DNA from: Bacilli bacterium
GTDB taxonomy: Bacteria; Bacillota_I; Bacilli_A; ML615J-28; CAG-698
Direction of reading: 5' to 3'
DNA length: 64,000 bases
Assembly: GCA_050953065.1 (NCBI GenBank)
Contig: JBMNLZ010000002.1
Location: 224,001 to 288,000, forward strand
Positions 1 through 64,000 of the stretch are shown piece by piece. The notes under the pieces were generated by a model that did no database searches, was not told the origin of the DNA, and worked only from the letters and a program-made list of their open reading frames with translations. The first letter of the stretch is position 1. Each line of letters starts with the position of its first letter. The position numbers and the translations under genes are program-made.

Positions 1-1
1 A

Positions 2-3000
2 AAAGGATTAATAATTTTAATGATGCTAATTTTAATAAATTTTAATGTTGAATTAAAAGCAGCTGGAAATGAGTTTGTAGGTCAAAGTGCTGGAATAACA
101 GAACAAGATATAAAAAATGCAATAAAAATTACAGACAAAAACATTAATTATGAAACTAATATAACGTTTATTTCGCATGGTTTACAAGGTAGCGCAGCTC
201 ACTGGAGCAATATAATGGAGATGTCTTCTGCCCTTAACAGTTATGAATTTCAATATAATCATAATTCGATTATTGAATGTTTAAGAAGGCGATGCAATGC
301 AGATGTATATAAGATAGAAGACTTTAATACAAGTTATGTAATAGAAGATAATCAAATTGTTGGTGTAACACCACATTCATTTAAACTGAGAAAACTTATA
401 GTTGACAGTGTTGAAAAAATTTATAAAGAAAATGAATATATAAATTCAATTACAAATATGAATAACCATATTGTTATAATTTATCAATCTTCTAATGAAA
501 CAAATGATAAAATCTCTGATTTTGCGTATAAAGAATTGGAATTTGCAATAAACAAAATTACCTACGATGTTATACAATTAATGGAAACGAAAGTAAAAAT
601 AAATTTAATTGGTCATAGCAGAGGGGGGATTTTAAATATGAAATATGCTATAGAATATCCTTATAATGTTGATGGTTTATTTAGTGTTGGTACCCCTTAT
701 AACGGGACTAATTTGGCTAGCATATATAATTTGTTATCAAGTGCATTTCCTTCAAATTCGGGAGATCCGTTTGGATTAACAGATTTAATAAATTCACCTG
801 GAGGAAGTGAAATTATAAGTATTAATCCTGAAAACAATCATTTAAAAACCGCTTGGTTGAATATGCATGAAGAATATTCACCAAACATCAATTTTCATGC
901 AATTGCAGGTGAAACAGGTATAACACATTTGATTAAAGAATTAATAGATATTCAAAATATGGCTGGGGGGAATGCGACCTTAAGCGAAGTGGTTAATATA
1001 TTGTTTAGTGCTTTAATTGCGCTTGAACAAACATATATTAGTAATGGAATAACGCCTAATACTGATGAGAGTTCTCCTAATAGAAAACCGTATAATTCAC
1101 AAAATTTAAATTTAGAAGAGGAGCCATTGGTTAGTACGGCCGCTTTTATTTCGAGTGCACTTTTATGTTTTGGATTAAGTATAGAGAATGAGGATTATTT
1201 AGCTCTTAGTGAATTATTAATTAACTGCCGTTATTCATTCGCTGAAGGCGAGTTATTTTTAAGATCTGATTTATTTAGTCATACTTACTCACAACAGGCC
1301 GATGGCTTTGAATTTGGACTTAATGATAATATAATTTTAGTAAATAGATACAAAAAAATATTTACAGGAAATAATTCTACATATGAAATGAAAGCAGCTA
1401 ATTCTGTAGGAGTAGTTCATAATAGTGAGACAAAAGATTTAGAAATAATTAATTATATTTTATTAAATATTAATATATCTAGAAATGACAATAAAGTAAA
1501 TACTTGCTTTATTAATAAATACAATGATTCGTGCTTGGCATTTATGGGAGTTGTAATTAATAGCACTGAAAATAATGTTCATATTTCTTTGCCCAATATA
1601 ATAACTTACGATTTATATGGGGATGGAACATATATGATTCACAACGTAAAAGGCATTTCAAGATTTTTTTCTAAGAGTTTAAATAATGACAAGGTCACTC
1701 AAATTAGTTTTGGGAATAAAATAAGCATAATTGAGCAAGGGGCTTTTAATAGCTTTGATAATGTTATAGCATTTAATGTAGATGCAACGAGCGAATATTT
1801 TTGTAGTAATTCGGGTAGTTTGTATACTAAAAATAAAAAAAGTTTAATAAAGTATTGTAATGGTTCATCTTTCACAACAGCATTTATTTTGCCGAATGAA
1901 ACCACAAATATTGAGTCTTTTGCTTTTACAAATAATAATTTTTTAACAAGTGTAGACCTTAATAATGTAACAATGGTTGGAGAAAAGTGTTTTTATAATG
2001 CTTCTAATTTAGCTAGTATTGTCGGCAATCAATTGTGCTATGCTTATGATTTTGCATTCCATTATACTGAATGGCTTGACAATATAAGTAATACTGAATC
2101 AACAAATCTAGGCAAAGTATTAATAAAGTACATTGATAACTCACAACCAAAAAAAACTAAATTAGTGGTTAATCAATATTCTTGTGTATATTCATATGCT
2201 TTTTTGAATAGTGAAAATTTAGTAGAAATAATTTTCAACACTGAAGAGTTACTTGTGAATAGATATGCATTTGTAGATAATATTTCGTTAGAAAGAGTAA
2301 TGCTTTTAGTAGAACAAGTTTTTGTAATATGTCCATATTCTTTTGTTAATAATAACAATCAGTTTACGTGTTATTATTTAGAAAATGTATATATTAATGG
2401 ATTTGCAAATTTTAATATATATAGGAATCGAGGTTCTTGTGTTCCCATATCTAGATATGATTTGAATTGTAGAAGCGATGTAAATGATTTTAATAAAAAC
2501 TTGGGAAAAGGAATGTCATTAATCTATCAATTAGATGTTGATTGTGCAAAATCATATAAAATTACATCAAGTTCTACATCAGCATTTGAAATGAAAATAT
2601 ATGATCAAAATATGAATTTGATAAATGATATTGTCGCTACAATTTCAAATGATGAATTATCTGGAATAACGACTGGTACAATTACAAATTATTTAAGCCC
2701 AGGAAAATATTTTTTGAAAATAAAGTACAATGATAGTAGCAAAAGCGGAATTATAAAAACAAATTATAAAGCTACATGGCCAGTAAAAACTTACAATGTA
2801 CATTATAGCGATGTTGAAAATAAAAATAATATTTTAAATCATCTACATAAAATTTCTAAACCAATTAGTAATATTTACAAAAACGAATTAATATACGCTA
2901 ATTGTAAAGGCACAGGTTTTTATGAAATAAAACTTACCGGAATAAAAGAAGATGGAACTGTCATTAATTTCCCAGAAAAATCTATAAAAATATATAATAG

Positions 3001-4183
3001 TGCTGATAAGACCGAATTAATGCAAAAGTTTGCACTTGAAGAAAATCCATTGTTAGCAAAAAATGCATCCAATTCTAATACTGTGTATGTATATTTGACA
3101 AAAAATACAGGGTATTATATTGATATAGAATTGTATGATAAAGATTTTGTATCATTATATCTCGACATAACTTTGGCGAATATTCAAGAAATAGATATTT
3201 TTGATTTGAATAATTTAACTTCGAATGAAAATATAAATATAACAAATGAAAGTGATAAAAAGGGAGATTATGTAAAAAAAATAAAAATAAAACAAGCATG
3301 TCAAGTAAAGTTAGAAGTAGAATATGAGGGGTATCAGCATCAAAATGTAGTCATCATTCTAATGAAAATAGAATATGATAGTTTGTCAAATGAACAAACA
3401 ATAAATTTAAAATATATTGATTATCTTAATAAAGATAAAACTACGAATAATGCGAATAGCGGTGTGATTTTAGATTTAGAACCTGGAAATTATTATATTG
3501 GATACTTTAATTTGAGTAACGGCCAAATTACTATTATGAAACTAAAAAGAATTGTTAGCAATAATATTACTAATATCAATTGTGGACTACTCCCTGATCG
3601 TAGCATCCATTTCCCATATGGAAGTCAATTGTCAATTTTAGAAAAAGATGTGCCTCCTTTATACAAAAGTTATCAAGGGACTAATATTACCGTAGGTTTT
3701 ACAAGGTTAATATACTTGGACTTGGATTATGCACAATCTGATTCTAGATTAGATTATTATTGGTATTCAAGTGACAATGCTAAAGCTACTATAACAGCAT
3801 ATGCTACTATTCTTGGAAGAACTCCTGGTAATGTTACAATAATGGCGGTTTATAAAGAAGATCCATCTATCATATTTGTGAAGGAATTTACTATACAGCC
3901 AGATTTAGATAACACACCCCTAAATATAGAAATTTATCAAACCCATTCACTAAGTGAAGATGGTCCTTATCAAATAACCTTAACAGCTCAAAATAGTCCA
4001 TATGTATTTTTGCAATATTATAATTGGAGCGTTTATGTTCCGTGCCAAGAAAATGATTTTAGTGCATGGCTTGATGCTTGGGGGAATCTTGCTACTACAG
4101 GAACAGGACTTCTTTATATAACTGGTGGATATATAATTAATCCAAGGATTAGTATTACAATTTATCTGACCTTAATAGAATGA
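2..4183 (+). CDS. Large secreted protein: alpha/beta-hydrolase (PGAP1/lipase-like) head, BspA-type LRR region and conserved C-terminal Ig-like scaffold; probably 5'-truncated by the window edge
   Basis: Frame is open from base 2 (KGLIILMMLILINFNVELKAA, the tail of a signal peptide). Motifs: SHGLQG, GHSRGG nucleophile elbow, SVGTPYNG; LRR_5-like IEQGAF, IESFAF, VGEKCF; C-terminal GFTRLIY..SRLDYYWYSS..NPR. Confidence 0.8.
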   Translation, partial: KGLIILMMLILINFNVELKAAGNEFVGQSAGITEQDIKNAIKITDKNINYETNITFISHGLQGSAAHWSNIMEMSSALNSYEFQYNHNSIIECLRRRCNADVYKIEDFNTSYVIEDNQIVGVTPHSFKLRKLIVDSVEKIYKENEYINSITNMNNHIVIIYQSSNETNDKISDFAYKELEFAINKITYDVIQLMETKVKINLIGHSRGGILNMKYAIEYPYNVDGLFSVGTPYNGTNLASIYNLLSSAFPSNSGDPFGLTDLINSPGGSEIISINPENNHLKTAWLNMHEEYSPNINFHAIAGETGITHLIKELIDIQNMAGGNATLSEVVNILFSALIALEQTYISNGITPNTDESSPNRKPYNSQNLNLEEEPLVSTAAFISSALLCFGLSIENEDYLALSELLINCRYSFAEGELFLRSDLFSHTYSQQADGFEFGLNDNIILVNRYKKIFTGNNSTYEMKAANSVGVVHNSETKDLEIINYILLNINISRNDNKVNTCFINKYNDSCLAFMGVVINSTENNVHISLPNIITYDLYGDGTYMIHNVKGISRFFSKSLNNDKVTQISFGNKISIIEQGAFNSFDNVIAFNVDATSEYFCSNSGSLYTKNKKSLIKYCNGSSFTTAFILPNETTNIESFAFTNNNFLTSVDLNNVTMVGEKCFYNASNLASIVGNQLCYAYDFAFHYTEWLDNISNTESTNLGKVLIKYIDNSQPKKTKLVVNQYSCVYSYAFLNSENLVEIIFNTEELLVNRYAFVDNISLERVMLLVEQVFVICPYSFVNNNNQFTCYYLENVYINGFANFNIYRNRGSCVPISRYDLNCRSDVNDFNKNLGKGMSLIYQLDVDCAKSYKITSSSTSAFEMKIYDQNMNLINDIVATISNDELSGITTGTITNYLSPGKYFLKIKYNDSSKSGIIKTNYKATWPVKTYNVHYSDVENKNNILNHLHKISKPISNIYKNELIYANCKGTGFYEIKLTGIKEDGTVINFPEKSIKIYNSADKTELMQKFALEENPLLAKNASNSNTVYVYLTKNTGYYIDIELYDKDFVSLYLDITLANIQEIDIFDLNNLTSNENINITNESDKKGDYVKKIKIKQACQVKLEVEYEGYQHQNVVIILMKIEYDSLSNEQTINLKYIDYLNKDKTTNNANSGVILDLEPGNYYIGYFNLSNGQITIMKLKRIVSNNITNINCGLLPDRSIHFPYGSQLSILEKDVPPLYKSYQGTNITVGFTRLIYLDLDYAQSDSRLDYYWYSSDNAKATITAYATILGRTPGNVTIMAVYKEDPSIIFVKEFTIQPDLDNTPLNIEIYQTHSLSEDGPYQITLTAQNSPYVFLQYYNWSVYVPCQENDFSAWLDAWGNLATTGTGLLYITGGYIINPRISITIYLTLIE

Positions 4184-4188
4184 TATAT

Positions 4189-4226
4189 AAAAATACTCTA
4201 ATAATGAAAATTATTAGAGCATTTTT
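4189..4226. terminator. Bidirectional intrinsic terminator
   Basis: aaaaatactctaataat-gaaa-attattagagcattttt hairpin between convergent genes. Confidence 0.75.
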
Positions 4227-4262
4227 ATATTTATAGAGTAATGTTAAAAAAATTAAAAACTC

Positions 4263-5273
4263 CTATTTTTTAATTCTATTAAAGCCCATTTTTTTATAAA
4301 CATCTTTGATTTTTCTTTCGGCTAATAGACTTGCTTGTCTATAACCTTCATCTAAGATATTGTCTAGTTCATTAGATTCTACTAAAGCATTATATCTGTT
4401 TTGAACTTTTTGGATTTCTTCAGCTACAATTTCAGCTAAATCTTTTTTAAAATCTCCATAGCCTTTACCTTCGTATTTTTTTTCAATTTCTTTAAAGCTT
4501 AATCCTGTAATAGTAGAATATATCATCATAAGGTTTGAAATTCCTGGTTTTAACTTTTTATCATACTTTACAATAGCTTCTGAATCAGTAACTGCACTTT
4601 TGATTTTCTTTTTAATACTTGAGATTGGTTCTAATAGATAAATACATCCTTTTTCATTTTCAGCTGATTTATCCATCTTTTTACTTGGATCTTGTAGGTC
4701 CATGATTCTAGCGCCTTTTTTACTGATAAGAGGTTCAGGGATTTTAAAAGTTTCTCCAAAGCGATTATTAAAGCGAACACCTAAATCTCTTGTTAGTTCT
4801 AGATGTTGTTTTTGATCATCTCCAACTGGAACAAAATCAGCATCATATAATAAGATATCAGCTGCCATTAAAGCAGGATAAGTGAAAAGGGCTGATGTTA
4901 CTCCTTGAGTTTGTTTGGCTTTTTTATCCTTATATTGTGTCATTCTTTCTAATTCACCCATATAGGCAATAGTTTGCATAATATAGGCAAGTTCAGCATG
5001 AGCTGGGATTTCAGATTGAATGTATAAAGCAAGGTTTTCAGTTGACAGTCCTGAAGCTAAAAAGATTGCTGCAACATTTTTAATGTTTTGGCGTAATTCT
5101 TTTGGATCTTGTGGGACAGTTATAGCGTGTAAGTCAGCCACAAAAACAAAGAATTTATAATCTGTCATTTCTTTTTGAAGGAGTGCGAAATTTCTAAAAG
5201 CTCCTAAATAATTTCCAAGAGTTGGTGTGCCACTTGGTTTTACACCTGATAATACGATTTTCATATGGTTCAT
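4263..5273 (-). CDS. trpS: Tryptophan--tRNA ligase
   Basis: SGVKPSG-TLGN (HIGH-like), YPALMAADILL, VPVGDDQKQH, KMDKS; likely start at ATG 5264. Confidence 0.97.
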   Translation of the reverse strand: MNHMKIVLSGVKPSGTPTLGNYLGAFRNFALLQKEMTDYKFFVFVADLHAITVPQDPKELRQNIKNVAAIFLASGLSTENLALYIQSEIPAHAELAYIMQTIAYMGELERMTQYKDKKAKQTQGVTSALFTYPALMAADILLYDADFVPVGDDQKQHLELTRDLGVRFNNRFGETFKIPEPLISKKGARIMDLQDPSKKMDKSAENEKGCIYLLEPISSIKKKIKSAVTDSEAIVKYDKKLKPGISNLMMIYSTITGLSFKEIEKKYEGKGYGDFKKDLAEIVAEEIQKVQNRYNALVESNELDNILDEGYRQASLLAERKIKDVYKKMGFNRIKK

Positions 5274-5417
5274 ATCAAGATAACTTGATATTCCTCCTTT
5301 CTTTTAGCCAATATGTATTATAAGCCTATTTTTTAAAAGTGTCAACTTCTTAAATTATTTCTCTTTACCCTTTAACTTTAGTATGCTATAATTTAAATAC
5401 AAGGGAAGGGTGGTTTT

Positions 5418-5888
5418 ATGATAAAGGTATATTCATCTCCAAGTTGTATTTCATGTAGAAAAGTTAAAAAATTTTTCAAATCATATAATATTCCTTTCAT
5501 TGAAAAAAACATTTTTAAAACTCCTATTTTAAAAGAAGAGATTTTTAAAATGTTAACAATGAGTGAGAATGGTTTTGATGATATCATTTCTAGAAGATCA
5601 CGTGTCTTTCAAGAAACAAAAGTTGATTTAGAAAAAATGAAAACTAAGGAATTAGTTGATTTTATTATTGAAAATCCTAGTGTCTTAAAACGTCCGATTA
5701 TTGTTAGTGAACTTGATTTACAAGTAGGTTATAACAATGAAGATATTGAAGTCTTTCTTCCAGAAGAAGTTAGAAATAGAGAATGTTTTGAATGTTATGG
5801 TAAGAATGTAGATTGTCCTTATGTAAAAGCAATTAGGTTTGAAGATAAGGAAAAAAAAGAAAAAGATAATTGTCCATTTAAGGTATAA
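5418..5888 (+). CDS. spx: Spx/MgsR family transcriptional regulator
   Basis: YSSPSCISCRK CxxC motif and KRPII motif; extra Cys-rich C-terminal tail. Confidence 0.9.
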   Translation: MIKVYSSPSCISCRKVKKFFKSYNIPFIEKNIFKTPILKEEIFKMLTMSENGFDDIISRRSRVFQETKVDLEKMKTKELVDFIIENPSVLKRPIIVSELDLQVGYNNEDIEVFLPEEVRNRECFECYGKNVDCPYVKAIRFEDKEKKEKDNCPFKV

Positions 5889-5891
5889 AAG

Positions 5892-5918
5892 AAAAATCGA
5901 CTAGATAGTCGATTTTTT
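5892..5918. terminator. Bidirectional intrinsic terminator
   Basis: aaaaatcgacta-ga-tagtcgattttt. Confidence 0.75.
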
Positions 5919-6490
5919 TAATAAAGTCTTTTATAAGCATTCATAGCTCTTTTAATTTTCTTTTCTGCTTTTTTATATTGAATTGCTAGTTCAGAAATTA
6001 TTGCTATAAATTCTTTTTTTCCTTCATGATATGATGTTGCAACATATTCTAATTCATAATCAATTTCACCTAGATATGTACTTTCATCAATGAATAATAC
6101 GCCATTACTATATGGTAAATACATTCTCTTAGTTGAAAGACTTAAATAGTTATGAACTAATTGATCTTGAATAATTGAAGTAGTTTCAACTTTAATTTTT
6201 TCTTTTTCAATTACACCAGTTTCTTTTAAGACAGCAAATTCTTCTTGAGTAATCTCTTCTTTGAATTCGTGAATAGCATAACCTTTTTTCTTTTTTAAAG
6301 TTAGTTCAAGAGTATCATCTCTTTCTTTTACTCTTAAAGAAGCATCAACTGCTTTAAGAGAAAATCTTTTAGTATCAAAATAATGATTTGTTTGAAAGTC
6401 ATATTTATTACCATCAAACATTTCAATTAACTTATCATATTCTTCTTTAGTAAGTAGTGTTTTAAATTCAGCTTCTGTACCTTTATTCAT
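5918..6490 (-). CDS. CYTH domain protein (YjbK-like)
   Basis: EAEFKTLL, QTNHYFDT, SLRVK, DYELEY. Confidence 0.9.
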   Translation of the reverse strand: MNKGTEAEFKTLLTKEEYDKLIEMFDGNKYDFQTNHYFDTKRFSLKAVDASLRVKERDDTLELTLKKKKGYAIHEFKEEITQEEFAVLKETGVIEKEKIKVETTSIIQDQLVHNYLSLSTKRMYLPYSNGVLFIDESTYLGEIDYELEYVATSYHEGKKEFIAIISELAIQYKKAEKKIKRAMNAYKRLY

Positions 6491-6659
6491 GTTGTCCTCC
6501 TATAAAAGATAATATCTATTAAAAAGTTATTTATATTATACATAATATAATATAAAAATCAAGGGTTAAATAATATAGACTTAAAATAGATTAAAAAAAA
6601 TTTAAATTTAGATTAAATATATGTTATAATGTGTGTATATAATAATAGGAGTGTTAGTT

Positions 6660-7421
6660 ATGAAGTATGCAATTTATAGTAAAGAACCTTTAGCAGAAGT
6701 AATCCTATCAAAGTTTAAAGGAAAACTAGATTATGAAAAACCTGATTTTGTTTTTTCTTTTGGTGGGGATGGAACTATGCTTAATGCAGTTAATCAATAT
6801 ATTGATAAAATAGATAAAACTATTTTTGTTGGGATTAATACAGGTAAGTTAGGGTTTTATACTGACTTTGTTTTAGATGAACTTGACAGTATCATTACAG
6901 CAATTTCTAAAGGCGAAGTTTTTTGTCATGAATTTTTCTTGCTTCAGTATTCTTTGATTAAAGATACTCAAGTAAAGAAAGGTTATGCCTTAAATGAAAT
7001 CGCAGTTACAAATCCAATCCACACTCAAATAATAGAAGTCTATATTAATGATAAAATGTTTGAAACATTTAGAGGCACTGGATTATTGGTTTCTACTCCG
7101 AGTGGGTCAACTGGTTATAATAAGTCTTTGGGTGGAAGTGTAATGGATTCAAGTATTGAAGCAATTCAGTTAACTGAGATTGCTGCGATTAATAATAGAG
7201 TCTTTAAGTCACTAGCATCTCCTTTAATAATTCCTAAGAATAATAAAGTTTCAATGGTTGCAACTGATTCTGATAATATTTATATTAGTGTTGATGGTAG
7301 ATATGAAGAGTTTAAAGGTGTTGAAAAAATTGATGTTAAACTTTCTAGTAAAAAAGTTAAAATGTTAGGAACAAAGGATTATAGTTTTTATAATAGAGTT
7401 AAAAAATCATTTATTGAATAA
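6660..7421 (+). CDS. nadK: NAD kinase
   Basis: GGDGTML, GKLGFY, ALNE, STPSGSTGYNKSLGG; AGGAG RBS precedes ATG 6660. Confidence 0.95.
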   Translation: MKYAIYSKEPLAEVILSKFKGKLDYEKPDFVFSFGGDGTMLNAVNQYIDKIDKTIFVGINTGKLGFYTDFVLDELDSIITAISKGEVFCHEFFLLQYSLIKDTQVKKGYALNEIAVTNPIHTQIIEVYINDKMFETFRGTGLLVSTPSGSTGYNKSLGGSVMDSSIEAIQLTEIAAINNRVFKSLASPLIIPKNNKVSMVATDSDNIYISVDGRYEEFKGVEKIDVKLSSKKVKMLGTKDYSFYNRVKKSFIE

Positions 7422-7430
7422 AAAAAAGAA

Positions 7431-7453
7431 TACTTCCCCATAAAGGGGAAGTA
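7431..7453. terminator. Bidirectional intrinsic terminator
   Basis: tacttcccc-ataaa-ggggaagta between convergent nadK and clpP. Confidence 0.75.
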
Positions 7454-7456
7454 ATT

Positions 7457-8044
7457 TTATACTTTTTGTTTTTCCATAATAGAATCAATTATTCCGTATT
7501 TTAGTGCATCTTCTGCGAACATATAATTATCTCTATCAGTATCAATTGTTATTTTTTCTAATGGTTGATTAGTGTTTTTTGCTAGAATTTTATTCATTCT
7601 TTCTTTTATTTTTATGATGTGTTTGGCAGCAATTTCAATTTCACTAGCTTGTCCTCTAGCACCACCCATTGGCTGATGAATCATCACCTCACTATTAGGT
7701 AAGCAATATCTTTTTCCTTTAGCTCCACTAGATAAAATAAATGCAGCCATTGAAGCAGCCATTCCAACACAAATCGTTGATACCTCTGGTGAGATTAAAT
7801 TCATTGTATCATAAATTGCCATTCCAGCTGTAATTGATCCACCTGGACTATTGATATATAAAAAGATATCTTTTTTAGAATCCTCAGCTGCTAAAAACAA
7901 TAATTGAGCAACGATACTATTAGCCATATAATCATCAATTTCACCACTTAGTAAAATGATTCTATCTTTTAAAAGACGAGAATAAATATCATAACTTCTT
8001 TCACCTTTAGAAGTTTGTTCGATAACATAAGGTATTGAATGCAT
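7457..8044 (-). CDS. clpP: ATP-dependent Clp protease proteolytic subunit
   Basis: [29 protein letters not shown]. Confidence 0.98.
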
Positions 8045-8139
8045 AATTTAAGCCTCCTATATATATTGTAATTTTACTATTTAGAGATAAAAAAGTCAAA
8101 TGATATTAAAAATAACTGAAGAAAAAAAATAAAATAAAC

Positions 8140-8168
8140 TTGCATTTTAAAAGCTAAATAGTTATAAT
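8140..8168 (+). promoter_or_regulatory. Sigma-A-type promoter of the pheST leader
   Basis: TTGCAT-17 nt-TATAAT. Confidence 0.7.
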
Positions 8169-8174
8169 GGTATA

Positions 8175-8404
8175 AATCGTTGAAAAAGAAGTAGTAGTAA
8201 AGATATTTTTATTTAAAAAGAGAAAAAGACCTTGGGTGGAAGTCTTTAATAAAAATCTTTATGAATTCGTCTTTGGAGAGACTTATCAAAAATAGGTCCG
8301 TAATCTTTGCGTTAAAAGAAATAAAGTGCATCTATTAAATAGATGAATCAAAGGTGGTACCACGGAAAAGTTTTCGTCCTTGAATTAATTTCAAGGACGT
8401 TTTT
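8175..8404 (+). promoter_or_regulatory. T-box riboswitch (Phe) with terminator
   Basis: AGTA, AGAGA and GGTG boxes; specifier GAA-TTC (TTC at 8266-8268); T-box AAGGTGGTACCACGG at 8351-8365; terminator cgtccttgaa/ttcaaggacg followed by a T tract; sits upstream of pheS. Confidence 0.93.
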
Positions 8405-8425
8405 AATATAAAGGAGAAATAAAAA

Positions 8426-9448
8426 ATGATTAAAAAATTAGTAGCATTACAAGAACAAGCAAAAAGTGAAATTATGGCAGTTAAAACAATGCATCATTTA
8501 AATGAAGTTAAAGCATTGTATTTAGGAAAGAAAAGTCCTTTGCAGGAAATCTTACAACAGATGAAAGATTTAACTGTAGAAGAAAAAAAGAAAATGGGGA
8601 TTGCGATTAATGCTTTTAAACAAGCAGTTGAAGAAGCTGTTTTAGTAAAAAGAGATTTAATTGAAAAAGATCTAATTAATGAAAGATTAGAAAAAGAAGC
8701 AATTGATATTAGTTTGCCTGGTGTTAAGTTTAAGAAAGCAAATTATCATCCATTAGAATTAGTAACAAGAGAAATTGAAGAAATCTTTATTGGAATGGGC
8801 TATAACATTGCAGTAGGACCTGAGGTAGAGTTAGATTTATATAATTTTGAAATGCTTAATTTACCAGCAGGTCATCCAGCAAGAGAAATGCAAGATTCAT
8901 TCTATATTAATCCAACAACTCTACTTAGAACTCATACTTCTCCTGTTCAAGCAAGAACAATGCTTGAAAATCAAAATAAACCAATTCAAATAATTTGTCC
9001 GGGGAAAGTTTATAGACGTGATGATGATGATGCAACGCATTCTCATCAGTTTATGCAAGTTGAAGGTTTAGTATTAGGTAGTGATATTTCTTTAGCTGAT
9101 TTAAAAGGAACATTAGAATATCTGCTTAAGAAATTGTTTGGTGGAGATAGAACAATTAGATTTAGACCATCATACTTTCCTTTTACAGAACCTAGTGTAG
9201 AAGTAGATGTTAGTTGTTTTAAATGTAATGGTAAAGGATGTGCTCTTTGCAAGCAAAATGGTTGGATTGAAATATTAGGAGCTGGTATGGTTCACCCTAA
9301 TGTTTTAACAATGGCAGGATATGATCCTGAAAAATTCCAAGGATTTGCTTTTGGAATTGGAATTGAAAGAGTAACAATGCTTAAATATGGAATTGATGAC
9401 ATTAGACATTTTTATACTAATGACATTAGATTCTTAAGGCAGTTTTAG
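8426..9448 (+). CDS. pheS: Phenylalanine--tRNA ligase alpha subunit
   Basis: [42 protein letters not shown]. Confidence 0.98.
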
Positions 9449-9459
9449 GAGGTAGCATC

Positions 9460-11847
9460 ATGAAAGTAAAATTAGAATGGTTAAATGAATTAGTAGATTT
9501 ATCTGATTTATCATTACAAGAAATAATAGATACAATTTCACTTAATTGTATAGAAATTGAAACAGTGTTACCATTATCTAGTGCGACTAATTTAGTAACT
9601 GGATATGTTTTAGAAAAAGAAGCTCATCCTAATTCTGATCACTTATCAGTATGTAAAGTAGATGTTGGATGTAACACACTACAAATTGTTTGTGGTGCTC
9701 CAAATGTAGAAAAGGGTCAAACAGTAATTGTTGCTTTGGTTGGAGCAGTTTTACCAGGAGATTTTAAAATTACAAAAGCTAAAATCAGAGGTGTAGAATC
9801 AAGTGGAATGATTTGTTCGCTTCAAGAATTAGGATTTGAAAAGAAATATATTCAAGAAAAATATCAAGAAGGAATTTATTATTTTACTGAAGAAGTTGAA
9901 ATTGGGATTAATGCTTTAGAAGCATTAAAGATGGATGATGTAGTAATTGAATTAGGTCTTACTCCAAATAGGAGTGATTTATTAAGTATGATTGGAGTTG
10001 CATATGATGTAAGTGCAGCTTTTAATAGACCAAGGAAAGAATTAAAATATGATTTAAAAAAATCAAATATTACTGAGACAGTAGATGTTACTATTAAAAC
10101 AAAAGATTGTAGCGCATATTATGCCATTATAGCAAAAGATTTAGTAATTAAAGATTCACCTCAATGGTTAGTATCAAGACTAGTTGCTTTTGGAGCAAGA
10201 CCAATTAATAATGTTGTTGATATTACAAACTATATTCTAGCTCTTTTTGGTCAACCTTTACATGCTTTTGATTATCAAAAGTTAGGTAATAAAATTGTAG
10301 TAAGAAACGCATTAAAGAAAGAAAAAATTACAACACTTGATTTAGAAGAAAGAGTTTTAGAAGAAGATGATATTTTAATTACTGATGGTAAAAAAGGCGT
10401 TGCTCTAGGTGGAGTAATGGGTGGAATAGACACTGCAATTTCTAATGATACTAAAGATATTGTAATTGAAGCGGCTGTCTTTAATCCTGCTTCTATTAGA
10501 AAAACATCAACTAGATTAGATTTAAGAAGTGAATCTTCAATTAGATTTGAAAAAGGTGTTGACGTTAATAGAACTCTAGAAGCTTTAAATTATACTTGTT
10601 ATTTACTTGAAACTTTAGCTGATGCTAAGATTTCAAAAGAATATAAAGTAGCTGGAATTACAGAAGTAGTGGATCTACCAATCTCAATTACTCTTGATTA
10701 TATTAATAAATATTTAGGACTTGATTTAACTATTAAAGAAGTAATTAATATCTTTAAAGCATTAGAATTTAAAACTGCTTTAGAGTCAAGTAATGAATTA
10801 GTAGTTTATGTTCCAAACAGAAGAAGTGATATTACAATTAAAGCTGATTTAGTAGAAGAGATTGGAAGATTTTATGGTTATGAAAAACTACCTAATACTT
10901 TACCTAAATCAAACCTTACTTCAACTCTAACTCCAAAACAAAAAAATACTAGAAAATTAAAAGATATTCTAGTAGGTTTAGGATTAAATGAAGTAATTAA
11001 TTATTCGCTTGTTTCAAAAGAAAAGAATCAAATGTTTACATTAAACAATAAAGAAAAGATTAAAGAAATATCTTTAGTAATGCCATTAAGTGAAGAACAT
11101 AAATATTTAAGACTTAATCTACTTTCTGGTTTAATTGAAAATGTAAAATATAACTTTGCTCGTGATTTAAAAGATTTAGCTTTATTTGAAGTAGGTAAAA
11201 CTTATTATGAAAAGGATGGCAAAACTTTTGAAGATACGTATTTAGGAATTGCAATTTCTAATTCATTCTTTTCAAATGCTTGGCAAAAAACAAATATTCA
11301 AGCTGACTTTTATTTACTAAAAGGTATTCTAGAACAAATCCTATCAAAATTTGATTTAAACTTTGACCTAAGACCTTTAGAAAAAGTGATAGCAGAAATG
11401 CATCCAAAAAGAAGTGCTAGAATTGTAGTAAATGGAAAACCAATTGGCTTCTTAGGAGCACTTCATCCTGAGTTTGCTTTAAAGAATGATTTAAATAATG
11501 TTTATGTTTTAGAAATGGATTTAGAAGATTTTATTAATACTAAAGAAGAAATAAATCTTTATAAACCAATTACTAAAATTCCAAGCATGGAACGAGATAT
11601 TGCAGTAGTAGTTAATAAAAATGTTTTAGCAGGAGATTTAATTAAATCAATTAAACAAGAAGCTAAAGATTTAATTAGTAGTATTGATATTTTTGACGTT
11701 TATGAAATAAACGAAAAAGAAAAATCAATTGCGATTAAAATGATTTTTACATCTTTTGAAACCCTAACTGATGATATTGTAAACAAAAAGATTGCTAGAA
11801 TATTAAAGAAGTTAAATGAAGAATATAATGCAGTCTTAAGAAGTTAA
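9460..11847 (+). CDS. pheT: Phenylalanine--tRNA ligase beta subunit
   Basis: HPNSDHL, IVCGAPNV, TPNRSD, INNVVDITNY, GQPLHAFD, DLVEEIGR. Confidence 0.98.
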   Translation: MKVKLEWLNELVDLSDLSLQEIIDTISLNCIEIETVLPLSSATNLVTGYVLEKEAHPNSDHLSVCKVDVGCNTLQIVCGAPNVEKGQTVIVALVGAVLPGDFKITKAKIRGVESSGMICSLQELGFEKKYIQEKYQEGIYYFTEEVEIGINALEALKMDDVVIELGLTPNRSDLLSMIGVAYDVSAAFNRPRKELKYDLKKSNITETVDVTIKTKDCSAYYAIIAKDLVIKDSPQWLVSRLVAFGARPINNVVDITNYILALFGQPLHAFDYQKLGNKIVVRNALKKEKITTLDLEERVLEEDDILITDGKKGVALGGVMGGIDTAISNDTKDIVIEAAVFNPASIRKTSTRLDLRSESSIRFEKGVDVNRTLEALNYTCYLLETLADAKISKEYKVAGITEVVDLPISITLDYINKYLGLDLTIKEVINIFKALEFKTALESSNELVVYVPNRRSDITIKADLVEEIGRFYGYEKLPNTLPKSNLTSTLTPKQKNTRKLKDILVGLGLNEVINYSLVSKEKNQMFTLNNKEKIKEISLVMPLSEEHKYLRLNLLSGLIENVKYNFARDLKDLALFEVGKTYYEKDGKTFEDTYLGIAISNSFFSNAWQKTNIQADFYLLKGILEQILSKFDLNFDLRPLEKVIAEMHPKRSARIVVNGKPIGFLGALHPEFALKNDLNNVYVLEMDLEDFINTKEEINLYKPITKIPSMERDIAVVVNKNVLAGDLIKSIKQEAKDLISSIDIFDVYEINEKEKSIAIKMIFTSFETLTDDIVNKKIARILKKLNEEYNAVLRS

Positions 11848-11988
11848 AAAATGTTTGATTTAAAAAAACTTTGTTTTATGTTGAACTTATAAAATATGAT
11901 TTAACTGAATTTGATTATATAATTTATTCTTTGTAGGATTGTAAATGATGTGAGACATAACATAATAATTAAAAAAGAGGTAAGGAAA

Positions 11989-12741
11989 ATGAAGAAAGCG
12001 AGTACTAAGTTATTACGAGTATTAATTGTTTGTTTTTTATTGTTGTTGATGTCTGGGTGTCGATATCGATATGATCCTTATAAGGACAAAGTAAATGTAG
12101 TTGTTGAAACGGATTATTTTTATGTTCAGTTAATAGTAAAAAATGTAAAAGAACCAAGGGCTTGTATATTAGAATTAACTGATTTAGGGAAAGAACAAGA
12201 AATTTTAGTTATTCCAGAATATGTAGAAGGGCTTCCTGTAAGGACTATTGGTAGACAAGAATTTAGTACATTTGGATGGAGAATTATAAGTGATAATTTA
12301 AAGAAAGTTTATGTTCCTATAACTGTAACCTCCATTTTAAGTACTGCATTTTTAGATTGCACTAATTTAGAAGAACTTGTGATGTTATCAGTGCCTATTA
12401 ATTATAATATGCCTGATCTTTGGTCTACTGGTGGACAAGCAACAATTATTCTTTCTAATCCATTGCAAGAAAATAGACTTATTGCAGTCCTAAAACCAGA
12501 AAATATAACATTACCAGTAAATCTAGTTTTTTACTATAACTATTCTGATGCACCAAATTCTGGATATTATTGGTTTGATTATATAACTGGTAGTAATTTA
12601 TATGTTTTACCAAACAATCCCGAAAGAGAAGGATATACTTTTAAAGGATGGTATATAGATGAAGAATGTAGTATAGAGTGGGATAAAGTATTACCAACAT
12701 CAGAAACTGAAATACTTGAATTATATGCTTTATGGGAATAA
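11989..12741 (+). CDS. Lipoprotein with LRR_5-like segment and C-terminal InlB B-repeat (Flg_new-like) domain, copy 1
   Basis: Lipobox MSGC; LVIPEYVEGLPVRTIG; PEREGYTFKGWY...LYALW; RBS precedes ATG 11989. Confidence 0.8.
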   Translation: MKKASTKLLRVLIVCFLLLLMSGCRYRYDPYKDKVNVVVETDYFYVQLIVKNVKEPRACILELTDLGKEQEILVIPEYVEGLPVRTIGRQEFSTFGWRIISDNLKKVYVPITVTSILSTAFLDCTNLEELVMLSVPINYNMPDLWSTGGQATIILSNPLQENRLIAVLKPENITLPVNLVFYYNYSDAPNSGYYWFDYITGSNLYVLPNNPEREGYTFKGWYIDEECSIEWDKVLPTSETEILELYALWE

Positions 12742-13488
12742 AAAAATGAGTGTAAAATTATTTAAAATTTTTGTTATGATTTGTTTATTGTTGTTGATGT
12801 CTGGGTGTCGATATCGATATGATCCTTATAAGGACAAAGTAAATGTAGTTGTTGAAACGGATTATTTTTATGTTCAGTTAATAGTAAAAAATGTAAAAGA
12901 ACCAAGGGCTTGTATATTAGAATTAACTGATTTAGGGAAAGAACAAGAAATTTTAGTTATTCCAGAATATGTAGAAGGGCTTCCTGTAAGGACTATTGGT
13001 AGACAAGAATTTAGTACATTTGGATGGAGAATTATAAGTGATAATTTAAAGAAAGTTTATGTTCCTATAACTGTAACCTCCATTTTAAGTACTGCATTTT
13101 TAGATTGCACTAATTTAGAAGAACTTGTTGAATTATCAGTGCCTATTAATTATGATATTCCTGATCTTTGGTCTACTGGTGGACAAGCAACAATTATTTT
13201 TTCTAATCCATTGATGGAAAATAAAATTATTGCTCGTCAAAGATCTGGTGGAATACAAATACCAGTAAATTTAGTTTTTTACTATAACTATACTGATGCA
13301 CCAAATTCAGGATATTATTGGTTTGATTGTATAACTGGTAGTAATTTATATGTTTTACCAAACAACCCTGAAAGAGAAGGATATACTTTTAAAGGATGGT
13401 ATATAGATGAAGAATGTAGTATAGAGTGGGATGAAGTATTACCAACATCTGAGACTGAAATACTTGAATTATATGCTTTATGGGAATA
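12036..13488 (+). repeat. Tandem gene duplication (748-bp period)
   Basis: 12036-12380 equals 12784-13128 exactly by visual alignment; the 3' halves align with substitutions. Confidence 0.95.
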
Positions 13489-13489
13489 G
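12746..13489 (+). CDS. Lipoprotein, tandem paralog copy 2
   Basis: Near-identical to copy 1 at an offset of 748 bp; ATG 12746 follows the copy 1 stop by 4 nt. Confidence 0.8.
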   Translation: MSVKLFKIFVMICLLLLMSGCRYRYDPYKDKVNVVVETDYFYVQLIVKNVKEPRACILELTDLGKEQEILVIPEYVEGLPVRTIGRQEFSTFGWRIISDNLKKVYVPITVTSILSTAFLDCTNLEELVELSVPINYDIPDLWSTGGQATIIFSNPLMENKIIARQRSGGIQIPVNLVFYYNYTDAPNSGYYWFDCITGSNLYVLPNNPEREGYTFKGWYIDEECSIEWDEVLPTSETEILELYALWE

Positions 13490-13875
13490 AAGGAAAGATG
13501 TAGTAGAGAAAGCATTTGATAATATGAAGAATGATTTAGACTTTAGAAGATTAAGAATTCATAATGAAAACACGTTAAGAGGTAAAATGTTTATAGTGTT
13601 TATTGCTTTAATATTAAAAACATATTTATATAATATGGTAATACAAAGAGGAATAGTAAAAGAATATTCAATTAATGAAGTACTAAAAGAAGTACAAAAA
13701 ATATCTAGAATTGAATTTGATAAAAACAACTCATTGTTAACGGAGATATCAAGCGAGCAAAGAAAATTATTTAGATTATTAGAAATAACAGAACCAAAAG
13801 AGAAAGAATGTACCCTAATGTAGGGGGTACATTCTTTATTGTTTATACGTGTATAATTCTTATAGGGAATTTAGG
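13487..13875 (+). mobile_element. 5'-truncated IS1634-like (IS4-related DDE) element: transposase C-terminus plus right end
   Basis: RRKDVVEKAFDNMKNDL..LR..GKMFIVFIAL matches the Y-R-E-K helix of IS4-type transposases. It is followed by a hairpin at 13803-13837 and GGGAATTTAGG (13865-13875), resembling IS1634-type ends. The N-terminus is absent. Confidence 0.75.
13803..13837. terminator. Hairpin at the transposase 3' end
   Basis: aaagaatgtaccc / gggtacattcttt 13-bp stem. Confidence 0.6.
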
Positions 13876-13930
13876 TTGATAATACGATTATACATTAATT
13901 ATGGCAAATAACAATACTATTTTGAACGGT

Positions 13931-13964
13931 ATATGTTGACTGGGATATTTTTAAATGTTAAAAT
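13931..13964 (+). promoter_or_regulatory. Sigma-A promoter of the lipoprotein-subtilase operon
   Basis: TTGACT-17 nt-TAAAAT with extended -10 TG; 30/34 identical to 62358-62391. Confidence 0.75.
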
Positions 13965-13987
13965 ATTGGTGTAGGGGGTAAATAAAA

Positions 13988-14755
13988 ATGCGAAAATTAT
14001 TATTTTTTTTGATAACATTTATTTTGGGATTAAGTCTTGTAGGGTGCGACGACGAAATAAATGCGATTGAGAAAGTGAAAGTCCAAGCAAGACAAACTTA
14101 TTTGAACACAATCATTAAACCTCGGTATCCCGATGCTACAATAGCCGATGTGTCATTCAGACCTTTTCTTGGGGTTTATAGCAATAGCTTGGTAGCCATT
14201 TTCTATGGTGGACAGTATCACGGTAGTCAAATAGCAGTTGAGGTAACTGAGGAAATTGAGAATATAATTTTTGCATATTCCAGCGGATATCCAATCCTTG
14301 TTTGGAACGACGGGAAAATAAGTTCGCTAACGGCGGCATACGAGCAAGGGCTTTTAACAAAAGAAAATTTGACAACCATACACAATCTTTATTGCGATAT
14401 AGATGATGGAGTGGAGGTCGAAATGGAAATACAGTCAAGGCTAACTTATTTGAACACAATCGTTAAACCTCGGTATCCCGATGCTACAATAGCCGATGTG
14501 TCATTCAGACCGTTTCTTGGGGTTTATAACAACAGCTTGGTAGCCGTTTTTTATGGCGGGCAGTATCACGGTCCTCACATAGAACGTGAGGTAACTGAGG
14601 AAATTGAGAATATAATTTTTGCATATTCTAGCGGATATCCAATCCTTGTTTGGAACGACGGGGAAATAAGTTCGCTAACGGCGGCATACGAGCAAGGGCT
14701 TTTAACAAAAGAAAATTTGACAACTATACACAATCTTTATATAGGTAAAAAGTAA
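13988..14755 (+). CDS. Lipoprotein with two tandem copies of an unknown ~100-aa domain
   Basis: MRKLL...SLVGC lipobox; repeated TYLNTI.KPRYPDATIADV...SLTAAYEQGLLTKENLTTIHNLY. Confidence 0.85.
   Translation: MRKLLFFLITFILGLSLVGCDDEINAIEKVKVQARQTYLNTIIKPRYPDATIADVSFRPFLGVYSNSLVAIFYGGQYHGSQIAVEVTEEIENIIFAYSSGYPILVWNDGKISSLTAAYEQGLLTKENLTTIHNLYCDIDDGVEVEMEIQSRLTYLNTIVKPRYPDATIADVSFRPFLGVYNNSLVAVFYGGQYHGPHIEREVTEEIENIIFAYSSGYPILVWNDGEISSLTAAYEQGLLTKENLTTIHNLYIGKK
14095..14740 (+). repeat. Intragenic direct repeat, 298-bp units with a 348-bp period
   Basis: 14095-14392 aligns with 14443-14740 with scattered substitutions. Confidence 0.95.
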
Positions 14756-14767
14756 AAGGAGAAAATC

Positions 14768-17700
14768 ATGTTTAATACTAACAAAGTAAAGAAAGTATCG
14801 CGATTTAGTGCATTATCAATTATAATATCAATCCTAATATTGGGATTAATAGTATCATTTACTTTCATGAACTGCAATACTATCTACGTATTTGCTGCTG
14901 AAGGCGAACAAACCGTGTCGATGACAAAAGTTTACAGCGACGTGTCAATTGAAGAGGATTTTGATGGCAGTAGCATTATTGTTATTATTGACAATAGTCT
15001 AAGTGGGATAAACAAGCGCCATGATGTAAATTTTTTTGAAGGAATTGAAATAGTCGAAATCGAAGACTTAACCGTAAAAACAGAGAGTGCAAGAAGTCTC
15101 GTTGACAAGAAAACTTTCGAGCAGGTCTTGAAGATAAAGTTACCGCAAGATTGTAAAGAAAGTGTCATACGCGGTATTAAGCAATTAGAAAGCATAAACG
15201 GAATTAAGTATGCTGGACCCAATAGGTATATTGAAGTGGAGAGGAATCCTAATGACCCGTTTTTTACCCATGTTTCCGGCGGTGAGGCGAATCAATGGGG
15301 GCTTAATAGAATTCAAGCAAATTTAGCTTGGGATTTGACAACGGGCAATAATAACGTGCGTGTCGGGATAATCGATACGGGAATTGGTGATATTGTCGGC
15401 GGACAAGCTAATCATCCTGACTTAAATGCAAACTTAGTTGCAGGTGGAGATTTTGTTAACATGAACGGAACTACGCCGGGGCCGTTAAGAGCAGATACTG
15501 ATGGACACGGAACTCACGTTGCTGGAATTGTAGGAGGGGTTGGCAATAATAGTGTGGGAATCTCTGGCGTTAATTGGAACGTTTCATTAGTGCCGATGCA
15601 AGTCGCAACAGGTGATACAATCGACGCCGCGGCTTGCGTAAGAGCAATAAATTTTGCAACAAACACTTGGAATAACGAAAATAGAATTAGTATTTTGAGT
15701 ATGAGTATCGGTCGATATACTGAGTGGCCAGAAATAGAAACTGCGATTAGAGCGTACCCTGGACTTTTTGTTTGCTCCACAGGAAACAGAAAACAGAACA
15801 ATGATATCACTCACCATTATCCCTCTTTTTATGGTTCCGCTTTGCACACAAATCCGCTTACAAATATGATTTCAGTAGGCAGAAGTGACATTAACGATGA
15901 GCGTCCTACAGATTTGAATATCAATGCAAATTGGGGAGCGCAAACGATTACTCTTTTTGCACCAGGTCAAAACATCATTAGTACATACCCCGTTAGCGTG
16001 ACATCAAATTGGACTCCTGGATATCACAGAACATCAGGCAGCTCAATGGCAGCGCCTATGGTTTCGGGGGTAGCGGCTTTATTGTTATCAGTTAATGCAA
16101 ATCTTACAACTACTCAATTAAGAGCGGCAATCGTCAACAACGTGGATGTGTTGGACACTTTTGAAAACGACCCAACAAACGGACGTCAATGCGTAACAGG
16201 TGGACGGCTTAATGCATACAAGGCACTTAGTAGCGTAATTTTTACAACAAGTAACGTTAGTAATGGCATATCAATAAACGGTTTTATAAACGGATACACT
16301 ATGCCAAACAACACAGAATTAGTTTTACCAGATAGCTTTGCACCATTAGGAGATGAAGAACAACAACCTGTTGTTGCAATTGGGAATAATGCTTTTGCTA
16401 ATCAAACAAGCCTAACTGAAATCTCTATTCCTAGCAGTATTACAAGTATTGGAGCAAATGCCTTTGCTGGTTGTACTTCATTAAACAGTGTAATAAGAGA
16501 ATTTAATTATGATATTACTACCACTAATTGCTATTACTTAATAAGAGAAAATTTAAATAATAATTTTCTTGAAGTGAACGGAGAAACTGTCTCAAATACA
16601 AATGATATAGTTCCTTTGTACTTAAGTGCAGGCAATCATAGTATTAAAGTACAAGGGTCAAATATTTCAAGTGTTATGAGTGCTCCAACTTTAGAGAAAG
16701 TAGAACAGATTTTTCTAAACTCAAATCAAGATGTTAAAAGTAGCATTGAAAGTGGAAAAAATATTTTTCATTTTAATAATTTTGGTGGAAGGTTTGTTCG
16801 ATTTACTATAGAAGCAACTAGTAGTAATCCTAACAATCCAACTATTAGTTATTTAGAAAATGCAATAATAGTTAGAGACTCAAATGGTGTGATAAAAAAA
16901 TTTGAAAATTCTATTTTTTCTATAGAAGCAAGAAATGTTACTGATTCAAATACAATAACAGTTTATCTTCCTACAACTAAAACTTATTATGTAGAAGTAA
17001 ACTTTTCAACTACGGATATTTCCGAATTAACATTGACTGCTAGATTATTAGATAATGCATCTCAATTTAATTTATTTAATTTAAATGAAAATGCTAATTC
17101 TAACATTAATTTGTTTAACATTGGCACATCAAATGGTGATGAAATTAAGGTAATTAATATATTGCAATCAGGACAATTTAAATTTGTAGTTAATTGTGAT
17201 AATCGAACAACTAGTTCAAAATTTGTAATTATTAAAGAAAAGTTAGTTGATAATCAAATAGTTAGACAGGTTATAAATGTGTGGAATATGGATATGGATG
17301 AAAATGGGAATGGTGAAATAGTTGATTTAGAACCTGCTAAATATTATATGGGATATTTTAATACACCGGTAGGGGTAGATGTTACTATTCTAATCAATAG
17401 ACTTGTTACACAAAGCGGAAGTGATGTATTGGTAACCGATCCAGATTATATGACACCTTGTGGAAGTCAAATCAATATAATTGAAGCAGATAAAAACATA
17501 AAAAGTTATCGTCAAACATTTATAACAGAGGGATTTACAAGATTAGTATATTTTGATATAGATTATGCTCCTTCTATTTCTAGATTAGATTATTATTGGT
17601 ATTCAAGCAATTCAAGTGTAGCAACAGTTACCCCATATGGAACTGTTTTAGCATTGCCAGTAACAACAGCTACTACAGTAAAAATAATGGCTGTATTTAA

Positions 17701-18442
17701 AACAGATTGTTCAAAAGTTTTCATTAAGGAATTTACTATTTTAGATGATATAGGATTGTCATGTGAATATGATAATAGAGAAGAAATGGTAAATGATTTT
17801 CTAGATGATTATACAGCATTTTACAATGCTGCTAACAATACAAGTTTATCTAGAGTAACCTTACTTATTCCAGGAGATTCTGGCTATGATGCTAGTACGG
17901 CATTAGTGGCTAGATTAGATAATCAAAATGCTACTTTAGAATTATTTTATAACAACCTTGATTTATACAATAAGTGGATTTGGATTGTTGACTATACAAT
18001 GGAAATACGCCCTTCAAGTCAAACTGAGTTTCAAAAATATATAAACAATACAGCAACTGGAACAAGTACAATTGTAAAATATGAAATATGGGCTTTCTTA
18101 AGTAAAAGAGTAAAAACAACGTGGCCACAAACTAGTGACTATACAATAGATGAAAACGCAAATGGTTTTTGGAGTTTAATAAATGGTGAATCTATAACTA
18201 TAGATATTAATGTTACAATTCCAGCTGGTCAAACAGTTATGATTCCTTTAATAGATGCAGAAGTACCTATTAATATATTGCAATATTATTTGTGGTCTAC
18301 AGAAAATCCAGAATCCGTAACATTTGCAGATTGGGGAAAAGTATATATTAGTTCTTCGGCAATTGGACAAACGGTTGTACTTAATGGAAGTTATATTCTT
18401 AACCCTAGGGTAGTAGTTAAGATTACTGTACAAGTAGAATAA
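14768..18442 (+). CDS. Secreted S8 subtilisin-like serine protease with LRR_5 repeat and conserved C-terminal scaffold
   Basis: Signal peptide ending ..VFAAE; prodomain; catalytic IIDTG, HGTHVAG, GSSMAAP; IGNNAFAN..IPSSITSIGANAF; C-terminus homologous to ORF 2..4183. Confidence 0.92.
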   Translation: MFNTNKVKKVSRFSALSIIISILILGLIVSFTFMNCNTIYVFAAEGEQTVSMTKVYSDVSIEEDFDGSSIIVIIDNSLSGINKRHDVNFFEGIEIVEIEDLTVKTESARSLVDKKTFEQVLKIKLPQDCKESVIRGIKQLESINGIKYAGPNRYIEVERNPNDPFFTHVSGGEANQWGLNRIQANLAWDLTTGNNNVRVGIIDTGIGDIVGGQANHPDLNANLVAGGDFVNMNGTTPGPLRADTDGHGTHVAGIVGGVGNNSVGISGVNWNVSLVPMQVATGDTIDAAACVRAINFATNTWNNENRISILSMSIGRYTEWPEIETAIRAYPGLFVCSTGNRKQNNDITHHYPSFYGSALHTNPLTNMISVGRSDINDERPTDLNINANWGAQTITLFAPGQNIISTYPVSVTSNWTPGYHRTSGSSMAAPMVSGVAALLLSVNANLTTTQLRAAIVNNVDVLDTFENDPTNGRQCVTGGRLNAYKALSSVIFTTSNVSNGISINGFINGYTMPNNTELVLPDSFAPLGDEEQQPVVAIGNNAFANQTSLTEISIPSSITSIGANAFAGCTSLNSVIREFNYDITTTNCYYLIRENLNNNFLEVNGETVSNTNDIVPLYLSAGNHSIKVQGSNISSVMSAPTLEKVEQIFLNSNQDVKSSIESGKNIFHFNNFGGRFVRFTIEATSSNPNNPTISYLENAIIVRDSNGVIKKFENSIFSIEARNVTDSNTITVYLPTTKTYYVEVNFSTTDISELTLTARLLDNASQFNLFNLNENANSNINLFNIGTSNGDEIKVINILQSGQFKFVVNCDNRTTSSKFVIIKEKLVDNQIVRQVINVWNMDMDENGNGEIVDLEPAKYYMGYFNTPVGVDVTILINRLVTQSGSDVLVTDPDYMTPCGSQINIIEADKNIKSYRQTFITEGFTRLVYFDIDYAPSISRLDYYWYSSNSSVATVTPYGTVLALPVTTATTVKIMAVFKTDCSKVFIKEFTILDDIGLSCEYDNREEMVNDFLDDYTAFYNAANNTSLSRVTLLIPGDSGYDASTALVARLDNQNATLELFYNNLDLYNKWIWIVDYTMEIRPSSQTEFQKYINNTATGTSTIVKYEIWAFLSKRVKTTWPQTSDYTIDENANGFWSLINGESITIDINVTIPAGQTVMIPLIDAEVPINILQYYLWSTENPESVTFADWGKVYISSSAIGQTVVLNGSYILNPRVVVKITVQVE

Positions 18443-18505
18443 AAGTTTTTTAAGACTTTGTAAAGAAAGTGGTGGTTTTTAGGCCTTAAACTTCTCAGTA
18501 ATCAA

Positions 18506-18542
18506 AAAAAGCGTTTCGTTTTTAAATTGCGAAACGCTTTTT
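18506..18542 (+). terminator. Intrinsic terminator
   Basis: aaaaagcgtttcg / cgaaacgcttttt. Confidence 0.75.
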
Positions 18543-18647
18543 ATCTATCTTAAAATTATAATTATTTTTTAATCAAAATTTATATAAATAAATAAAATAC
18601 CTTTACAAGGATACTTAAACCAGCATCATCTTTACATAATCAATATA

Positions 18648-18679
18648 ATAAAGGCGCCTATATATTAGCGCCTTTTATT
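18648..18679 (-). terminator. Terminator of ispH
   Basis: aaaggcgc / gcgccttt inverted repeat overlapping the stop codon. Confidence 0.6.
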
Positions 18680-19528
18680 TAATTCATCTATTACTTCATC
18701 AACTAAATGTTTGGGAGTACTAGCTCCACTAGTTACTCCAATTGATTTTATATTTGAAAAATCAATTTTATCTAAATCTTTATAATTATCAATTAATTCA
18801 CATCTTGCTTTAGTATTATTAAGACAAACATTTTTTAATTCTTTAGTATTATTACTCATCTTATCTCCAACAATGATAATTAAATCATAAAGCATCCCTG
18901 CTTCAATTACAGCTTTTTGACGTAATTTAGTAGCCGAACAAACTTCTTCTGAATAAATAATATGAGGAAACTTATTCTTTAGTTTTTGATATACTTTTAT
19001 TACATCAAAAGTTGAAAGAGTAGTTTGGTTTGTAAAGAAGATTTTTTGATAATTTAAATTTAAATTATCTAAATTATCTTCTAAAGTAATTAAAGAGATG
19101 TTTTTCTTATTAGAGATGATTCCTTCTGTTTCAGGATGGTTTTTAACTCCAAGATATAAGATGTGATAACCTTCGTTTATTTTTTCTTTTATTAAATTAG
19201 CAGTCTTTAAAACATTAGGACAAGTTGTATCAATATAGTCTAAGTTTTTTTCTTTTAAGATTTCATAAACTCTATCACTTACTCCATGTGCAGTTAGGAT
19301 TACAGTACCTTCATTAATTTCTTTAAGTAAGTTTTCTCTAGTATCACCATGTAATATAATTACACCTTTTTCTTTAAAACTATTGATAACATGAGAATTA
19401 TGAACTAAATCACCAAGCATATAAATAGGTTTTTTAAGATTAGGATTACTTAATGCTTTATTTAAAAGGTTTATGGCATTTACTACTCCAAAACAAAAGC
19501 CTTGAGGTTTTATTTCAAAAATTTTCAT
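18665..19528 (-). CDS. ispH: 4-hydroxy-3-methylbut-2-enyl diphosphate reductase
   Basis: GFCFGV, LVHN, TAHG, DTTCP, HPE, QTT, VCSAT, SGASTP. Confidence 0.96.
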   Translation of the reverse strand: MKIFEIKPQGFCFGVVNAINLLNKALSNPNLKKPIYMLGDLVHNSHVINSFKEKGVIILHGDTRENLLKEINEGTVILTAHGVSDRVYEILKEKNLDYIDTTCPNVLKTANLIKEKINEGYHILYLGVKNHPETEGIISNKKNISLITLEDNLDNLNLNYQKIFFTNQTTLSTFDVIKVYQKLKNKFPHIIYSEEVCSATKLRQKAVIEAGMLYDLIIIVGDKMSNNTKELKNVCLNNTKARCELIDNYKDLDKIDFSNIKSIGVTSGASTPKHLVDEVIDELNKRR

Positions 19529-19645
19529 AAAAAGTCTCCTTTTAAAAGATTTTAACATTACTTTAAATTAAAGTAAATAAATAAAATTAATAGTTTATTT
19601 TTTTAAAATGTTTTGGTATAATTTTTTATGGAAGAGGTATTTTAA

Positions 19646-20518
19646 ATGAAGATAATTGAAAACAAATATTTAAAAGCAAGGATTGCTGTTAAAGGAGCTG
19701 AATTAAAGTCTTTAATCTATAATGATAAAGAATATATTTGGCCAGGCCAAGATGGCATTTGGAATAGAAGTGCTCCACTTCTTTTTCCAATTGTTGGAAG
19801 CTTAAAAGATAAAACAACTTATATTAATTCAAAACCTTACTCAATGTCACAACATGGATTTTTAAGAGACCAAAAATTCTCTTTATTAAAGTGTAAGAAA
19901 AATGAAATAAAATTAGTTAATTTATATGATGATAATACATTAAAGATGTATCCTTTTAAATATAAAGCAGTTGTAACATATAAGCTTTTTGGTAAGAAAA
20001 TTAGAACTCAAATTGAAATCTTTAATTTAGATATGGAAGAGTTACCTTTTAATATTGGTGGACATCCTGGAATAACTTGTCCTATATATAAAAACGAAAC
20101 ATTTGAAGATTATAGTATTATTTTTCAAAAGAAGGAAACATTTAATGCACCTAGTGTAAATGAGAAATCTTTACTGGATTTTGATAAAGTATATTGTTCA
20201 TATGAAAATTTAAAAAAACTACCACTTAAATATTCTTATTTTGATATTGATGCAATTATAATTCCTGAGGTTAAATCTTCAAAAGTAAAATTATTTAATA
20301 AATCAAATAAAGGAATTGAATTTAATTTTCCAAAGTTTAAATCTTTAGCACTTTGGACTGCTCCTAAAAAAGAAGCTAATTATATTTGTTTAGAACCTTG
20401 GATTGGTTATGCTGATAAAGCTAATACTAAACAAAAGTTTATTGAAAAAGATAATATTATTAAATTAAAACAAGCTCAAAAATTTAAAATATATTATGAT
20501 ATTAAAATAGTTGATTAA
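19646..20518 (+). CDS. Aldose 1-epimerase family protein (LacX-like)
   Basis: GAELKS, APLLFPIVG, QHGFLR, GGHPG, ICLEPW. Confidence 0.9.
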   Translation: MKIIENKYLKARIAVKGAELKSLIYNDKEYIWPGQDGIWNRSAPLLFPIVGSLKDKTTYINSKPYSMSQHGFLRDQKFSLLKCKKNEIKLVNLYDDNTLKMYPFKYKAVVTYKLFGKKIRTQIEIFNLDMEELPFNIGGHPGITCPIYKNETFEDYSIIFQKKETFNAPSVNEKSLLDFDKVYCSYENLKKLPLKYSYFDIDAIIIPEVKSSKVKLFNKSNKGIEFNFPKFKSLALWTAPKKEANYICLEPWIGYADKANTKQKFIEKDNIIKLKQAQKFKIYYDIKIVD

Positions 20519-20589
20519 TAATAAAAAGTAGACAATTAAAGGAAAATATAGTATAATACTTATATATATAAAACAAAAGAGGTATAAAA

Positions 20590-21147
20590 ATGATTTCAAG
20601 TAATGAATTTAAAACAGGTGTTACAATTGAATATGATGGGAATATTTTTCAAGTAATAGAATTTCAACATGTAAAGCCTGGAAAAGGACAAGCTTTTGTT
20701 CGTACAAAAATGCGTAATTTAAGAACTGGTGCCACAATCGATTATACATTTAATGCTGGCGAAAAAATGAAAAGAGCTAATATTGAAAAAAAGAAGATGC
20801 AATATTTGTATAATGCAGGAGAGACATATTCTTTTATGGATATGGAAACATATGAACAATTAGATCTACCAAAAGAAAGATTAGAATTTGAAAGAAACTT
20901 TTTATTAGAAGGTATGGAAGTTACAATTATTTCTTTTCAAAATGAAATATTAGGAATAAACTTACCTGAAAAAGTAACTTTAAAAGTTGTTGATTGTCCA
21001 CCAGGAGTTAAAGGAAATACTGCAGCTAATGCAACAAAAGAAGCAATCGTAGAAACAGGTTATAGAGTGTTAGTTCCTCTATTTATAGAAAACGATGATT
21101 TAATTATCATAAGTACTCTTGATGGCAAATACTCTTCAAGAGCTTAA
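20590..21147 (+). CDS. efp: Elongation factor P
   Basis: HVKPGKGQAFVRTK, PGVKGNTA, VPLFI. Confidence 0.98.
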   Translation: MISSNEFKTGVTIEYDGNIFQVIEFQHVKPGKGQAFVRTKMRNLRTGATIDYTFNAGEKMKRANIEKKKMQYLYNAGETYSFMDMETYEQLDLPKERLEFERNFLLEGMEVTIISFQNEILGINLPEKVTLKVVDCPPGVKGNTAANATKEAIVETGYRVLVPLFIENDDLIIISTLDGKYSSRA

Positions 21148-21154
21148 ATATAAG

Positions 21155-21178
21155 AATAGGGAAGCAAATCCCTATTTT
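21155..21178 (+). terminator. Terminator of efp
   Basis: aataggga / tccctatt followed by a T tract. Confidence 0.65.
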
Positions 21179-21220
21179 ATTTTTTAAAAAGCAAGATATT
21201 TTAAAAGGAGGTGAATAGTT

Positions 21221-21745
21221 GTGTTTAAATATAAAAGTAAGAATCAAATAGAAAAACAAGAAATGATGAGGCATTTAAAACTTGTTGAAAAAGATGAATA
21301 CCTATATGTTGTCACAACCGACCCTTCTTTAATTGAAAGTGATAAAATTAATATAGTTTTTTCTAATAAAGATTTACCAATTGTTGAGGACTTAGTTTAT
21401 AAAATTAAAATGGGAGAAAACTATTATATTAATTTAGTCAATGAATCAGGAATTAAAAAAACTAGTGTTAGAGATATTGAATATTTTGAATCACTAGAAA
21501 ATGAAGTTTTCGCTTATGTTGGAAATGAAAAATTTACCGTTATGGAAAAATTATATACAATTGAAAATGAATTAATGGATAAACATTTTATTAGAACATC
21601 AAAATCATTTATCGTTAATATTTTAAAGATTTCAAGAATTAAACCAAAGCTTAATTATAAATTAGAATTAGTGATGATGAATAATGATACAATTGATGTT
21701 AATAGAACATATATGAAAAGTTTTAAAAAGGCTTTAAAAATTTAG
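21221..21745 (+). CDS. LytTR DNA-binding domain protein with no clear receiver domain
   Basis: DIEYFES, KLYTIE, FIRTSKSFIVN, VNRTY. Confidence 0.88.
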   Translation: MFKYKSKNQIEKQEMMRHLKLVEKDEYLYVVTTDPSLIESDKINIVFSNKDLPIVEDLVYKIKMGENYYINLVNESGIKKTSVRDIEYFESLENEVFAYVGNEKFTVMEKLYTIENELMDKHFIRTSKSFIVNILKISRIKPKLNYKLELVMMNNDTIDVNRTYMKSFKKALKI

Positions 21746-23349
21746 GTGAAAAATATGGTTATACATGCAATAATAATTTTTTTAGGATTATTTCTAATTT
21801 CTGTTTTCTTAATGTTTTTTACAAATTATGTAAAAAACATTAATAAAGAACTACAAGCTAAACAAAGATACTTATATATTCAAAATAATACAAAAGTAGT
21901 ACCAAAGAGTGCTTGTGTTTCTTATATATTGTTTTTGCTGTTATTATCAATGATGATAGCTATTGCGATTGCTCCTGAGGATTTAAGTTTTAAAAAAGTT
22001 AGAACTCTTAGTAATCTTAATGATATAATTACTGCTAATTCTTTAGAAAACGAAGATCTTTTAGACCAAAGTATTAGTAGTGTTATTTGTAATATCACAG
22101 GAGAGATTGATCTAACTGTAGAAAATGGCAATAATGTTTATTACATCAAAGAAAATAAAATATTTAAAATAGAATTGATTGAATCTCTTAATTCTTTAAT
22201 GTATACTTTTGAAACAGAATATGAAGTTAAACTATTTAGTTTAGTCAAAGATACATTTTTAATAGTATTAGAAAAAGAATGTTGTGATAGTGCAATTTAT
22301 TTATTTGATGAAGATTTTAATTTATTAAAAGAATTTTATTTTACATGTAAAATAAAAAAACATATCTTCAAAATAATGAATTAATAGTTGTTGGATGTAG
22401 AGGGGTAAGTGAAACTAGTTCATATGAAATAAAAATTAAAGATGAAAAAGAGATTGATTATAATATTGAAATTGGTGATATGTATTATACCAGCAATTCA
22501 ATTATAAAAAAGAATTTATTAATTTTTAAATATAATTTGAAAGCTTCTACATATCAAGCAAGAACTGTTTTAGTTTATGACTTTATGTATGAATTTATAG
22601 ACAATAAAAATTTGTTTTATATTGTTAATGCTAGTTTACAAGGAGATAGTATTAGATATTATACAATTGTAATTGATTATAATTTTTCTTCTTTTAAAAG
22701 AAATAAAGATGTAAAAATTGTTGGTATGGCATATAGTTTTCATCATTTAGATCAAGACATTATTCAAATTCAAACCATAGCTGTTAAGAATGGTAAAAAT
22801 ATTATTAAAAAAATTAGTATTTCTAAAAATTTTAAAATTAAAGAAATTGAAATTTTAGAATTAGAAAAAAATAAAATCGTAGTTGAAAAATTTAATAAAG
22901 CTTTTTTAATTGATACAGAAATAAAAAAAATGCTTGGAGTTGGTGAAATTTATGGTGGTGAGTTTATTTCTGGAACAAATACTTCAGGAGAAAATCTTTA
23001 TAGACGAATCATTGATAACTCGTTAATTGAAATATATGAAACTGATTACCATTATTTGATTAGAAAAATAAATTTATTTACGAATAAAGAAGTAAGTTAT
23101 AGTTTTGGTAAAGCAAATGTTTTAGATATTAAAAGTAAAATTAAAGAAGGACTTACTGGAGGAGTTATTTTTAAGTTAACAGATAATACAATAAAAATTG
23201 TTATTTTTAAAGAAAGTAACGAAGATAATATTTCAATAGAAAAAGATAATGGCATAATTATTTTTACAAGAAATTATATTTTGGTAGAAAACGAAGAAAC
23301 TTTGATATATAATTATTTAGGGGAGCACTTAAAAACTATTAATAAATAG
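21746..23349 (+). pseudogene. Membrane protein (2 TM plus large beta-rich domain) split by a frameshift at an A7 tract
   Basis: ORFs 21746..22384 and 22480..23349. The second frame is open from 22351; adding one A at 22354-22360 gives ..TCKIKKTYLQNNELIVVG.. and a single ORF. Confidence 0.65.
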
Positions 23350-23361
23350 GAGAAGTAAAAA

Positions 23362-24105
23362 ATGATTTTAACGATTGATATTGGAAACACTACCATTACC
23401 TTTGGTGTGTTTGAAAAGGAAAGATTAGTTCATAAGTTTAAACTTTTAACTCATAAAACTTTAAATACTGATAATTATATGTATTTACTTGAAACGAATT
23501 TAGCTGAGTTTAAAGATAAAATTGAAGTAATGGTTTTTTGTAGTGTTGTGCCATCTTTAGATGATATTTTTAAAGCGATTGCCATTAAGATGAATGTTGA
23601 GTGTATAGAAATTACTGTTCAAGATAAAGGCGATTTAAAAATTATGTTAGAGGATGAAACAGAACTAGGTAGTGATATTTTAGTTGGAGTTTTAGCTGCT
23701 ATTAAAAAATATAAAGAGCCTTTGATAGTAATTGATTTAGGAACAGCAATTAGTATGGCTGCAGTTAATGAAAAAAAAGAAATGTTAGGTGGAATTATAA
23801 TGCCTGGTATGGCAACCTCATACAAAGCATTATTTAATAAAGCTGCTAAATTAAATGATGTAGAAATTGCTGTACCTAAAAATGTAATAGGAAAAAATAC
23901 TAAAGAAAGTCTTCAAAGTGGAATGACATATGGTTTTGCTTCTTTACTAGATGGAATGATTAGAAAGGTAAAAAAGCAGATGGGGGAAGCTAAGGTTATT
24001 ATTACTGGTGGGAATGCACTGGATATTATGCATCTTTTTGAAGAAAAGATAATTTATGATGAAAATTTATTATTAGAAGGATTGTTAATGCTAGCAAAAA
24101 AATAA
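23362..24105 (+). CDS. coaX: Type III pantothenate kinase
   Basis: IDIGNT, SVVP, LGSD, IDLGTA, GGIIMPG, TGG. Confidence 0.93.
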   Translation: MILTIDIGNTTITFGVFEKERLVHKFKLLTHKTLNTDNYMYLLETNLAEFKDKIEVMVFCSVVPSLDDIFKAIAIKMNVECIEITVQDKGDLKIMLEDETELGSDILVGVLAAIKKYKEPLIVIDLGTAISMAAVNEKKEMLGGIIMPGMATSYKALFNKAAKLNDVEIAVPKNVIGKNTKESLQSGMTYGFASLLDGMIRKVKKQMGEAKVIITGGNALDIMHLFEEKIIYDENLLLEGLLMLAKK

Positions 24106-24126
24106 AAGATAAAGAAGGTATTTAAA

Positions 24127-25491
24127 ATGAAAGAAATAGAAAATGCCAATTTAGAATTAGTAGAATTAATGAAAGCCTCATCGCAAGATATTTTTGAATA
24201 CCATCCATAGGATATTGCTGTAATTTATCAGGCTTTTGAAGACGAAGAACGTTTAGAGTTTAATCAAAATTTTACGCCAGCAGAATTGGCAAAAATTTAT
24301 GAACACATTGATAGTAAGATTGCTTTAGAATATTTAAGTCAAATGCCGTTGAAGGTTGGAGCTAAAATATTAGAAGAAATGGATATTGAAGAGGCAGTTG
24401 ATATTTTACAACTTTTAGAGGAAGAAGAAGTTTTAAGTTATGTTTCGTTTATCAATAAAGAAACAGCTAAAGAAATAAAAACATTACTTAAGTATGATGA
24501 AGAAGTTGCTGGTTCAATTATGGGGACTAGTTATGTTGAAATTCCAGTTGATTCTTTAGTAAAAGATGCTATGAAAATAATGATTCAAGAAGCTAAAGAT
24601 ACTTCATACATTAATACTTTATATGTAGTTAATAAAAAAGGAGTTTTAGTTGGAGCTTTAGGATTAAAACAATTAATCATTGCTCGTAAAGAAGATAAAA
24701 TTATAGATATTATGACTGAGAAGGTAATCTCAGCTAATGTAATGAGTCAAAAAGAAGATGTTGCATCTTTAATGCAAGACTACGATATTGATGCAATTCC
24801 TATTGTTGATAATAAAAACAATATGTTAGGTATTATCACATTTGATGATATTATGGACGTAATTACTAAGGAATCAGAAGAAGATTATGCGATGTTAGCC
24901 GGTTTAACAAGTGGGGCAATTGAGGCTACTAGAGAAAGTATTTTTTCAGCGGTAAAAAAACGTGTTCCTTGGTTAATGATATTATTAGTACTTAATTTAT
25001 TCACCTCACTAATTATTAGTGGTTTTGAAAAAACTCTTGCAACAATTGGTTTGCTTGCGATGTTTATGCCACTGGTATTAGGAATGGCTGGTAATACTGG
25101 GACTCAAAGTCTAGCTGTTACGATTAGATCTTTATCAGAAGATGCGTTAAAATCAAAAAAAGAAGTTATTAAGCATATTTTAAGAGAAGCTTTAATTGGA
25201 TTTTTTAATGGACTTGTTGTTGGTATAATGGTTTTTTTAATGGCTAATTTAGTCGTTGGTATTACAACTAATGCTTTCTTTACAGCTGAAAACATTAAAA
25301 CAGGAGCTGTAATTGGTGCTAGTATTATGCTTACCTTAGCAGTGTCAACTACTGCTGGAGCGTTGATTCCTGTTGTTTTCAATATGATAAAAATAGATCC
25401 TGCTTTAGCAAGCGGACCACTAATTACAACCATAAATGACATCGTTGCTTTAACAATTTACTTTGGACTAGCTACAATACTTCTTTTATAA
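24127..25491 (+). pseudogene. mgtE: Magnesium transporter MgtE with an in-frame TAG at codon 28
   Basis: ATG 24127 reads ..EYHP*DIA.. (TAG 24208-24210) in frame with ORF 24286..25491; AGSIM, CBS pair, GMAGNTGTQ, DPALASGPLITT. Confidence 0.85.
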
Positions 25492-25520
25492 GACTCAAGG
25501 GGAAACCTTGAGTCTTTTAT
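25489..25520 (+). terminator. Terminator of mgtE
   Basis: aagactcaagg / ccttgagtctt followed by a T tract. Confidence 0.8.
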
Positions 25521-25694
25521 TATCCTTAAACCAAGGTTAAAAAAAGAAGTTTCAAAATCAAAAACGATAGACTTTTAAAGTTCTAAATGCTAGAATAAAT
25601 TGAAGAGTTATGCATATATATTTAAGATAATTATAAAAAATCTTAGGGAAGGAGATTGCATAAATAAGATATTTATGCATCTAAAGTAAGGGGT

Positions 25695-28600
25695 ATGAAA
25701 AGAATATTATTGTTTTTTGTTTTATTAGTAGTAGTAGGACTTGCTGGTTGTATGCAAACTAGTAATGTTACTTTAGAATTTCAAAGTAAGGCGTTTACTC
25801 TTGAAGTAGGTGAAACTGTTCAATTGTTACCAACAATTAAAGGAGCAGAAAGTTATACGGTAGTATACAATTCACTAGATCAAACAATTGTATCTGTTAA
25901 TACTGAAGGACTTTTAACAGCTATTAGTGAAGGTACAACTAAAGTTGTAGCGCGTTTAACGGGTGTTGAAAATATTAGGGTAGATGTTGATGTGACAGTT
26001 ATAAAAGGAACTGGGACTGACACACCAACTCCACCTAGTGAAAACAAAACTTTAAGTTTAGTTGTTGCTAATGGCGATAACAACATGATTCAAGAAGAAA
26101 CAATTCAATTAAGATTATTGAGTGGTGTAAACACTTATGCTGGTCAAATTATTTGGATGTCTGGCAATCCAAGTGTTGCAACAGTATCTCCCACTGGTCT
26201 TGTAACAGCAGTTGCAGCAGGGACTGCAACAATTACAGCGATTGCTGGTAGTGAATTTAAAACAATTCAAATTAATGTTGAAGCTAAAGAACAAATAATA
26301 GTTCCTAATATTGAATCTATAACAATTAGTGGTAGCAGTTTTGTAACTGTTGAACAACAAACTACATTAACTGTAACAGATAATACAGGTAATGTTGCTA
26401 GAGTTATTTGGGTTGCAGATACTCCACATGTAGCAACAATTAATGAAATGGGTGTTGTAACAGGCGTTTCAACTGGTATTGCACAATTTACAGCTAAGGC
26501 TCAAGGTAGCCAAAATATAACAGCTAGTTATATGATGCTTGTAAAAGAAGCAGACAGTAGTGGTGGTGGCAGCAATATAACTTCAATTGAAGTTACAGGT
26601 GTTGCTGAAATATTAACTGGAAATAAAATGAAATTAAATGTAACATATACTCCTTCAACAGAAGCAGCAACTTTTACTTATACATCAACTAATGAATCTG
26701 TAGCAACAGTTGATGCTGCTGGTTGGGTAACAGGAGTTGGTGGTGGTACTGTTCAAATAGTTGTAACTTTAAATGAAGATACTTCTAAGAGTGCAACATA
26801 TACAGTTACAGTAATCCCATTACCAGAAGGAATTACAATTAGTGGTGCTAATAACGTAAGTTATGGACAAAATATATTATTACAAGCTGCGGCTTATCCT
26901 ATTGGAGCAAGTAGTTTAGTTACTTGGACAAGTAGTAATACTGCAATTGCAACAGTTGATGCAAATGGTAGAGTAACAGGTGTTGCAACTGGTTCTGTAA
27001 CAATTACAGCAACTTCAATCGTATCAAGCACAATTAAAGCAACTCATCAAGTTACAGTTAGTGATGCGATGAATATAACATTAAATCCAACAAGTTTATC
27101 AATTGCTGCAGGTGCAAGTCAAACAATTACTGCAACTGTAATTGCAGCATCACTAACAGATAAATCAGTTGTTTGGAGTAGTAGTAATACTAGTGTTGCA
27201 ACAGTAGATGCAAATGGTAAAGTAACTGGTATTGCTCAAGGTAGCGCAACAATTATCGCTAAACTTAATGCTGATAATAGTATTCAAGCTCAAGCAAGTG
27301 TTACTGTTTCTCAAGCAGCAACTCCTTCAATTTCACTTTCAGATTCAAGTATATCAATAATTACTGGTACAACAAAAACTTTAACAGCAACAGTAAGTAA
27401 TACTAGTAATACAAGTGTTACTTGGAGTAGTAGTAATACTGGTGTTGCAACAGTTTCTAATGGTGTTGTAACAGGCGTTGCAGCAGGTAGTGCAACAATT
27501 ACAGCAACTTCAGTTGCTGATACATCAGTAAAAGCAACATGCGCTGTAACAGTAACAGCAGCTCCAGCAGGAACTCTAACAGTAACGCAAAGCCCAACTG
27601 GAACAATTGCAGTTGGAGCAAGTGGTTATCAAATATATGTAGCCGATTCAAGTGGAACAGCTGTTTCAAGACTTGAATGTACATTTACATCAAGTAACTC
27701 AAGTGTTGCAACAGTTTCAGCATATGGAACAATTTCAGCTTTAGCAAATGGCACTGCAACAATTACAGTAACTCATTCAACAAAAGGAACAGGCTCAATT
27801 GTTTTAACAATTGGATCTGGTGGTGGGACAACTCCTCCAGTTAATCCTCCAGCAGGAAGCCTAACAGTAACACAAAGCCCAACTGGAACAATTGCAGTTG
27901 GAGCAAGTGGTTATCAATTATATATTTCAGATTCAAACGGTAGTATCTCAAGAACTGAATGTACATTTACATCAAGTAATAGTAGTGTTGCAACAGTTTC
28001 TTCATACGGAACAATTTCAGCTTTAGCAGCTGGTACTGCAACAATTACAGTATCTCACCCAACAAAAGGAACAGGCTCAATTACTTTAACAGTTGGCGGT
28101 GGTGGCACAACACCTCCTCCATCATCAGGAGCTGATTATCCTCAACATATCATTGTAGATAAAGCAAGTACTTATACTGGTACATTTAGTAATGTTCAAT
28201 TATCAGGTAGTAAATTAGTGTTAAGCAGTGGTGCAACTTCAGGAACTTATACTTCTAAACAATTTTCTAGTGCAATATCGTTTACTAAAATGGTTGGTTC
28301 GTGGTCTGCAACTTACCCTGCTACAAGTGCTACAGTTGAAGTTCAATTTAGATTAAAGATTGGTTCAACTTGGACAAGTTATTTATCTTATAGACAATGG
28401 GCTAAAGGAAAAACAAATTCAGCTGTTGATACATCAGTTAGTGGTGCTAAGATTAGTTGTGATGAAATCTATACAACAGGATCTGCTGCAACAGGCTTCC
28501 AATATACAGTTACACTTAGAAGAGCATCAGCAACTTCTTCAAGCCCTCAATTATCACTGGTTGCTGCAACATTATATAACTCAGGAAGAAACACAGCTTC

Positions 28601-29132
28601 TATTTATGATGTTACACAATATCCTACTTCAAAAGTTTATTCAGTAGAACGTCTATATCAATATAGTGTATCAGGAATTGGTGGTATTATATGTAGTCCT
28701 ACAACTTCAACAATGTTATTGAAATGGAAAGGTGCTACAGCATTTGGTGGATATACTTATCCTCATCAATACATTGCAGGTATTGCATATGATTCAGGTT
28801 CAAAAATTTATGGTAACTGGACATATAACTGTGCAACAATTGGATCTTATGGTTATAATAGTTATGTTAGAATGATGTATTCTTATCAAGAATTAGTAAG
28901 ACATTTAGCATATGTTGGACCAGTTGGTGTAAGTGTACAAGGTACAGTAGCAGGTAGTCAAGGAAGTTATTATACAAACGGACACTTAATGGTTGTTAGA
29001 GGTTATAGTAGAAGTGGTACTTCTGTAACATTTAATATTAACGACCCAGCTAAGAATGTAGCTTATACTATGACATCAACTCAACTTATGAATTGTTGGT
29101 CTGCTAAGAAAGTTGCATATATTGTAGAATAA
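25695..29132 (+). CDS. Surface lipoprotein with multiple Big_2 Ig-like repeats and a C-terminal C39-like cysteine peptidase domain
   Basis: LAGC lipobox; repeated W.SSN.SVATV...G.VTGV..G.ATITA; CSPTT (Cys), YGNW, GHLMVVRG (His), NDPA (Asp). Confidence 0.85.
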   Translation: MKRILLFFVLLVVVGLAGCMQTSNVTLEFQSKAFTLEVGETVQLLPTIKGAESYTVVYNSLDQTIVSVNTEGLLTAISEGTTKVVARLTGVENIRVDVDVTVIKGTGTDTPTPPSENKTLSLVVANGDNNMIQEETIQLRLLSGVNTYAGQIIWMSGNPSVATVSPTGLVTAVAAGTATITAIAGSEFKTIQINVEAKEQIIVPNIESITISGSSFVTVEQQTTLTVTDNTGNVARVIWVADTPHVATINEMGVVTGVSTGIAQFTAKAQGSQNITASYMMLVKEADSSGGGSNITSIEVTGVAEILTGNKMKLNVTYTPSTEAATFTYTSTNESVATVDAAGWVTGVGGGTVQIVVTLNEDTSKSATYTVTVIPLPEGITISGANNVSYGQNILLQAAAYPIGASSLVTWTSSNTAIATVDANGRVTGVATGSVTITATSIVSSTIKATHQVTVSDAMNITLNPTSLSIAAGASQTITATVIAASLTDKSVVWSSSNTSVATVDANGKVTGIAQGSATIIAKLNADNSIQAQASVTVSQAATPSISLSDSSISIITGTTKTLTATVSNTSNTSVTWSSSNTGVATVSNGVVTGVAAGSATITATSVADTSVKATCAVTVTAAPAGTLTVTQSPTGTIAVGASGYQIYVADSSGTAVSRLECTFTSSNSSVATVSAYGTISALANGTATITVTHSTKGTGSIVLTIGSGGGTTPPVNPPAGSLTVTQSPTGTIAVGASGYQLYISDSNGSISRTECTFTSSNSSVATVSSYGTISALAAGTATITVSHPTKGTGSITLTVGGGGTTPPPSSGADYPQHIIVDKASTYTGTFSNVQLSGSKLVLSSGATSGTYTSKQFSSAISFTKMVGSWSATYPATSATVEVQFRLKIGSTWTSYLSYRQWAKGKTNSAVDTSVSGAKISCDEIYTTGSAATGFQYTVTLRRASATSSSPQLSLVAATLYNSGRNTASIYDVTQYPTSKVYSVERLYQYSVSGIGGIICSPTTSTMLLKWKGATAFGGYTYPHQYIAGIAYDSGSKIYGNWTYNCATIGSYGYNSYVRMMYSYQELVRHLAYVGPVGVSVQGTVAGSQGSYYTNGHLMVVRGYSRSGTSVTFNINDPAKNVAYTMTSTQLMNCWSAKKVAYIVE
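27562..28121 (+). repeat. Recent intragenic duplication of one Big_2 unit (~280 bp)
   Basis: 27562-27839 versus 27847-28121, sharing caaagcccaactggaacaattgcagttggagcaagtggttatcaa. Confidence 0.9.
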
Positions 29133-29143
29133 TTAATTAAAAT

Positions 29144-29182
29144 AAAAAGGAATATTTCTTTTAAGAAATATTCCTCTTTTTT
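29144..29182. terminator. Bidirectional terminator
   Basis: aggaatatttctt / aagaaatattcct. Confidence 0.75.
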
Positions 29183-29185
29183 TAT

Positions 29186-29608
29186 TTATAATGTTTTTTC
29201 CATACTTTTATGTTCAGTGTTAGCTTCAATATAGACTTTGCTAGTAGTAATAAAACCTAGACTTTCATAGAATTTAATGGCACCAACTTGAGCACTAATT
29301 TTAATTTTTACACATTTCTTTTTTTTACAAAATTTAATTACTGCTTCCATTAAAGCTTGTCCTACTTTATGACGCCTATATTCTTTTAAAACACAAATTC
29401 TACTAGCTTTAGCATAATCATCAATTAACTTTACTCTAGCAGTTCCTACTGCTTTTTTATTTAAATAGGCAATAAAAACAGTTTGGTTTAATTCATCTAA
29501 ATCAAATTCTAAATCAAAGGCTACATTTTGTTCTTTAACAAACACTTCTTTTCTAATTAAAAAACAATCCATTAATTCTTTAGCACTTTTTACAAGTTTT
29601 ACTTTCAT
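29186..29608 (-). CDS. GNAT family acetyltransferase (YjcF/ElaA-like)
   Basis: IRKEVFVKEQ, VGTAR, EYRRHKVG, FYESLGF; ATG overlaps the uppP stop (ATGA). Confidence 0.9.
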   Translation of the reverse strand: MKVKLVKSAKELMDCFLIRKEVFVKEQNVAFDLEFDLDELNQTVFIAYLNKKAVGTARVKLIDDYAKASRICVLKEYRRHKVGQALMEAVIKFCKKKKCVKIKISAQVGAIKFYESLGFITTSKVYIEANTEHKSMEKTL

Positions 29609-30426
29609 GTTAACACCACATAAAGAATGACTAGAATTGAAACTATTAAGCAATAAAATCCAAAGTATTTAAAATTATCTTTTTTGACTAATTTAAAAAA
29701 CCATTTTAATGAAAAAAACGTTGCGATAATACTAGCAAGAAATGCTAGTGTGTAACCTAAAACGTGAATTGATTCAAGACCATTTTTTAAAATATTATAA
29801 CAACCAAGTCCAAAGCTTGCAATACTGATTGGAATATACATCATAAATGAAAACCTTAAAGCCGTTGCTAATTCTAATTTTTTTATTACTCCAACTGAAG
29901 TTGTACTTCCTGATCTACTAATTCCAGGTAAAAGTCCAACACATTGACCTAGTCCCATTAATAAAGCATCAGACCATGTAATAGTAGTTCTGATAGCATT
30001 CTTTGAATAATAACTAATATATAAAACTAAAGCTCCAGTAATAAACAAACAAATTCCAACGCTTAATAATGTATTAAAGTTTTCGTTAATAAAATCTTCT
30101 AAAAAAAGTCCTACAATTCCTGCTGGAATTGTTGCTAGAAGTACTAATAAAATATATAAAAATTTACTTTTGTTTTCTTCTTTATTCTCTAAATCTTTTT
30201 TAAAGATAAAGTTAAACGAACCAACAATTAATTCTTTTAACATACTTCTAAAATAAAAGATAATTGCAATCAATGATCCAAAATTAACAATAATTAAAAA
30301 GTTTTCTTCAAAAGTAATTTTAAATATTTCTCTAAAGATTGTTACATGTCCACTAGATGAAATCGGTAAAGGTTCAGTAAAACCTTGGATTAAACCTAGT
30401 AAGAAGTATTTTAGTGCTTCAATCAT
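29605..30426 (-). CDS. uppP: Undecaprenyl-diphosphate phosphatase
   Basis: QGFTEPLPISSSGH, PGISRSGST. Confidence 0.95.
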   Translation of the reverse strand: MIEALKYFLLGLIQGFTEPLPISSSGHVTIFREIFKITFEENFLIIVNFGSLIAIIFYFRSMLKELIVGSFNFIFKKDLENKEENKSKFLYILLVLLATIPAGIVGLFLEDFINENFNTLLSVGICLFITGALVLYISYYSKNAIRTTITWSDALLMGLGQCVGLLPGISRSGSTTSVGVIKKLELATALRFSFMMYIPISIASFGLGCYNILKNGLESIHVLGYTLAFLASIIATFFSLKWFFKLVKKDNFKYFGFYCLIVSILVILYVVLT

Positions 30427-30618
30427 TTGTTGTTTCTCCTATTTATGTAATAATAGATAACATAATTTATTGTATCGCTAAATGAGAATAATTGCAATAA
30501 TAAAATGATAACGATTTTAAAATTGTAAATATTAATAATAGTTATTTTAAAAAAACTTAAATTGTGGTATAATGTTAATAGTTTTAGAAAATAGAAGAGT
30601 AAAAGGAAGGGAAAAATT

Positions 30619-31014
30619 ATGAATATGAATTTAATTTTAGCTTTAACAAATGACCAATTAGTGTGGGTACTTTTAAGTGCTTTTGTATTACCAGTTTTTG
30701 CTTTGATATTAGTAGCTTTAATTATAAAGTTTGCTAAAACAAAAAAAGGACGTGTTGATTTAACTGTGCCAGATGATCAAAACGAAGTGTTTGAAACTAC
30801 ATATGGAGGAAAAGATAATATAGTAGAAGTAACTAAAGAATTAAGTAGAGTTACAGTAAAAGTTAAAGATTTAGAAAAAGTAGATTTAGAAGCCTTAAAA
30901 GAATTAGGTGCCGATGGAATATTAGTTGCAGGAGATTTGGTTAAATGTTCTTTTAAAGAAAGATCAGAGAACATTTATCAAATATTATTAAATATAAAAG
31001 GTGAAAATAAATGA
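30619..31014 (+). CDS. Membrane-anchored PTS EIIB-like (glucose family) domain protein lacking the catalytic Cys
   Basis: N-terminal TM helix; GGKDNIVEV..SRVTVKVKD..VD..LKELGA.G. Confidence 0.7.
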   Translation: MNMNLILALTNDQLVWVLLSAFVLPVFALILVALIIKFAKTKKGRVDLTVPDDQNEVFETTYGGKDNIVEVTKELSRVTVKVKDLEKVDLEALKELGADGILVAGDLVKCSFKERSENIYQILLNIKGENK

Positions 31015-32960
31015 TTGAACAAAAAGCAATAGATACATTAAGAGTTTTATCAGTAGAAGCTATTTTGAAAGCCTCATCAGGACATCCTGGTATGGCTCTT
31101 GGTGCAGCACCAATTATGCATACTTTGTTTACTAAAGTTTTAAATTTTAATCCTAAAGTAGATAAATGGTTTAATAGAGATAGATTTGTTATGGCAGCAG
31201 GACATGGTTCTAGTTTGCTTTATTCTTGTCTTCATTTAGCAGGTGCAATTACGCTTGATGATTTAAAATCTTTTAGATCTTTAAATAGTATTACTCCAGG
31301 ACATCCTGAACTAAATATCACTCCATGTGTTGATATTAGTAGTGGTCCTTTAGGGCAAGGGATACCTGAGGCGGTTGGGTTTGCAATTGCTGAAAGTTTC
31401 TTAGGGAGTAAATACAATACAGAAAATGTTAAAGTTGTAAATCACTATACATATGTCTTATGTGGTGATGGTGATATGCAAGAAGGCGCTACAATGGAAG
31501 CACTAAGCCTAGCAGGACATTTAGGCCTTAATAAATTAATTGTTTTATATGATTCAAATGATGTTCAATTAGATGGTGCTGTAAGTTTAGCAATGAGTGA
31601 TGATACAAAGAAAAAAATGGAAGCCTTTAATTGGAATTATTTATTTGTTAAAGATGGTAACGATATAAAAGATATTATATCAAAAGTAAAAAAAGCTCAA
31701 AAGAGTAATAAACCAACTTTAATTGAAATTAAAACAGTAATTGGTTATGGCGCTAAAAAAGCAGGATCTTCAGCTGTACATGGTGCTCCACTTGCACTTG
31801 AAGAAGTGCAAGCAATGCGTAAGGCTTTAGGTGGAGAAGAGTTTAGTGTAGCAGATGAAGTATATGAATTATACAAAACAGTTCAAAAGAATGGCTGTAA
31901 GAAATATCGCAAATGGAAAAGAGATATTAAACAATATAAATTTGAAAGTTTTGAAAAATATCAAGAATTTGAAAAAATAATCAACAATGAATTTGCAGTG
32001 GATTTTTCTAAATTTTCATTCAAAGATAACAACAAAAAAGCCACTAGAAATTCTAGTAGTGAAGTTTTAAAATGGCTTGGTGAAAAAATTTCGACTTTAA
32101 TTGGTGGGACTGCTGATCTTAGTTGTTCTACTAAAGCAAAGTTAAATGGAGATTTTTTCTCTAAAGATAATAGATTAGCTAGAAATATTGCTTTTGGAGT
32201 TAGAGAACATGCAATGGCTGGAATTTGTAATGGAATGGCAGCTCATGGTGGAGTGAAAGTATTTTGTAGTGGTTTCTTTGTTTTTAGTGATTATATGAAA
32301 CCTGCAATGAGACTTGCTGCTTTAATGGAATTGCCAGTAATTTATGTTTTCTCACATGATTCAATTGCAGTAGGAGAAGACGGACCAACTCATCAACCAG
32401 TTGAACAATTAACAATGTTAAGAAGTATTCCTAATTTTGAAGTGCTTCGTCCAGCTGATCAATTTGAAATGTTAGCTTCATGGCAATTTGCAATAACTAG
32501 TTCTGAAACACCAGTTGCTTTAATTACATCAAGACAAGATTTAGAAAATGTTACATATGAGAAAGGCTTAAATAATACAATTCATGGCGGATATATTTTA
32601 AGTGATTTTGATAAAGATTTAGAAGGAATTATTATTGCAAGTGGGTCTGAGGTTAGTCTTGCTTTGGCGCTTCAAAAGAGTCTAGCAGAAGAAGGGCGTT
32701 TTGTTAGAGTTGTAAGTATGCCATCTCTTGGTTTATTTGAAAAACAATCAAAGAAATATAAAGAATCAGTTCTACCTAAAAAACTTAGTAAAAGATTAGT
32801 AATTGAAGCAAGTGATGCAATCCATTACTATAAATACTTAGGTGAAAAAGGACAAGTATATAATATCGAAAAGTTTGGTAAAAGTGCAAACGCTAAAATC
32901 TTGTTTAAAGATTATGGATTTGATTTAGAAAGTATTTTGGATTTCTATAAGTCAATGTAG
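31011..32960 (+). CDS. tkt: Transketolase
   Basis: SGHPG, GPLGQG, GDGD, FGVREHAM, GEDGPTHQP. Confidence 0.97.
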   Translation: MIEQKAIDTLRVLSVEAILKASSGHPGMALGAAPIMHTLFTKVLNFNPKVDKWFNRDRFVMAAGHGSSLLYSCLHLAGAITLDDLKSFRSLNSITPGHPELNITPCVDISSGPLGQGIPEAVGFAIAESFLGSKYNTENVKVVNHYTYVLCGDGDMQEGATMEALSLAGHLGLNKLIVLYDSNDVQLDGAVSLAMSDDTKKKMEAFNWNYLFVKDGNDIKDIISKVKKAQKSNKPTLIEIKTVIGYGAKKAGSSAVHGAPLALEEVQAMRKALGGEEFSVADEVYELYKTVQKNGCKKYRKWKRDIKQYKFESFEKYQEFEKIINNEFAVDFSKFSFKDNNKKATRNSSSEVLKWLGEKISTLIGGTADLSCSTKAKLNGDFFSKDNRLARNIAFGVREHAMAGICNGMAAHGGVKVFCSGFFVFSDYMKPAMRLAALMELPVIYVFSHDSIAVGEDGPTHQPVEQLTMLRSIPNFEVLRPADQFEMLASWQFAITSSETPVALITSRQDLENVTYEKGLNNTIHGGYILSDFDKDLEGIIIASGSEVSLALALQKSLAEEGRFVRVVSMPSLGLFEKQSKKYKESVLPKKLSKRLVIEASDAIHYYKYLGEKGQVYNIEKFGKSANAKILFKDYGFDLESILDFYKSM

Positions 32961-33015
32961 GTAAAAAGTGTAAGGGCTATTTATTAAAATAGTTCTTTTT
33001 TTAAGGTCTAATTAT

Positions 33016-33044
33016 TTGACAGTAAATTCATTTAGTGATAAAAT
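33016..33044 (+). promoter_or_regulatory. Promoter of the opp operon
   Basis: TTGACA-17 nt-TAAAAT with extended -10 TG. Confidence 0.75.
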
Positions 33045-33084
33045 ATTAGAGCATTAATTTTGGAATAAATAAAAGGGGTAAATT

Positions 33085-34011
33085 ATGGATTCAAAATTAC
33101 TTTTTTATATTTTAAAAAGATTAGGGTTAGCGATACTAACTATTTTTTTAGTTATAACGATTACGTTTTTTGCGATGAATGCAATTCCTGGTGGACCTTT
33201 CTTAGCTGAAAAAGCTCCATCACCTGAAGTAATTGCAGCCCTAGAAGCAAAGTATGGTTTAGATAAACCTTTAGGAGAACAATACTTAAATTATTTGAAG
33301 GGCTTATTAAGATTTGATTTTGGTCCATCAATTAAACAAAGAGGAAAAGAAGTAAGTGATATTATTTCTGTTGGTTTTAAAAGTTCAGCCAAAATTGGAG
33401 GGATTGCAGCATTGCTTGCAATTGTTTCTGGAATTACATTTGGTTCAATTGCAGCAATCAAAAGAAATAAATGGTTAGACAAAACAATAATGGTTGGTTC
33501 AACTGCATTTGTTGCGATGCCATCTTTTGTTATTGCAACTCTTTTGTTAATTGCATTTTGTTTAAAGATCCAAATCTTCCCAGCTAGAGGTGATACCTTT
33601 GCTGGACTCATCTTGCCAATTTTTGCTTTGAGTTTATATCCAATGTCTTATATTACAAGACTTACTAGATCAAGTATGTTAGACGTACTTGGCCAAGATT
33701 ATATTAGAACTGCTAAAGCTAAGGGTGTTGCACCAAGTAGAATAATTTATAAACATGCATTAAAGAATGCTTTGATTGCTGTAATTACTTATATTGGTCC
33801 AATGATAGCCTATATTTTAACAGGTAGTTTAGTAATTGAAAAAATATTTTCAGTACCTGGATTAGGACGTGCTTTTATTAGTAGTATTACTAATAGAGAT
33901 TATATGATGATTATGGGAACAACTATTTTTCTAGCAACACTAGTAATTATTATGAATTTAATAACGGATATTTTATATAAATTTGTTGATCCGAGAATTG
34001 ATTTTAGTTAG
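33085..34011 (+). CDS. oppB: Oligopeptide ABC transporter permease
   Basis: IPGGPF, YGLDKP, DYIRTAKAKG, VDPRI. Confidence 0.93.
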   Translation: MDSKLLFYILKRLGLAILTIFLVITITFFAMNAIPGGPFLAEKAPSPEVIAALEAKYGLDKPLGEQYLNYLKGLLRFDFGPSIKQRGKEVSDIISVGFKSSAKIGGIAALLAIVSGITFGSIAAIKRNKWLDKTIMVGSTAFVAMPSFVIATLLLIAFCLKIQIFPARGDTFAGLILPIFALSLYPMSYITRLTRSSMLDVLGQDYIRTAKAKGVAPSRIIYKHALKNALIAVITYIGPMIAYILTGSLVIEKIFSVPGLGRAFISSITNRDYMMIMGTTIFLATLVIIMNLITDILYKFVDPRIDFS

Positions 34012-34021
34012 GAGGTAAAAG

Positions 34022-35083
34022 ATGAATAAACCAAAGAAAAATCCATTTAGTTTACAACTTAATGTAGACGATTTTTTACCTGCTACAGAGGAAGAAAAAA
34101 AACAACAAGACCAGATGAGAGAAAGTGTTACTTTCTTTAAAGACGGTATGAGAAGACTTAAGAAAAATGTTATTGCGATGATTTGTTTTTGGATAATTGT
34201 AGTTATTACTTTAATGGCTCTTTTTGTACCGATGTTTTATCCTTATAGTTATGAAGAACAATTAGGTGTTCAACAGTTTCAAACTGTTGATTCATCATAT
34301 AATAATTTAAGACCATTTCAATATGGAACAACTGAAAAAGAACGTATCGAAAGTGGTGAAAAAATATTCCCACATATTTTTGGAACAGATAGTTTAGGAA
34401 GAGATTATTTTATTAGAGTAGTTTATGGAACAAGAATTTCTTTAATAGTTGGTTTTTTTGCTAGTTTACTTGTTTTAATGATAGGACTAGTATATGGGTC
34501 TATTTCAGGATATGCTGGTGGTAAGACCGATTTAATAATGATGCGAGTCGTCGATATAATTTATTCTTTGCCGGATATGTTAATTATTATATTATTATCA
34601 GTTGTTTTAAGAAATACTATGAAACTTGATGGAACTTTTTTAGCTGCTATAGGAACCAATATGCTTAGTATTTTTATAGTTTTTGGACTTCTTTATTGGG
34701 TTAGCATGGCTCGTTTAATTAGAGGACAGATTTTAAGTGTTAAAGAACAAGAATTTGTTTTAGCAGCTAAATCAATTGGAGCAAGTCCTTTTAGAATTAT
34801 TACCAAACATTTGTTGCCAAATTGTATTAGTGTAATTATAATTTCAACTGCCTTACAAATTCCATCAGCAATTTTTACTGAGAGTTTCTTATCGTTTATT
34901 GGACTTGGAGTGTCTGCTCCAATGCCTTCACTTGGCTCTTTAGCAAATGATGCTTTGGGTGGAATTGTATCATATTCATATAGATTAGTAATCCCTTCTA
35001 TTACAATCTTTTTGCTTGTCTTATCATTTAATTTATTTGGTGATGGATTAAGAGATGCTTTTGATCCAAAACTTAAGAATTAA
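34022..35083 (+). CDS. oppC: Oligopeptide ABC transporter permease
   Basis: FGTDSLGRD, EFVLAAKSIGA, GDGLRDAFDP. Confidence 0.93.
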   Translation: MNKPKKNPFSLQLNVDDFLPATEEEKKQQDQMRESVTFFKDGMRRLKKNVIAMICFWIIVVITLMALFVPMFYPYSYEEQLGVQQFQTVDSSYNNLRPFQYGTTEKERIESGEKIFPHIFGTDSLGRDYFIRVVYGTRISLIVGFFASLLVLMIGLVYGSISGYAGGKTDLIMMRVVDIIYSLPDMLIIILLSVVLRNTMKLDGTFLAAIGTNMLSIFIVFGLLYWVSMARLIRGQILSVKEQEFVLAAKSIGASPFRIITKHLLPNCISVIIISTALQIPSAIFTESFLSFIGLGVSAPMPSLGSLANDALGGIVSYSYRLVIPSITIFLLVLSFNLFGDGLRDAFDPKLKN

Positions 35084-35098
35084 GGAGGGAGAGTAAAA

Positions 35099-36070
35099 AT
35101 GAAAATTTTAGAAGTAAGAGATTTACAAACATCATTTTTTACACAATCAGGTGAAGTAAAAGCAGTTGATAAGGTTAGTTTTGATTTAACAGAAGGTAGG
35201 GTTTTAGGAATTGTTGGAGAATCAGGTAGTGGTAAAAGTGTTACAGCTTATTCTATTATGCAAATTCTAACTCCTCCTGGAAAAATTATTGGTGGAAGTA
35301 TTAAATTAAGAGGTAAAGAATTAGTAGGTTTAAGTGAAAAAGAAATGCGTGAGGTTAGGGGAAATAAAATTAGTATTATTTTCCAAGACCCAATGACAAG
35401 TCTTAATCCAGTTTATAAAATTGGTAATCAATTAGTAGAAGGAATTTTGCTTCATACAAATAGAAATAAAAATGAAGCCTATGCTAGGGCTTTAGAAATG
35501 TTAGAACTTGTTGGAGTAAATGACCCTAGTAAAAGACTTGATCAATATCCACATGAGTTAAGTGGTGGAATGAGACAACGTGTTATGATTGCGATGGCTT
35601 TAGCTTGTGAGCCTGATATATTAATTGCAGACGAACCAACAACAGCTTTAGATGTTACAATCCAAGCTCAAATTTTAGAATTGATTAAAGATATTCAAAA
35701 GAAATTAGGAATGACTACAATTCTTATTACACATGATTTAGGAGTTGTTGCTGGGATGTGTGATGAGGTTGCAGTAATGTATGCTGGTAGAATTGTTGAA
35801 TATGGAACAACTGATCAAGTTTTTTATAATCCAAAACATGAGTATACAAAAGGATTGATGAAATCTATTCCAAGTGTTGATCATAAGAAAGAAAGATTAA
35901 TTCCAATCGCTGGAAGTCCGGTAGATTTATTAAATCTACCAAGTGGTTGTCCTTTTTCTCCAAGATGTGAAAAAACAATGAAGATTTGTTTAAGAGAATA
36001 TCCTAAAGCATTAGAGATTGAAAAAGGTCATATGTCAGCTTGTTGGATGAATTTAAAAGATAAAGTTTAG
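35099..36070 (+). CDS. oppD: Oligopeptide ABC transporter ATPase
   Basis: [24 protein letters not shown]. Confidence 0.93.
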
Positions 36071-36080
36071 AGGCTAGCTT

Positions 36081-37121
36081 ATGAATAATAAAAATAAAAA
36101 ATCGGATACATTTGAAGAGGGTGAAGTTTTAATTGAGGTTAAAAATTTAAAACAATATTTCTCAATTAATACTGGCTTTTTAAAAAATACTTTTTTAAAA
36201 GCAGTTGATGATGTTTCTTTTGAAATTAAAAAAGGTGAAACATTAGGCTTAGTTGGTGAATCTGGATGTGGTAAGACTACAGTTGGAAGAACTTTACTTA
36301 ATTTATATAAACCGACCTCTGGAGAAATCTTTTATAAAGGAAAGCAAATTAAAACAAAAGATGATATCAAAAAGTTCAGACAAAAAGCTGCGATGGTTTT
36401 TCAAGATCCATATTCTTCGCTTAATCCAAGAATGACTGTAGGAGATATAATTGGTGAACCACTAGATGTTCATAAATTATATGATACTAAAGAAGAAAGA
36501 AAACGCCGTATTGATGAATTGATGAGTTTAGTTGGCTTATCAAGTGAACATGCTACTAGATATGTTCATGAGTTTAGTGGTGGTCAACGTCAAAGAATAG
36601 GAATTGCTAGAGCTTTAGCAGTTAATCCTGATTTTATTGTTTGTGATGAACCAGTATCTGCTTTAGACGTTTCAATTCAAGCTCAAGTAATAAATATGTT
36701 TAAAGACTTACAAGATAAGTTAGGTTTAACGTATTTGTTTATTGCTCATGATATTCATGTGGTTGAGCATATTTCAAATAGAATTGCAGTAATGTATTTA
36801 GGAAAAATAGTAGAGGTTGCAGAAGCTGAAGAATTAACTTCTAATCCACTACATCCTTATACAGTTTCTTTGATGTCAGCAGTACCAGTACCAGATCCTA
36901 AAACTGCAAGAATTAAGAAAAGAATTATTTTACAAGGAGATGTACCAAGTCCATTAAATGTTCCAACAGGTTGTGCTTTTAGGACAAGATGTCCTAAAGC
37001 AACTGATGCATGTAGTGGAGAGTCTCCAAGTTTAAAAGAAATAAAACCTAATCATTTTGTGGCATGCTATAATATTTCTTTAAATGAAAAGCCAAATATT
37101 GACAAAAAATTAAAAAAGTGA
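36081..37121 (+). CDS. oppF: Oligopeptide ABC transporter ATPase
   Basis: [24 protein letters not shown]. Confidence 0.93.
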
Positions 37122-37127
37122 TAGAAT
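37099..37127 (+). promoter_or_regulatory. Internal promoter for oppA overlapping the oppF 3' end
   Basis: TTGACA-17 nt-TAGAAT with extended -10 TG. Confidence 0.65.
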
Positions 37128-37163
37128 TACTTGTCTATTAAAAAGGAGGAAAGACAAAAAAAT

Positions 37164-38945
37164 ATGTTTAAAAAAATTTCAATGTTTTTATTAGTATTAA
37201 TTTCTGTCCTAGCTCTATCAGCTTGTGGTAAAAAATCTGATAGACTAGTTGTATGTGTTGGTCCAAATCCGGACACAATTGACCCTGCATTAAACAGTGC
37301 TGTTGATGGTGCAACTTTAATTATCCATGCATTTACTGGATTAGTTGGATATCAACAAGATGAAAACGGTGCTTTACAGTTAGTTCCTGAACTAGCTAAA
37401 GAATTACCTGCACCTGTTGCATTAGAAGGTGGAAAAGTTAAATATGAATTTACTTTAAAAGATGACTTAAAATGGTCTGATGGAACAGCTTTAACTGCTA
37501 AAGATTTTGAATATGCATGGAAAAGAGCTGCGTCTGTTGAACTTGGAGCTGACTATAGTTACATGTTTGATGTAATTGATGGTTGGGCAGATCTATGGGC
37601 TGATGAACCAGCTGAAGGTGCTGAATTAAATGTTACTGCATCTGAGGATGGGAAAAAATTAACAGTTGTATTAACTACTGCATGTCCTTATTTCTTTGAA
37701 TTATGTGCATTCTCTACTTTTATGCCAGTTAAAGAAGAAGTTGTTGAAGCTAACCCTGAAACATGGGCAACAAAAGTAGCTACATATATTGGAAATGGCC
37801 CTTTCAAAATTACTGAATGGACAGCTGATAGTAAAATCGTTATGACTAAGAATGAATATTATCATAATGCTGATGATATTAAACTTAAAGAAATTGAATT
37901 TGCATTATCAGATGATGATACAGCAATTCTTACAAACTACAAAACTGGTGCTTATGCATTAATTGATAGCGTTCCAAATGATGAAATCGCTGCATTAAAA
38001 AAAGACTATGCTGATGAATTAGTTGTTGCTGGTCAACTTGGAACTTATTACATTAACTTTAACGTTGACTTTACAGCAACTTCAGCAACTTCATCTGATT
38101 TTTATAAAATTGGTGATGAAGAACTTTCTGAAGAAAATAAAGTTAAAGTTAGAAAAGCTTTAGGTTTATTAATTGATAGAAATTATATCGCTGAAGAAAT
38201 CGGTCAAGCTGGACAACAACCTGCTAACTCTTATGTTCCAATTGGTTTAACTGAACCAGATGGTTTAACTCAATTTGTTGCTAAGAATGGTCCTGCAGGA
38301 GATGGAAAAGGTTACTACAGCGTTGATAAAGCTGATTATCAAGCTAACTGTGCTCAAGCTGTTACATTATTAAAAGAAGCTGGCTATACTTATGATGAGG
38401 CAACTAAGAAATTTACTAACTTCCCTACATTTGAATATCTTTATAATACAAGTTCAGGACATAAAGCAATTGCTGAATATATCCAATCTGTTTATTCGGG
38501 ATATGGAATTGAAATTACTCTTGCAAATCAAGAATGGGGAACATTCTTAAATACTAGAAAAGAAGGAGACTTCGTTGTTGCTAGAAATGGTTGGTTAGGT
38601 GACTACAATGATCCTATTTCATTCCTTGATATGTGGACATCAACTAGTGGAAATAACGACTCTCAATTTGGTAAAGGTGCACATGCAACTGTTGCAATCT
38701 ATGGACCAGAGAAAAACAAAACATGGGCTGAAACATATGATGTTTTAATCGCTGAAATTAAAGCTTCATCTGATCAAGAAGTTCGTTTTGCAAAAATGCA
38801 TCAAGCAGAAAACATGATTATGGATACAGGAGCAATCACTCCAATCTATTTCTATACTGACCTTTATATGGTTAGTCCTAAATTAGAAGGATTCTTTGCT
38901 TCTCCATTAGGATATAAATTCTTCATGTATGCATCTTTAAAATAG
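37164..38945 (+). CDS. oppA: Oligopeptide-binding lipoprotein
   Basis: LSAC lipobox, TIDPA, KWSDG..LTAKDF, NGPF, WLGDYNDP; AGGAGG RBS. Confidence 0.92.
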   Translation: MFKKISMFLLVLISVLALSACGKKSDRLVVCVGPNPDTIDPALNSAVDGATLIIHAFTGLVGYQQDENGALQLVPELAKELPAPVALEGGKVKYEFTLKDDLKWSDGTALTAKDFEYAWKRAASVELGADYSYMFDVIDGWADLWADEPAEGAELNVTASEDGKKLTVVLTTACPYFFELCAFSTFMPVKEEVVEANPETWATKVATYIGNGPFKITEWTADSKIVMTKNEYYHNADDIKLKEIEFALSDDDTAILTNYKTGAYALIDSVPNDEIAALKKDYADELVVAGQLGTYYINFNVDFTATSATSSDFYKIGDEELSEENKVKVRKALGLLIDRNYIAEEIGQAGQQPANSYVPIGLTEPDGLTQFVAKNGPAGDGKGYYSVDKADYQANCAQAVTLLKEAGYTYDEATKKFTNFPTFEYLYNTSSGHKAIAEYIQSVYSGYGIEITLANQEWGTFLNTRKEGDFVVARNGWLGDYNDPISFLDMWTSTSGNNDSQFGKGAHATVAIYGPEKNKTWAETYDVLIAEIKASSDQEVRFAKMHQAENMIMDTGAITPIYFYTDLYMVSPKLEGFFASPLGYKFFMYASLK

Positions 38946-38965
38946 TCTTATAAATTAGATTGTTT

Positions 38966-38999
38966 AAAAAGCATTTCGCTTAGGCGAAGTGCTTTTTTT
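38966..38999 (+). terminator. Terminator of the opp operon
   Basis: aaaaagcatttcgc / gcgaagtgcttttttt. Confidence 0.85.
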
Positions 39000-39149
39000 G
39001 ATGTTTAATTAAATAATAGTTTTTCTTATTATGTCTAATAATGTTTTACTATTAACTTAAGTTGCAGGTTAACCTACAATTTTTTATTTATTTAAAAGAT
39101 ATAATATGGTATAATACATAGTAGTAATTATTAAAGTATTAGGTGTAAT

Positions 39150-39812
39150 ATGAGACTTAGAAAAGATAAGAATGCTAATGAGGTTATTTTAGAAAATCCA
39201 GATTTAGTTATTAAAGGTTTTGAAGAAAAAATTAATAATTGGAAAAAAATATATAATAAAGAAAAAATATATTTAGAAATAGGAATGGGTAAGGGGAAAT
39301 TTATTATTGAGAATGCTTTAAATAATAAAGATATCTTATTTATTGGATTAGAAAAAGAAGCAACAGTTTTAGTTAAAGCGTTAAAAAAAGCTAAGAAATT
39401 AGAACTTGATAATTTGGTTTTTTTAAATGAAGATGCTAGTAATATAAAAACAATTTTTGGTAATAAAGAGATTGATAAAATCTATTTAAACTTTTCAGAT
39501 CCTTGGCCTAAAAAACGTCATACTAAAAGAAGGCTAACTAGTGAGAGTTTTTTAATGGATTATAAATATGTTTTAGCAGATGATGCTTTAATAGAATTAA
39601 AAACTGATAATCCAAAACTTTTTGCTTATACTATTATAACTTTAAATAATTATAATATGGAATTTTTAGACTTATCAGTTGATTTACATAAAGAAAAAGA
39701 AAATATTATTACGACTGAATATGAAGAGAAGTTTTTAAAGAGTAATAAACCAATTTATTATTTAAAGGTTAGGTTTAAAAAAGGTGAGGAAAATGGATTT
39801 AAAGCATTATGA
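39150..39812 (+). CDS. trmB: tRNA (guanine-N7)-methyltransferase
   Basis: LEIGMGKG, NFSDPWPKKRH, KTDN, TEYEEKF. Confidence 0.96.
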   Translation: MRLRKDKNANEVILENPDLVIKGFEEKINNWKKIYNKEKIYLEIGMGKGKFIIENALNNKDILFIGLEKEATVLVKALKKAKKLELDNLVFLNEDASNIKTIFGNKEIDKIYLNFSDPWPKKRHTKRRLTSESFLMDYKYVLADDALIELKTDNPKLFAYTIITLNNYNMEFLDLSVDLHKEKENIITTEYEEKFLKSNKPIYYLKVRFKKGEENGFKAL

Positions 39813-40839
39813 AAATTTGCTTAATTTAAGAGGTGTTTCTGGAGCTGAAAAAGAAGTTAGAGATTATTTAGAAAAAGAATATAAAAAATATAATGTTGAA
39901 ATAATTAAAGATAATTTAGGTGGTATTTTTGCTTTAAAAAAAGGTAATAAGAATGATTTAAAAATTGTTGTTGCTGCTCATATGGACGAAGTAGGAGCAA
40001 TGGTTAGTAATATTACAAAAGAAGGCTTTATTAAGTTTATTGTAATTGGTGGAGTTTTGCCTGAGGTTTTTCTCTCTCAACATATTGAAATAACTACTAA
40101 AGATGATGAGGTTGTAAAAGGAGTAGTAGCAACAATCCCACCACACTTAAGCAGTGATTCTAAGGAATTAAAAATTGAGGATATGTTTATAGATATTGGA
40201 GCATCTTCTAAACAGGAAGTGCTTGATTTAGGAATTGATATAGGAAGTTTTGTTAACTTTATAAATCAATATTATCATTTAAAAAATCAAGAAAGAATTG
40301 TATCAAAAGCTTGGGATAATAGATTTGGTTGTGCTATGACTATTGATATTTTAGAAAGCATTCAAAATGAAGCTCATGATAATACTTTAATAGTTGGTGC
40401 GACTGTTCAAGAAGAGGTTGGTTTAAGAGGGGCTAAAGTTGCTAGTCAAATGCTAGAGGCTGATATATTTATTGCAGTTGATGCATCTCCTGTTAGTGAC
40501 TTTTTAAATGCACCAGATGGTTTTGGAAAATTAGGCGAGGGCTTTTTGGTTAGGCTTTATGATCCTGGTTATATTATGAACATAAAAGTAAAGGATTATA
40601 TTATTTCTCTTGCTAAGAAAAATAATATTAAATATCAAGAGTTTTTTTCTAAAGGTGGTACTGATGCAGCAGCTGCTCAATATAATTCTAATGTTGCTTT
40701 AACTATAGGATTACCTTGTAGATATATTCATTCAACAGCTTCTATTGCTGATGTAAAAGATATTGAAGCAGTAAAACAAATCATACTAGCAATTATAAAA
40801 GATTTAGATAAAGAAAAGTTTTTAAAAATTAAAAAATAA
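39793..40839 (+). CDS. M42 family aminopeptidase
   Basis: AHMDEVG, KAWDNR, QEEVGLRGA, GGTDA, RYIH. Confidence 0.94.
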   Translation: MDLKHYENLLNLRGVSGAEKEVRDYLEKEYKKYNVEIIKDNLGGIFALKKGNKNDLKIVVAAHMDEVGAMVSNITKEGFIKFIVIGGVLPEVFLSQHIEITTKDDEVVKGVVATIPPHLSSDSKELKIEDMFIDIGASSKQEVLDLGIDIGSFVNFINQYYHLKNQERIVSKAWDNRFGCAMTIDILESIQNEAHDNTLIVGATVQEEVGLRGAKVASQMLEADIFIAVDASPVSDFLNAPDGFGKLGEGFLVRLYDPGYIMNIKVKDYIISLAKKNNIKYQEFFSKGGTDAAAAQYNSNVALTIGLPCRYIHSTASIADVKDIEAVKQIILAIIKDLDKEKFLKIKK

Positions 40840-40853
40840 GGGAGGATTAACAT

Positions 40854-41402
40854 ATGAAGAAAGGTATTATAATTTTAGCGGATCATTTTGAAGATGTTGA
40901 AGCTATTGCTACAATTGATGTTTTAAGAAGAGCAGGTTTAGAGATTACAATGGTGTCTGTTAAAGACACTCTAGACTTAGAAACTCAATCTAAAATTCAA
41001 ATAAAAGCAGAAAAACTGCTTAAAGATGTTGATGTAGTAGATTATGATTTTTTAGTGATACCAGGTGGGAAAGCAGTTAATGAAACTTTAGTTAAAAACG
41101 AAGAATTAACTACTTTAATAAAGGCTTTTGTTTTTGGTGAAAAGCTAGTCGCAACAATTTGTGCTGCACCACTTTTACTTGGTAAGTTAGGCTTTTTCTG
41201 GGATAAAAAATTTACATGTTTTCCAAGTTGTGAGGAAGGTATAACAGGTAAGTATACGGCTAAAGAATTAGAAGTAGCAGATAATTTAATTACTGCAAGA
41301 TCAATGTATTATTCTATGGACTTTGCTATAGCGATAGTTGAATATTTATTAGACAAAGAAAAAGCTAAAGAAGTGATGCAAAGTATTAAAGGATTAAAGT
41401 AA
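40854..41402 (+). CDS. DJ-1/PfpI (ThiJ/YajL) family protein
   Basis: FEDVEA, IPGG, ICAAP. Confidence 0.93.
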   Translation: MKKGIIILADHFEDVEAIATIDVLRRAGLEITMVSVKDTLDLETQSKIQIKAEKLLKDVDVVDYDFLVIPGGKAVNETLVKNEELTTLIKAFVFGEKLVATICAAPLLLGKLGFFWDKKFTCFPSCEEGITGKYTAKELEVADNLITARSMYYSMDFAIAIVEYLLDKEKAKEVMQSIKGLK

Positions 41403-41420
41403 GGCATAATTTATGCCTTA
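41400..41420 (+). terminator. Terminator hairpin
   Basis: taaggcata / tatgcctta followed by T-rich sequence. Confidence 0.6.
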
Positions 41421-41494
41421 TTTTAATTTGATTTTATTTTTAAAAAACTTGAAGAAAAGAACATAATGTGTTAAAATATTAGTAATTATTATTA

Positions 41495-43996
41495 ATGGAG
41501 AATATGATGGCAAAAACAAATCCAAAGGTTTCTTTAAAAAAAGAAACTGTTAAAGAAGAACCTAAAACAATAGAAGACAAAGAAGTTATAACTGAAGAAA
41601 TAGAAACAAAAAAGTCTAAGAAAAAAGGTAAAAAAGAGACTTATGTAATTCCAAGATATAACCCTAAAATTACTGAAGGCTTAACAGAAGAACAAATTGC
41701 TGAAAGAATAGAGCATGGAATTTTAAACGTAAGTGCAATTGAACATGGTAAAAGTGTTTTAAGTATTATCATTACTAATATCTTTACATTCTTTAACCTT
41801 TTATATTTTATCATTACAGTTTTATTAATTATGGCAAAAGAATATAAGAACTTACTTTTCTTAGCGATAATAATACCTAATATTATTATTGGTTTAGTTC
41901 AAGAATTAAAAGCCAAAAGTACGATTAAAAAGTTATCGTTAGTATCTTCTCCAACTGCTGTTGTTATAAGAGGTGGAAAAGAAATAGAAATACCAGTTGA
42001 GGAAGTAGTTTTAGATGATATCATTTATTTAAAAAATGGTAAACAAATCTGTGCTGACAGTGTTGTTTTAGATGGTCAAATCGAAGCTAATGAATCTCTT
42101 TTAACTGGTGAATCTGATGCGATTGTTAAGAAAAAAGGAGACCTTTTATTATCAGGAAGTTTTGTAGTATCAGGAGCATGTTATGCAAGAGCTGATAAGG
42201 TTGGTAAAGATAATTACTTAGAAAAACTTTCTAAAGATGCCAAACAATATCGTAAACCGCGAAGTGAATTAATGAGATCTTTGAAAATTACGATTAAAGT
42301 AATTGCGGTTTTAATTATAATTTTGATTTATCCAATGTATCTAACTAATAGTAGTGGTGGAGCTGATTTTTCTAGTATTGTTACTTCTACGGCCGGTTCT
42401 GTAATTGGGATGATTCCAGCTGGACTTTTCCTACTAACAAGTGTTGCTTTAGCAGTAGGTGTTATTAGACTTGCTAAGAATAATACTTTAGTTCAAGAAC
42501 TATATGGTATTGAAATGTTAGCTAGAGTTGATGTGCTTTGTTTAGATAAGACAGGTACTATTACAGATGGTACAATGAGAGTTTGTGATTGTGTTGAAAT
42601 TAAAAACGAAACTGAATATACAGTAAGAGAAATAATCGGTTCGATGATGAATGCCTTTCAAGATAGAAATCCAACATCTGAGGCTTTGATTAAATATTTT
42701 GATATTAATAAGGTTTTAAAAGCAAAAGAAATTGTTCCTTTTTCTTCTCAAAGAAAATACAGTGCAGTTACTTTTGAAAAGAGTAGTACATTTATAATTG
42801 GTGCCCCAGAAATTGTGTTGGTAGATCAATATCCAAGAGTTAGAAATAAAGTAAATAAATTTGCAGCTCAAGGTTGTAGAGTTTTAGTTTTAGCACAAGC
42901 TGGTTCATCTGTTAAAGAAAAGATTCCAAACAATGCTAAAGCAATTGCTTTAATTGTCATTCAAGATCATATTAGAGAAGATGCTATTGATACTATTCAG
43001 TATTTTAAAAATAATGGAGTAGATGTTAAAGTAATTTCTGGTGATAATCCAACAACAGTCTCAGAAATTGCAATGAGAGTTGGAATTTCTGGTGCTGAAA
43101 GATGTATTAGTTTAGATGGTAAATCAGATGAAGAAGTAAAATCTTTAGCACTAGATTATACTGTTTTTGGAAGGGTTGCTCCAAATCAAAAGAAACTTTT
43201 AGTTCAAGCCTTAAAAGAACATAAAAAAACAGTAGCAATGACAGGAGATGGAGTTAATGATATCCTAGCCTTAAAAGAAGCAGATTGCTCAATTGCAATG
43301 GCATCAGGAAGTGAGGCAACTCGTTTAGTATCCCATCTTGTCTTAATGGATTCAAACTTTGCATCTATGCCTAAGGTTGTAAATGAAGGTAGAAGAGTAA
43401 TTAATAACATTGAAAGAACTTCAACTTTATTCTTAGTTAAAACACTATTTTCAATTTTATTAACAATTCTTTATATTGCTCTTTCAAAACCATATCCATT
43501 CCAACCAAAAGATTTAGCGATGGTTGAATATTTCTGTATTGGAATACCTGCTTTCTTCTTATCGCTTCAACCTAATAATGAAAAGGTAAGAGGACGCTTT
43601 ATTTTAAACGTTTTAAGGAATTCAATTCCTGGAGCTTTAACAGTCTTATCATTCCATTTGATTCTTAACTTTATCAATCAAATCTTTAATATTTTGCCAG
43701 CTAGTATGCAAGTTATTCAAATGAGTCCTGATGAATTTAGAGTTATTATAATTTTAGTAACTACTTTTGTAGTAGGTTTAGTTTTATATGAAGTGTGTAA
43801 ACCATATAACTGGTTTAGAAGAATTTTATTCTTAACAATGATTCTTTTCTGCTTTTTATATTTATTAATATTCTCAGGAATAATGAATATACCACTTGAA
43901 CTTTTAAGCCTACAAAGTGTTTTATTAATGATAATAATGGTATTGATTGCTCATCCGATTATGAAAGGGATTAGGTATCTTTTTAATAAAATATAA
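41495..43996 (+). CDS. Cation-transporting P-type ATPase (CtpE-like)
   Basis: LTGES, DKTGTIT, SGDN, GDGVND. Confidence 0.93.
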   Translation: MENMMAKTNPKVSLKKETVKEEPKTIEDKEVITEEIETKKSKKKGKKETYVIPRYNPKITEGLTEEQIAERIEHGILNVSAIEHGKSVLSIIITNIFTFFNLLYFIITVLLIMAKEYKNLLFLAIIIPNIIIGLVQELKAKSTIKKLSLVSSPTAVVIRGGKEIEIPVEEVVLDDIIYLKNGKQICADSVVLDGQIEANESLLTGESDAIVKKKGDLLLSGSFVVSGACYARADKVGKDNYLEKLSKDAKQYRKPRSELMRSLKITIKVIAVLIIILIYPMYLTNSSGGADFSSIVTSTAGSVIGMIPAGLFLLTSVALAVGVIRLAKNNTLVQELYGIEMLARVDVLCLDKTGTITDGTMRVCDCVEIKNETEYTVREIIGSMMNAFQDRNPTSEALIKYFDINKVLKAKEIVPFSSQRKYSAVTFEKSSTFIIGAPEIVLVDQYPRVRNKVNKFAAQGCRVLVLAQAGSSVKEKIPNNAKAIALIVIQDHIREDAIDTIQYFKNNGVDVKVISGDNPTTVSEIAMRVGISGAERCISLDGKSDEEVKSLALDYTVFGRVAPNQKKLLVQALKEHKKTVAMTGDGVNDILALKEADCSIAMASGSEATRLVSHLVLMDSNFASMPKVVNEGRRVINNIERTSTLFLVKTLFSILLTILYIALSKPYPFQPKDLAMVEYFCIGIPAFFLSLQPNNEKVRGRFILNVLRNSIPGALTVLSFHLILNFINQIFNILPASMQVIQMSPDEFRVIIILVTTFVVGLVLYEVCKPYNWFRRILFLTMILFCFLYLLIFSGIMNIPLELLSLQSVLLMIIMVLIAHPIMKGIRYLFNKI

Positions 43997-44005
43997 ATAA
44001 AAGGT

Positions 44006-44034
44006 TTGCGTTTTATTAGAGAGTGTAGTATAAT
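44006..44034 (+). promoter_or_regulatory. rpsF operon promoter
   Basis: TTGCGT-17 nt-TATAAT. Confidence 0.65.
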
Positions 44035-44053
44035 CCTTAACGGAATAAAAATA

Positions 44054-44100
44054 TCCTTGCTTAAATAAAAAGATTTAAGCCAATATGACCAGAAGGAGGT
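44054..44100 (+). promoter_or_regulatory. Probable S6:S18-binding ribosomal leader
   Basis: tcctt pairs with the SD aagga; inner stem gcttaaat/atttaagc; unpaired CC before the SD; located upstream of rpsF. Confidence 0.65.
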
Positions 44101-44107
44101 GGAAAGA

Positions 44108-44416
44108 ATGAAAGAATACTTAGGTATGTACATCATTCGTCCAAAAGATTTAAATGAAGAAATGGTTGAATCAGTAGTTAGTGATATCAACAAAATTTTC
44201 ACTGACAATGGTAGTGAAGTTCTTGAAGTAAATCAATGGGGAATGAAAGATTTTGCATATGTTATTCAACAAGCAGATGAAAATGGTCTTACTAAATATC
44301 ACAGAGGTTATTATGTGAAATTTAGAGTTAAGGCAACTGAAGTTGCTATTAAAGAATTTTCACGTGTATGTAATATCAGAGAAGACATTTTAAGACATAT
44401 CATTGTTAAAGATTAG
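44108..44416 (+). CDS. rpsF: 30S ribosomal protein S6
   Basis: MYIIRP, WG.K.FAY.I, GYY, ILRHIIV. Confidence 0.95.
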   Translation: MKEYLGMYIIRPKDLNEEMVESVVSDINKIFTDNGSEVLEVNQWGMKDFAYVIQQADENGLTKYHRGYYVKFRVKATEVAIKEFSRVCNIREDILRHIIVKD

Positions 44417-44427
44417 GGAGAAAGAAT

Positions 44428-44886
44428 ATGAATAGAGTAATTTTAACTGGAAGACTAGTAAAAGATCCAGAACTAAAACATACATCAAATAATATTCCTT
44501 ATGTTCAATTTACGATTGCTGTGAATAGACCGTTTGCTGCAAAAGATTCTAACGCGCAACAAGCAGATTTTATCTCTTGTGTTGTTTGGAGACAAGCAGC
44601 TGAAAATTTAGCAAGATATATTAAAAAGGGCGGTTTAATTGGAATAGAAGGAAGAATCCAATCTAGAACTTATGATGATGCTAGTGGAACAAGACAATAT
44701 ACAATGGATGTTGTATGTGATAGTATTGAATTTTTAGAACCAAAGAGTAAGTCTGATTCAAGTGGTGATTATGATTATAGACCACGTTATGAAGAACCAA
44801 AAAGACAAGAACAAAAACAAAGTAAAGATCCATTTGAAAATGTAAAGAGTAACTTTGATATTTCAGATGATGATCTACCATTTTAA
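44428..44886 (+). CDS. ssb: Single-stranded DNA-binding protein
   Basis: MNRVILTGRLVKDPEL; C-terminal DDDLPF. Confidence 0.97.
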   Translation: MNRVILTGRLVKDPELKHTSNNIPYVQFTIAVNRPFAAKDSNAQQADFISCVVWRQAAENLARYIKKGGLIGIEGRIQSRTYDDASGTRQYTMDVVCDSIEFLEPKSKSDSSGDYDYRPRYEEPKRQEQKQSKDPFENVKSNFDISDDDLPF

Positions 44887-44898
44887 GGAGGAAAAATA

Positions 44899-45123
44899 AT
44901 GGCATATTTTCGTGCGAAACGTAAAAAAACTTGCTATTTTACAGATAATAAAGTTGAAAAAATAGACTTTACTGATTATGAATTGTTAAAAAAATTCATC
45001 TCTGATAGAGGAAAGATTTTACCTCGTAGAGTTACAGGAACTAAAGCTATTTATCAAAGAGAATTAGCTGTTGCAATTAAAAGAGCAAGACATATGGCTT
45101 TATTGCCGTTTGTTAAAGAATAG
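44899..45123 (+). CDS. rpsR: 30S ribosomal protein S18
   Basis: [24 protein letters not shown]. Confidence 0.98.
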
Positions 45124-45131
45124 TAAATTTA

Positions 45132-45156
45132 AAGCCATATCTATCTGATATGGCTT
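45132..45156 (+). terminator. Terminator of the rpsF operon
   Basis: aagccatatc / gatatggctt. Confidence 0.75.
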
Positions 45157-45246
45157 ATATTTTTCTTTTGATTTAATATAAAATCTTTTACTTTACTAAA
45201 GATTATGATATAATAAATTACGTTAATAAGCTAAGAGGTTTTAATT

Positions 45247-47694
45247 ATGAAACAAAAAAACAGAATATTTTGGGCTTTATTAATCATAATAATTTTAGGA
45301 GTAGCGGTATTTATTTATTCGTTATTTAAGGGTGAGGGCAGTTCTTTAATCTCTTATATTTCAATAAGTATTGCTTTAGTAGCTTCTTTAATTCTTAATA
45401 TTACTAATTTCAATTTGAAAAGTCAGAAGAAATTAGAATGGCTAGAAAAAAGAATGGGTTTATGGAATTCCATTTCTTTTCGTGTTCAAAAAGCAGGTGA
45501 GGTTTCATTTAATGAAATTCCGATTGCAATTTTGATTTTTGATAATGATTTTATTATTCAATGGGTTAATAAGTTTGCTAAAGAAATTTTTATGAGTCCC
45601 TTATTAGAAAGAGATATTGAAAACATTAATAAAGAATTAGCTGAAAAGTTAACTAATAAAATTAATGCTTTTGAAATAACTGTATATGGAAGAATTTTTC
45701 ATTGTAGAGTTTTATACGAATTTAATATTATTTACATGACTGATGTTACAGAAAAAATGGTTATTCAAAAACAATACGAAGAAAGAATTCTAGCACTTGG
45801 AATGATTAACTTAGATAATTTAGATGAAGCGTTTGTTTCTTTTGATACAAAAAGTAAAGCATTACACCTTAGTAATATGATTGGGCTTTTAGAAGAGTGG
45901 GCTAATAAATATGATTTTTATATTAAGGGTTATAGTGAAGAACGCTTTTTGATGGTTTTAGATAATTCTCAACTTCAAGAAATCAAAAAAAGTAAATTAG
46001 ATATTTTATCTAGTTTAAAAGAATATTGTATAAAATATAATATTAGAGTCAGTGCTAGTATTGGTATAGCGTGTAAGGATATTGATTCAAGTTCTCTTGC
46101 TGATTTAGCATTAGAACAATTAAATCTAGCAATCTCACGTGGTGGAGATCAAGCAGCGATTTTAGAAAATGATGAAGTAAAATATTATGGTGCTTTAATT
46201 GAAGGCTTTGAAACAATCACGCCACCTTATATTAGAATGAAAGCAGAAGAGTTAAAAGACTTGATGCTTGAAGCATCAAATGTTGTAATTCTTTCTCATA
46301 CTAATATGGATGTAGATGCTTTTGCATCATCCTTAGCAGTTCAAAAGATTGCAATGTCTTTAAATAAACCTTCAAAAATAGTTTTTGAAGAAAATTTAGT
46401 TGATGATACTGTTAAGAATATTTATGAGAATATAAAGCTTTCACATATTAATATTTTTAATTATTTAGTTTCAAGAAAAGAAGCTTTAGCATTAATGGAT
46501 ACATCAACTCTTTTAGTAATAGTTGATTGTCAATATGAGAATATTTTAATGGATGCTAAAGTATATAAAAAAGCTCATAAGATTGCGATAATTGATCATC
46601 ACAGAAGAAATACAAATGCTATTGATAATCAAATATATTCATATATTCAAACATCATCATCATCAAGTGTGGAACTTGTTATTGAGATGATTGGTTTCTT
46701 AGATCCAAGTAAAATTGAGATTTCTCCAATTGAGGCTACTTGGATGCTAATGGGAATTGTCATTGATACTAATTCGTTTACTTATAGAACTTCTCATAGA
46801 ACATTTAATGTACTTGCTACATTAAATAAAATGGGTGCTGATATGGTACTTGCTAAGAGATACTTAAGAGAAGAATATGAATACTTTACTAAAAAAACTG
46901 CATTAATAAAAGATGCATCAATTGTTGCTGATGAGTTTGTTGTAGCAGTTGGAGAAGATGAAATTTACCAACGTAATTTTCTAGCAAAAGTTGCTGATGA
47001 TTTAATAGATATTGATAAGATAAAAGCAGCTTTTTGTATTGGAAAGATTAGTGCTACTGAAATTGGAATAAGTGCCAGAAGCTTAGAAGAATTTAATGTT
47101 CAAGTCTTTATGGAAGAATTAGGTGGTGGTGGGCATTATAATAATGCTGCTGCGCAATTATCTAATTATACGTTAGAAGAAGTTAAAGAATTGTTAATTA
47201 AAAAATTATCTAAAATTAAGGAAGAAGGTAAAAATAGTATGAAGATAATTCTTACAAAAGATGTAAAAGGAAAAGGAAAAGCTAATGATATCATTAATGT
47301 TCCAACTGGACATGCCAATTTCTTAATTAAAAACAATCAAGCAATTGAGGCTACAGTTGATAATATTAAACAATTAGAGTTAAGAAATTTAGAAAACAAA
47401 ATGGCCGAACAAAAACATCTTGAAGAAATGCAAGAGTTAAAAAAACAACTTGAAACTTTAAGTATTAAAGTTGCAGTTAGAGTTGGTCAAAACGGTAAAC
47501 TATTTGGAAGTATTACAAACAAACAAATTGTAGAAGAATTTAAAAAACAACATAATATTGAACTTGAAAAAAGAAAAGTTTTATATGATAAAGATATTGA
47601 ATCTTTAGGAACTTACTCAATTCCAATTCAGCTTCATAAAGATGTACTAGCTAATATTAAAGTTCATGTAGTGGAGATGACGAAAAATGAATGA
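45247..47694 (+). CDS. gdpP: GdpP-type c-di-AMP phosphodiesterase (2 TM-PAS-degenerate GGDEF-DHH-DHHA1) fused in frame to ribosomal protein L9
   Basis: RGGDQ, DVDA, IDHH, VIDT, GGGGH, followed without a stop by [14 protein letters not shown]. Confidence 0.9.
47239..47694 (+). CDS. rplI: 50S ribosomal protein L9 moiety (possible internal start)
   Basis: [36 protein letters not shown]; GAAGG upstream of ATG 47239. Confidence 0.9.
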
Positions 47695-49018
47695 TAAAAT
47701 AAATTCCCCTTTTAATACCCAAGCAGAAATGTTTTTATTAGGCAGTGCTTTACTTGATGAAAAAACAGCAGGTGAGGTACTGGCTTCTTTAAAATTAGAA
47801 GAGTTTTTTGATGTTAAACATAAAAACATTTTTAAAGCAATGGAGTCTGTTATTAATCGAAATGAAAAAATTGATCATAATAGCATTGCTGAAGAATTAT
47901 CTAGATTGGGTTTGTTGATTGAAACAGGTGGTGAGGAATATCTATTAACCTTAATAGATATGGCACCTTCTTATATTGTTTCTGAAAGTTACATTGAATC
48001 AATTAAAGAAAAAGCTTTAGCAAGAAGACTTTTAGAAGTAACAAAGAAAATTTCAGATGATGTTAAAACAGGACCTAAGCCAATTAAAGAAATTTTAGAA
48101 GATTCACTAACTGCAGTTAGTGAAGTTGTTGCTCATAGAAAAACTACAAACTTTGTTGAAGTTGGAACTGTTGCTGATGAGGTTTTGGAAAAAATTGAAA
48201 ATTTAAGAAAAAACAAAGAAGAACTTACTGGAATTGATACAGGCTTTACTAAACTAAATGATCTAACAAATGGCTTTCAAAATGGTGAGTTAATCATCCT
48301 TGCTGCAAGACCTTCTTTAGGTAAATCAACGATGGCTTTAAATATCGCAACTCATGTTTGTAAAGCAACTTCTAAAGCAGTAGCTTTTTTCTCGCTTGAA
48401 ATGGGAAATCAACAACTTGTAATGAGAATTCTAAGTAATGTTTCATCAGTTAAATTAAATGATATTAAGAAGGGTAAATTAACAGATGAAGAAATAGCTT
48501 CAGTTTATTATGCTAAAAACCAAATTTCAAAATATAATTTATATTTATATGATTCATATTTTACTGATATTCAAGATATACGTCTTAGTTGCCAAAAGTT
48601 AAAACGTGATGGTAAATTAGATTTACTAATTATTGACTATATGCAATTAATTACAGCTGATGGAAAAAACAGATATGAACAAGTAAGTAAGATTTCTAGA
48701 ATGTTAAAAGTTTTAGCTAGAGAATTAGATATCCCAGTAATTGCTTTATCTCAATTATCAAGAGAAATTGAAAAACGTGATAAAGAGAATCGTTTACCGA
48801 TGTTAGCGGACTTAAGAGAATCAGGAAGTATTGAACAAGATGCTGATATCGTAATGTTTTTACATAAAAAAGCTCTACCTAAAACAGATGATGAAACAGT
48901 AAAAAGACTTAATTCAAGAATTGAATTATTAATACTTAAAAACAGACAAGGACCAACAGGAGAAGTACCTTTAATCTTTAAAGGTAATACTTGTTCATTT
49001 AGTCAATACGAAGGATAA
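47687..49018 (+). CDS. dnaB: Replicative DNA helicase
   Basis: [44 protein letters not shown]. Confidence 0.97.
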
Positions 49019-49022
49019 AAAA

Positions 49023-50084
49023 ATGATTGCTAGACTTAATGCCATTGAAGAAAAATATAATCAAATAAACAAAGAATTAACATTGCCAGATGTTGTAAGT
49101 GATGTTAGTAAAATGACTGCACTTTTAAAAGAAGTAAAATCTTTAGAAAAAACTGTCATAACATATCAAAAGTATAAAAAAGTACTTAATGAAATTGAAG
49201 GATTAAATGAATTATTAGATGATCCTGAAATGGAAGAAATGGCTTCTTTAGAGTTAGAAGAAAAACGTTTAGAACAAGAAAACTTAGAAGAAGAATTAGA
49301 GATACTTTTAATTCCAAAAGATCCAAATGATGATAAGAACGTTATTGTTGAAATAAGAGGTGCAGCTGGTGGAGATGAGGCTAACCTTTTTGCCGGGGAC
49401 TTATTTAGAATGTATTGTAAGTATGCTGAAGGTAGAGATTGGAAAATTGAAGTTTCAACTGCTCTAGAAACTGGACTTGGAGGTTTCTCTCAAATCGAGT
49501 TTATGATTAAAGGAGATAGTGTTTATTCTTTTTTAAAGTATGAATCAGGAGCACATAGAGTTCAAAGAATACCTCAAACTGAATCTCAAGGAAGAATTCA
49601 TACTTCAACTGCTACAGTTTTAGTAATGCCTGAGGCTGACTCAATAGATTTTGAACTTGATTTAAATGAAGTAAGAATTGATATATTTTGTTCTTCTGGT
49701 CCTGGTGGACAAAGTGTTAACACTACAAAGTCTGCTGTTAGAGTAACGCACATTCCAACGGGAACCATGGCCCAATGTCAAGATGCTAAAAGTCAACATG
49801 AAAATAAAGCGAACGCTTTAAAAATCTTACAAGCTCGTTTGTTTGATAAACTAAATCAAGAAAGAGAAGAAAAGTTAGGTCAAGAAAGATTATCTAAGAT
49901 AGGTCATGGGGATAGGAGTGAAAAGATTAGAACATATAATTATCCTCAAAATAGAGTAACAGATCATCGTATAGGATTTACTATCCAACAATTAGATAGA
50001 GTTATGGAAGGAAAATTAGAACCGATTATAGAAGCCTTAATCGCAGAGGATCAAAAACTAAAATTACAAGGGAAAAAAGAATAG
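49023..50084 (+). CDS. prfA: Peptide chain release factor 1
   Basis: QRIPQTE (PxT), GPGGQ, RTYNYPQNR. Confidence 0.97.
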   Translation: MIARLNAIEEKYNQINKELTLPDVVSDVSKMTALLKEVKSLEKTVITYQKYKKVLNEIEGLNELLDDPEMEEMASLELEEKRLEQENLEEELEILLIPKDPNDDKNVIVEIRGAAGGDEANLFAGDLFRMYCKYAEGRDWKIEVSTALETGLGGFSQIEFMIKGDSVYSFLKYESGAHRVQRIPQTESQGRIHTSTATVLVMPEADSIDFELDLNEVRIDIFCSSGPGGQSVNTTKSAVRVTHIPTGTMAQCQDAKSQHENKANALKILQARLFDKLNQEREEKLGQERLSKIGHGDRSEKIRTYNYPQNRVTDHRIGFTIQQLDRVMEGKLEPIIEALIAEDQKLKLQGKKE

Positions 50085-50106
50085 GTTAAAAAATGCCTAT
50101 TCTTTT
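50073..50106 (+). terminator. Terminator-like hairpin after prfA
   Basis: aaagaatagg / cctattcttt. Confidence 0.55.
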
Positions 50107-50118
50107 TAAAAAGTTTAT

Positions 50119-51135
50119 ATGGAAAAAGTAAAAACAGAAATTAATTTAAATAACTTAGTAGAAAATGCTTTAAAAATAAAAAGCATTAGTAAAAAAGATT
50201 TAATTGCTGTAGTAAAAAGCAATGCTTATGGTTTTGGTTGTTTTGAAGTAGTGGATGCCTTAAGAAAAGCAGGTGTTAATTATTTCGCAGTTTTAGATTT
50301 TAAAGAAGCTAAAACTTTATTAGAAAAAGAAATAGAAGAAAACATTCTTTTACTTAATAGTATCGATGAAGAAGATTATTATGAAATAAAAAAACATAAT
50401 AATATTGTTTTAAGTGTTAATAATCTTAACGATGCAATTCTTTTAAACAAGATAATTGAAAGTAAAAGAAGAGTCCACATTCAAATAGACACTGGAATGA
50501 GGCGGCTTGGTGCTAAAACAAAAGTTGAATTTAATGAGATTAAAGAAATTTTACTTAAGAATCCTTTTATTGAAATAGAAGGAGTCTATACTCATTTTTG
50601 CGGGGTAGAAAGTGCCACTAAACAACTTGAAAGATTTAAAAACATACTAAAAAAAGATAATTATAAAATGATTCATTGTGCTGCTTCTTGTACAATGGAT
50701 AAAATTGATTTTGGAAATTATGTAAGAGTAGGTCTAGCATTATATGGAGCGCTTAGTGGAATGAAAAACATTATAACAGTTAAAGTAAAACCTCTTACCA
50801 TAAATTCTTTAGAAAAAAATACAACGCTTGGTTATTTAGAAGCATATAAAACTTCTAAAAAAGAAAGAATTGCTGTTTTACCAGTAGGATATGCTGATGG
50901 ATTTTTTCAAGCTTTTCAAAATTTAGAAGTTTATGTAGGAGAAAAGAGTTTTAATGTAGTTGGCAGGATTTGTATGAATCATATTTATGTAAGAGTAGAT
51001 GATGATATAACTCTTGATTCAGAGTTTGTTTTAATTTCAGAAAAAAATCCAATTTATAAATTAAGCCAGATTCATAAGATTAGTCCATATGAAATATGTA
51101 CTGGGCTTAATATGAAAAAAACATATAAGTGGTAA
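50119..51135 (+). CDS. alr: Alanine racemase
   Basis: AVVKSNAYG, DTGMRRLG, THF, GYADG, GRICMN. Confidence 0.9.
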   Translation: MEKVKTEINLNNLVENALKIKSISKKDLIAVVKSNAYGFGCFEVVDALRKAGVNYFAVLDFKEAKTLLEKEIEENILLLNSIDEEDYYEIKKHNNIVLSVNNLNDAILLNKIIESKRRVHIQIDTGMRRLGAKTKVEFNEIKEILLKNPFIEIEGVYTHFCGVESATKQLERFKNILKKDNYKMIHCAASCTMDKIDFGNYVRVGLALYGALSGMKNIITVKVKPLTINSLEKNTTLGYLEAYKTSKKERIAVLPVGYADGFFQAFQNLEVYVGEKSFNVVGRICMNHIYVRVDDDITLDSEFVLISEKNPIYKLSQIHKISPYEICTGLNMKKTYKW

Positions 51136-51138
51136 AAT

Positions 51139-51987
51139 ATGAAATATTTTGAATTATTGGATCAACTAAAAAAAGAAGCAGAAAAAAAATCTTTAGAAAA
51201 AGAAGCGATAAAAATTCTTTTTATCGAAACTAATTTTAAAAGTAAAGAAGCATATTATTTAAATAGTAATAATGAAATGCCTAAAGTTAATCTTAATAAA
51301 ACTCTTAAACTAAGTAAACTATATTTAGAAAGACAGATTCCAATTCAATATATTCTAGGTTATACATACTTTTTAGGAGATAAAATTTTAACTAAAAAAG
51401 GTGTTTTAATTCCAAGGTTTGAAACTGAAGAAGTAGTTTTAAAAGCACTTGAAGTAATAAAAACAAATTTTAAAGAAGATTTAAGAATCATTGATATTGG
51501 GACTGGAAGTGGAGCTATTGCTATTGCCTTAAAAAATAGATTAAATTCTTCTTTAGTTGAAGCGGTTGATATAAATAGGAATGCTCTAAATTTAACTAAA
51601 AAGAATGCTTTATTAAATAAAGTTGATATAAAGGTTTATAGGAGTAATTTACTAAAAGATGTTAAAGGAAAACTAGATGTAATTATCTCTAATCCACCTT
51701 ATATTTCAAAAGATGAATATGTTGAAACAATCGTTTTAAAAAACGAACCAGCTAGTGCTTTGTTTGCTAAAAAAAACGGACTTTATTATTATGAGAAGAT
51801 TTTAGAAGAAGCTCGTTTTAAAGTAAATAAAAAGTTTGCAATTATATTTGAAATATCATATAATAAAAAAGGTTTTATGGAAGAGTTAGCTAAAAAGTAT
51901 TTTCCAACCAGCCAAGTAGAATTTTTTAAAGACATAAACCAAAACGATAGGATTATGGTTATAAAGGAGACTGATTTTAATGATTAA
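51139..51987 (+). CDS. prmC: Release factor glutamine methyltransferase
   Basis: LIPRFETE, DIGTGSG, SNPPY. Confidence 0.95.
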   Translation: MKYFELLDQLKKEAEKKSLEKEAIKILFIETNFKSKEAYYLNSNNEMPKVNLNKTLKLSKLYLERQIPIQYILGYTYFLGDKILTKKGVLIPRFETEEVVLKALEVIKTNFKEDLRIIDIGTGSGAIAIALKNRLNSSLVEAVDINRNALNLTKKNALLNKVDIKVYRSNLLKDVKGKLDVIISNPPYISKDEYVETIVLKNEPASALFAKKNGLYYYEKILEEARFKVNKKFAIIFEISYNKKGFMEELAKKYFPTSQVEFFKDINQNDRIMVIKETDFND

Positions 51988-52951
51988 AACAATCTTAATT
52001 TGTTTGTTAGGAATCATAAATGTATTTGCTGTTGTTTTACCAGGAGATGATGTTAATACATTTAAAAGTGATATAAACAATTTATATCATGAATATATTT
52101 TCATAGAAGATGTAGAAACTGAAGAATATTCATATACTGTTGTTTTTGGTCAAATGGCTGATAAAATGACATTTGGGGTTTATCTAAGTAGTATGGGTTC
52201 AATTAATGAACATTTAGTTGTAAAATTAGATTCTAAAGTATTAAACGTTAATAAAAATATTGATCAAATAGTAAAGATAATTGCCTTTGAAGCAAAAGGA
52301 AATGAAATTTCTTTTATCTTAAGAAATAGTTCTACAAATACTGATATTTCAAGTAAAACATTTAGTATAGTTGGTTATGATGCTTTTAAAGCATTAGATA
52401 CATATGAAATAAAAACTGGATTAAATCAAGGGGAAATTACAGATATAACTGTAATTAATACAATCAGTAATTCTTTTAAGAATTTTTATTTAATTTTTTT
52501 AGGTGTAATTTTTTTTATGAGTTTGATTATGATCTTTGCTAAAACTAAAAATAGAGGTTTATTTAATAAAGAAGCACGTAGTGAGGATGTTGAAAAATAT
52601 ACTGATTTAATTAAACAAGCTCAAGAAGCACTAGATGCAATTAGAAAAGAAGAACTTCAAGGTGAAGTAATTGAGGATAATGAATTTGAAGAAAATAGAT
52701 TAGAAAAAGATAACAATGAACCAGTAAAAGAGGTTTATAAAAAAGAATTACGTTATGATGATTTAGATGAAATAAAAGAAAGTTTTGATATTGAAAAATA
52801 TCTTAAAGATAAAGGTCATAATATAGATTATGCTGATCTTTTAGAACATGAAAAAAATGAAATTATGATAGAGTTAATGCTTCTTAAGAATTTGGATAAA
52901 ATTACTGAAGAAGAATATAAAAAAGAGACTGTTAAATTATGGAAAAAATAG
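51980..52951 (+). CDS. Hypothetical single-pass membrane protein with signal peptide and acidic cytoplasmic tail
   Basis: Hydrophobic N-terminus, TM FYLIFLGVIFFMSLIMIFA; overlaps both flanking genes. Confidence 0.65.
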   Translation: MIKTILICLLGIINVFAVVLPGDDVNTFKSDINNLYHEYIFIEDVETEEYSYTVVFGQMADKMTFGVYLSSMGSINEHLVVKLDSKVLNVNKNIDQIVKIIAFEAKGNEISFILRNSSTNTDISSKTFSIVGYDAFKALDTYEIKTGLNQGEITDITVINTISNSFKNFYLIFLGVIFFMSLIMIFAKTKNRGLFNKEARSEDVEKYTDLIKQAQEALDAIRKEELQGEVIEDNEFEENRLEKDNNEPVKEVYKKELRYDDLDEIKESFDIEKYLKDKGHNIDYADLLEHEKNEIMIELMLLKNLDKITEEEYKKETVKLWKK

Positions 52952-53496
52952 TTTTAAAAGATTTCTTAAAATTAAAAAAAGAAAACTTGTTAGGAAAAAT
53001 TATTTGTTTTCCAACTGATACTGTTTATGGTGTTGCAGCTTCTTTAGAAGATAGTAAATCAAAAGAAAGACTTTATAAGATGAAAAATAGAAACCTAGAT
53101 AAACCTTTTGCAATTCTTTGTTATAATTTTGCTCAAATAAAATCTAAAGTTTTAAAGGTTTCAAAAAAAACAAAGAGCCTGATGAAAAAGTATTGGCCAG
53201 GTGCTCTAACAATTGTTTTAGAAACTAATACTACACCACTGGCTTTTAGAGTTCCAAATTCAAAAATAGCTTTAAAAATTTTAAAAAAATTTGGTCCTTT
53301 TTATACAACATCAGTTAATGAAAGTGGAGAAGAACCAATTAATGAGATTAGTTTAATTGAAGAAAAATATTGTAATGATATTGATTATTTAATTACTGAT
53401 AAAGCTACATTTTCTACTGTAGCATCAACTGTAGTAAAAGTTACAAACGATAAGATAGAACTTATTAGAGAAGGAGAGATAATTGTAAATGAATAA
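52939..53496 (+). CDS. tsaC: L-threonylcarbamoyladenylate synthase (Sua5/YrdC)
   Basis: PTDTVYG, KNR..KP, WPGALT, FRVP, TSVN.SG. Confidence 0.92.
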   Translation: MEKIVLKDFLKLKKENLLGKIICFPTDTVYGVAASLEDSKSKERLYKMKNRNLDKPFAILCYNFAQIKSKVLKVSKKTKSLMKKYWPGALTIVLETNTTPLAFRVPNSKIALKILKKFGPFYTTSVNESGEEPINEISLIEEKYCNDIDYLITDKATFSTVASTVVKVTNDKIELIREGEIIVNE

Positions 53497-54424
53497 TGTA
53501 ACGAAAGAAAAAATTATTGATGTGAAAGGTTTGGATAAATCATATAAAGATGTCCATGCAGTTAAGGCGATTGATTTTGAGGTAAGAAAAAATGAATTGT
53601 TTGCATTTTTAGGACCAAATGGTGCAGGTAAATCTACTGTGATTGATATCCTAACAACTGTTTTAAAAAAAGATGCGGGTGAAGTTGTAATTAATGGCTT
53701 ATCTTTAGATAAGGATGATTTTGAAATCAAAAAAATTATAGGCGTTGTTTTTCAAGATAAAATGTTAGATAACCTATTAACAGTAAAAGAGAATTTATTA
53801 TCAAGAGCATATTTGTATACGGCCTCTTCTAAAGAAGCTAAAGCAAAAACAGAAGAAGCTATAAAAATGACTTTTATTGAAAGTATTCAAAATAGACGTT
53901 ATAATACTTTATCAGGTGGGCAAAAACGTAGAGTTGATATTGCAAGAGCTTTACTTAATAATCCAAAAATATTATTTTTAGATGAACCAACTACAGGACT
54001 TGATCCAACTAGCAGAAAGTATATTTGGAAGACTTTAGATAATTTAAGAGAAACACTAGGGATGACAATATTCTTAACAACACATTATATGGAAGAAGCT
54101 GATAATGCAGATTATGTAGTGATTATTTTAGAAGGAAAGATTGTTGCTAAAGGAACACCTCTTGAAATTAAAGATAAATACACTAACGATTATTTAATTA
54201 TGAAGCCTTTAGATGTTAATGCTTTTAAAGATGTATTAAAAAAGGATAAGGTTAAAGCTGAATTTATAGCAGATTTTGCTAGAGTTGATTTAAAGAGTAG
54301 TTTAGATGCAATTGAAATTGTTAATAAATTTAAAGATCAATTAGTTAGTTTTGAAGTTATTAGGGGTTCATTAGATGATGCGTTTATAAATATTACGGGT
54401 AAAGGAATTGACGAATATGTTTAA
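53489..54424 (+). CDS. ABC-2 type exporter ATP-binding protein
   Basis: GPNGAGKS, LSGGQ, LDEPTTGLD, TTHYMEEA. Confidence 0.93.
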   Translation: MNNVTKEKIIDVKGLDKSYKDVHAVKAIDFEVRKNELFAFLGPNGAGKSTVIDILTTVLKKDAGEVVINGLSLDKDDFEIKKIIGVVFQDKMLDNLLTVKENLLSRAYLYTASSKEAKAKTEEAIKMTFIESIQNRRYNTLSGGQKRRVDIARALLNNPKILFLDEPTTGLDPTSRKYIWKTLDNLRETLGMTIFLTTHYMEEADNADYVVIILEGKIVAKGTPLEIKDKYTNDYLIMKPLDVNAFKDVLKKDKVKAEFIADFARVDLKSSLDAIEIVNKFKDQLVSFEVIRGSLDDAFINITGKGIDEYV

Positions 54425-55265
54425 TATCGCAAAAAGAAATGTCTTGTTATTTTTTAGAGATAAAACAGCAGTATTTTTCTCACTATTAAGTAGTATTATA
54501 GTGATTGTATTATATGCTTTATTTATGGGAAAAATGTTACTTGGTGAATTTCCTGAATCAATGAAGTTTACAATTAATAGTTGGTTAATAGCAGGCCTTA
54601 TTGCTATCTCTGCTTTTACAGGACCATTAAGTGCTTATGATATAATGATTGCAGATAGAAATAATAATATTTATAAAAGTTTTATTGCAGCACCAGTTAA
54701 AAAATCTCAATTAACTGGAGGATATATTTTAAGTTCATTAATAATTGGAGTTTCAATTTCACTAGTAACTTTAGTGATTGGAGAATTATATATTGTAATG
54801 AATGGTGGAAGTGTCTTACCAGCTCTTACAATATTAAAAATAATTGTTTTTGTAATTATTGGAACTACTGCAAATTCAGCTTTGCTTTATGCTATAACTT
54901 CATTTATTAAAACACAAACTGCTTATAATGCTTTTTCAACAATTGCTGCAACTTTAATTGGATTTTTACTTGGAATTTATGTACCACTTGGAACACTTCC
55001 AAATTATGTTCAATCAGCTTTGAAGTTTTATCCTGGTACATATATGGTAGGTTTACTTAGAAATGAATTTATGAGAGTTCCAATTGCAGAAAATGAAAGC
55101 GTAATTGGAGTGGATGCAATTAGTGAGTTTAAAAGTTTCTTAGGAGTTAGCTATAAATGGGGTAGTTATGATGTAACTGTTTATATGTCACTTGGAGTTT
55201 TAATTTTTACAATTTTATTATTTTATGGTTTATCAATTATTAAATTAAATATAAAACGCAAATAG
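54408..55265 (+). CDS. ABC-2 type exporter permease
   Basis: FFRDK..VFFS motif and about six TM segments. Confidence 0.88.
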   Translation: MTNMFNIAKRNVLLFFRDKTAVFFSLLSSIIVIVLYALFMGKMLLGEFPESMKFTINSWLIAGLIAISAFTGPLSAYDIMIADRNNNIYKSFIAAPVKKSQLTGGYILSSLIIGVSISLVTLVIGELYIVMNGGSVLPALTILKIIVFVIIGTTANSALLYAITSFIKTQTAYNAFSTIAATLIGFLLGIYVPLGTLPNYVQSALKFYPGTYMVGLLRNEFMRVPIAENESVIGVDAISEFKSFLGVSYKWGSYDVTVYMSLGVLIFTILLFYGLSIIKLNIKRK

Positions 55266-55275
55266 GAGGGGAAAG

Positions 55276-55713
55276 ATGATTATTAGTATTGGTTGTGATC
55301 ATGGTGGCTTTGCAATGAAAGAAAGAATAGTTGAATTATTAAAGGGGATTAATATTCAAGTAATCGATCAAGGTTGCTATAGTGATGAAAGTGTTAGTTA
55401 TCCAATGTTTGCTCATAAAGTAACAAACGATATTCAAAATCAAAAAGCTGATTTTGGTGTTTTGATTTGTAAAACTGGTGTTGGTATGAGCATAGCTGCT
55501 AATAAACAAAAAGGAATTAGAGCAGCACTTGTTTCGGATAAAGAAGTAGCAATGCTAGCAAGAAAACACAATGATGCTAATGTAATTTGTTTTGGGGCTA
55601 ATTACATTACATTTGATAATGCTTTAGAATGTTTACTAACATTTATTAATGAATCATTTGAAGGTGGTCGTCATATTAGTAGAATTAAATTATTAGAATC
55701 AGATCAGGAATAA
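55276..55713 (+). CDS. rpiB: Ribose-5-phosphate isomerase B
   Basis: GCDHGG, CKTGVGMSIAANK, HNDANV, FEGGRH. Confidence 0.95.
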   Translation: MIISIGCDHGGFAMKERIVELLKGINIQVIDQGCYSDESVSYPMFAHKVTNDIQNQKADFGVLICKTGVGMSIAANKQKGIRAALVSDKEVAMLARKHNDANVICFGANYITFDNALECLLTFINESFEGGRHISRIKLLESDQE

Positions 55714-55716
55714 AAA

Positions 55717-56339
55717 ATGAAAGATGTTTATGTTTGTAATAATCCGATAGTTTTTGATAATTTAAGTATCTTAAGAGATAAAACAACTTCTGCTAGTGAT
55801 TTTAGAAGTGCTTTAGATATTATTAGTAAAGCGTTAGTGTATGAGGCTAGTAAAGAATTATCATTAAAAGAAAAAGAAATCCAAACCCAATTAGTAAACA
55901 TACTTCTTTTAGAATTAGTGATGATATTGTAATCATTCCAATTTTAAGAGCTGGTATGGGAATGCTTAATGCAGCACTTTCTTTTTATAAAAGTGCAAGT
56001 GTTGGTTATGTTGGAGTTAAAAGAAATGAAGAAACTCTACAGCCAATGCCGTATTATGAAAATTTACCGAAAATTACAGAAAAAAGTGTTGTCTTTGTTT
56101 TAGACCCAATGCTTGCTACTGGTGGGTCTGTTAATTATACGTTGGATGTTTTAAAAAAGTTTAAAGTAAAAAAGATTGTTGTTTTGAGTGTAGTTGGTGT
56201 CAAAGAAGGAATTACATTAATCAAAAAAAATCATCCTAATGTAGTTATTTATTTAGCTGCTTTGGATGAAAAACTAAATGAGGTTGGTTATATTATTCCA
56301 GGGCTAGGAGATTGTGGCGATAGATTAAATAAAACTTAA
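55717..56339 (+). pseudogene. upp: Uracil phosphoribosyltransferase, frameshifted
   Basis: The N-part (LRDK.T...FR) and C-part (PILRAG, RNEETL, DPMLATGGS, PGLGDCGDR) are in different frames; one extra C at 55886-55888 restores IQTPISK. Confidence 0.88.
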
Positions 56340-56356
56340 AAAAAGGAGCTAAATAT

Positions 56357-56569
56357 ATGGAAACAAGTTTTATATTTTTTATATTCTTTTTACCATTAAT
56401 CCCATTATTTTTTAAAGCCTTAACGGCAATAGATTTTTCAAAAATGTTTAAAGCAGATTCAGTTTGGCAAATTAGATTATTAGTCTTAACAATAAGCATT
56501 ATAATTTCTTATTTGCTTGCTAGTGCAATAGAAGATTTTTTGCTTAGACTTTATAATATATTAACTTAA
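56357..56569 (+). CDS. Small membrane protein, DUF1146/YwzB-like
   Basis: AL.AIDFSK.FK...QIRLL..ISI..SYL.A..F pattern; two TM helices. Confidence 0.7.
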   Translation: METSFIFFIFFLPLIPLFFKALTAIDFSKMFKADSVWQIRLLVLTISIIISYLLASAIEDFLLRLYNILT

Positions 56570-56575
56570 AAAAAT

Positions 56576-56611
56576 AAAAAAATCAGATTTCAAAAAAGAA
56601 ATCTGATTTTT
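56576..56611. terminator. Bidirectional terminator
   Basis: aaaaatcagatttc / gaaatctgattttt. Confidence 0.8.
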
Positions 56612-56618
56612 AATTTTT

Positions 56619-57212
56619 TTAATAAATATCAATATACTTTAAAAAGAAGAGATTAATAAAAGTAATTAAAGGTGTACCAAAGAATAAAATTAAAGTATGA
56701 ATTGAATTCATGTTATTAGTTGAATATAAGATATAAAGTAAGTTAACATAAATTAGTAATAAAACAGCCATTAAAACTAATAAAATAAGATTAGTTTTAT
56801 GATAACATGCTAAGAAGCCTAAAGTATTAATTGTTAAGAAACCTACGATATAAAATAACGCTGTTATAATAATAAAGTTAAATCCAAAATTAAATTTAAA
56901 AACAAAGACTAAGAAAATAAGTAAATTGAACAAAGTATTTATTATAGCTAAAATTAAACCATTTAGCCAATAACTAGTTCTTGCTACTTTAAAAGAACTT
57001 AAACAAAAAACTTTTTGAGATTGAATATAAGCGATTACTAAAGTGAATATTCCACTAACACTAAAGAAACTATGCATTGTAAAATCTAGAATATAATCTT
57101 TAGGTGCAAATTTAAAAAGCAATAGAAAGACGATTCCTAAAATTAAAAAATAAATTGCATAAATTCTACGATAGAAAACCCAAATCAATTTTAAAGAGTT
57201 TAAAAGGCTCAT
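56619..57212 (-). CDS. Multi-pass membrane protein (putative ABC permease)
   Basis: About six hydrophobic segments; ATGA-coupled to the upstream ATPase-like gene. Confidence 0.65.
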   Translation of the reverse strand: MSLLNSLKLIWVFYRRIYAIYFLILGIVFLLLFKFAPKDYILDFTMHSFFSVSGIFTLVIAYIQSQKVFCLSSFKVARTSYWLNGLILAIINTLFNLLIFLVFVFKFNFGFNFIIITALFYIVGFLTINTLGFLACYHKTNLILLVLMAVLLLIYVNLLYILYSTNNMNSIHTLILFFGTPLITFINLFFLKYIDIY

Positions 57213-58096
57213 ACGATTTCCTCCTTTTTAGCTCTAATATTAAGAAGATAAATGAATATTTTTTGAATTGGAACTTCAGATATTTTAATTAAATATTTTT
57301 GGTATTTTCTAATATCATCTTTAGTTAGTTTTTGTCTTAAACAAACTGTTAGAGTATTATCATGTTCTTCATAACCAATAATCTTAATATTAGTAATTAA
57401 AGAACTTAATACTTCAGTTTTACCAATTAAATAACAGAAGTTTTCTTTTAAATCTTCAATTGAGAAAACATCTATTAAAACACCTTTATCAATTAAAAGA
57501 ATATTATCAATTAAGAAATGTATTTCATCAATAAATTCAGTTGTTATAATAATAGTTCTTGGATATTTAGTTTTATGAGCATATAGTTCTTCAAAAAATA
57601 AAAACCTTTCTAAAGGATCACTATAAGCAACTGGATTATCAAAGATTGTGATATTAGCTTTACAACAAAGTCCAATAATACCTAAAATTAAAGATTGTTT
57701 GTTTTTCTTTAATTTTCCAAAATAAGCATTATGAGGGATTTCAAACTTTTCAAGTAGTTTTACAGCATAGCCATTATCCCATTTTGTAAAGATGGTTGCC
57801 ATGATTGTAAAAACTTCATAGACTTTTAATAAGTGACAAAAAGAAAAGTTATTATTAATTAAACAAAGTTGTTCATTTAAATTAGGTTTTAAAAAGATAT
57901 CATCTCCATCTAGATAAACCCTACCTGAATTTGGGATAACTTTACCTGCTAAGATTTCTAATAAAATATCTTTATTAGAATCGCTTTTACCTAATATGGC
58001 GTAAGTTTTATCATTTAAAAAATTATAGGAGAAGTTTTTAATAACTTCTTCATTTTTTTTAGATTTACATAAATTCTCACAAACCAATACTGCCAT
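57209..58096 (-). CDS. ABC ATPase-like protein with degenerate catalytic motifs
   Basis: ABC-fold sequence (NLCK, AILG, P.SG.V..DG) but Walker A GKSDSNKD, signature LKKNK, Walker B IFDNP. Confidence 0.75.
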   Translation of the reverse strand: MAVLVCENLCKSKKNEEVIKNFSYNFLNDKTYAILGKSDSNKDILLEILAGKVIPNSGRVYLDGDDIFLKPNLNEQLCLINNNFSFCHLLKVYEVFTIMATIFTKWDNGYAVKLLEKFEIPHNAYFGKLKKNKQSLILGIIGLCCKANITIFDNPVAYSDPLERFLFFEELYAHKTKYPRTIIITTEFIDEIHFLIDNILLIDKGVLIDVFSIEDLKENFCYLIGKTEVLSSLITNIKIIGYEEHDNTLTVCLRQKLTKDDIRKYQKYLIKISEVPIQKIFIYLLNIRAKKEEIV

Positions 58097-58390
58097 AAGT
58101 TAGTTTGACTAATTTAGAGTAAAATTAGTTCTCCTTTCTTAATATAAATTTAAGGATAAAACACTACCTTAAATATACACTTTTTTCTTGATTTTGTCAA
58201 TTGAATATACTAGAGAGAAAAACTAAAAACTTTAAAAATTTAAAACGTGAAAAACATTAAAATTTTGCTTATTTTGCTTAAAATATAAGAAGCGAATAAA
58301 TAAACGAAGTCAAAGTAAAAATGCAAGAGACACCAAATTTAAGGGGTTTTTGGTGCTTTAAAAGGTTTAGTTTTAAAAGAAGTAAAAATA

Positions 58391-58422
58391 AATAAAAGTC
58401 TTATCAAATAAGACTTTTATTT
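58391..58422 (-). terminator. Terminator of yigZ
   Basis: aataaaagtcttat / ataagacttttatt. Confidence 0.75.
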
Positions 58423-58423
58423 A

Positions 58424-59011
58424 TTAGTATTTAATAGTAATTTCACCTTTTGTTAGGTTAGTTAAGTTTTCTTTTACACTTAAAAAATCATCTTCTGGAA
58501 TTAAATAAATTAATTCTACTGTATCGGTAAAAAAAGAATCTATTAATTCAAAGTCTTTAAGATAACTTTGAATTAAATTATATGCTTCATAACTACATTT
58601 AATAGTTAGTTTTTGTTTATGAATTATAGGAAGGATTATAGCCTCATCAAGTGCTTTAGCAGTAGAAGATGAATATGCTCTAACAAGACCACCGCTTCCT
58701 AGTTTTATTCCTCCAAAATATCTTGTAACAACACATAAGATGTTTGTTAGGTTTTGTTTTTTTAAAACATCATAAATTACTATTCCGGCAGTTTGAGAAG
58801 GTTCTCTATCATCACTATATTTAATGTGTTCTTGAGAGGTTCCTATAATATAGGCATAACAATTATGAGTGGCGTTATAATAAGTTTTTCTTGTTTGTTT
58901 TAAAATCTCATTTGCTTCTTCAACACTTCTAACAATAAATAAAGAAGTGATAAAACGACTTTTATTGATAATTTGTTCGGTTATGAGATTTGTTTTAATT
59001 GTATAAAGCAT
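58424..59011 (-). CDS. yigZ: YigZ/IMPACT family protein
   Basis: KSRFI, ATHNCYAY, SDD.EP..TAG, RYFGGIKLG.GGL.RAY. Confidence 0.92.
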   Translation of the reverse strand: MLYTIKTNLITEQIINKSRFITSLFIVRSVEEANEILKQTRKTYYNATHNCYAYIIGTSQEHIKYSDDREPSQTAGIVIYDVLKKQNLTNILCVVTRYFGGIKLGSGGLVRAYSSSTAKALDEAIILPIIHKQKLTIKCSYEAYNLIQSYLKDFELIDSFFTDTVELIYLIPEDDFLSVKENLTNLTKGEITIKY

Positions 59012-59146
59012 CTTTTTTTCTCCTTACATAATAATTATAATACAAAATCTCCAAAATGAAAGAAAAAATATGGAAATTTTTGAACATATGTTGTATAATG
59101 AGTTTAACTCTTTAAAAAAATATTAAAAAGGTGGGATTAAGAGGAG

Positions 59147-60820
59147 ATGGATTATCAAGATTTCTTATCAAGAGGTAAAGACATCATCAAGTTTTTAGTC
59201 AATAAAGGGCATGAGTCATATTTTGTTGGGGCTGTGGTAAGAGCCCATATTTTGGGTGAAGAAGAATTTGACGATGTTGAAATAATTACTAGCGCTCCTT
59301 TGAGTGTTGTTCGTGAAATCTTTGTTGGGGCGAAGATTGAAGATTTACCAAATGGTGGAGTTAATGTTTCATACCATGGACATGATTATATCATCAGAAC
59401 TTTTCCTGAAGTAAAAGAAGAACCAAGTGATAAAAAGAAAAATCTACATTATTCTTCAAGGCTTGTTAGTGCACTAGATTCAGAAGACTTTACCCTAAAT
59501 GCGATAGCGATGAGTTTTAATGGAAAATTAACTGATATTCATAAAAGTTATAATGATATTAAAAGAAGAAAAATTGTAGGAATAAGAGGCTATAAAGAAA
59601 AGTTTATTTCTCAACCTTGGCTTTTAATTAAAGCAATAAGACTTGTAAGCCAAACAGGTTATAAAATTGATGGTAAAACTTTAAGTACTATTAAAAAAAG
59701 AAGAAAATATTTAAAAGGAATTGTTTTTGAAGATTACGAAGAAGAATTAGTTAAATTATTAGAAGGGAAACATTTAAAGAGAGCATTAAAGTATTTAGTT
59801 GAAACAAAGGTCTATAAATATTTATTACCTTTAAGAAGAGGCTTAAAGAAAATAAGTTCTAAATTTAGGCCATTTGATATAGATACAATTTTAGCGATTT
59901 GTTTTGTTTTAAATAAAGAAATAGATGAAACTTTTGTAAGGTTAGCAGAAGATAAAGAAAAGTTAAAACAAATAGTTAATCTTGCGATTGCTAATCCAAA
60001 GGGAAATTATAGTAATCTAGATTTATTCTCAAATGGACTAGATGTTTGTTTAACTGCTAATAAGATTAATAATTATTTAAAGCAATCAGCATTAAAAACA
60101 AATAAAATTAAAAAACAATTTGAGAATTTACCAATTCAAAATGTTTGTAATTTAGCGTTTAAGGGTGAAGATATTGTTGCTATTACAAAAGATTCAGGGG
60201 GGACTTATTTAAATCCTTTAATTGATGAAATAGCTTTAGCGGTTTTAAACGAAGAGATACCAAATGATTTTGATAATATTAAAGTATATGCAATAAAAAA
60301 ACTTCAAGAAACTGGAATTATTCCCGAGAATTATCATGAAAGTCCATATGATATTAAAGTTAATCAAACAAATATTCAAAGAGAATCTTTCTTAGAAGAA
60401 ATTCCAAGTGAAATTGCAGTTGAAGATTTAAAATTAGATAATTTAATTCTAGCTAAAACTGCAGATGATATGATCAAGAATATGTATTTTCATGTTGATG
60501 TAATGAAAGGTTATGTTGATTTTAGATTAGAAAAACTAGAAGGTAATTTATCAGAAAATGAAATTCAACTACGTCGTCAAAATGAAGATGGCTATCAAAC
60601 AGCCAAAGAAGATTTAAGAGCTAAATTACATAGAGATACTGATTTATTAATTTCAAAAAATTTAAACTATTTACAACAAAATAATTTTTTAGATAGTATT
60701 TACGGAATGAGAGTAACACTAGCTAAACAAGTTCATATTCTATATGAACAATTCTTAAGAGAAATTGATGAACAGTATTTTAAAATATTCAGAGGTAATT
60801 TACCAACAAAGGAGAGTTAA
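59147..60820 (+). CDS. CCA-adding enzyme/poly(A) polymerase-like protein with degenerate active-site motifs and an acidic C-terminal extension
   Basis: YFVG..VR..ILG...DDVEI.TSA, DFTLNAIA, AIRL.SQ.G, L.F.G.D. Confidence 0.75.
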   Translation: MDYQDFLSRGKDIIKFLVNKGHESYFVGAVVRAHILGEEEFDDVEIITSAPLSVVREIFVGAKIEDLPNGGVNVSYHGHDYIIRTFPEVKEEPSDKKKNLHYSSRLVSALDSEDFTLNAIAMSFNGKLTDIHKSYNDIKRRKIVGIRGYKEKFISQPWLLIKAIRLVSQTGYKIDGKTLSTIKKRRKYLKGIVFEDYEEELVKLLEGKHLKRALKYLVETKVYKYLLPLRRGLKKISSKFRPFDIDTILAICFVLNKEIDETFVRLAEDKEKLKQIVNLAIANPKGNYSNLDLFSNGLDVCLTANKINNYLKQSALKTNKIKKQFENLPIQNVCNLAFKGEDIVAITKDSGGTYLNPLIDEIALAVLNEEIPNDFDNIKVYAIKKLQETGIIPENYHESPYDIKVNQTNIQRESFLEEIPSEIAVEDLKLDNLILAKTADDMIKNMYFHVDVMKGYVDFRLEKLEGNLSENEIQLRRQNEDGYQTAKEDLRAKLHRDTDLLISKNLNYLQQNNFLDSIYGMRVTLAKQVHILYEQFLREIDEQYFKIFRGNLPTKES

Positions 60821-61759
60821 GTGAAAAAAATTAAAGATTTTAATCCTGGTGATGAGGCGAGTCTTTATTTAAGATTTTCAGATATTCAGTTTAGAAAGAC
60901 TCAAGCTAATGCTGATTATGCAAGTATGCTAGGATTTGATGGGACTGATTTAATTGATGTAAAGATGTGGTCCTTAAAAGAAGAAGAAAAAGAAATTTTA
61001 AAAAATGGTGAGATTTATCTAGCAAGTGGTAGAATGAAAGACTATCAAGGTAAGATGCAATTTAACGTTGTAAATATTAGAGAAATAACAAGTGAAGATG
61101 ATATTGTTATGGAAGAATTTTTTGAATATGCGCCACTTAAAAAAACAGACTTAGAAAAGTTAATTATTGGATATATTCAAAAAATTGAAAATAAGAATTT
61201 ATTTGAAATAGTAAATTATATTTTTAAAAAATATCATAAGGATTTCTTTTTACATCCTGCAGCGATGACAATGCATCATAATTATTATTCAGGGCTTGCT
61301 TATCATACATATACAATGCTTAGATTAAGTGAGGCATATTTAGATATTTATGAGTTTTTAAATAAAGATTTAGTTTATGCTGGAATATTATTACATGATA
61401 TTGGAAAAGTAATAGAGTTGTCTGGACCTAAAGGAACAGAATATACTAAAGAAGGAAACTTACTAGGTCATATCTTTATTGGGTCAAGTGAAATTAGTAA
61501 GGCTGCGGAAGCTTTAGGTATTGAAGAAACAGATGAAGTAATTTCTTTAATTCATATTATTTTATCTCATCATGGGAAATTAGAGTTTGGTTCTCCAAAA
61601 GAACCAATGATAGCTGAAGCTGTTTTAATTCATTATTTAGATTTAACTGATTCAAGGTTAGCATCTTTAGAAAAAGATTTAGAAAAAACAGAAGCAGGTG
61701 GCTTTACAGAACCGCTTATTTCTTTTGATAGAAGAAACTTCTATAAACCAAAAATATAG
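60821..61759 (+). CDS. yhaM: 3'-5' exoribonuclease YhaM (OB plus HD domains)
   Basis: PAA..HH.Y.GL.H, LLHDIGK, LLGHI, SHHGKLEFGSP. Confidence 0.92.
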   Translation: MKKIKDFNPGDEASLYLRFSDIQFRKTQANADYASMLGFDGTDLIDVKMWSLKEEEKEILKNGEIYLASGRMKDYQGKMQFNVVNIREITSEDDIVMEEFFEYAPLKKTDLEKLIIGYIQKIENKNLFEIVNYIFKKYHKDFFLHPAAMTMHHNYYSGLAYHTYTMLRLSEAYLDIYEFLNKDLVYAGILLHDIGKVIELSGPKGTEYTKEGNLLGHIFIGSSEISKAAEALGIEETDEVISLIHIILSHHGKLEFGSPKEPMIAEAVLIHYLDLTDSRLASLEKDLEKTEAGGFTEPLISFDRRNFYKPKI

Positions 61760-62211
61760 TTTGATTTTAAACACACATTTTTAAAAGAAATGTGTGTTTT
61801 ATTTAAAAAAGCACCTTGTGCGAAGTATTGATGCGAATCTTTAAATATGAACCAATTTAATAAACTTGAAACTCCTTTTGGAACTTCTTGATATTTTTCT
61901 AAAGCAAACTCTAAATATTCTTTTCCACTATCTTCAATATGATAGTAATTTCTAAATCTTTTTTTACCAACCAATACTTTGTTTGAAGAAATGAGTTTTC
62001 TTTCTTCTAGTTTATATAAAGGGCCATATAAAGAACCTTCTTTAACATCAAATACACCATTAGTTCTTATATATAAGTCTTTTTTAATCTCATAACCATA
62101 AGTATCTTTTTCGGTTAAAAGATATAAGATTAGGATTTCTAACAATCCAAATTTTAAATTTTCATCAAGATCAAATTTCCATTTTTCATTAGGATCTATT
62201 TTCCACCACAT
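61741..62211 (-). CDS. PadR family transcriptional regulator
   Basis: G.LE.LIL.LL..D.YGYEI, EGSLY..L.KLE...LI, R.YY.I...G. Confidence 0.9.
   Translation of the reverse strand: MWWKIDPNEKWKFDLDENLKFGLLEILILYLLTEKDTYGYEIKKDLYIRTNGVFDVKEGSLYGPLYKLEERKLISSNKVLVGKKRFRNYYHIEDSGKEYLEFALEKYQEVPKGVSSLLNWFIFKDSHQYFAQGAFLNKTHISFKNVCLKSNYIFGL
61769..61801 (+). terminator. Terminator of yhaM
   Basis: aaacacacattt / aaatgtgtgttt. Confidence 0.75.
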
Positions 62212-62357
62212 AATTAATCACCTGCTTTTTATTTGTTTTAGATTTGATAATATAATCTCTGACTTAAATTATATACGAATTGTATATTAATTATAGTAAA
62301 ATAATATGTACATTGTAATTAGACTTATAATCTACAAACAATATTATATTAAACAAT

Positions 62358-62391
62358 ATATGTTGACATAGATATTTTTAAGTGTTAAAAT
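62358..62391 (+). promoter_or_regulatory. Sigma-A promoter of the lipoprotein-hydrolase operon
   Basis: TTGACA-17 nt-TAAAAT with extended -10 TG; 30/34 identical to 13931-13964. Confidence 0.75.
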
Positions 62392-62632
62392 TCTTGTGAG
62401 CAATTTAAGGAAGAGGGGGTGAATGTTGTATGATTAAAATAATTTGAATTTTTGATAATGCTATGGTCAATTCATAAAATTGTATTTGTTAGTAAAATTG
62501 TAAGTAGTAAGGATAATAGTTTGTAACGTAATTAAATATATTTAGTTATGATAATTAATTTGAATACTAATATTGGTTTATTATAATTAAAAATATACAA
62601 ATAATTTATAATTGTAAGAGAGGTAAGTGAAA

Positions 62633-63346
62633 ATGAGAAAATTATGTATTTTAATTATTATACTATTAAGTAATTTTAGTCTTGTAGGTTGTAGAAAACC
62701 GATAAAAGAGTATAGAGATGAAAATTTTATTTATGATTATAGGTCCTATATGAATGAAGATTGGATTTATTTAAAAGCTCTAACAAAAGAAGGAAAAGAA
62801 AAAGAATATCTTGTTGTACCAAATAAATATAACGGATATCCAGTTAGATTAGAGGGGTATGGAATACTTCAAGACCAATTAGATATAAGAAGTGATAAAC
62901 TTATAAAAATTTATATATCTAATGAAATAAAAAATTTAGCCAATTTTTATACAGGAGATGATGTAAAAATAATTTGTATTTCTAATAATATATTGAGTTT
63001 TACAGACAATAATAAAAATTATGTATCATTAAAGTTTTATGAAGAGTTAAATGAAAAAGGAAAAATAAAATCTAATAAAATTTATCCAGCTAATTTGAGC
63101 TATCAATATAATTATGAAGATGCTCCGAATGATGGATATTATTGGCTTGATGATTATGATAATGAAAATATTGTTTTTATTCCCCAAGATCCAGTTAGAA
63201 TAGGATATATATTTGGTGGTTGGTATAAAGAAGAAGAATGTATAAACAAATGGGATTTTGGAGACGATATTATTCCAGCAAAGGAATATGATGATAAAAA
63301 TAAGTATATTATTAACGAAACAATTTTGTATGCAAAATGGATATAG
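62633..63346 (+). CDS. Lipoprotein with InlB B-repeat, same family as 11989 and 12746
   Basis: MRKL..SLVGC; LT.EGKEKE.LV.P, YNY.DAPN.GYYW.D, P.R.GY.F.GWY.EEEC...WD, LYAKW. Confidence 0.85.
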   Translation: MRKLCILIIILLSNFSLVGCRKPIKEYRDENFIYDYRSYMNEDWIYLKALTKEGKEKEYLVVPNKYNGYPVRLEGYGILQDQLDIRSDKLIKIYISNEIKNLANFYTGDDVKIICISNNILSFTDNNKNYVSLKFYEELNEKGKIKSNKIYPANLSYQYNYEDAPNDGYYWLDDYDNENIVFIPQDPVRIGYIFGGWYKEEECINKWDFGDDIIPAKEYDDKNKYIINETILYAKWI

Positions 63347-63358
63347 GGGGAGAAATAA

Positions 63359-64000
63359 ATGTTAAAAAATAAAATTTTAAAATTGTGTTTTAGTTTATTA
63401 TTGTTATTAGTTATAGTGTTTGGCTTTTCAAATATAGTTATATTTGCAGCAGAAAATGGAAGCGATGATTTCGTTGGGTATTCATCTTTATTAAGTAGGG
63501 ATGAATTGCAAGAAGAAACAACAACAACGTATTTTACAAATATTAACTACGAGGAAAATGATTTTGATTATACAAATACAAATATACAAGTTGATGATTC
63601 AGAACCGTTGTTAACAGTGCTTGTTCACGGTTATGGTAGTAATGCAAGTGTTTGGAGTAATAATTTTGAATTTTTTAGTGAAGAAGATTTACGGTTAGAA
63701 AAGAAAGATGAAAAATTTACTTACGATTCAGACTCATTAATTGAAAGACTTAGAAATATAACGGAAGCTAATATATATTGTGCAGAAATGATGACATCCA
63801 GTTCTTTTGTATTATATAAATTACCTGAGTTATCAGATAATTTATTAGCTGTCCAAGATTCTTTTAGTTTAAATGGAAGTATTACGAACGATGAATTAGA
63901 TTTAATAGATTATAAAAATAATGGTGAGATAATTAAACAAATTAACGATATATCAAAACATTCTGTAGTTATTTTTAAATCAAAAAATTCAAGGGCATCA
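63359..64000 (+). CDS. Secreted alpha/beta-hydrolase-like protein, paralog of ORF 2..4183 (3'-partial; not in the supplied ORF track)
   Basis: Own translation: MLKNKILKLCF..IVIFAAENGSDDFVG..NINYE..LVHGYGSNASVWSN..YDSDSLIERLR..ANIY..H.V.IF; open to the window end. Confidence 0.8.
   Translation, partial: MLKNKILKLCFSLLLLLVIVFGFSNIVIFAAENGSDDFVGYSSLLSRDELQEETTTTYFTNINYEENDFDYTNTNIQVDDSEPLLTVLVHGYGSNASVWSNNFEFFSEEDLRLEKKDEKFTYDSDSLIERLRNITEANIYCAEMMTSSSFVLYKLPELSDNLLAVQDSFSLNGSITNDELDLIDYKNNGEIIKQINDISKHSVVIFKSKNSRAS

Follow-up and report, generated by a model that had tools for sequence, protein, structure and literature searches.

The 64,000-nt window analysed here, a single stretch of a Bacilli contig, raises the question of what a small lipoprotein does when its gene sits directly upstream of, and is coupled to, the gene of a large secreted hydrolase.

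Module enzymes and their upstream lipoprotein genes

Open reading frames for three related secreted enzymes were found at 2..4183, 14768..18442 and 63359..end, where the sequence-only reading had placed them. All three products are Sec-secreted, with signals that look cleavable and no anchor, and combine differing N-terminal heads (lipase-like, S8 subtilase and lipase-like, respectively) with BspA-type LRRs and a common C-terminal module (C-module). Module hydrolase 1 (1..4183, + strand, 2..4183 lying within the window) starts at an ATG at G000:C2:223981, 20 nt outside the window, and comprises the Sec signal, a lipase-like alpha/beta-hydrolase head with GHSRG, LRR_5 repeats, the C-module and a tail. 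Its Pfam matches were to alpha/beta-hydrolases (DUF676, E 1.9e-4; Abhydrolase_1), LRR_5 and, weakly, Big_2, and its nucleophile elbow resembles that of family I.1/I.2 lipases (E 7e-4 to 4e-3). Module hydrolase 2 (14768..18442, + strand, 1224 aa) comprises the Sec signal, a propeptide-like region, an S8 catalytic domain (Peptidase_S8, PF00082, E 5.8e-42), LRR_5, the C-module (16802..17752), an inserted domain and a tail. Its catalytic residues D203, H247, N340 (the oxyanion Asn) and S426 were assigned by alignment with relatives; across 10 relatives there is no variation at H247, N340 or S426, and D203 is conserved except for Glu in two. The 5' end of module hydrolase 3 occupies 63359..64000 (+ strand). 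Its full gene (G000:C2:287359-292842, 1827 aa) encodes a lipase-like head (AHSRG), LRR_5 in three stretches, Flg_new repeats, a Gly-rich region and the C-module, and further Pfam matches were to Abhydrolase_1/PGAP1-like and Big_2. The C-terminal region common to proteins 1 and 2 shows 36% identity over 333 aa (E 9e-48), and the heads of hydrolases 1 and 3 are related at 27% identity over 520 aa (E 1.4e-29).

A lipoprotein gene had been reported to end 12 nt before the enzyme start at both loci visible in the window, and the junctions were read directly. At the S8 locus, TAA 14753-14755 is followed by a 12-nt spacer with AAGGAG and ATG 14768; at the third locus, TAG 63344-63346 is followed by a 12-nt spacer with GGGGAG and ATG 63359, each spacer thus containing a ribosome-binding site. 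The first locus, too, has a coupled upstream lipoprotein gene just outside the window (G000:C2:222908-223984, 358 aa), which overlaps the enzyme gene as ATGA; its product bears no relation to the InlB-B type (E 1.7) and has no relative among the other 105 genomes. The S8-partner lipoprotein (13988..14755, + strand) carries a lipobox and two tandem repeats or domains of ~115 aa, and is the candidate inhibitor of the enzyme downstream. The partner of hydrolase 3 (62627..63346, + strand; family U2) carries a lipobox and a Flg_new/InlB B-repeat (Pfam Flg_new, E 3.7e-10; InlB in the PDB, E 5.8e-4); its earlier description as an LRR/InlB-B lipoprotein is borne out for the InlB-B part, and the proposed LRR part had no Pfam match at E ≤ 0.01. 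The signal peptides of the three lipoproteins in this genome are only moderately alike.

A lipobox was recognised in 148 of the 1331 ORFs of this genome (~11%), in which many large surface proteins sit in arrays. Only 25 of the 1331 ORFs directly follow a small lipoprotein gene of the same strand that ends ≤50 nt before them, and all three module genes are so placed (gaps of -4, 12 and 12 nt); as the lipobox heuristic classed the S8 gene itself as a lipoprotein, the genome list contains only two of the three. Among other large secreted non-lipoproteins the arrangement occurs in 1 of 44, a case resembling one frameshift-split lipoprotein gene.

Cassette replacement and pairing across the order

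The S8 locus was compared with its counterpart in a congener, G084. The stretch 16427..18419 is 72% identical to the 3' 2 kb of the G084 gene, whose counterpart region carries a U2 lipoprotein and a lipase-like head on that 3' part; the intervening segments are unrelated. The acquired segment (13950..16426, + strand), comprising lipoprotein and S8 head and dissimilar to the congener's gene, has a GC content of 34-46% versus 24-31% in its flanks. The lipoprotein gene averages 38.7%, the S8 head 39.9% and the 3' part of the S8 gene 28.8%, the genome's genes averaging 29.3% (sd 5.3). The replaced segment is bordered on its left by a C-terminal fragment of a DDE transposase (13431..13823, + strand; DDE_Tnp_1, E 0.0015, below the Pfam cut-off), of which the genome holds no full-length copy. 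The comparison and the sharp GC step show that lipoprotein and S8 head entered as one cassette, a joint replacement that left two U2 lipoproteins as orphans at 11950..13489. These InlB-B (Flg_new) lipoproteins, copy 1 at 11950..12741 and its tandem duplicate at 12716..13489 (both + strand), show 73% and 72% nucleotide identity, respectively, to the lipoprotein coupled to the hydrolase head of G084. Two such orphans had been noted before; they exist, but are not remote from the enzymes, as both lie directly upstream of the S8 cassette with the transposase fragment between. The recurring unit postulated from the window, a small lipoprotein plus a variable head on a constant C-terminal region, is thus present, with its joint replacement and the orphans left behind, as expected of a polymorphic-toxin locus whose toxic head and partner are exchanged together.

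A profile search with the shared C-terminal region and a tabulation of heads, as had been suggested, found the module in 92 of the 106 genomes of the order, with many head types. Among 1.84 billion representative proteins, 502 clusters matched the C-module at E ≤ 1e-10 and 260 at the stricter E ≤ 1e-30. Heads on the 322-position module comprised S8, Trypsin/Trypsin_2, Peptidase_M64, Peptidase_C92 and Abhydrolase by Pfam, plus a metzincin-like class by motif (H1), with HExxHxxGxxD in 15/15 heads. When 45 representatives were sampled more widely, 18 had S8 heads, one M64 and one a trypsin-like head, and LRR_5 was present in 23. Overall, a BspA-type LRR is part of most family members.

Pairing was assessed on 83 entries (80 fetched loci and the three genes of this genome), in 12 of which the N-terminus was unseen or split. 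Among the 64 headed genes with a visible N-terminus, a lipoprotein gene lay ≤150 nt upstream in 43, another gene in 15 and no gene within the locus in six. The lipoprotein goes with the head and not with the constant region, because none of the seven headless module genes had one. From 47 ortholog groups, 29 pairs with a common upstream family were obtained, 24 of which had the same head class; the permutation mean was 3.8 and 0 of 10,000 shuffles reached 24, a p-value that overstates the association since relatives are not independent. Lipoprotein family and head class thus covary significantly, as had been predicted, but not strictly: the lipoprotein of hydrolase 1 is unrelated to the U2 partner of hydrolase 3, and family U1 spans several heads (three S8, five trypsin-like and one other of unrecognised class). 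Family U2 occurs only upstream of lipase-like heads (5/5 members), and family U3, of non-lipoprotein upstream genes (392-428 aa), sits with five metzincin-like heads. An HMM of the P0004 domain matched five upstream proteins, four of them preceding S8 heads; at 19 other loci with the domain, three had an S8 gene directly downstream or fused, and in the relative L006 a P0004-like domain takes the propeptide position of an S8 enzyme.

The upstream proteins are diverse, 65 of them falling into 35 sequence clusters, with at least 25 lipoprotein sequence families across the 80 loci and lipoprotein sizes of 113-376 aa; a Pfam scan of 10 relatives' lipoproteins returned no significant family (E ≤ 0.01). 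Among relatives, one signal peptide is common to the lipoproteins of 8-9 unrelated mature families: signal-peptide identity reached ≥60% in 8% of cross-family pairs versus 0.4% among the lipoproteins of this genome. The DNA of this conserved signal peptide gave seven strong matches (E ≤ 1.5e-16) in three genomes, 7/7 at lipoprotein genes upstream of module enzymes.

Predicted structures of the C-module and of the S8 pair

The C-module was modelled with a pLDDT of 91.6 as two beta-sandwiches followed by a Big_2 Ig-like domain. Residues ~85-202, the second sandwich, matched both the C-terminal domain of C. perfringens enterotoxin (Z 9.0-9.5, rmsd 3.4-3.6 Å, 105-115 of ~120 residues) and the collagen-binding domain of collagenase ColG (Z 7.8), and residues 203-317 matched Big_2 of LigA (Z 9.3). 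A PPC domain (5sv5) was matched as a whole-domain beta-sandwich (Foldseek E 9.4e-4), and the Pfam PPC family had no match at E ≤ 0.01 in the window proteins. In the polymorphic-toxin reading, the C-module would be a constant trafficking region; its constancy stands, and the trafficking role is not supported, since its domains are of binding-type beta-sandwich or Ig-like kinds with no known trafficking domain among them. Its most likely role is in binding, to a substrate or a surface, and not in export.

The lipoprotein 13988..14755 was modelled (pLDDT 86) as a helix plus six-stranded sheet, twice. Its fold resembles cystatin-type inhibitors weakly (Z 3.3-5.0, below the tool's meaningful level), the many such inhibitors among its best 50 matches reaching only Z 3.3-4.5. 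Foldseek returned nothing at E ≤ 0.001, no like fold or complex was found in the PDB and no solved chain matched in sequence. The complex of this lipoprotein with the S8 catalytic domain scored 0.69 (runs 0.58, 0.69 and 0.79), the best of three controls reaching 0.01; as a rough yardstick, since self-made alignments were used here, this mark was attained by 58 of 80 complexes of solved structure and by 2 of 110 pairs that were mismatched. Contact agreement between runs was ≥84% and partner pLDDT ≥80. On the enzyme, the modelled interface covers residues 203-204, 247-248, 313-320, 337-342 and 422-427, taking in D203, H247, N340 and S426; on the lipoprotein, it covers residues 191-201, a loop of repeat 2 in which the stem, FYGGQYHG, is conserved and the positions after it vary (mean entropy 1.93 versus 1.36 elsewhere). 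For this one pair, the lipoprotein loop is thus predicted to lie substrate-like in the S8 active-site cleft, a placement that makes a self-protective, immunity-like role plausible.

Function of the lipoproteins and known counterparts

The host had been thought probably wall-less, and the genome (1.55 Mb, 93.9% complete, three contigs) is missing the peptidoglycan machinery: transpeptidase, FtsW/RodA, MraY and sortase had no matches in it, and a single Mur-ligase domain was found. [quoted passage not shown] The inhibitors would guard the cell's own surface, with no peptidoglycan and >100 exposed lipoproteins, until the enzyme diffuses away. Lipoprotein and head travel as one cassette, probably through recombination between conserved flanks, the 5' handle being, in relatives, the lipoprotein ribosome-binding site and signal peptide, and the 3' handle the LRR and C-module. 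The data establish the architecture, the coupling and its distribution, the covariation, the replacement of a cassette and the absence of wall genes; inhibition, drawn from a single in-silico pair, is inferred, as are the self-protective purpose and the extension to lipase-like heads.

Against this inhibitor reading, pairing is not universal, as 15/64 headed genes have a non-lipoprotein gene upstream and 6/64 have none in the locus; the S8 propeptide-like region could provide latency without a second inhibitor; and for the solved lipases nearest to the lipase-like heads, the known partner in the operon acts as a foldase and not as an inhibitor. The lipoproteins might instead be dedicated anchors or maturation factors that hold or fold the enzyme at the membrane without inhibiting it, which we regard as rather unlikely but the best of the alternatives. 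Two precedents place a large secreted S8 enzyme or lipase beside the gene of a membrane-bound helper: PrtM, a PrsA-type PPIase lipoprotein serving the lactococcal S8 proteinase PrtP, and Lif, the membrane-bound helical foldase of family I.1/I.2 lipases of Pseudomonas and Burkholderia. Helpers of this kind would suit enzymes that carry no anchor in a genome without sortase, tight translational coupling fits a stoichiometric helper equally well, and the solved lipases closest to the nucleophile elbow include 2es4, a lipase-foldase complex. The P0004-like domain in the propeptide position in L006 points the same way, propeptides serving as both chaperone and inhibitor. However, neither PPIase nor lipase-chaperone families were detected by Pfam at E ≤ 0.01 among the three partner lipoproteins, the two orphans and the 10 relatives' lipoproteins, and partners from many unrelated families (35 clusters for 65 proteins) suit specific inhibitors better than general foldases. 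The modelled position of the loop, over the oxyanion Asn and the catalytic triad, would likewise mean that activity is blocked rather than the enzyme merely tethered.

In polymorphic toxins, an N-terminal trafficking region precedes a C-terminal variable toxin, with the immunity gene downstream, and T6SS Tle lipases are neutralised by Tli lipoprotein immunity proteins. The window had been read as a Sec-exported system of this type, in which the heads are weapons against microbes or host membranes and the lipoproteins protect kin. The likeness lies in a constant part with a swappable catalytic domain of many types, an adjacent partner swapped jointly with it, displaced orphans, conserved flanks as possible recombination handles and lipoprotein partners of lipases, and the predicted active-site binding is as expected of an immunity protein. 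Cassette exchange and plausible self-protection hence survive from that reading, but its classical layout does not: polarity and gene order are reversed, with the variable part N-terminal and the partner upstream, and export relies on a Sec signal only, with no dedicated delivery system evident and no T5, T6 or T7 context seen. Moreover, the constant part resembles binding domains, the heads are ordinary degradative enzymes with adhesin-type LRRs and collagenase/enterotoxin-type binding domains, an Opp peptide importer in the window (33085..38945) and the small genome fit nutrient scavenging, and the just two orphans are both accounted for by a single replacement. We judge this toxin/immunity reading improbable. 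In the Mycoplasma AAA-ATPase/subtilisin-like toxin-antitoxin module described in PMC8562856, a neighbouring gene encodes the protein that neutralises an S8 protease, also in a wall-less lineage; as described there, it differs in being cytoplasmic, with an AAA-ATPase antitoxin and without signal peptides, lipoprotein or a common C-terminal module. That the adjacency is functionally meaningless, in a genome where lipoprotein genes are abundant and clustered with surface-protein genes, is very improbable given its rarity outside the module genes (25/1331 overall versus 3/3), its restriction to headed genes among relatives, translational coupling, co-transfer and a complex model that passed.

The closest known system proved to be not T6SS Tle/Tli, which had been cited as a precedent, but the KLIKK peptidases and potempins of Tannerella forsythia. 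According to PMC9890683 and PMC4404884, the secreted KLIKK peptidases belong to several catalytic classes and have one C-terminal region in common, and each of their genes directly follows the ORF of a small lipoprotein, overlapping it or a few bp apart. Potempins (98-132 aa) are, as described there, mutually unrelated except for signal peptides of unusual similarity, some small lipoproteins are orphans, and each potempin inhibits its linked peptidase via active-site loops, PotC being a standard-mechanism subtilase inhibitor; the authors call the system unique to one oral pathogen (PMC9890683, PMC4404884). The parallels are close: heads of several classes on one C-terminal region (by analogy only, as the modules differ), an upstream small lipoprotein gene (with an overlap or 12-nt spacer at the three loci here, and ≤150 nt away for 43/64 headed genes across the order), a signal peptide conserved in relatives between lipoproteins whose mature parts are unrelated, orphans, and a modelled S8 pair that looks like active-site loop insertion. 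No sequence relation was found, and no potempin was among the fold matches, an absence that alone says little. The C-terminal parts differ, two beta-sandwiches plus Big_2 here versus a T9SS C-terminal domain ending in KLIKK there, and the last residues of the enzymes here, which follow a Big_2-type tail, are not KLIKK. The partner folds differ likewise, a helix plus six-stranded sheet twice versus the OB or eight-stranded barrel folds described there for potempins. The host here is a single-membrane, peptidoglycan-less member of the Bacilli versus a diderm, the family is far larger (the 260 clusters above) and includes lipase-like heads and BspA-type LRRs, and its lipoproteins exceed potempins in size and in some cases have tandem domains. 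In the present system, exchange of cassettes is documented and inhibition is predicted from a model.

The broader view of a Sec-dependent, recombining hydrolase/inhibitor cassette system, a large family in which new-fold inhibitors are freely exchanged with their cognate protease or lipase heads, we put forward tentatively, at a little less than even odds. If it is true, a hydrolase with its own surface-anchored inhibitor would be a general answer to self-digestion, with an order-wide, non-homologous counterpart to the potempin system: convergent, much larger and with dozens of new protease-inhibitor families. Among them might be lipoproteins that inhibit secreted lipases, the first known beyond T6SS immunity, and the lipoprotein sequence families counted above would form a reservoir of uncharacterised inhibitor folds. 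The system would also account for many "hypothetical lipoprotein" genes annotated in gut and digester MAGs, and cassette exchange between conserved handles would be a concrete route to extracellular enzyme diversification in these organisms.

Coupled lipoprotein and hydrolase genes

The window is AT-rich (GC content of 24–34% per 4-kb bin), was translated with code 11 and belongs to a 1.55-Mb genome in three contigs. The three long ORFs were located where the sequence-only reading had put them, and its observation of paired lipoprotein and enzyme genes was confirmed and extended. Gene 1 (2..4183) shows weak α/β-hydrolase matches, LRR_5 and a Big_2-like end, and gene 2 (14768..18442) a Peptidase_S8 domain (E 5.8e-42) and LRR_5. 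Gene 3 (from 63359 past the window end), of 1827 aa in the genome, combines a hydrolase head, that is, the variable N-terminal catalytic part, with three LRR_5 stretches, Flg_new repeats, a Gly-rich stretch and Big_2. A C-terminal region of 333 residues is common to genes 1 and 2 (36% identity, E 9e-48), and heads 1 and 3 are 27% identical across 520 residues (E 1.4e-29). The common C-terminal region is referred to below as the C-module.

Reading of the junctions showed a 12-nt spacer, constituting a Shine-Dalgarno sequence, between lipoprotein gene 13988..14755 and gene 2 and likewise between 62627..63346 and gene 3, while the ATG of gene 1 shares nucleotides with the TGA that terminates a 358-aa lipoprotein gene beyond the window edge; all three loci are thus coupled pairs. 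Genome-wide, a small lipoprotein gene ends at most 50 nt upstream of only 25 of the 1331 ORFs. The association of InlB-B lipoproteins with hydrolase heads that had been proposed breaks down at locus 1, whose 358-aa lipoprotein shows no relationship (E 1.7) to the InlB-B lipoprotein paired with gene 3. A single-protein query of the remaining 105 genomes in the order found no relative of this 358-aa protein; its atlas matches scored below 0.9, and the β-propeller-like structures retrieved (TM 0.38–0.59) are leads only.

The sole other pair of a small lipoprotein and a large secreted protein in the genome (C2:484315/484720) was rejected, as it looks like one frameshift-split lipoprotein gene. There (G000:C2:484315-486744), 9 nt separate a lipoprotein ORF of 131 aa, InlB-B-like at its end, from a following 674-aa ORF without a signal peptide. 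Hydrolase 3 ends within its own Big_2 domain, and a 123-aa ORF in another frame just beyond the window end (L002:6840-7213, corresponding to G000:C2:292840-293216) carries another Big_2 match (E 3.1e-5), which suggests a frameshift, real or an assembly error, close to the 3′ end of the gene.

Elsewhere in the window, a GdpP-type c-di-AMP phosphodiesterase (PAS, GGDEF-like, DHH and DHHA1 domains) and an entire ribosomal protein L9, with both its N- and C-terminal domains, are encoded together in the single frame of an 815-aa ORF, 45247..47694 (+). An Opp-type oligopeptide ABC importer (33085..38945, + strand), with two permeases, two ATPases and a family-5 binding lipoprotein, is situated between the protease loci, which fits peptide scavenging.

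Contigs from RNA libraries of four runs of three studies, labelled as sludge or anaerobic digester, matched parts of 13988..14755 and of the S8 gene at a level of at least 99%, with DNA carry-over possible. The short contigs fall in 13900..17000, and none of those matched bridges the junction 14755/14768. On account of these matches, this organism may live in sludge or digesters; many of its relatives are gut-derived.

The C-module family, its heads and its partners

A profile of the shared module was built and searched against all 106 genomes of the order, which gave matches in 92, many of them full-length and in proteins of 540–2000 aa. A search of 1.84 billion representative proteins retrieved 260 clusters at E≤1e-30 and 502 at E≤1e-10, and no source checked gave module proteins an informative name. 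A species-level genome scan returned 73 module loci from MAGs titled Bacilli, Mollicutes, Tenericutes, Coprobacillus sp. CAG:698, Staphylococcus sp. CAG:324 and similar, many of animal or human gut origin. The families CAG-698 and CAG-313 are placed in ML615J-28 (PMC10868615), so that, taken with the MAG titles, the order would be ML615J-28.

The structure model of the module (pLDDT 91.6) resembles the C-terminal domain of Clostridium perfringens enterotoxin (Z 9.0–9.5) and the collagen-binding domain of ColG (Z 7.8) at residues ~85–202, and Big_2 domains (Z 9.3) at residues 203–317. The C-module is modelled as binding domains of the type seen at the C-termini of secreted peptidases and is not any recognised trafficking signal. 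Residues ~990–1140 of the S8 enzyme (~150 aa, within 16427..18442) have counterparts, at 38–56% identity, in several giant surface proteins encoded elsewhere in the genome, for example those of C2:446421-448493 and C3:107144-114631, and domains are widely shuffled between the surface proteins of this genome. Among its many giant surface proteins is a 1145-aa lipoprotein (25695..29132, + strand) with seven Big_2 domains and a Peptidase_C39-like C-terminal domain.

Eighty loci fetched around full-length module matches were analysed together with the three own genes, and heads were classified by BLAST of the first 400 residues. Class H1 (n = 15) gave an atlas lead to M10/astacin (0.87), which was retained because the zinc motif HExxHxxGxxD was afterwards found in all 15 members. 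Class H2 (n = 10) comprises S8 heads, H4 (n = 8) lipase-like, H5 (n = 6) trypsin-like and H9 (n = 2) Peptidase_M64 heads; H7 (n = 5) is mixed, with one Peptidase_C92, and H3 (n = 10) and H6 (n = 5) bear no domain name. The remaining classes have few members, with HExxH in H8 and H10.

A lipoprotein gene lies within 150 nt upstream in 43 of the 64 headed members with a visible N-terminus (another gene in 15, none in the locus in six), compared with none of the seven headless members, in which the module comes right after the signal peptide; 12 members with an unseen or split N-terminus were set apart from this count. The partner therefore tracks the head and not the constant region. Headless members of ~725 aa (L069, L071, L072, L074, L077, L078 and L080) consist of a signal peptide, the C-module and ~350 further residues, and database proteins of this length class (P0042–P0044 and others) are without a precomputed Pfam family.

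The upstream proteins form 35 sequence clusters, and none of the ten upstream lipoproteins scanned had a significant Pfam family. Ortholog-group pairs with a common upstream family also had the same head class in 24 of 29 cases, a value inflated by kinship, against a permutation mean of 3.8, and 24 was reached in 0 of 10,000 shuffles. The InlB-B-type family U2 was found with lipase-like heads only (5/5), and family U1 was paired with three head classes. Head class and lipoprotein family covary strongly, though not strictly. HMM matches to the domain of lipoprotein 13988..14755 precede three further S8 heads and one metzincin-like head; of 19 additional loci with this domain, three have an S8 gene fused to it or immediately downstream.

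One ORF (L006, G024:C4:36765-40154) carries, between its signal peptide and an S8 catalytic domain, a domain that resembles the one in lipoprotein 13988..14755 and occupies the usual propeptide position. Five module enzymes with the metzincin motif (L083, L087, L091, L097 and L111) are preceded by a 392–428-aa protein of family U3 without a lipobox; the sole member scanned (L087) had no Pfam family at E≤0.01.

Cassette exchange at the S8 locus

The two orphan InlB-B lipoprotein genes (11950..12741 and 12716..13489) form a near-identical tandem pair immediately 5′ of the S8 cassette, from which a transposase fragment separates them. In a congener (genome G084), a U2 lipoprotein gene with 72–73% nucleotide identity to both orphans abuts a gene with a lipase head; over its 3′ 2 kb, this gene is 72% identical to 16427..18419. 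The stretch between these two homologous blocks is unrelated, being a 2.1-kb hydrolase head in the congener and, in the window, 13511..16426, which encompasses the transposase fragment, the lipoprotein gene and the S8 head. A GC island coincides exactly with this non-homologous segment (38.7% in the lipoprotein gene and 39.9% in the S8 head, compared with 28.8% in the remainder of the S8 gene and a genome gene average of 29.3%). As the flanks of the congener contig are non-homologous to the S8 locus and not syntenic with the window, the claim made is mosaic replacement and not an orthologous site; the right flank is similar to a PadR-like gene close to locus 3. The favoured reading of the orphans is that they are partners left stranded by the displacement of a lipase head.

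Among the relatives, lipoproteins of 8–9 unrelated mature families have one signal peptide in common. The DNA of this signal peptide and its RBS gave seven strong matches in three genomes, each of them at a lipoprotein gene that precedes a module enzyme gene. Conserved 5′ and 3′ handles flanking a variable middle would permit such cassette exchanges.

Predicted inhibition and comparison with known systems

Lipoprotein 13988..14755 was modelled (pLDDT 86) as two repeats, each with a helix on a six-stranded sheet. Foldseek against the PDB found nothing at E≤0.001, a sequence-profile search of the PDB yielded nothing above chance level, and a wider structure aligner returned many cystatin-type inhibitors, at just Z 3.3–4.5. 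One complex was modelled, between the S8 catalytic domain (residues 160–500) and the mature lipoprotein, with a score of 0.69 (runs 0.58, 0.69 and 0.79) compared with 0.01 for the best of three controls. Among solved complexes, 58 of 80 reach the mark applied, as do 2 of 110 mismatched pairs; these figures are rough here, since own alignments were used. Contact agreement between runs was at least 84% and partner pLDDT at least 80. In the modelled interface, lipoprotein residues 191–201, a loop with a conserved stem and a variable tip, pack against S8 residues including D203, H247, N340 and S426, as assigned by alignment; the predicted contact site is the S8 active-site cleft.

The closest match in logic is the KLIKK/potempin system of Tannerella forsythia. 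As outlined in two accounts (PMC9890683, PMC4404884), six KLIKK peptidases of different classes have a common C-terminal domain, each immediately 3′ of a small lipoprotein. These potempins are just 4–14% identical to each other, with signal peptides 65% identical, and inhibit specifically by loops inserted into the active site, so that the own cell surface is protected; orphan lipoproteins also occur (PMC9890683, PMC4404884). However, the parts are non-homologous, the export route is another and the module family is far larger, so that, by analogy, the module cassettes would work like the potempin system without being a member of it.

A real rival is a PrtM- or Lif-type helper role for the lipoproteins, chiefly with lipase-like heads. 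The polymorphic effector/immunity system put forward initially survives in part: classical polymorphic toxins have cassette exchange and orphan partners in common with the module loci, but polarity and gene order are reversed here. The Mycoplasma AAA-ATPase/S8 toxin–antitoxin module was set aside, being described as cytoplasmic. No paper was found on ML615J-28 lipoproteins and proteases, articles on lipoprotein inhibitors, subtilases and Mollicutes described no comparable system by title and start of abstract, and none of the potempin/KLIKK matches listed concerned Bacilli.

We regard a potempin-like hydrolase/inhibitor cassette system as the best explanation of the module loci, and as a somewhat probable one. 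The supposition of a wall-less host was borne out in the genome, 93.9% complete, in which Transpeptidase, FtsW/RodA, MraY and Sortase had no matches and one Mur-ligase domain was found; a lipobox is present in ~11% of its ORFs. A lone exposed membrane, covered with protein and lipid, is vulnerable to the organism's own secreted proteases and lipases, which would create the need for inhibitors.

What the first reader, a model, noticed from the sequence alone, without database searches (positions are those of the whole stretch)
2880..18442. Unrelated catalytic heads share one C-terminal scaffold
Roughly the last 430 aa of the hydrolase (~2880-4183) and the subtilase tail (~16770-18442) are colinear: SNTVYVYL/SNTITVYL, DLEPGNYYIGYFN/DLEPAKYYMGYFN, PYGSQLSILE/PCGSQINIIE, KSY..ITVGFTRLIY/KSY..ITEGFTRLVY, SRLDYYWYSS in both, IMAVYK..FVKEFTI/IMAVFK..FIKEFTI, LQYYNWS/LQYYLWS, YIINPR/YILNPR. 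Neither protein has a C-terminal TM helix or LPXTG motif. Inference: the scaffold is a shared targeting, surface-retention or delivery module and defines the family.
Basis: seen in the sequence. Interest (0 to 1): 0.8.

Follow-up and report, generated by a model that had tools for sequence, protein, structure and literature searches.

The report
Swappable enzyme heads, one shared tail
Two secreted enzymes of a small sludge bacterium, an esterase-type hydrolase and a subtilisin-type protease, carry the same four-domain non-catalytic tail, which in this bacterial order is recombined onto at least ten kinds of enzyme head.

Summary
The last 428 aa of the hydrolase (A) and the tail of the subtilase (B) align at 36% identity (E 1e-47). 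B holds an extra ~146-aa helical insert. The tail is a high-confidence all-beta cassette of four domains. D1 is a small sandwich. D2 resembles collagen-binding/PPC domains and the C. perfringens enterotoxin C-domain. D3 is Big_2. D4 is a diverged Big_2. Only D3 is seen by Pfam. At least 296 representative proteins carry the cassette, nearly always at the very C-terminus. Among the genomes sampled it occurs in only one order of Bacilli. Heads include S8, S1-like, M64, C92, C39-like and alpha/beta-hydrolase domains, plus several unknowns. Heads are swapped: tails 81-92% identical carry unrelated heads. In B, the S8 head and its upstream lipoprotein gene have 39-40% GC against 29% in the tail. 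All three family genes here follow a small lipoprotein gene, as do 28 of 52 elsewhere, and the lipoprotein type mostly tracks the head. The genome shows no PBP or sortase gene, and the cassette occurs in genomes with and without PBPs. The cassette's function is inferred, not shown. I read it as an outward binding or presentation arm. This is a new variant of a known kind.

The parts
1..4183 (+). Gene A: secreted alpha/beta-hydrolase with LRR_5 and the tail cassette. Its 5' end lies 19-55 nt upstream of the window, and the full frame is 1412 aa.
   Evidence: The N-terminus read from the genome has a non-lipoprotein signal peptide (..VELKA/AG).
446..673 (+). A head: DUF676 / alpha-beta-hydrolase core; the nucleophile elbow INLIGHSRGG is at nt 599-628.
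   Evidence: PF05057 at 21.5 bits, cut-off 20.3; Abhydrolase_1 and Hydrolase_4 sub-threshold.
1877..2101 (+). A: BspA-type LRR_5 block.
   Evidence: 27.1 bits, cut-off 27.7; relatives score far above the cut-off.
2453..2896 (+). A: an extra beta-sandwich-like domain (D0) upstream of the cassette. It is conserved in many relatives but was not modelled here.
   Evidence: A aligns to L019 at 41% over 572 aa, starting about 125 aa before the cassette; sequence pattern. The domain assignment is an inference.
2897..3178 (+). A cassette D1: small beta-sandwich.
   Evidence: AF2 model, (strands 7-99). It was not resolved separately by the fold searches (note).
3179..3559 (+). A cassette D2: nine-strand-type beta-sandwich like the C. 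perfringens enterotoxin C-domain, ColG/ColH collagen-binding domains and PPC. It is the most variable domain.
   Evidence: Z 10.3-7.8; mean pairwise identity 0.26.
3560..3898 (+). A cassette: conserved linker (TDP..GSQ/E) plus D3, a Big_2 Ig-like domain. It is the most conserved part and holds the four invariant residues D234, G242, R270 and T304 of the tail alignment.
   Evidence: 7quz Z 8.8, rmsd 1.6 over 72 aligned; 0.49.
3899..4180 (+). A cassette D4: diverged Big_2-like Ig domain that ends the protein.
   Evidence: hhalign of D3 against D4 gives probability 95.9%, E 5.5e-9.
11950..13489 (+). Two tandem, near-duplicate small lipoprotein genes (11950-12741 and 12716-13489) with no hydrolase gene behind them. 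They are 63% identical to the lipoprotein directly upstream of the hydrolase-headed relative L033.
13988..14755 (+). Small lipoprotein gene (lipobox LSLVGC, two ~115-aa repeats) ending 13 nt upstream of B. GC 0.387, like B's head.
   Evidence: Predicted to bind B's head with weak support.
14768..18442 (+). Gene B: secreted S8 subtilase with LRR_5, D0-like domain and the tail cassette.
15350..16144 (+). B head: Peptidase_S8 catalytic domain.
   Evidence: E 5.8e-42. H247, S426 and the surrounding motifs are invariant in 19 aligned subtilases.
16367..16624 (+). B LRR_5 block. The composition break and the start of the 59% identity with L033 both fall at about nt 16370.
16772..17752 (+). B cassette D1-D3.
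17753..18190 (+). B-specific helical insert between D3 and D4. The domain recurs in five other giant proteins of this genome and in L033/P0025.
   Evidence: (pLDDT 84.3).
18191..18439 (+). B cassette D4.
62627..63346 (+). Small lipoprotein gene (FSLVGC) ending 13 nt upstream of the third family gene. It is of the same type as the genes at 11950-13489.
63359..64000 (+). Start of the third family gene C (1827 aa, runs off the window): DUF676-like hydrolase paralogue that carries profile positions 3-313 of the cassette.

Best explanation
A and B belong to a lineage-restricted, polymorphic family of Sec-secreted hydrolases. The constant rear part is LRR_5, a D0 sandwich and a rigid four-sandwich tail cassette. 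The variable front part is the catalytic head. Recombination inside the constant part exchanges the head together with a small lipoprotein gene that lies directly upstream. I read the cassette as a non-catalytic, outward-facing binding or presentation arm that holds the enzyme on a polymeric or particulate target. D2 is the variable, ligand-facing sandwich, and the conserved linker plus D3-D4 form the rigid stalk. Any association with the producer cell would more likely come from the head-specific lipoprotein, as in the dentilisin complex, than from the tail. Shown: the homology, the architecture, the predicted fold, the distribution, the head swapping and the gene context. Inferred: binding by the tail, the roles of the individual domains, and the role of the lipoprotein.
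For: Homology and unit character: 36% identity, E 1e-47. 30 of 30 database hits cover 71-100% of the tail. The tail ends within 2 aa of the C-terminus in 31 of 31 aligned proteins and within 15 aa in 147 of 153 full-profile hits. 296 representatives score E<=1e-30.
Fold: AF2 pLDDT 86.9 and pTM 0.81 for all 428 aa, which argues for a fixed domain arrangement. D2 matches trypsinised C. perfringens enterotoxin at Z 10.3 (rmsd 3.0, 110 aligned), its C-terminal fragment at Z 9.9, a PPC domain at Z 8.0 and ColG collagen-binding domains at Z 8.0 and 7.8. D3 matches Big_2 domains at Z 8.8. Several of these D2-like domains bind ligands in their own proteins (recalled, not tested).
Head diversity: S8, M64, C92, trypsin-like, Abhydrolase_1, C39-like and heads without a Pfam match; ten multi-member head clusters.
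Swapping: head type needs 25 changes on a 46-tail tree (minimum 9; shuffled mean 31.3). Tails that are 88.6% (907 aa), 92.1% (780 aa), 80.6% (563 aa) and 85.2% (893 aa) identical carry heads with no detectable similarity. B's rear 700 aa are 59% identical to hydrolase-headed L033. GC is 0.387 in the lipoprotein gene, 0.401 in B's head and 0.290 in B's tail; GC3 is 0.355, 0.336 and 0.141. The five closest relatives of B's head (58-63% identity) lack the cassette.
The tail does not depend on its C-terminal position: 6 of 153 proteins carry it internally or first, followed by a Cys/His-type domain.
Against wall anchoring: no PBP and no sortase match, with SPase I and II present. 44 cassette-bearing genomes have a PBP gene and 11 do not.
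Lipoprotein partner: adjacent upstream on the same strand in 3 of 3 copies here and 28 of 52 elsewhere, against 114 lipobox hits in 1300 ORFs genome-wide. Its type tracks the head in 6 of 7 multi-member lipoprotein clusters. Complex prediction of B's head with the lipoprotein gave weak support: score 0.58, best of 3 controls 0.01. That mark was reached by 116 of 157 solved complexes and 2 of 215 mismatched pairs, but at 0.60 or under by only 18 of those 157 and by both mismatches that passed. The runs agree in at least 91% of contacts, and the partner's pLDDT is at least 81.
Against: No binding was measured or predicted for the tail, and no ligand is known. Z values near 8 for beta-sandwiches lie in the range the tool calls a common arrangement (note). 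The most conserved part is D3 with its linker, not D2, which would also fit a purely structural role. One lipoprotein family (cluster 0) sits upstream of three different head types (S8, S1-like and an unknown head), so a partner for the constant part is not excluded. The complex result is weak by the tool's own calibration and used my own alignments. A and B tails in this genome are only 36% identical, so a single shared ligand is not assured. Transcription is not shown; pieces were only found in RNA-library contigs.
Confidence: 0.5

Rival explanations
1. Self-surface retention: the cassette binds a component of the producer's own envelope (lipoglycan, capsule or a surface lipoprotein) and keeps otherwise free, signal-peptidase-cleaved enzymes on the cell.
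For: A, B and C have cleavable non-lipoprotein signal peptides, whereas most large surface proteins of this genome are lipoproteins. No sortase match, so another retention route would be needed. Homologous S8 heads in other lineages carry known sorting or anchoring modules at the same position: T9SS C-terminal domain, CW_binding_1, dockerin. Carriers come from both sludge/digester samples and animal guts, which fits a ligand that does not depend on habitat. Lipoprotein cluster 0 accompanies three head types.
Against: Tails diverge strongly between paralogues of one genome (A against B 36%), which is unlike typical anchor repeats. The cassette occurs in genomes with and without a PBP gene, so a wall polymer cannot be the general ligand. 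Most lipoprotein types track heads. The only interaction tested, and weakly supported, is lipoprotein with head.
Confidence: 0.2
2. Structural role only: the tail is a spacer, or a folding and stability domain needed for export and expression, without a specific ligand. This would resemble the unique C-terminal domain of PrtP, whose deletion abolishes the protease.
For: It is built entirely of common beta-sandwich modules. The conserved residues look like fold-core and interdomain residues: the invariant D, G, R and T lie at the D2-D3 junction and in D3, and pTM is 0.81. Passages of PMC8167434 report that removing the 259 C-terminal residues of PrtP leaves no detectable PrtP.
Against: A four-domain unit of about 420 aa, kept in 296 representatives or more and actively recombined onto new heads, is costly for a mere spacer in genomes of 1-2 Mb. 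The same unit also works N-terminal to a catalytic domain.
Confidence: 0.2
3. Pre-peptidase-type C-terminal extension: the tail assists secretion and is then removed, as described for PPC domains of some secreted proteases.
For: D2 has a PPC-like fold (5sv5 Z 8.0), and most heads are peptidases. Papers on PPC-bearing proteases with several processed mature forms appeared in the search listing and abstracts; I did not read them further.
Against: No Pfam PPC match among the 25 families listed for the 47 tails. The tail is also fused to esterase-type heads and placed before a C-terminal domain in 6 of 153 proteins. No processing site is evident; I looked only at the alignments.
Confidence: 0.08

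Closest known systems
PPC (pre-peptidase C-terminal) and collagen-binding domains of clostridial collagenases ColG/ColH, and the C-terminal domain of C. perfringens enterotoxin
   Same: D2 has the same kind of beta-sandwich (VIA Z 10.3 and 9.9 to enterotoxin; 8.0, 8.0 and 7.8 to 5sv5, 5iku and 1nqd). Like them it sits C-terminal to a secreted enzyme or toxin moiety.
   Different: No sequence match to PF04151. Here D2 is one fixed element of a four-domain cassette. Calcium-site and ligand-site residues were not examined. No collagen or claudin binding is implied.
Big_2 (PF02368) Ig-like domains of bacterial surface proteins (LigA, intimin/invasin, S-layer and phage proteins)
   Same: D3 matches Big_2 in 44 of 47 tails and superposes on solved Big_2 domains. 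D4 is a diverged copy. The LigA tandem Ig segment is the top Foldseek hit (E 3.4e-9).
   Different: There are only two copies, preceded by a strongly conserved linker motif (TDP..GS[QE] .. GFTR) that I did not see in the other Big_2 repeats of this genome (one search shows that they match only profile positions from about 230 onward).
Dentilisin complex of Treponema denticola (prcB-prcA-prtP)
   Same: A small lipoprotein gene is first, followed by an S8 subtilase with a unique non-catalytic C-terminal domain of about 250-270 aa. There the lipoproteins anchor the protease at the surface, and the C-terminal domain is variable between strains and required for expression (passages of PMC8167434).
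   Different: No sequence relation was found: the upstream lipoproteins match no Pfam family at E<=0.05, apart from chance-level hits. There is no PrcA equivalent. Here the arrangement is generalised to many head types, and PrtP itself is acylated whereas A and B are not lipoproteins.
Polymorphic toxin systems (CDI, Rhs and the like; recalled from general knowledge)
   Same: A constant trafficking or binding region is joined to interchangeable enzymatic domains with a sharp identity break. A small adjacent gene co-varies with the variable domain. Orphan copies and arrays of the small genes occur (window 11950-13489; L036, L054, L093).
   Different: The orientation is reversed: the variable part is N-terminal and the small gene lies upstream. 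Export is ordinary Sec export. Neither toxicity nor immunity is shown. Many heads are ordinary digestive-type peptidases.
BspA-type LRR_5 surface proteins
   Same: A, B and most relatives carry LRR_5 between head and tail (19 of 45 representatives).
   Different: LRR_5 is part of the constant rear half but is not the cassette the finding describes. Some members lack it.

Membership tests
Big_2 (PF02368) | Sequence match to the Pfam profile at or above the gathering score | tested here: inconclusive
   A D3 scores 16.9-18.5 bits and B 14.2 bits against a cut-off of 22.8. Relatives aligned column for column pass it, for example 31.2, 30.9 and 28.3 bits. 44 of 47 tails match at E<=1, best 3.6e-12.
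Big_2 (PF02368) | Ig-like beta-sandwich that superposes on solved Big_2 domains | tested here: met
   Model residues 224-337 against 7quz: Z 8.8, rmsd 1.6 over 72 aligned. Against 4hu8: Z 8.1, rmsd 2.0 over 70 aligned. Against intimin 1f02: Z 8.2. D4 is related to D3 by hhalign at 95.9% probability.
PPC / bacterial pre-peptidase C-terminal domain (PF04151) and collagen-binding domain | Sequence match to the Pfam profile | tested here: not met
   No PPC match for A or B at E<=0.1. PPC is not among the 25 families listed (of 41) for the 47 tails at E<=1.
PPC / bacterial pre-peptidase C-terminal domain (PF04151) and collagen-binding domain | Fold: beta-sandwich that superposes on solved PPC or collagen-binding domains | tested here: inconclusive
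   5sv5 Z 8.0 (rmsd 2.9, 96 aligned), 5iku Z 8.0, 1nqd Z 7.8, 3jqw Z 7.4. The tool warns that Z under about 8 may reflect only a common arrangement. The first ESM Atlas hit is a PPC/Big_2 cluster at 0.91, but recognition (1863) is below the tool's benchmark of 2300.
Sortase-anchored (LPXTG) surface proteins | C-terminal LPXTG motif, hydrophobic stretch and charged tail, with a sortase gene in the genome | tested here: not met
   No motif and no hydrophobic tail in A or B. No PF04203 match in a genome that is 93.9% complete.
Bacterial lipoproteins | Lipobox cysteine at the end of the signal peptide | tested here: not met
   A, B and C end their signal peptides in KA/AG, FA/AE and FA/AE without a lipobox. 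Only 5 of 79 complete family members look lipobox-like.
Polymorphic toxin-type systems | Constant region joined to interchangeable enzymatic domains with an abrupt loss of identity | tested here: met
   The composition break inside B is shown.
Polymorphic toxin-type systems | An adjacent cognate protective protein that co-varies with, and binds, the variable domain | tested here: inconclusive
   Adjacency in 3 of 3 copies here and 28 of 52 elsewhere. Co-variation in 6 of 7 multi-member lipoprotein clusters. Binding has only weak support: 0.58 against 0.01 for the best control.
Polymorphic toxin-type systems | Toxicity to other cells and protection by the neighbouring gene | not testable with these tools
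   Needs experiments.
Dentilisin-type lipoprotein-subtilase complex | Homology of the upstream lipoprotein to PrcB or PrcA | tested here: not met
   None of the 10 upstream lipoproteins scanned gave a relevant Pfam family at E<=0.05. That a Pfam family for PrcB exists is recalled, not checked.

The most novel reading that the evidence does not exclude
The family is a polymorphic exo-hydrolase system that works like a reversed toxin-immunity module. A constant receptor-binding rear (LRR_5 plus the tail cassette) aims interchangeable protease, amidase or lipase warheads at other cells or at particles. Each warhead travels by recombination together with a cognate membrane-anchored lipoprotein that shields, or docks it on, the producer. 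Orphan lipoprotein genes are left behind after head replacement, as at window 11950-13489, or are kept by non-producers, as in L093.
Probability: 0.25. Interest if true: 0.75.

Novelty: new variant of a known kind. Interest (0 to 1): 0.52.

Why it matters
Uncultured, genome-reduced Bacilli related to the mycoplasmas are common in animal guts and anaerobic digesters. One study, read in passages, suggested that their lack of sortases means reduced surface-protein display (PMC10868615). This family shows another solution. One unnamed tail of about 420 aa, or a constant rear half of about 560-900 aa, is re-used with at least ten enzyme heads. It reaches up to 10 copies per genome and exchanges heads by recombination together with a partner lipoprotein gene. 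That gives a defined construct for finding what these organisms attach their proteases, amidases and esterases to. It also gives a natural test bed for how modular exo-enzymes evolve. The D1, D2 and linker parts could be added to domain databases, which at present see only a weak Big_2 match.

Tried and rejected
(2) Stand-alone 'tail-only' proteins: the 14 short database hits I inspected (348-523 aa) have no signal peptide and look like fragments, so there is no evidence for head-less forms.
(3) Internal duplication of D1 and D2: hhalign probability 2.2%, not detected.
(4) The helical insert of B: no solved fold resembles it. The best VIA-align Z is 3.2 and the best Foldseek E is 2.3. The model rests on 8 sequences, and only 2 of 5 models exceed pLDDT 80. 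This does not show that the fold is new.
(5) The search for related loci with the lipoprotein alignment A4 found no stretch conserved enough to search with. The single protein gave one metagenome locus, L093, which has a three-gene lipoprotein array and no hydrolase gene. Whether this lipoprotein type accompanies S8 genes outside the family is therefore still open.
(6) ORF 13431-13823 looked to me like a transposase remnant, but it has no Pfam match and no further copy in the genome. I do not claim it.
(7) Expression: RNA-library contigs of two studies (X15; X16 and X17 look like one data set) lie at 95-100% identity on pieces of the lipoprotein gene and of B. Contigs cannot show transcription, and I could not lay a silent control stretch, so stretches without cover mean nothing.
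(8) Literature: searches returned nothing that describes this cassette or its head swapping. That covers only those term sets in the held library.
(9) The first clustering of heads over 450 aa merged groups through shared LRR_5. I replaced it with residues 41-330.
(10) Pfam on the upstream lipoproteins gave no credible family.


Full report
**Observation.** The window opens inside a long ORF (A, to nt 4183) and holds a second one at 14768-18442 (B). In the genome, A's frame is 1412 aa and starts just upstream of the window. BLASTP of A against B gives 121/333 identities (36%), E 1e-47, over A 968-1296 and B 679-995. A second colinear match of 21/66 covers the last ~65 residues of each. Pfam gives A a DUF676/alpha-beta-hydrolase core with a GHSRGG elbow and gives B Peptidase_S8 (E 5.8e-42). 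Both also have a BspA-type LRR_5 block and a sub-threshold Big_2 match in the tail. Neither ends in a hydrophobic stretch or an LPXTG-like motif. One correction: B carries about 146 extra residues (996-1141) between the third and fourth tail domain.

**What the tail is.** An alignment of A's last 428 aa with 31 relatives gave an AlphaFold2 model with mean pLDDT 86.9 and pTM 0.81. It is all-beta. I divide it into D1 (1-95), D2 (96-221), a conserved linker plus D3 (222-336), and D4 (337-428).
- D2's best matches are the C. perfringens enterotoxin C-domain (Z 10.3 and 9.9), HA70 domain 3 (8.9), Cry toxin domain III (8.5), a PPC domain (8.0) and ColG/ColH collagen-binding domains (8.0-7.4).
- D3 matches Big_2 domains (Z 8.8, rmsd 1.6 over 72 residues).
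- D3 and D4 together match tandem Ig arrays such as LigA.
- D4 is a diverged copy of D3 (hhalign 95.9%, E 5.5e-9). D1 and D2 show no detectable relation.
- At sequence level Pfam recognises only Big_2 (44 of 47 tails). PPC is not among the 25 families listed of 41.
- D3 with its linker is the most conserved part (mean pairwise identity 0.49) and D2 the least (0.26).
- The four invariant residues (D234, G242, R270, T304) lie at the D2-D3 junction and in D3.
This is my inference.

**Family and distribution.** A word-based search with the tail found 30 proteins covering 71-100% of it at 29-41% identity. A profile search of 1.84 billion representatives found 3371 at E<=1e-3 (which includes generic Big_2 proteins), 814 at 1e-10 and 296 at 1e-30.
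- Of 173 retrieved proteins, 153 match the full profile. 147 of these end within 15 aa of the C-terminus, and 6 do not.
- Those six types, and loci L026, L028, L030, L035, L039, L044 and L060, have a signal peptide, then the tail, then a Cys/His-type domain of 200-270 aa. The tail therefore does not depend on its position.
- In one-genome-per-species collections the tail occurs in 55 of 106 genomes of the window's own order (40 of 67 high-quality genomes, 17 of 31 genera, up to 10 matches per genome).
- In a class-wide sample it occurs in 22 of 300 genomes, all in that order's two families, and in none of 266 genomes of 27 other families.
- Named records are gut MAGs labelled Bacilli, Mollicutes, Tenericutes, Coprobacillus sp. 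CAG:698, Staphylococcus sp. CAG:324 and the like, plus one digester MAG.
- The window's own stretch is held by DNA runs labelled anaerobic digester, bioreactor, activated sludge and sludge.

**Heads and swapping.** Pfam on 30, 44 and 45 family proteins shows S8 (the commonest; 18 of 45 representatives), M64, C92, trypsin-like, Abhydrolase_1, C39-like, and many heads with no match. Clustering residues 41-330 of 54 proteins gives ten multi-member clusters and five singletons.
- On a maximum-likelihood tree of 46 tails, head type needs 25 changes. The minimum possible is 9, the shuffled mean is 31.3, and no shuffle of 200 was as low.
- Four pairs make the point directly. L029 (M64) and L031 (unknown head), from contigs of one MAG record series, are 88.6% identical over their last 907 aa.
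- L050 (S1-like) and L055 (S8) are 92.1% identical over 780 aa. L011 (S8) and L012 (unknown head) are 80.6% identical over 563 aa. L057 and L027 are 85.2% identical over 893 aa.
- In each pair the heads give no alignment at E<1e-5. The constant part thus includes LRR_5, a further sandwich (D0) and the cassette.
- In the window itself, B's last 700 aa are 59% identical to L033, whose head is a hydrolase like A's.
- The identity starts at B residue ~535 (nt ~16370). This is also where GC falls from 0.40 (head; lipoprotein gene 0.387) to 0.29 (tail; window mean 0.284). GC3 is 0.34-0.36 before the break and 0.14 after it.
- The five closest relatives of B's head (58-63% identity) lack the cassette, and one carries a T9SS sorting domain. 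Cassette-bearing heads are 41-58% identical to B's.
- B therefore looks like a resident tail that received a foreign lipoprotein-plus-S8-head segment.

**Gene context.** Between A and B lie housekeeping genes (TrpRS, Spx-like, CYTH, NAD kinase, ClpP, PheST), so the two genes are not one operon. Each family gene is, however, directly preceded on the same strand by a small lipoprotein gene.
- For A the lipoprotein gene lies upstream of the window and overlaps A's start. For B it is 13988-14755, with a 13-nt gap. For C it is 62627-63346, with a 13-nt gap.
- Elsewhere, 28 of 52 loci with readable upstream sequence show the same arrangement. The script counted 29 or 30, of which two (L072, L076) are small membrane peptides that I removed.
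- The background in this genome is 114 lipobox hits in 1300 ORFs.
- The lipoproteins fall into many families. In 6 of 7 multi-member clusters the family goes with one head type. One cluster accompanies S8, S1-like and an unknown head. Because related genomes share orthologues, these counts are not independent.
- The two tandem lipoprotein genes at 11950-13489 match the one upstream of L033 (63%) and the one upstream of C. They have no hydrolase gene behind them. I read them as left over from the head replacement; this is an inference.
- A complex prediction of B's head (45-520) with its lipoprotein (21-255) gave weak support: score 0.58, best of 3 controls 0.01.
- That mark was reached by 116 of 157 solved complexes and 2 of 215 mismatched pairs. 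At 0.60 or under it was reached by only 18 of the 157 and by both mismatches that passed.
- The runs agree in at least 91% of contacts, and the partner's pLDDT is at least 81.
- The nearest precedent is dentilisin. There prcB, a small lipoprotein gene, precedes an S8 protease. The lipoproteins anchor the complex, and a unique C-terminal domain is needed for expression (passages of PMC8167434).

**Envelope.** The genome (93.9% complete) gives no match to the PBP transpeptidase or sortase families. It has a single Mur_ligase_M match in a 428-aa frame, and it has signal peptidases I and II. Most of its large surface proteins are lipoproteins, whereas A, B and C have AXA-type signal peptides. Passages of PMC10868615 describe loss of peptidoglycan and sortases in related uncultured orders. 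I cannot name the window's order. Within the order, 44 of the 55 cassette-bearing genomes have a PBP match and 11 do not. Two of those 11 are only 69% and 85% complete. A wall polymer is therefore unlikely to be the general ligand.

**Interpretation.** The shown facts are these: the tail is a fixed four-sandwich unit, it is the constant part of a recombining family, it is restricted to one order, and it is accompanied by partner lipoproteins that mostly track the head. From these I infer that the tail is a binding or presentation arm for secreted hydrolases and that any cell association runs through the lipoprotein (confidence about 0.5). Self-surface retention (0.2), a purely structural role (0.2) and a cleaved pre-peptidase extension (0.08) remain open. 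The boldest reading that the data allow is a reversed polymorphic toxin-immunity-like system (0.25).

**Verdict.** It is a new variant of a known kind.

Noticed in passing
L003 about 2250-2650 (G000:C2:292820-293216), 3' end of the third family gene, outside the window: Gene C stops at a run of seven A's (..AGAAAAAAATAG). It continues in another frame as a 123-aa ORF whose first residues fit the end of D3. This could be a frameshift, a phase-variable homopolymer or an assembly error. The final domain is a second Big_2 rather than the family's D4.
   Followed up: partly
window 17753-18190; also L087-L092: A helical domain of about 145 aa with no Pfam match and no solved look-alike is inserted in B's tail. 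It recurs, once or twice each, in five other proteins of 690-3095 aa in this genome, often beside Flg_new-type repeats.
   Followed up: partly
window 13431-13888: The ORF at 13431-13823 has no family. In the best DNA run, summed contig depth over 13447-13888 is 29-54, against about 8 over B, and several contigs break between about 12600 and 13900. This suggests a repeat or a strain-variable joint exactly where the foreign segment begins.
   Followed up: partly
window 25695-29132: A 1145-aa lipoprotein has eight Big_2 repeats and a C-terminal Peptidase_C39-like domain. The bins at 26001-28000 have raised GC (0.364). The genome holds dozens of Big_2-rich giant lipoproteins.
   Followed up: no
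L059, L066, L067, L068, L083: Proteins of 527-536 aa have an amidase-like head, one PPC-like sandwich and only the linker plus D3-D4 of the cassette. They lie directly behind a MACPF-domain protein gene and a MacB/FtsX-type ABC transporter gene.
   Followed up: partly
L070, L073, L077, L078, L082: Family genes with one unknown head type are preceded by an ECF-type sigma factor gene (Sigma70_r2/r4) and a ~390-aa membrane protein that may be an anti-sigma factor.
   Followed up: no
L026, L028, L030, L035, L039, L044, L060: These are tail-first proteins: signal peptide, then the cassette, then a 200-270-aa domain with conserved NC..YA and DYHWYRQ motifs (weak DUF7689 match). It may be a cysteine hydrolase.
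   Followed up: partly
L093 2237-4075; L036 and L054: Arrays of two to four small lipoprotein genes of the types found upstream of family genes. In L093 there is no hydrolase gene beside them.
   Followed up: partly
L015, L035, L045, L056: Four loci come from bins labelled Bacteroidales or Prevotella, although their cassette genes sit among Bacilli-type relatives on the tail tree. These are probably binning or labelling errors.
   Followed up: no
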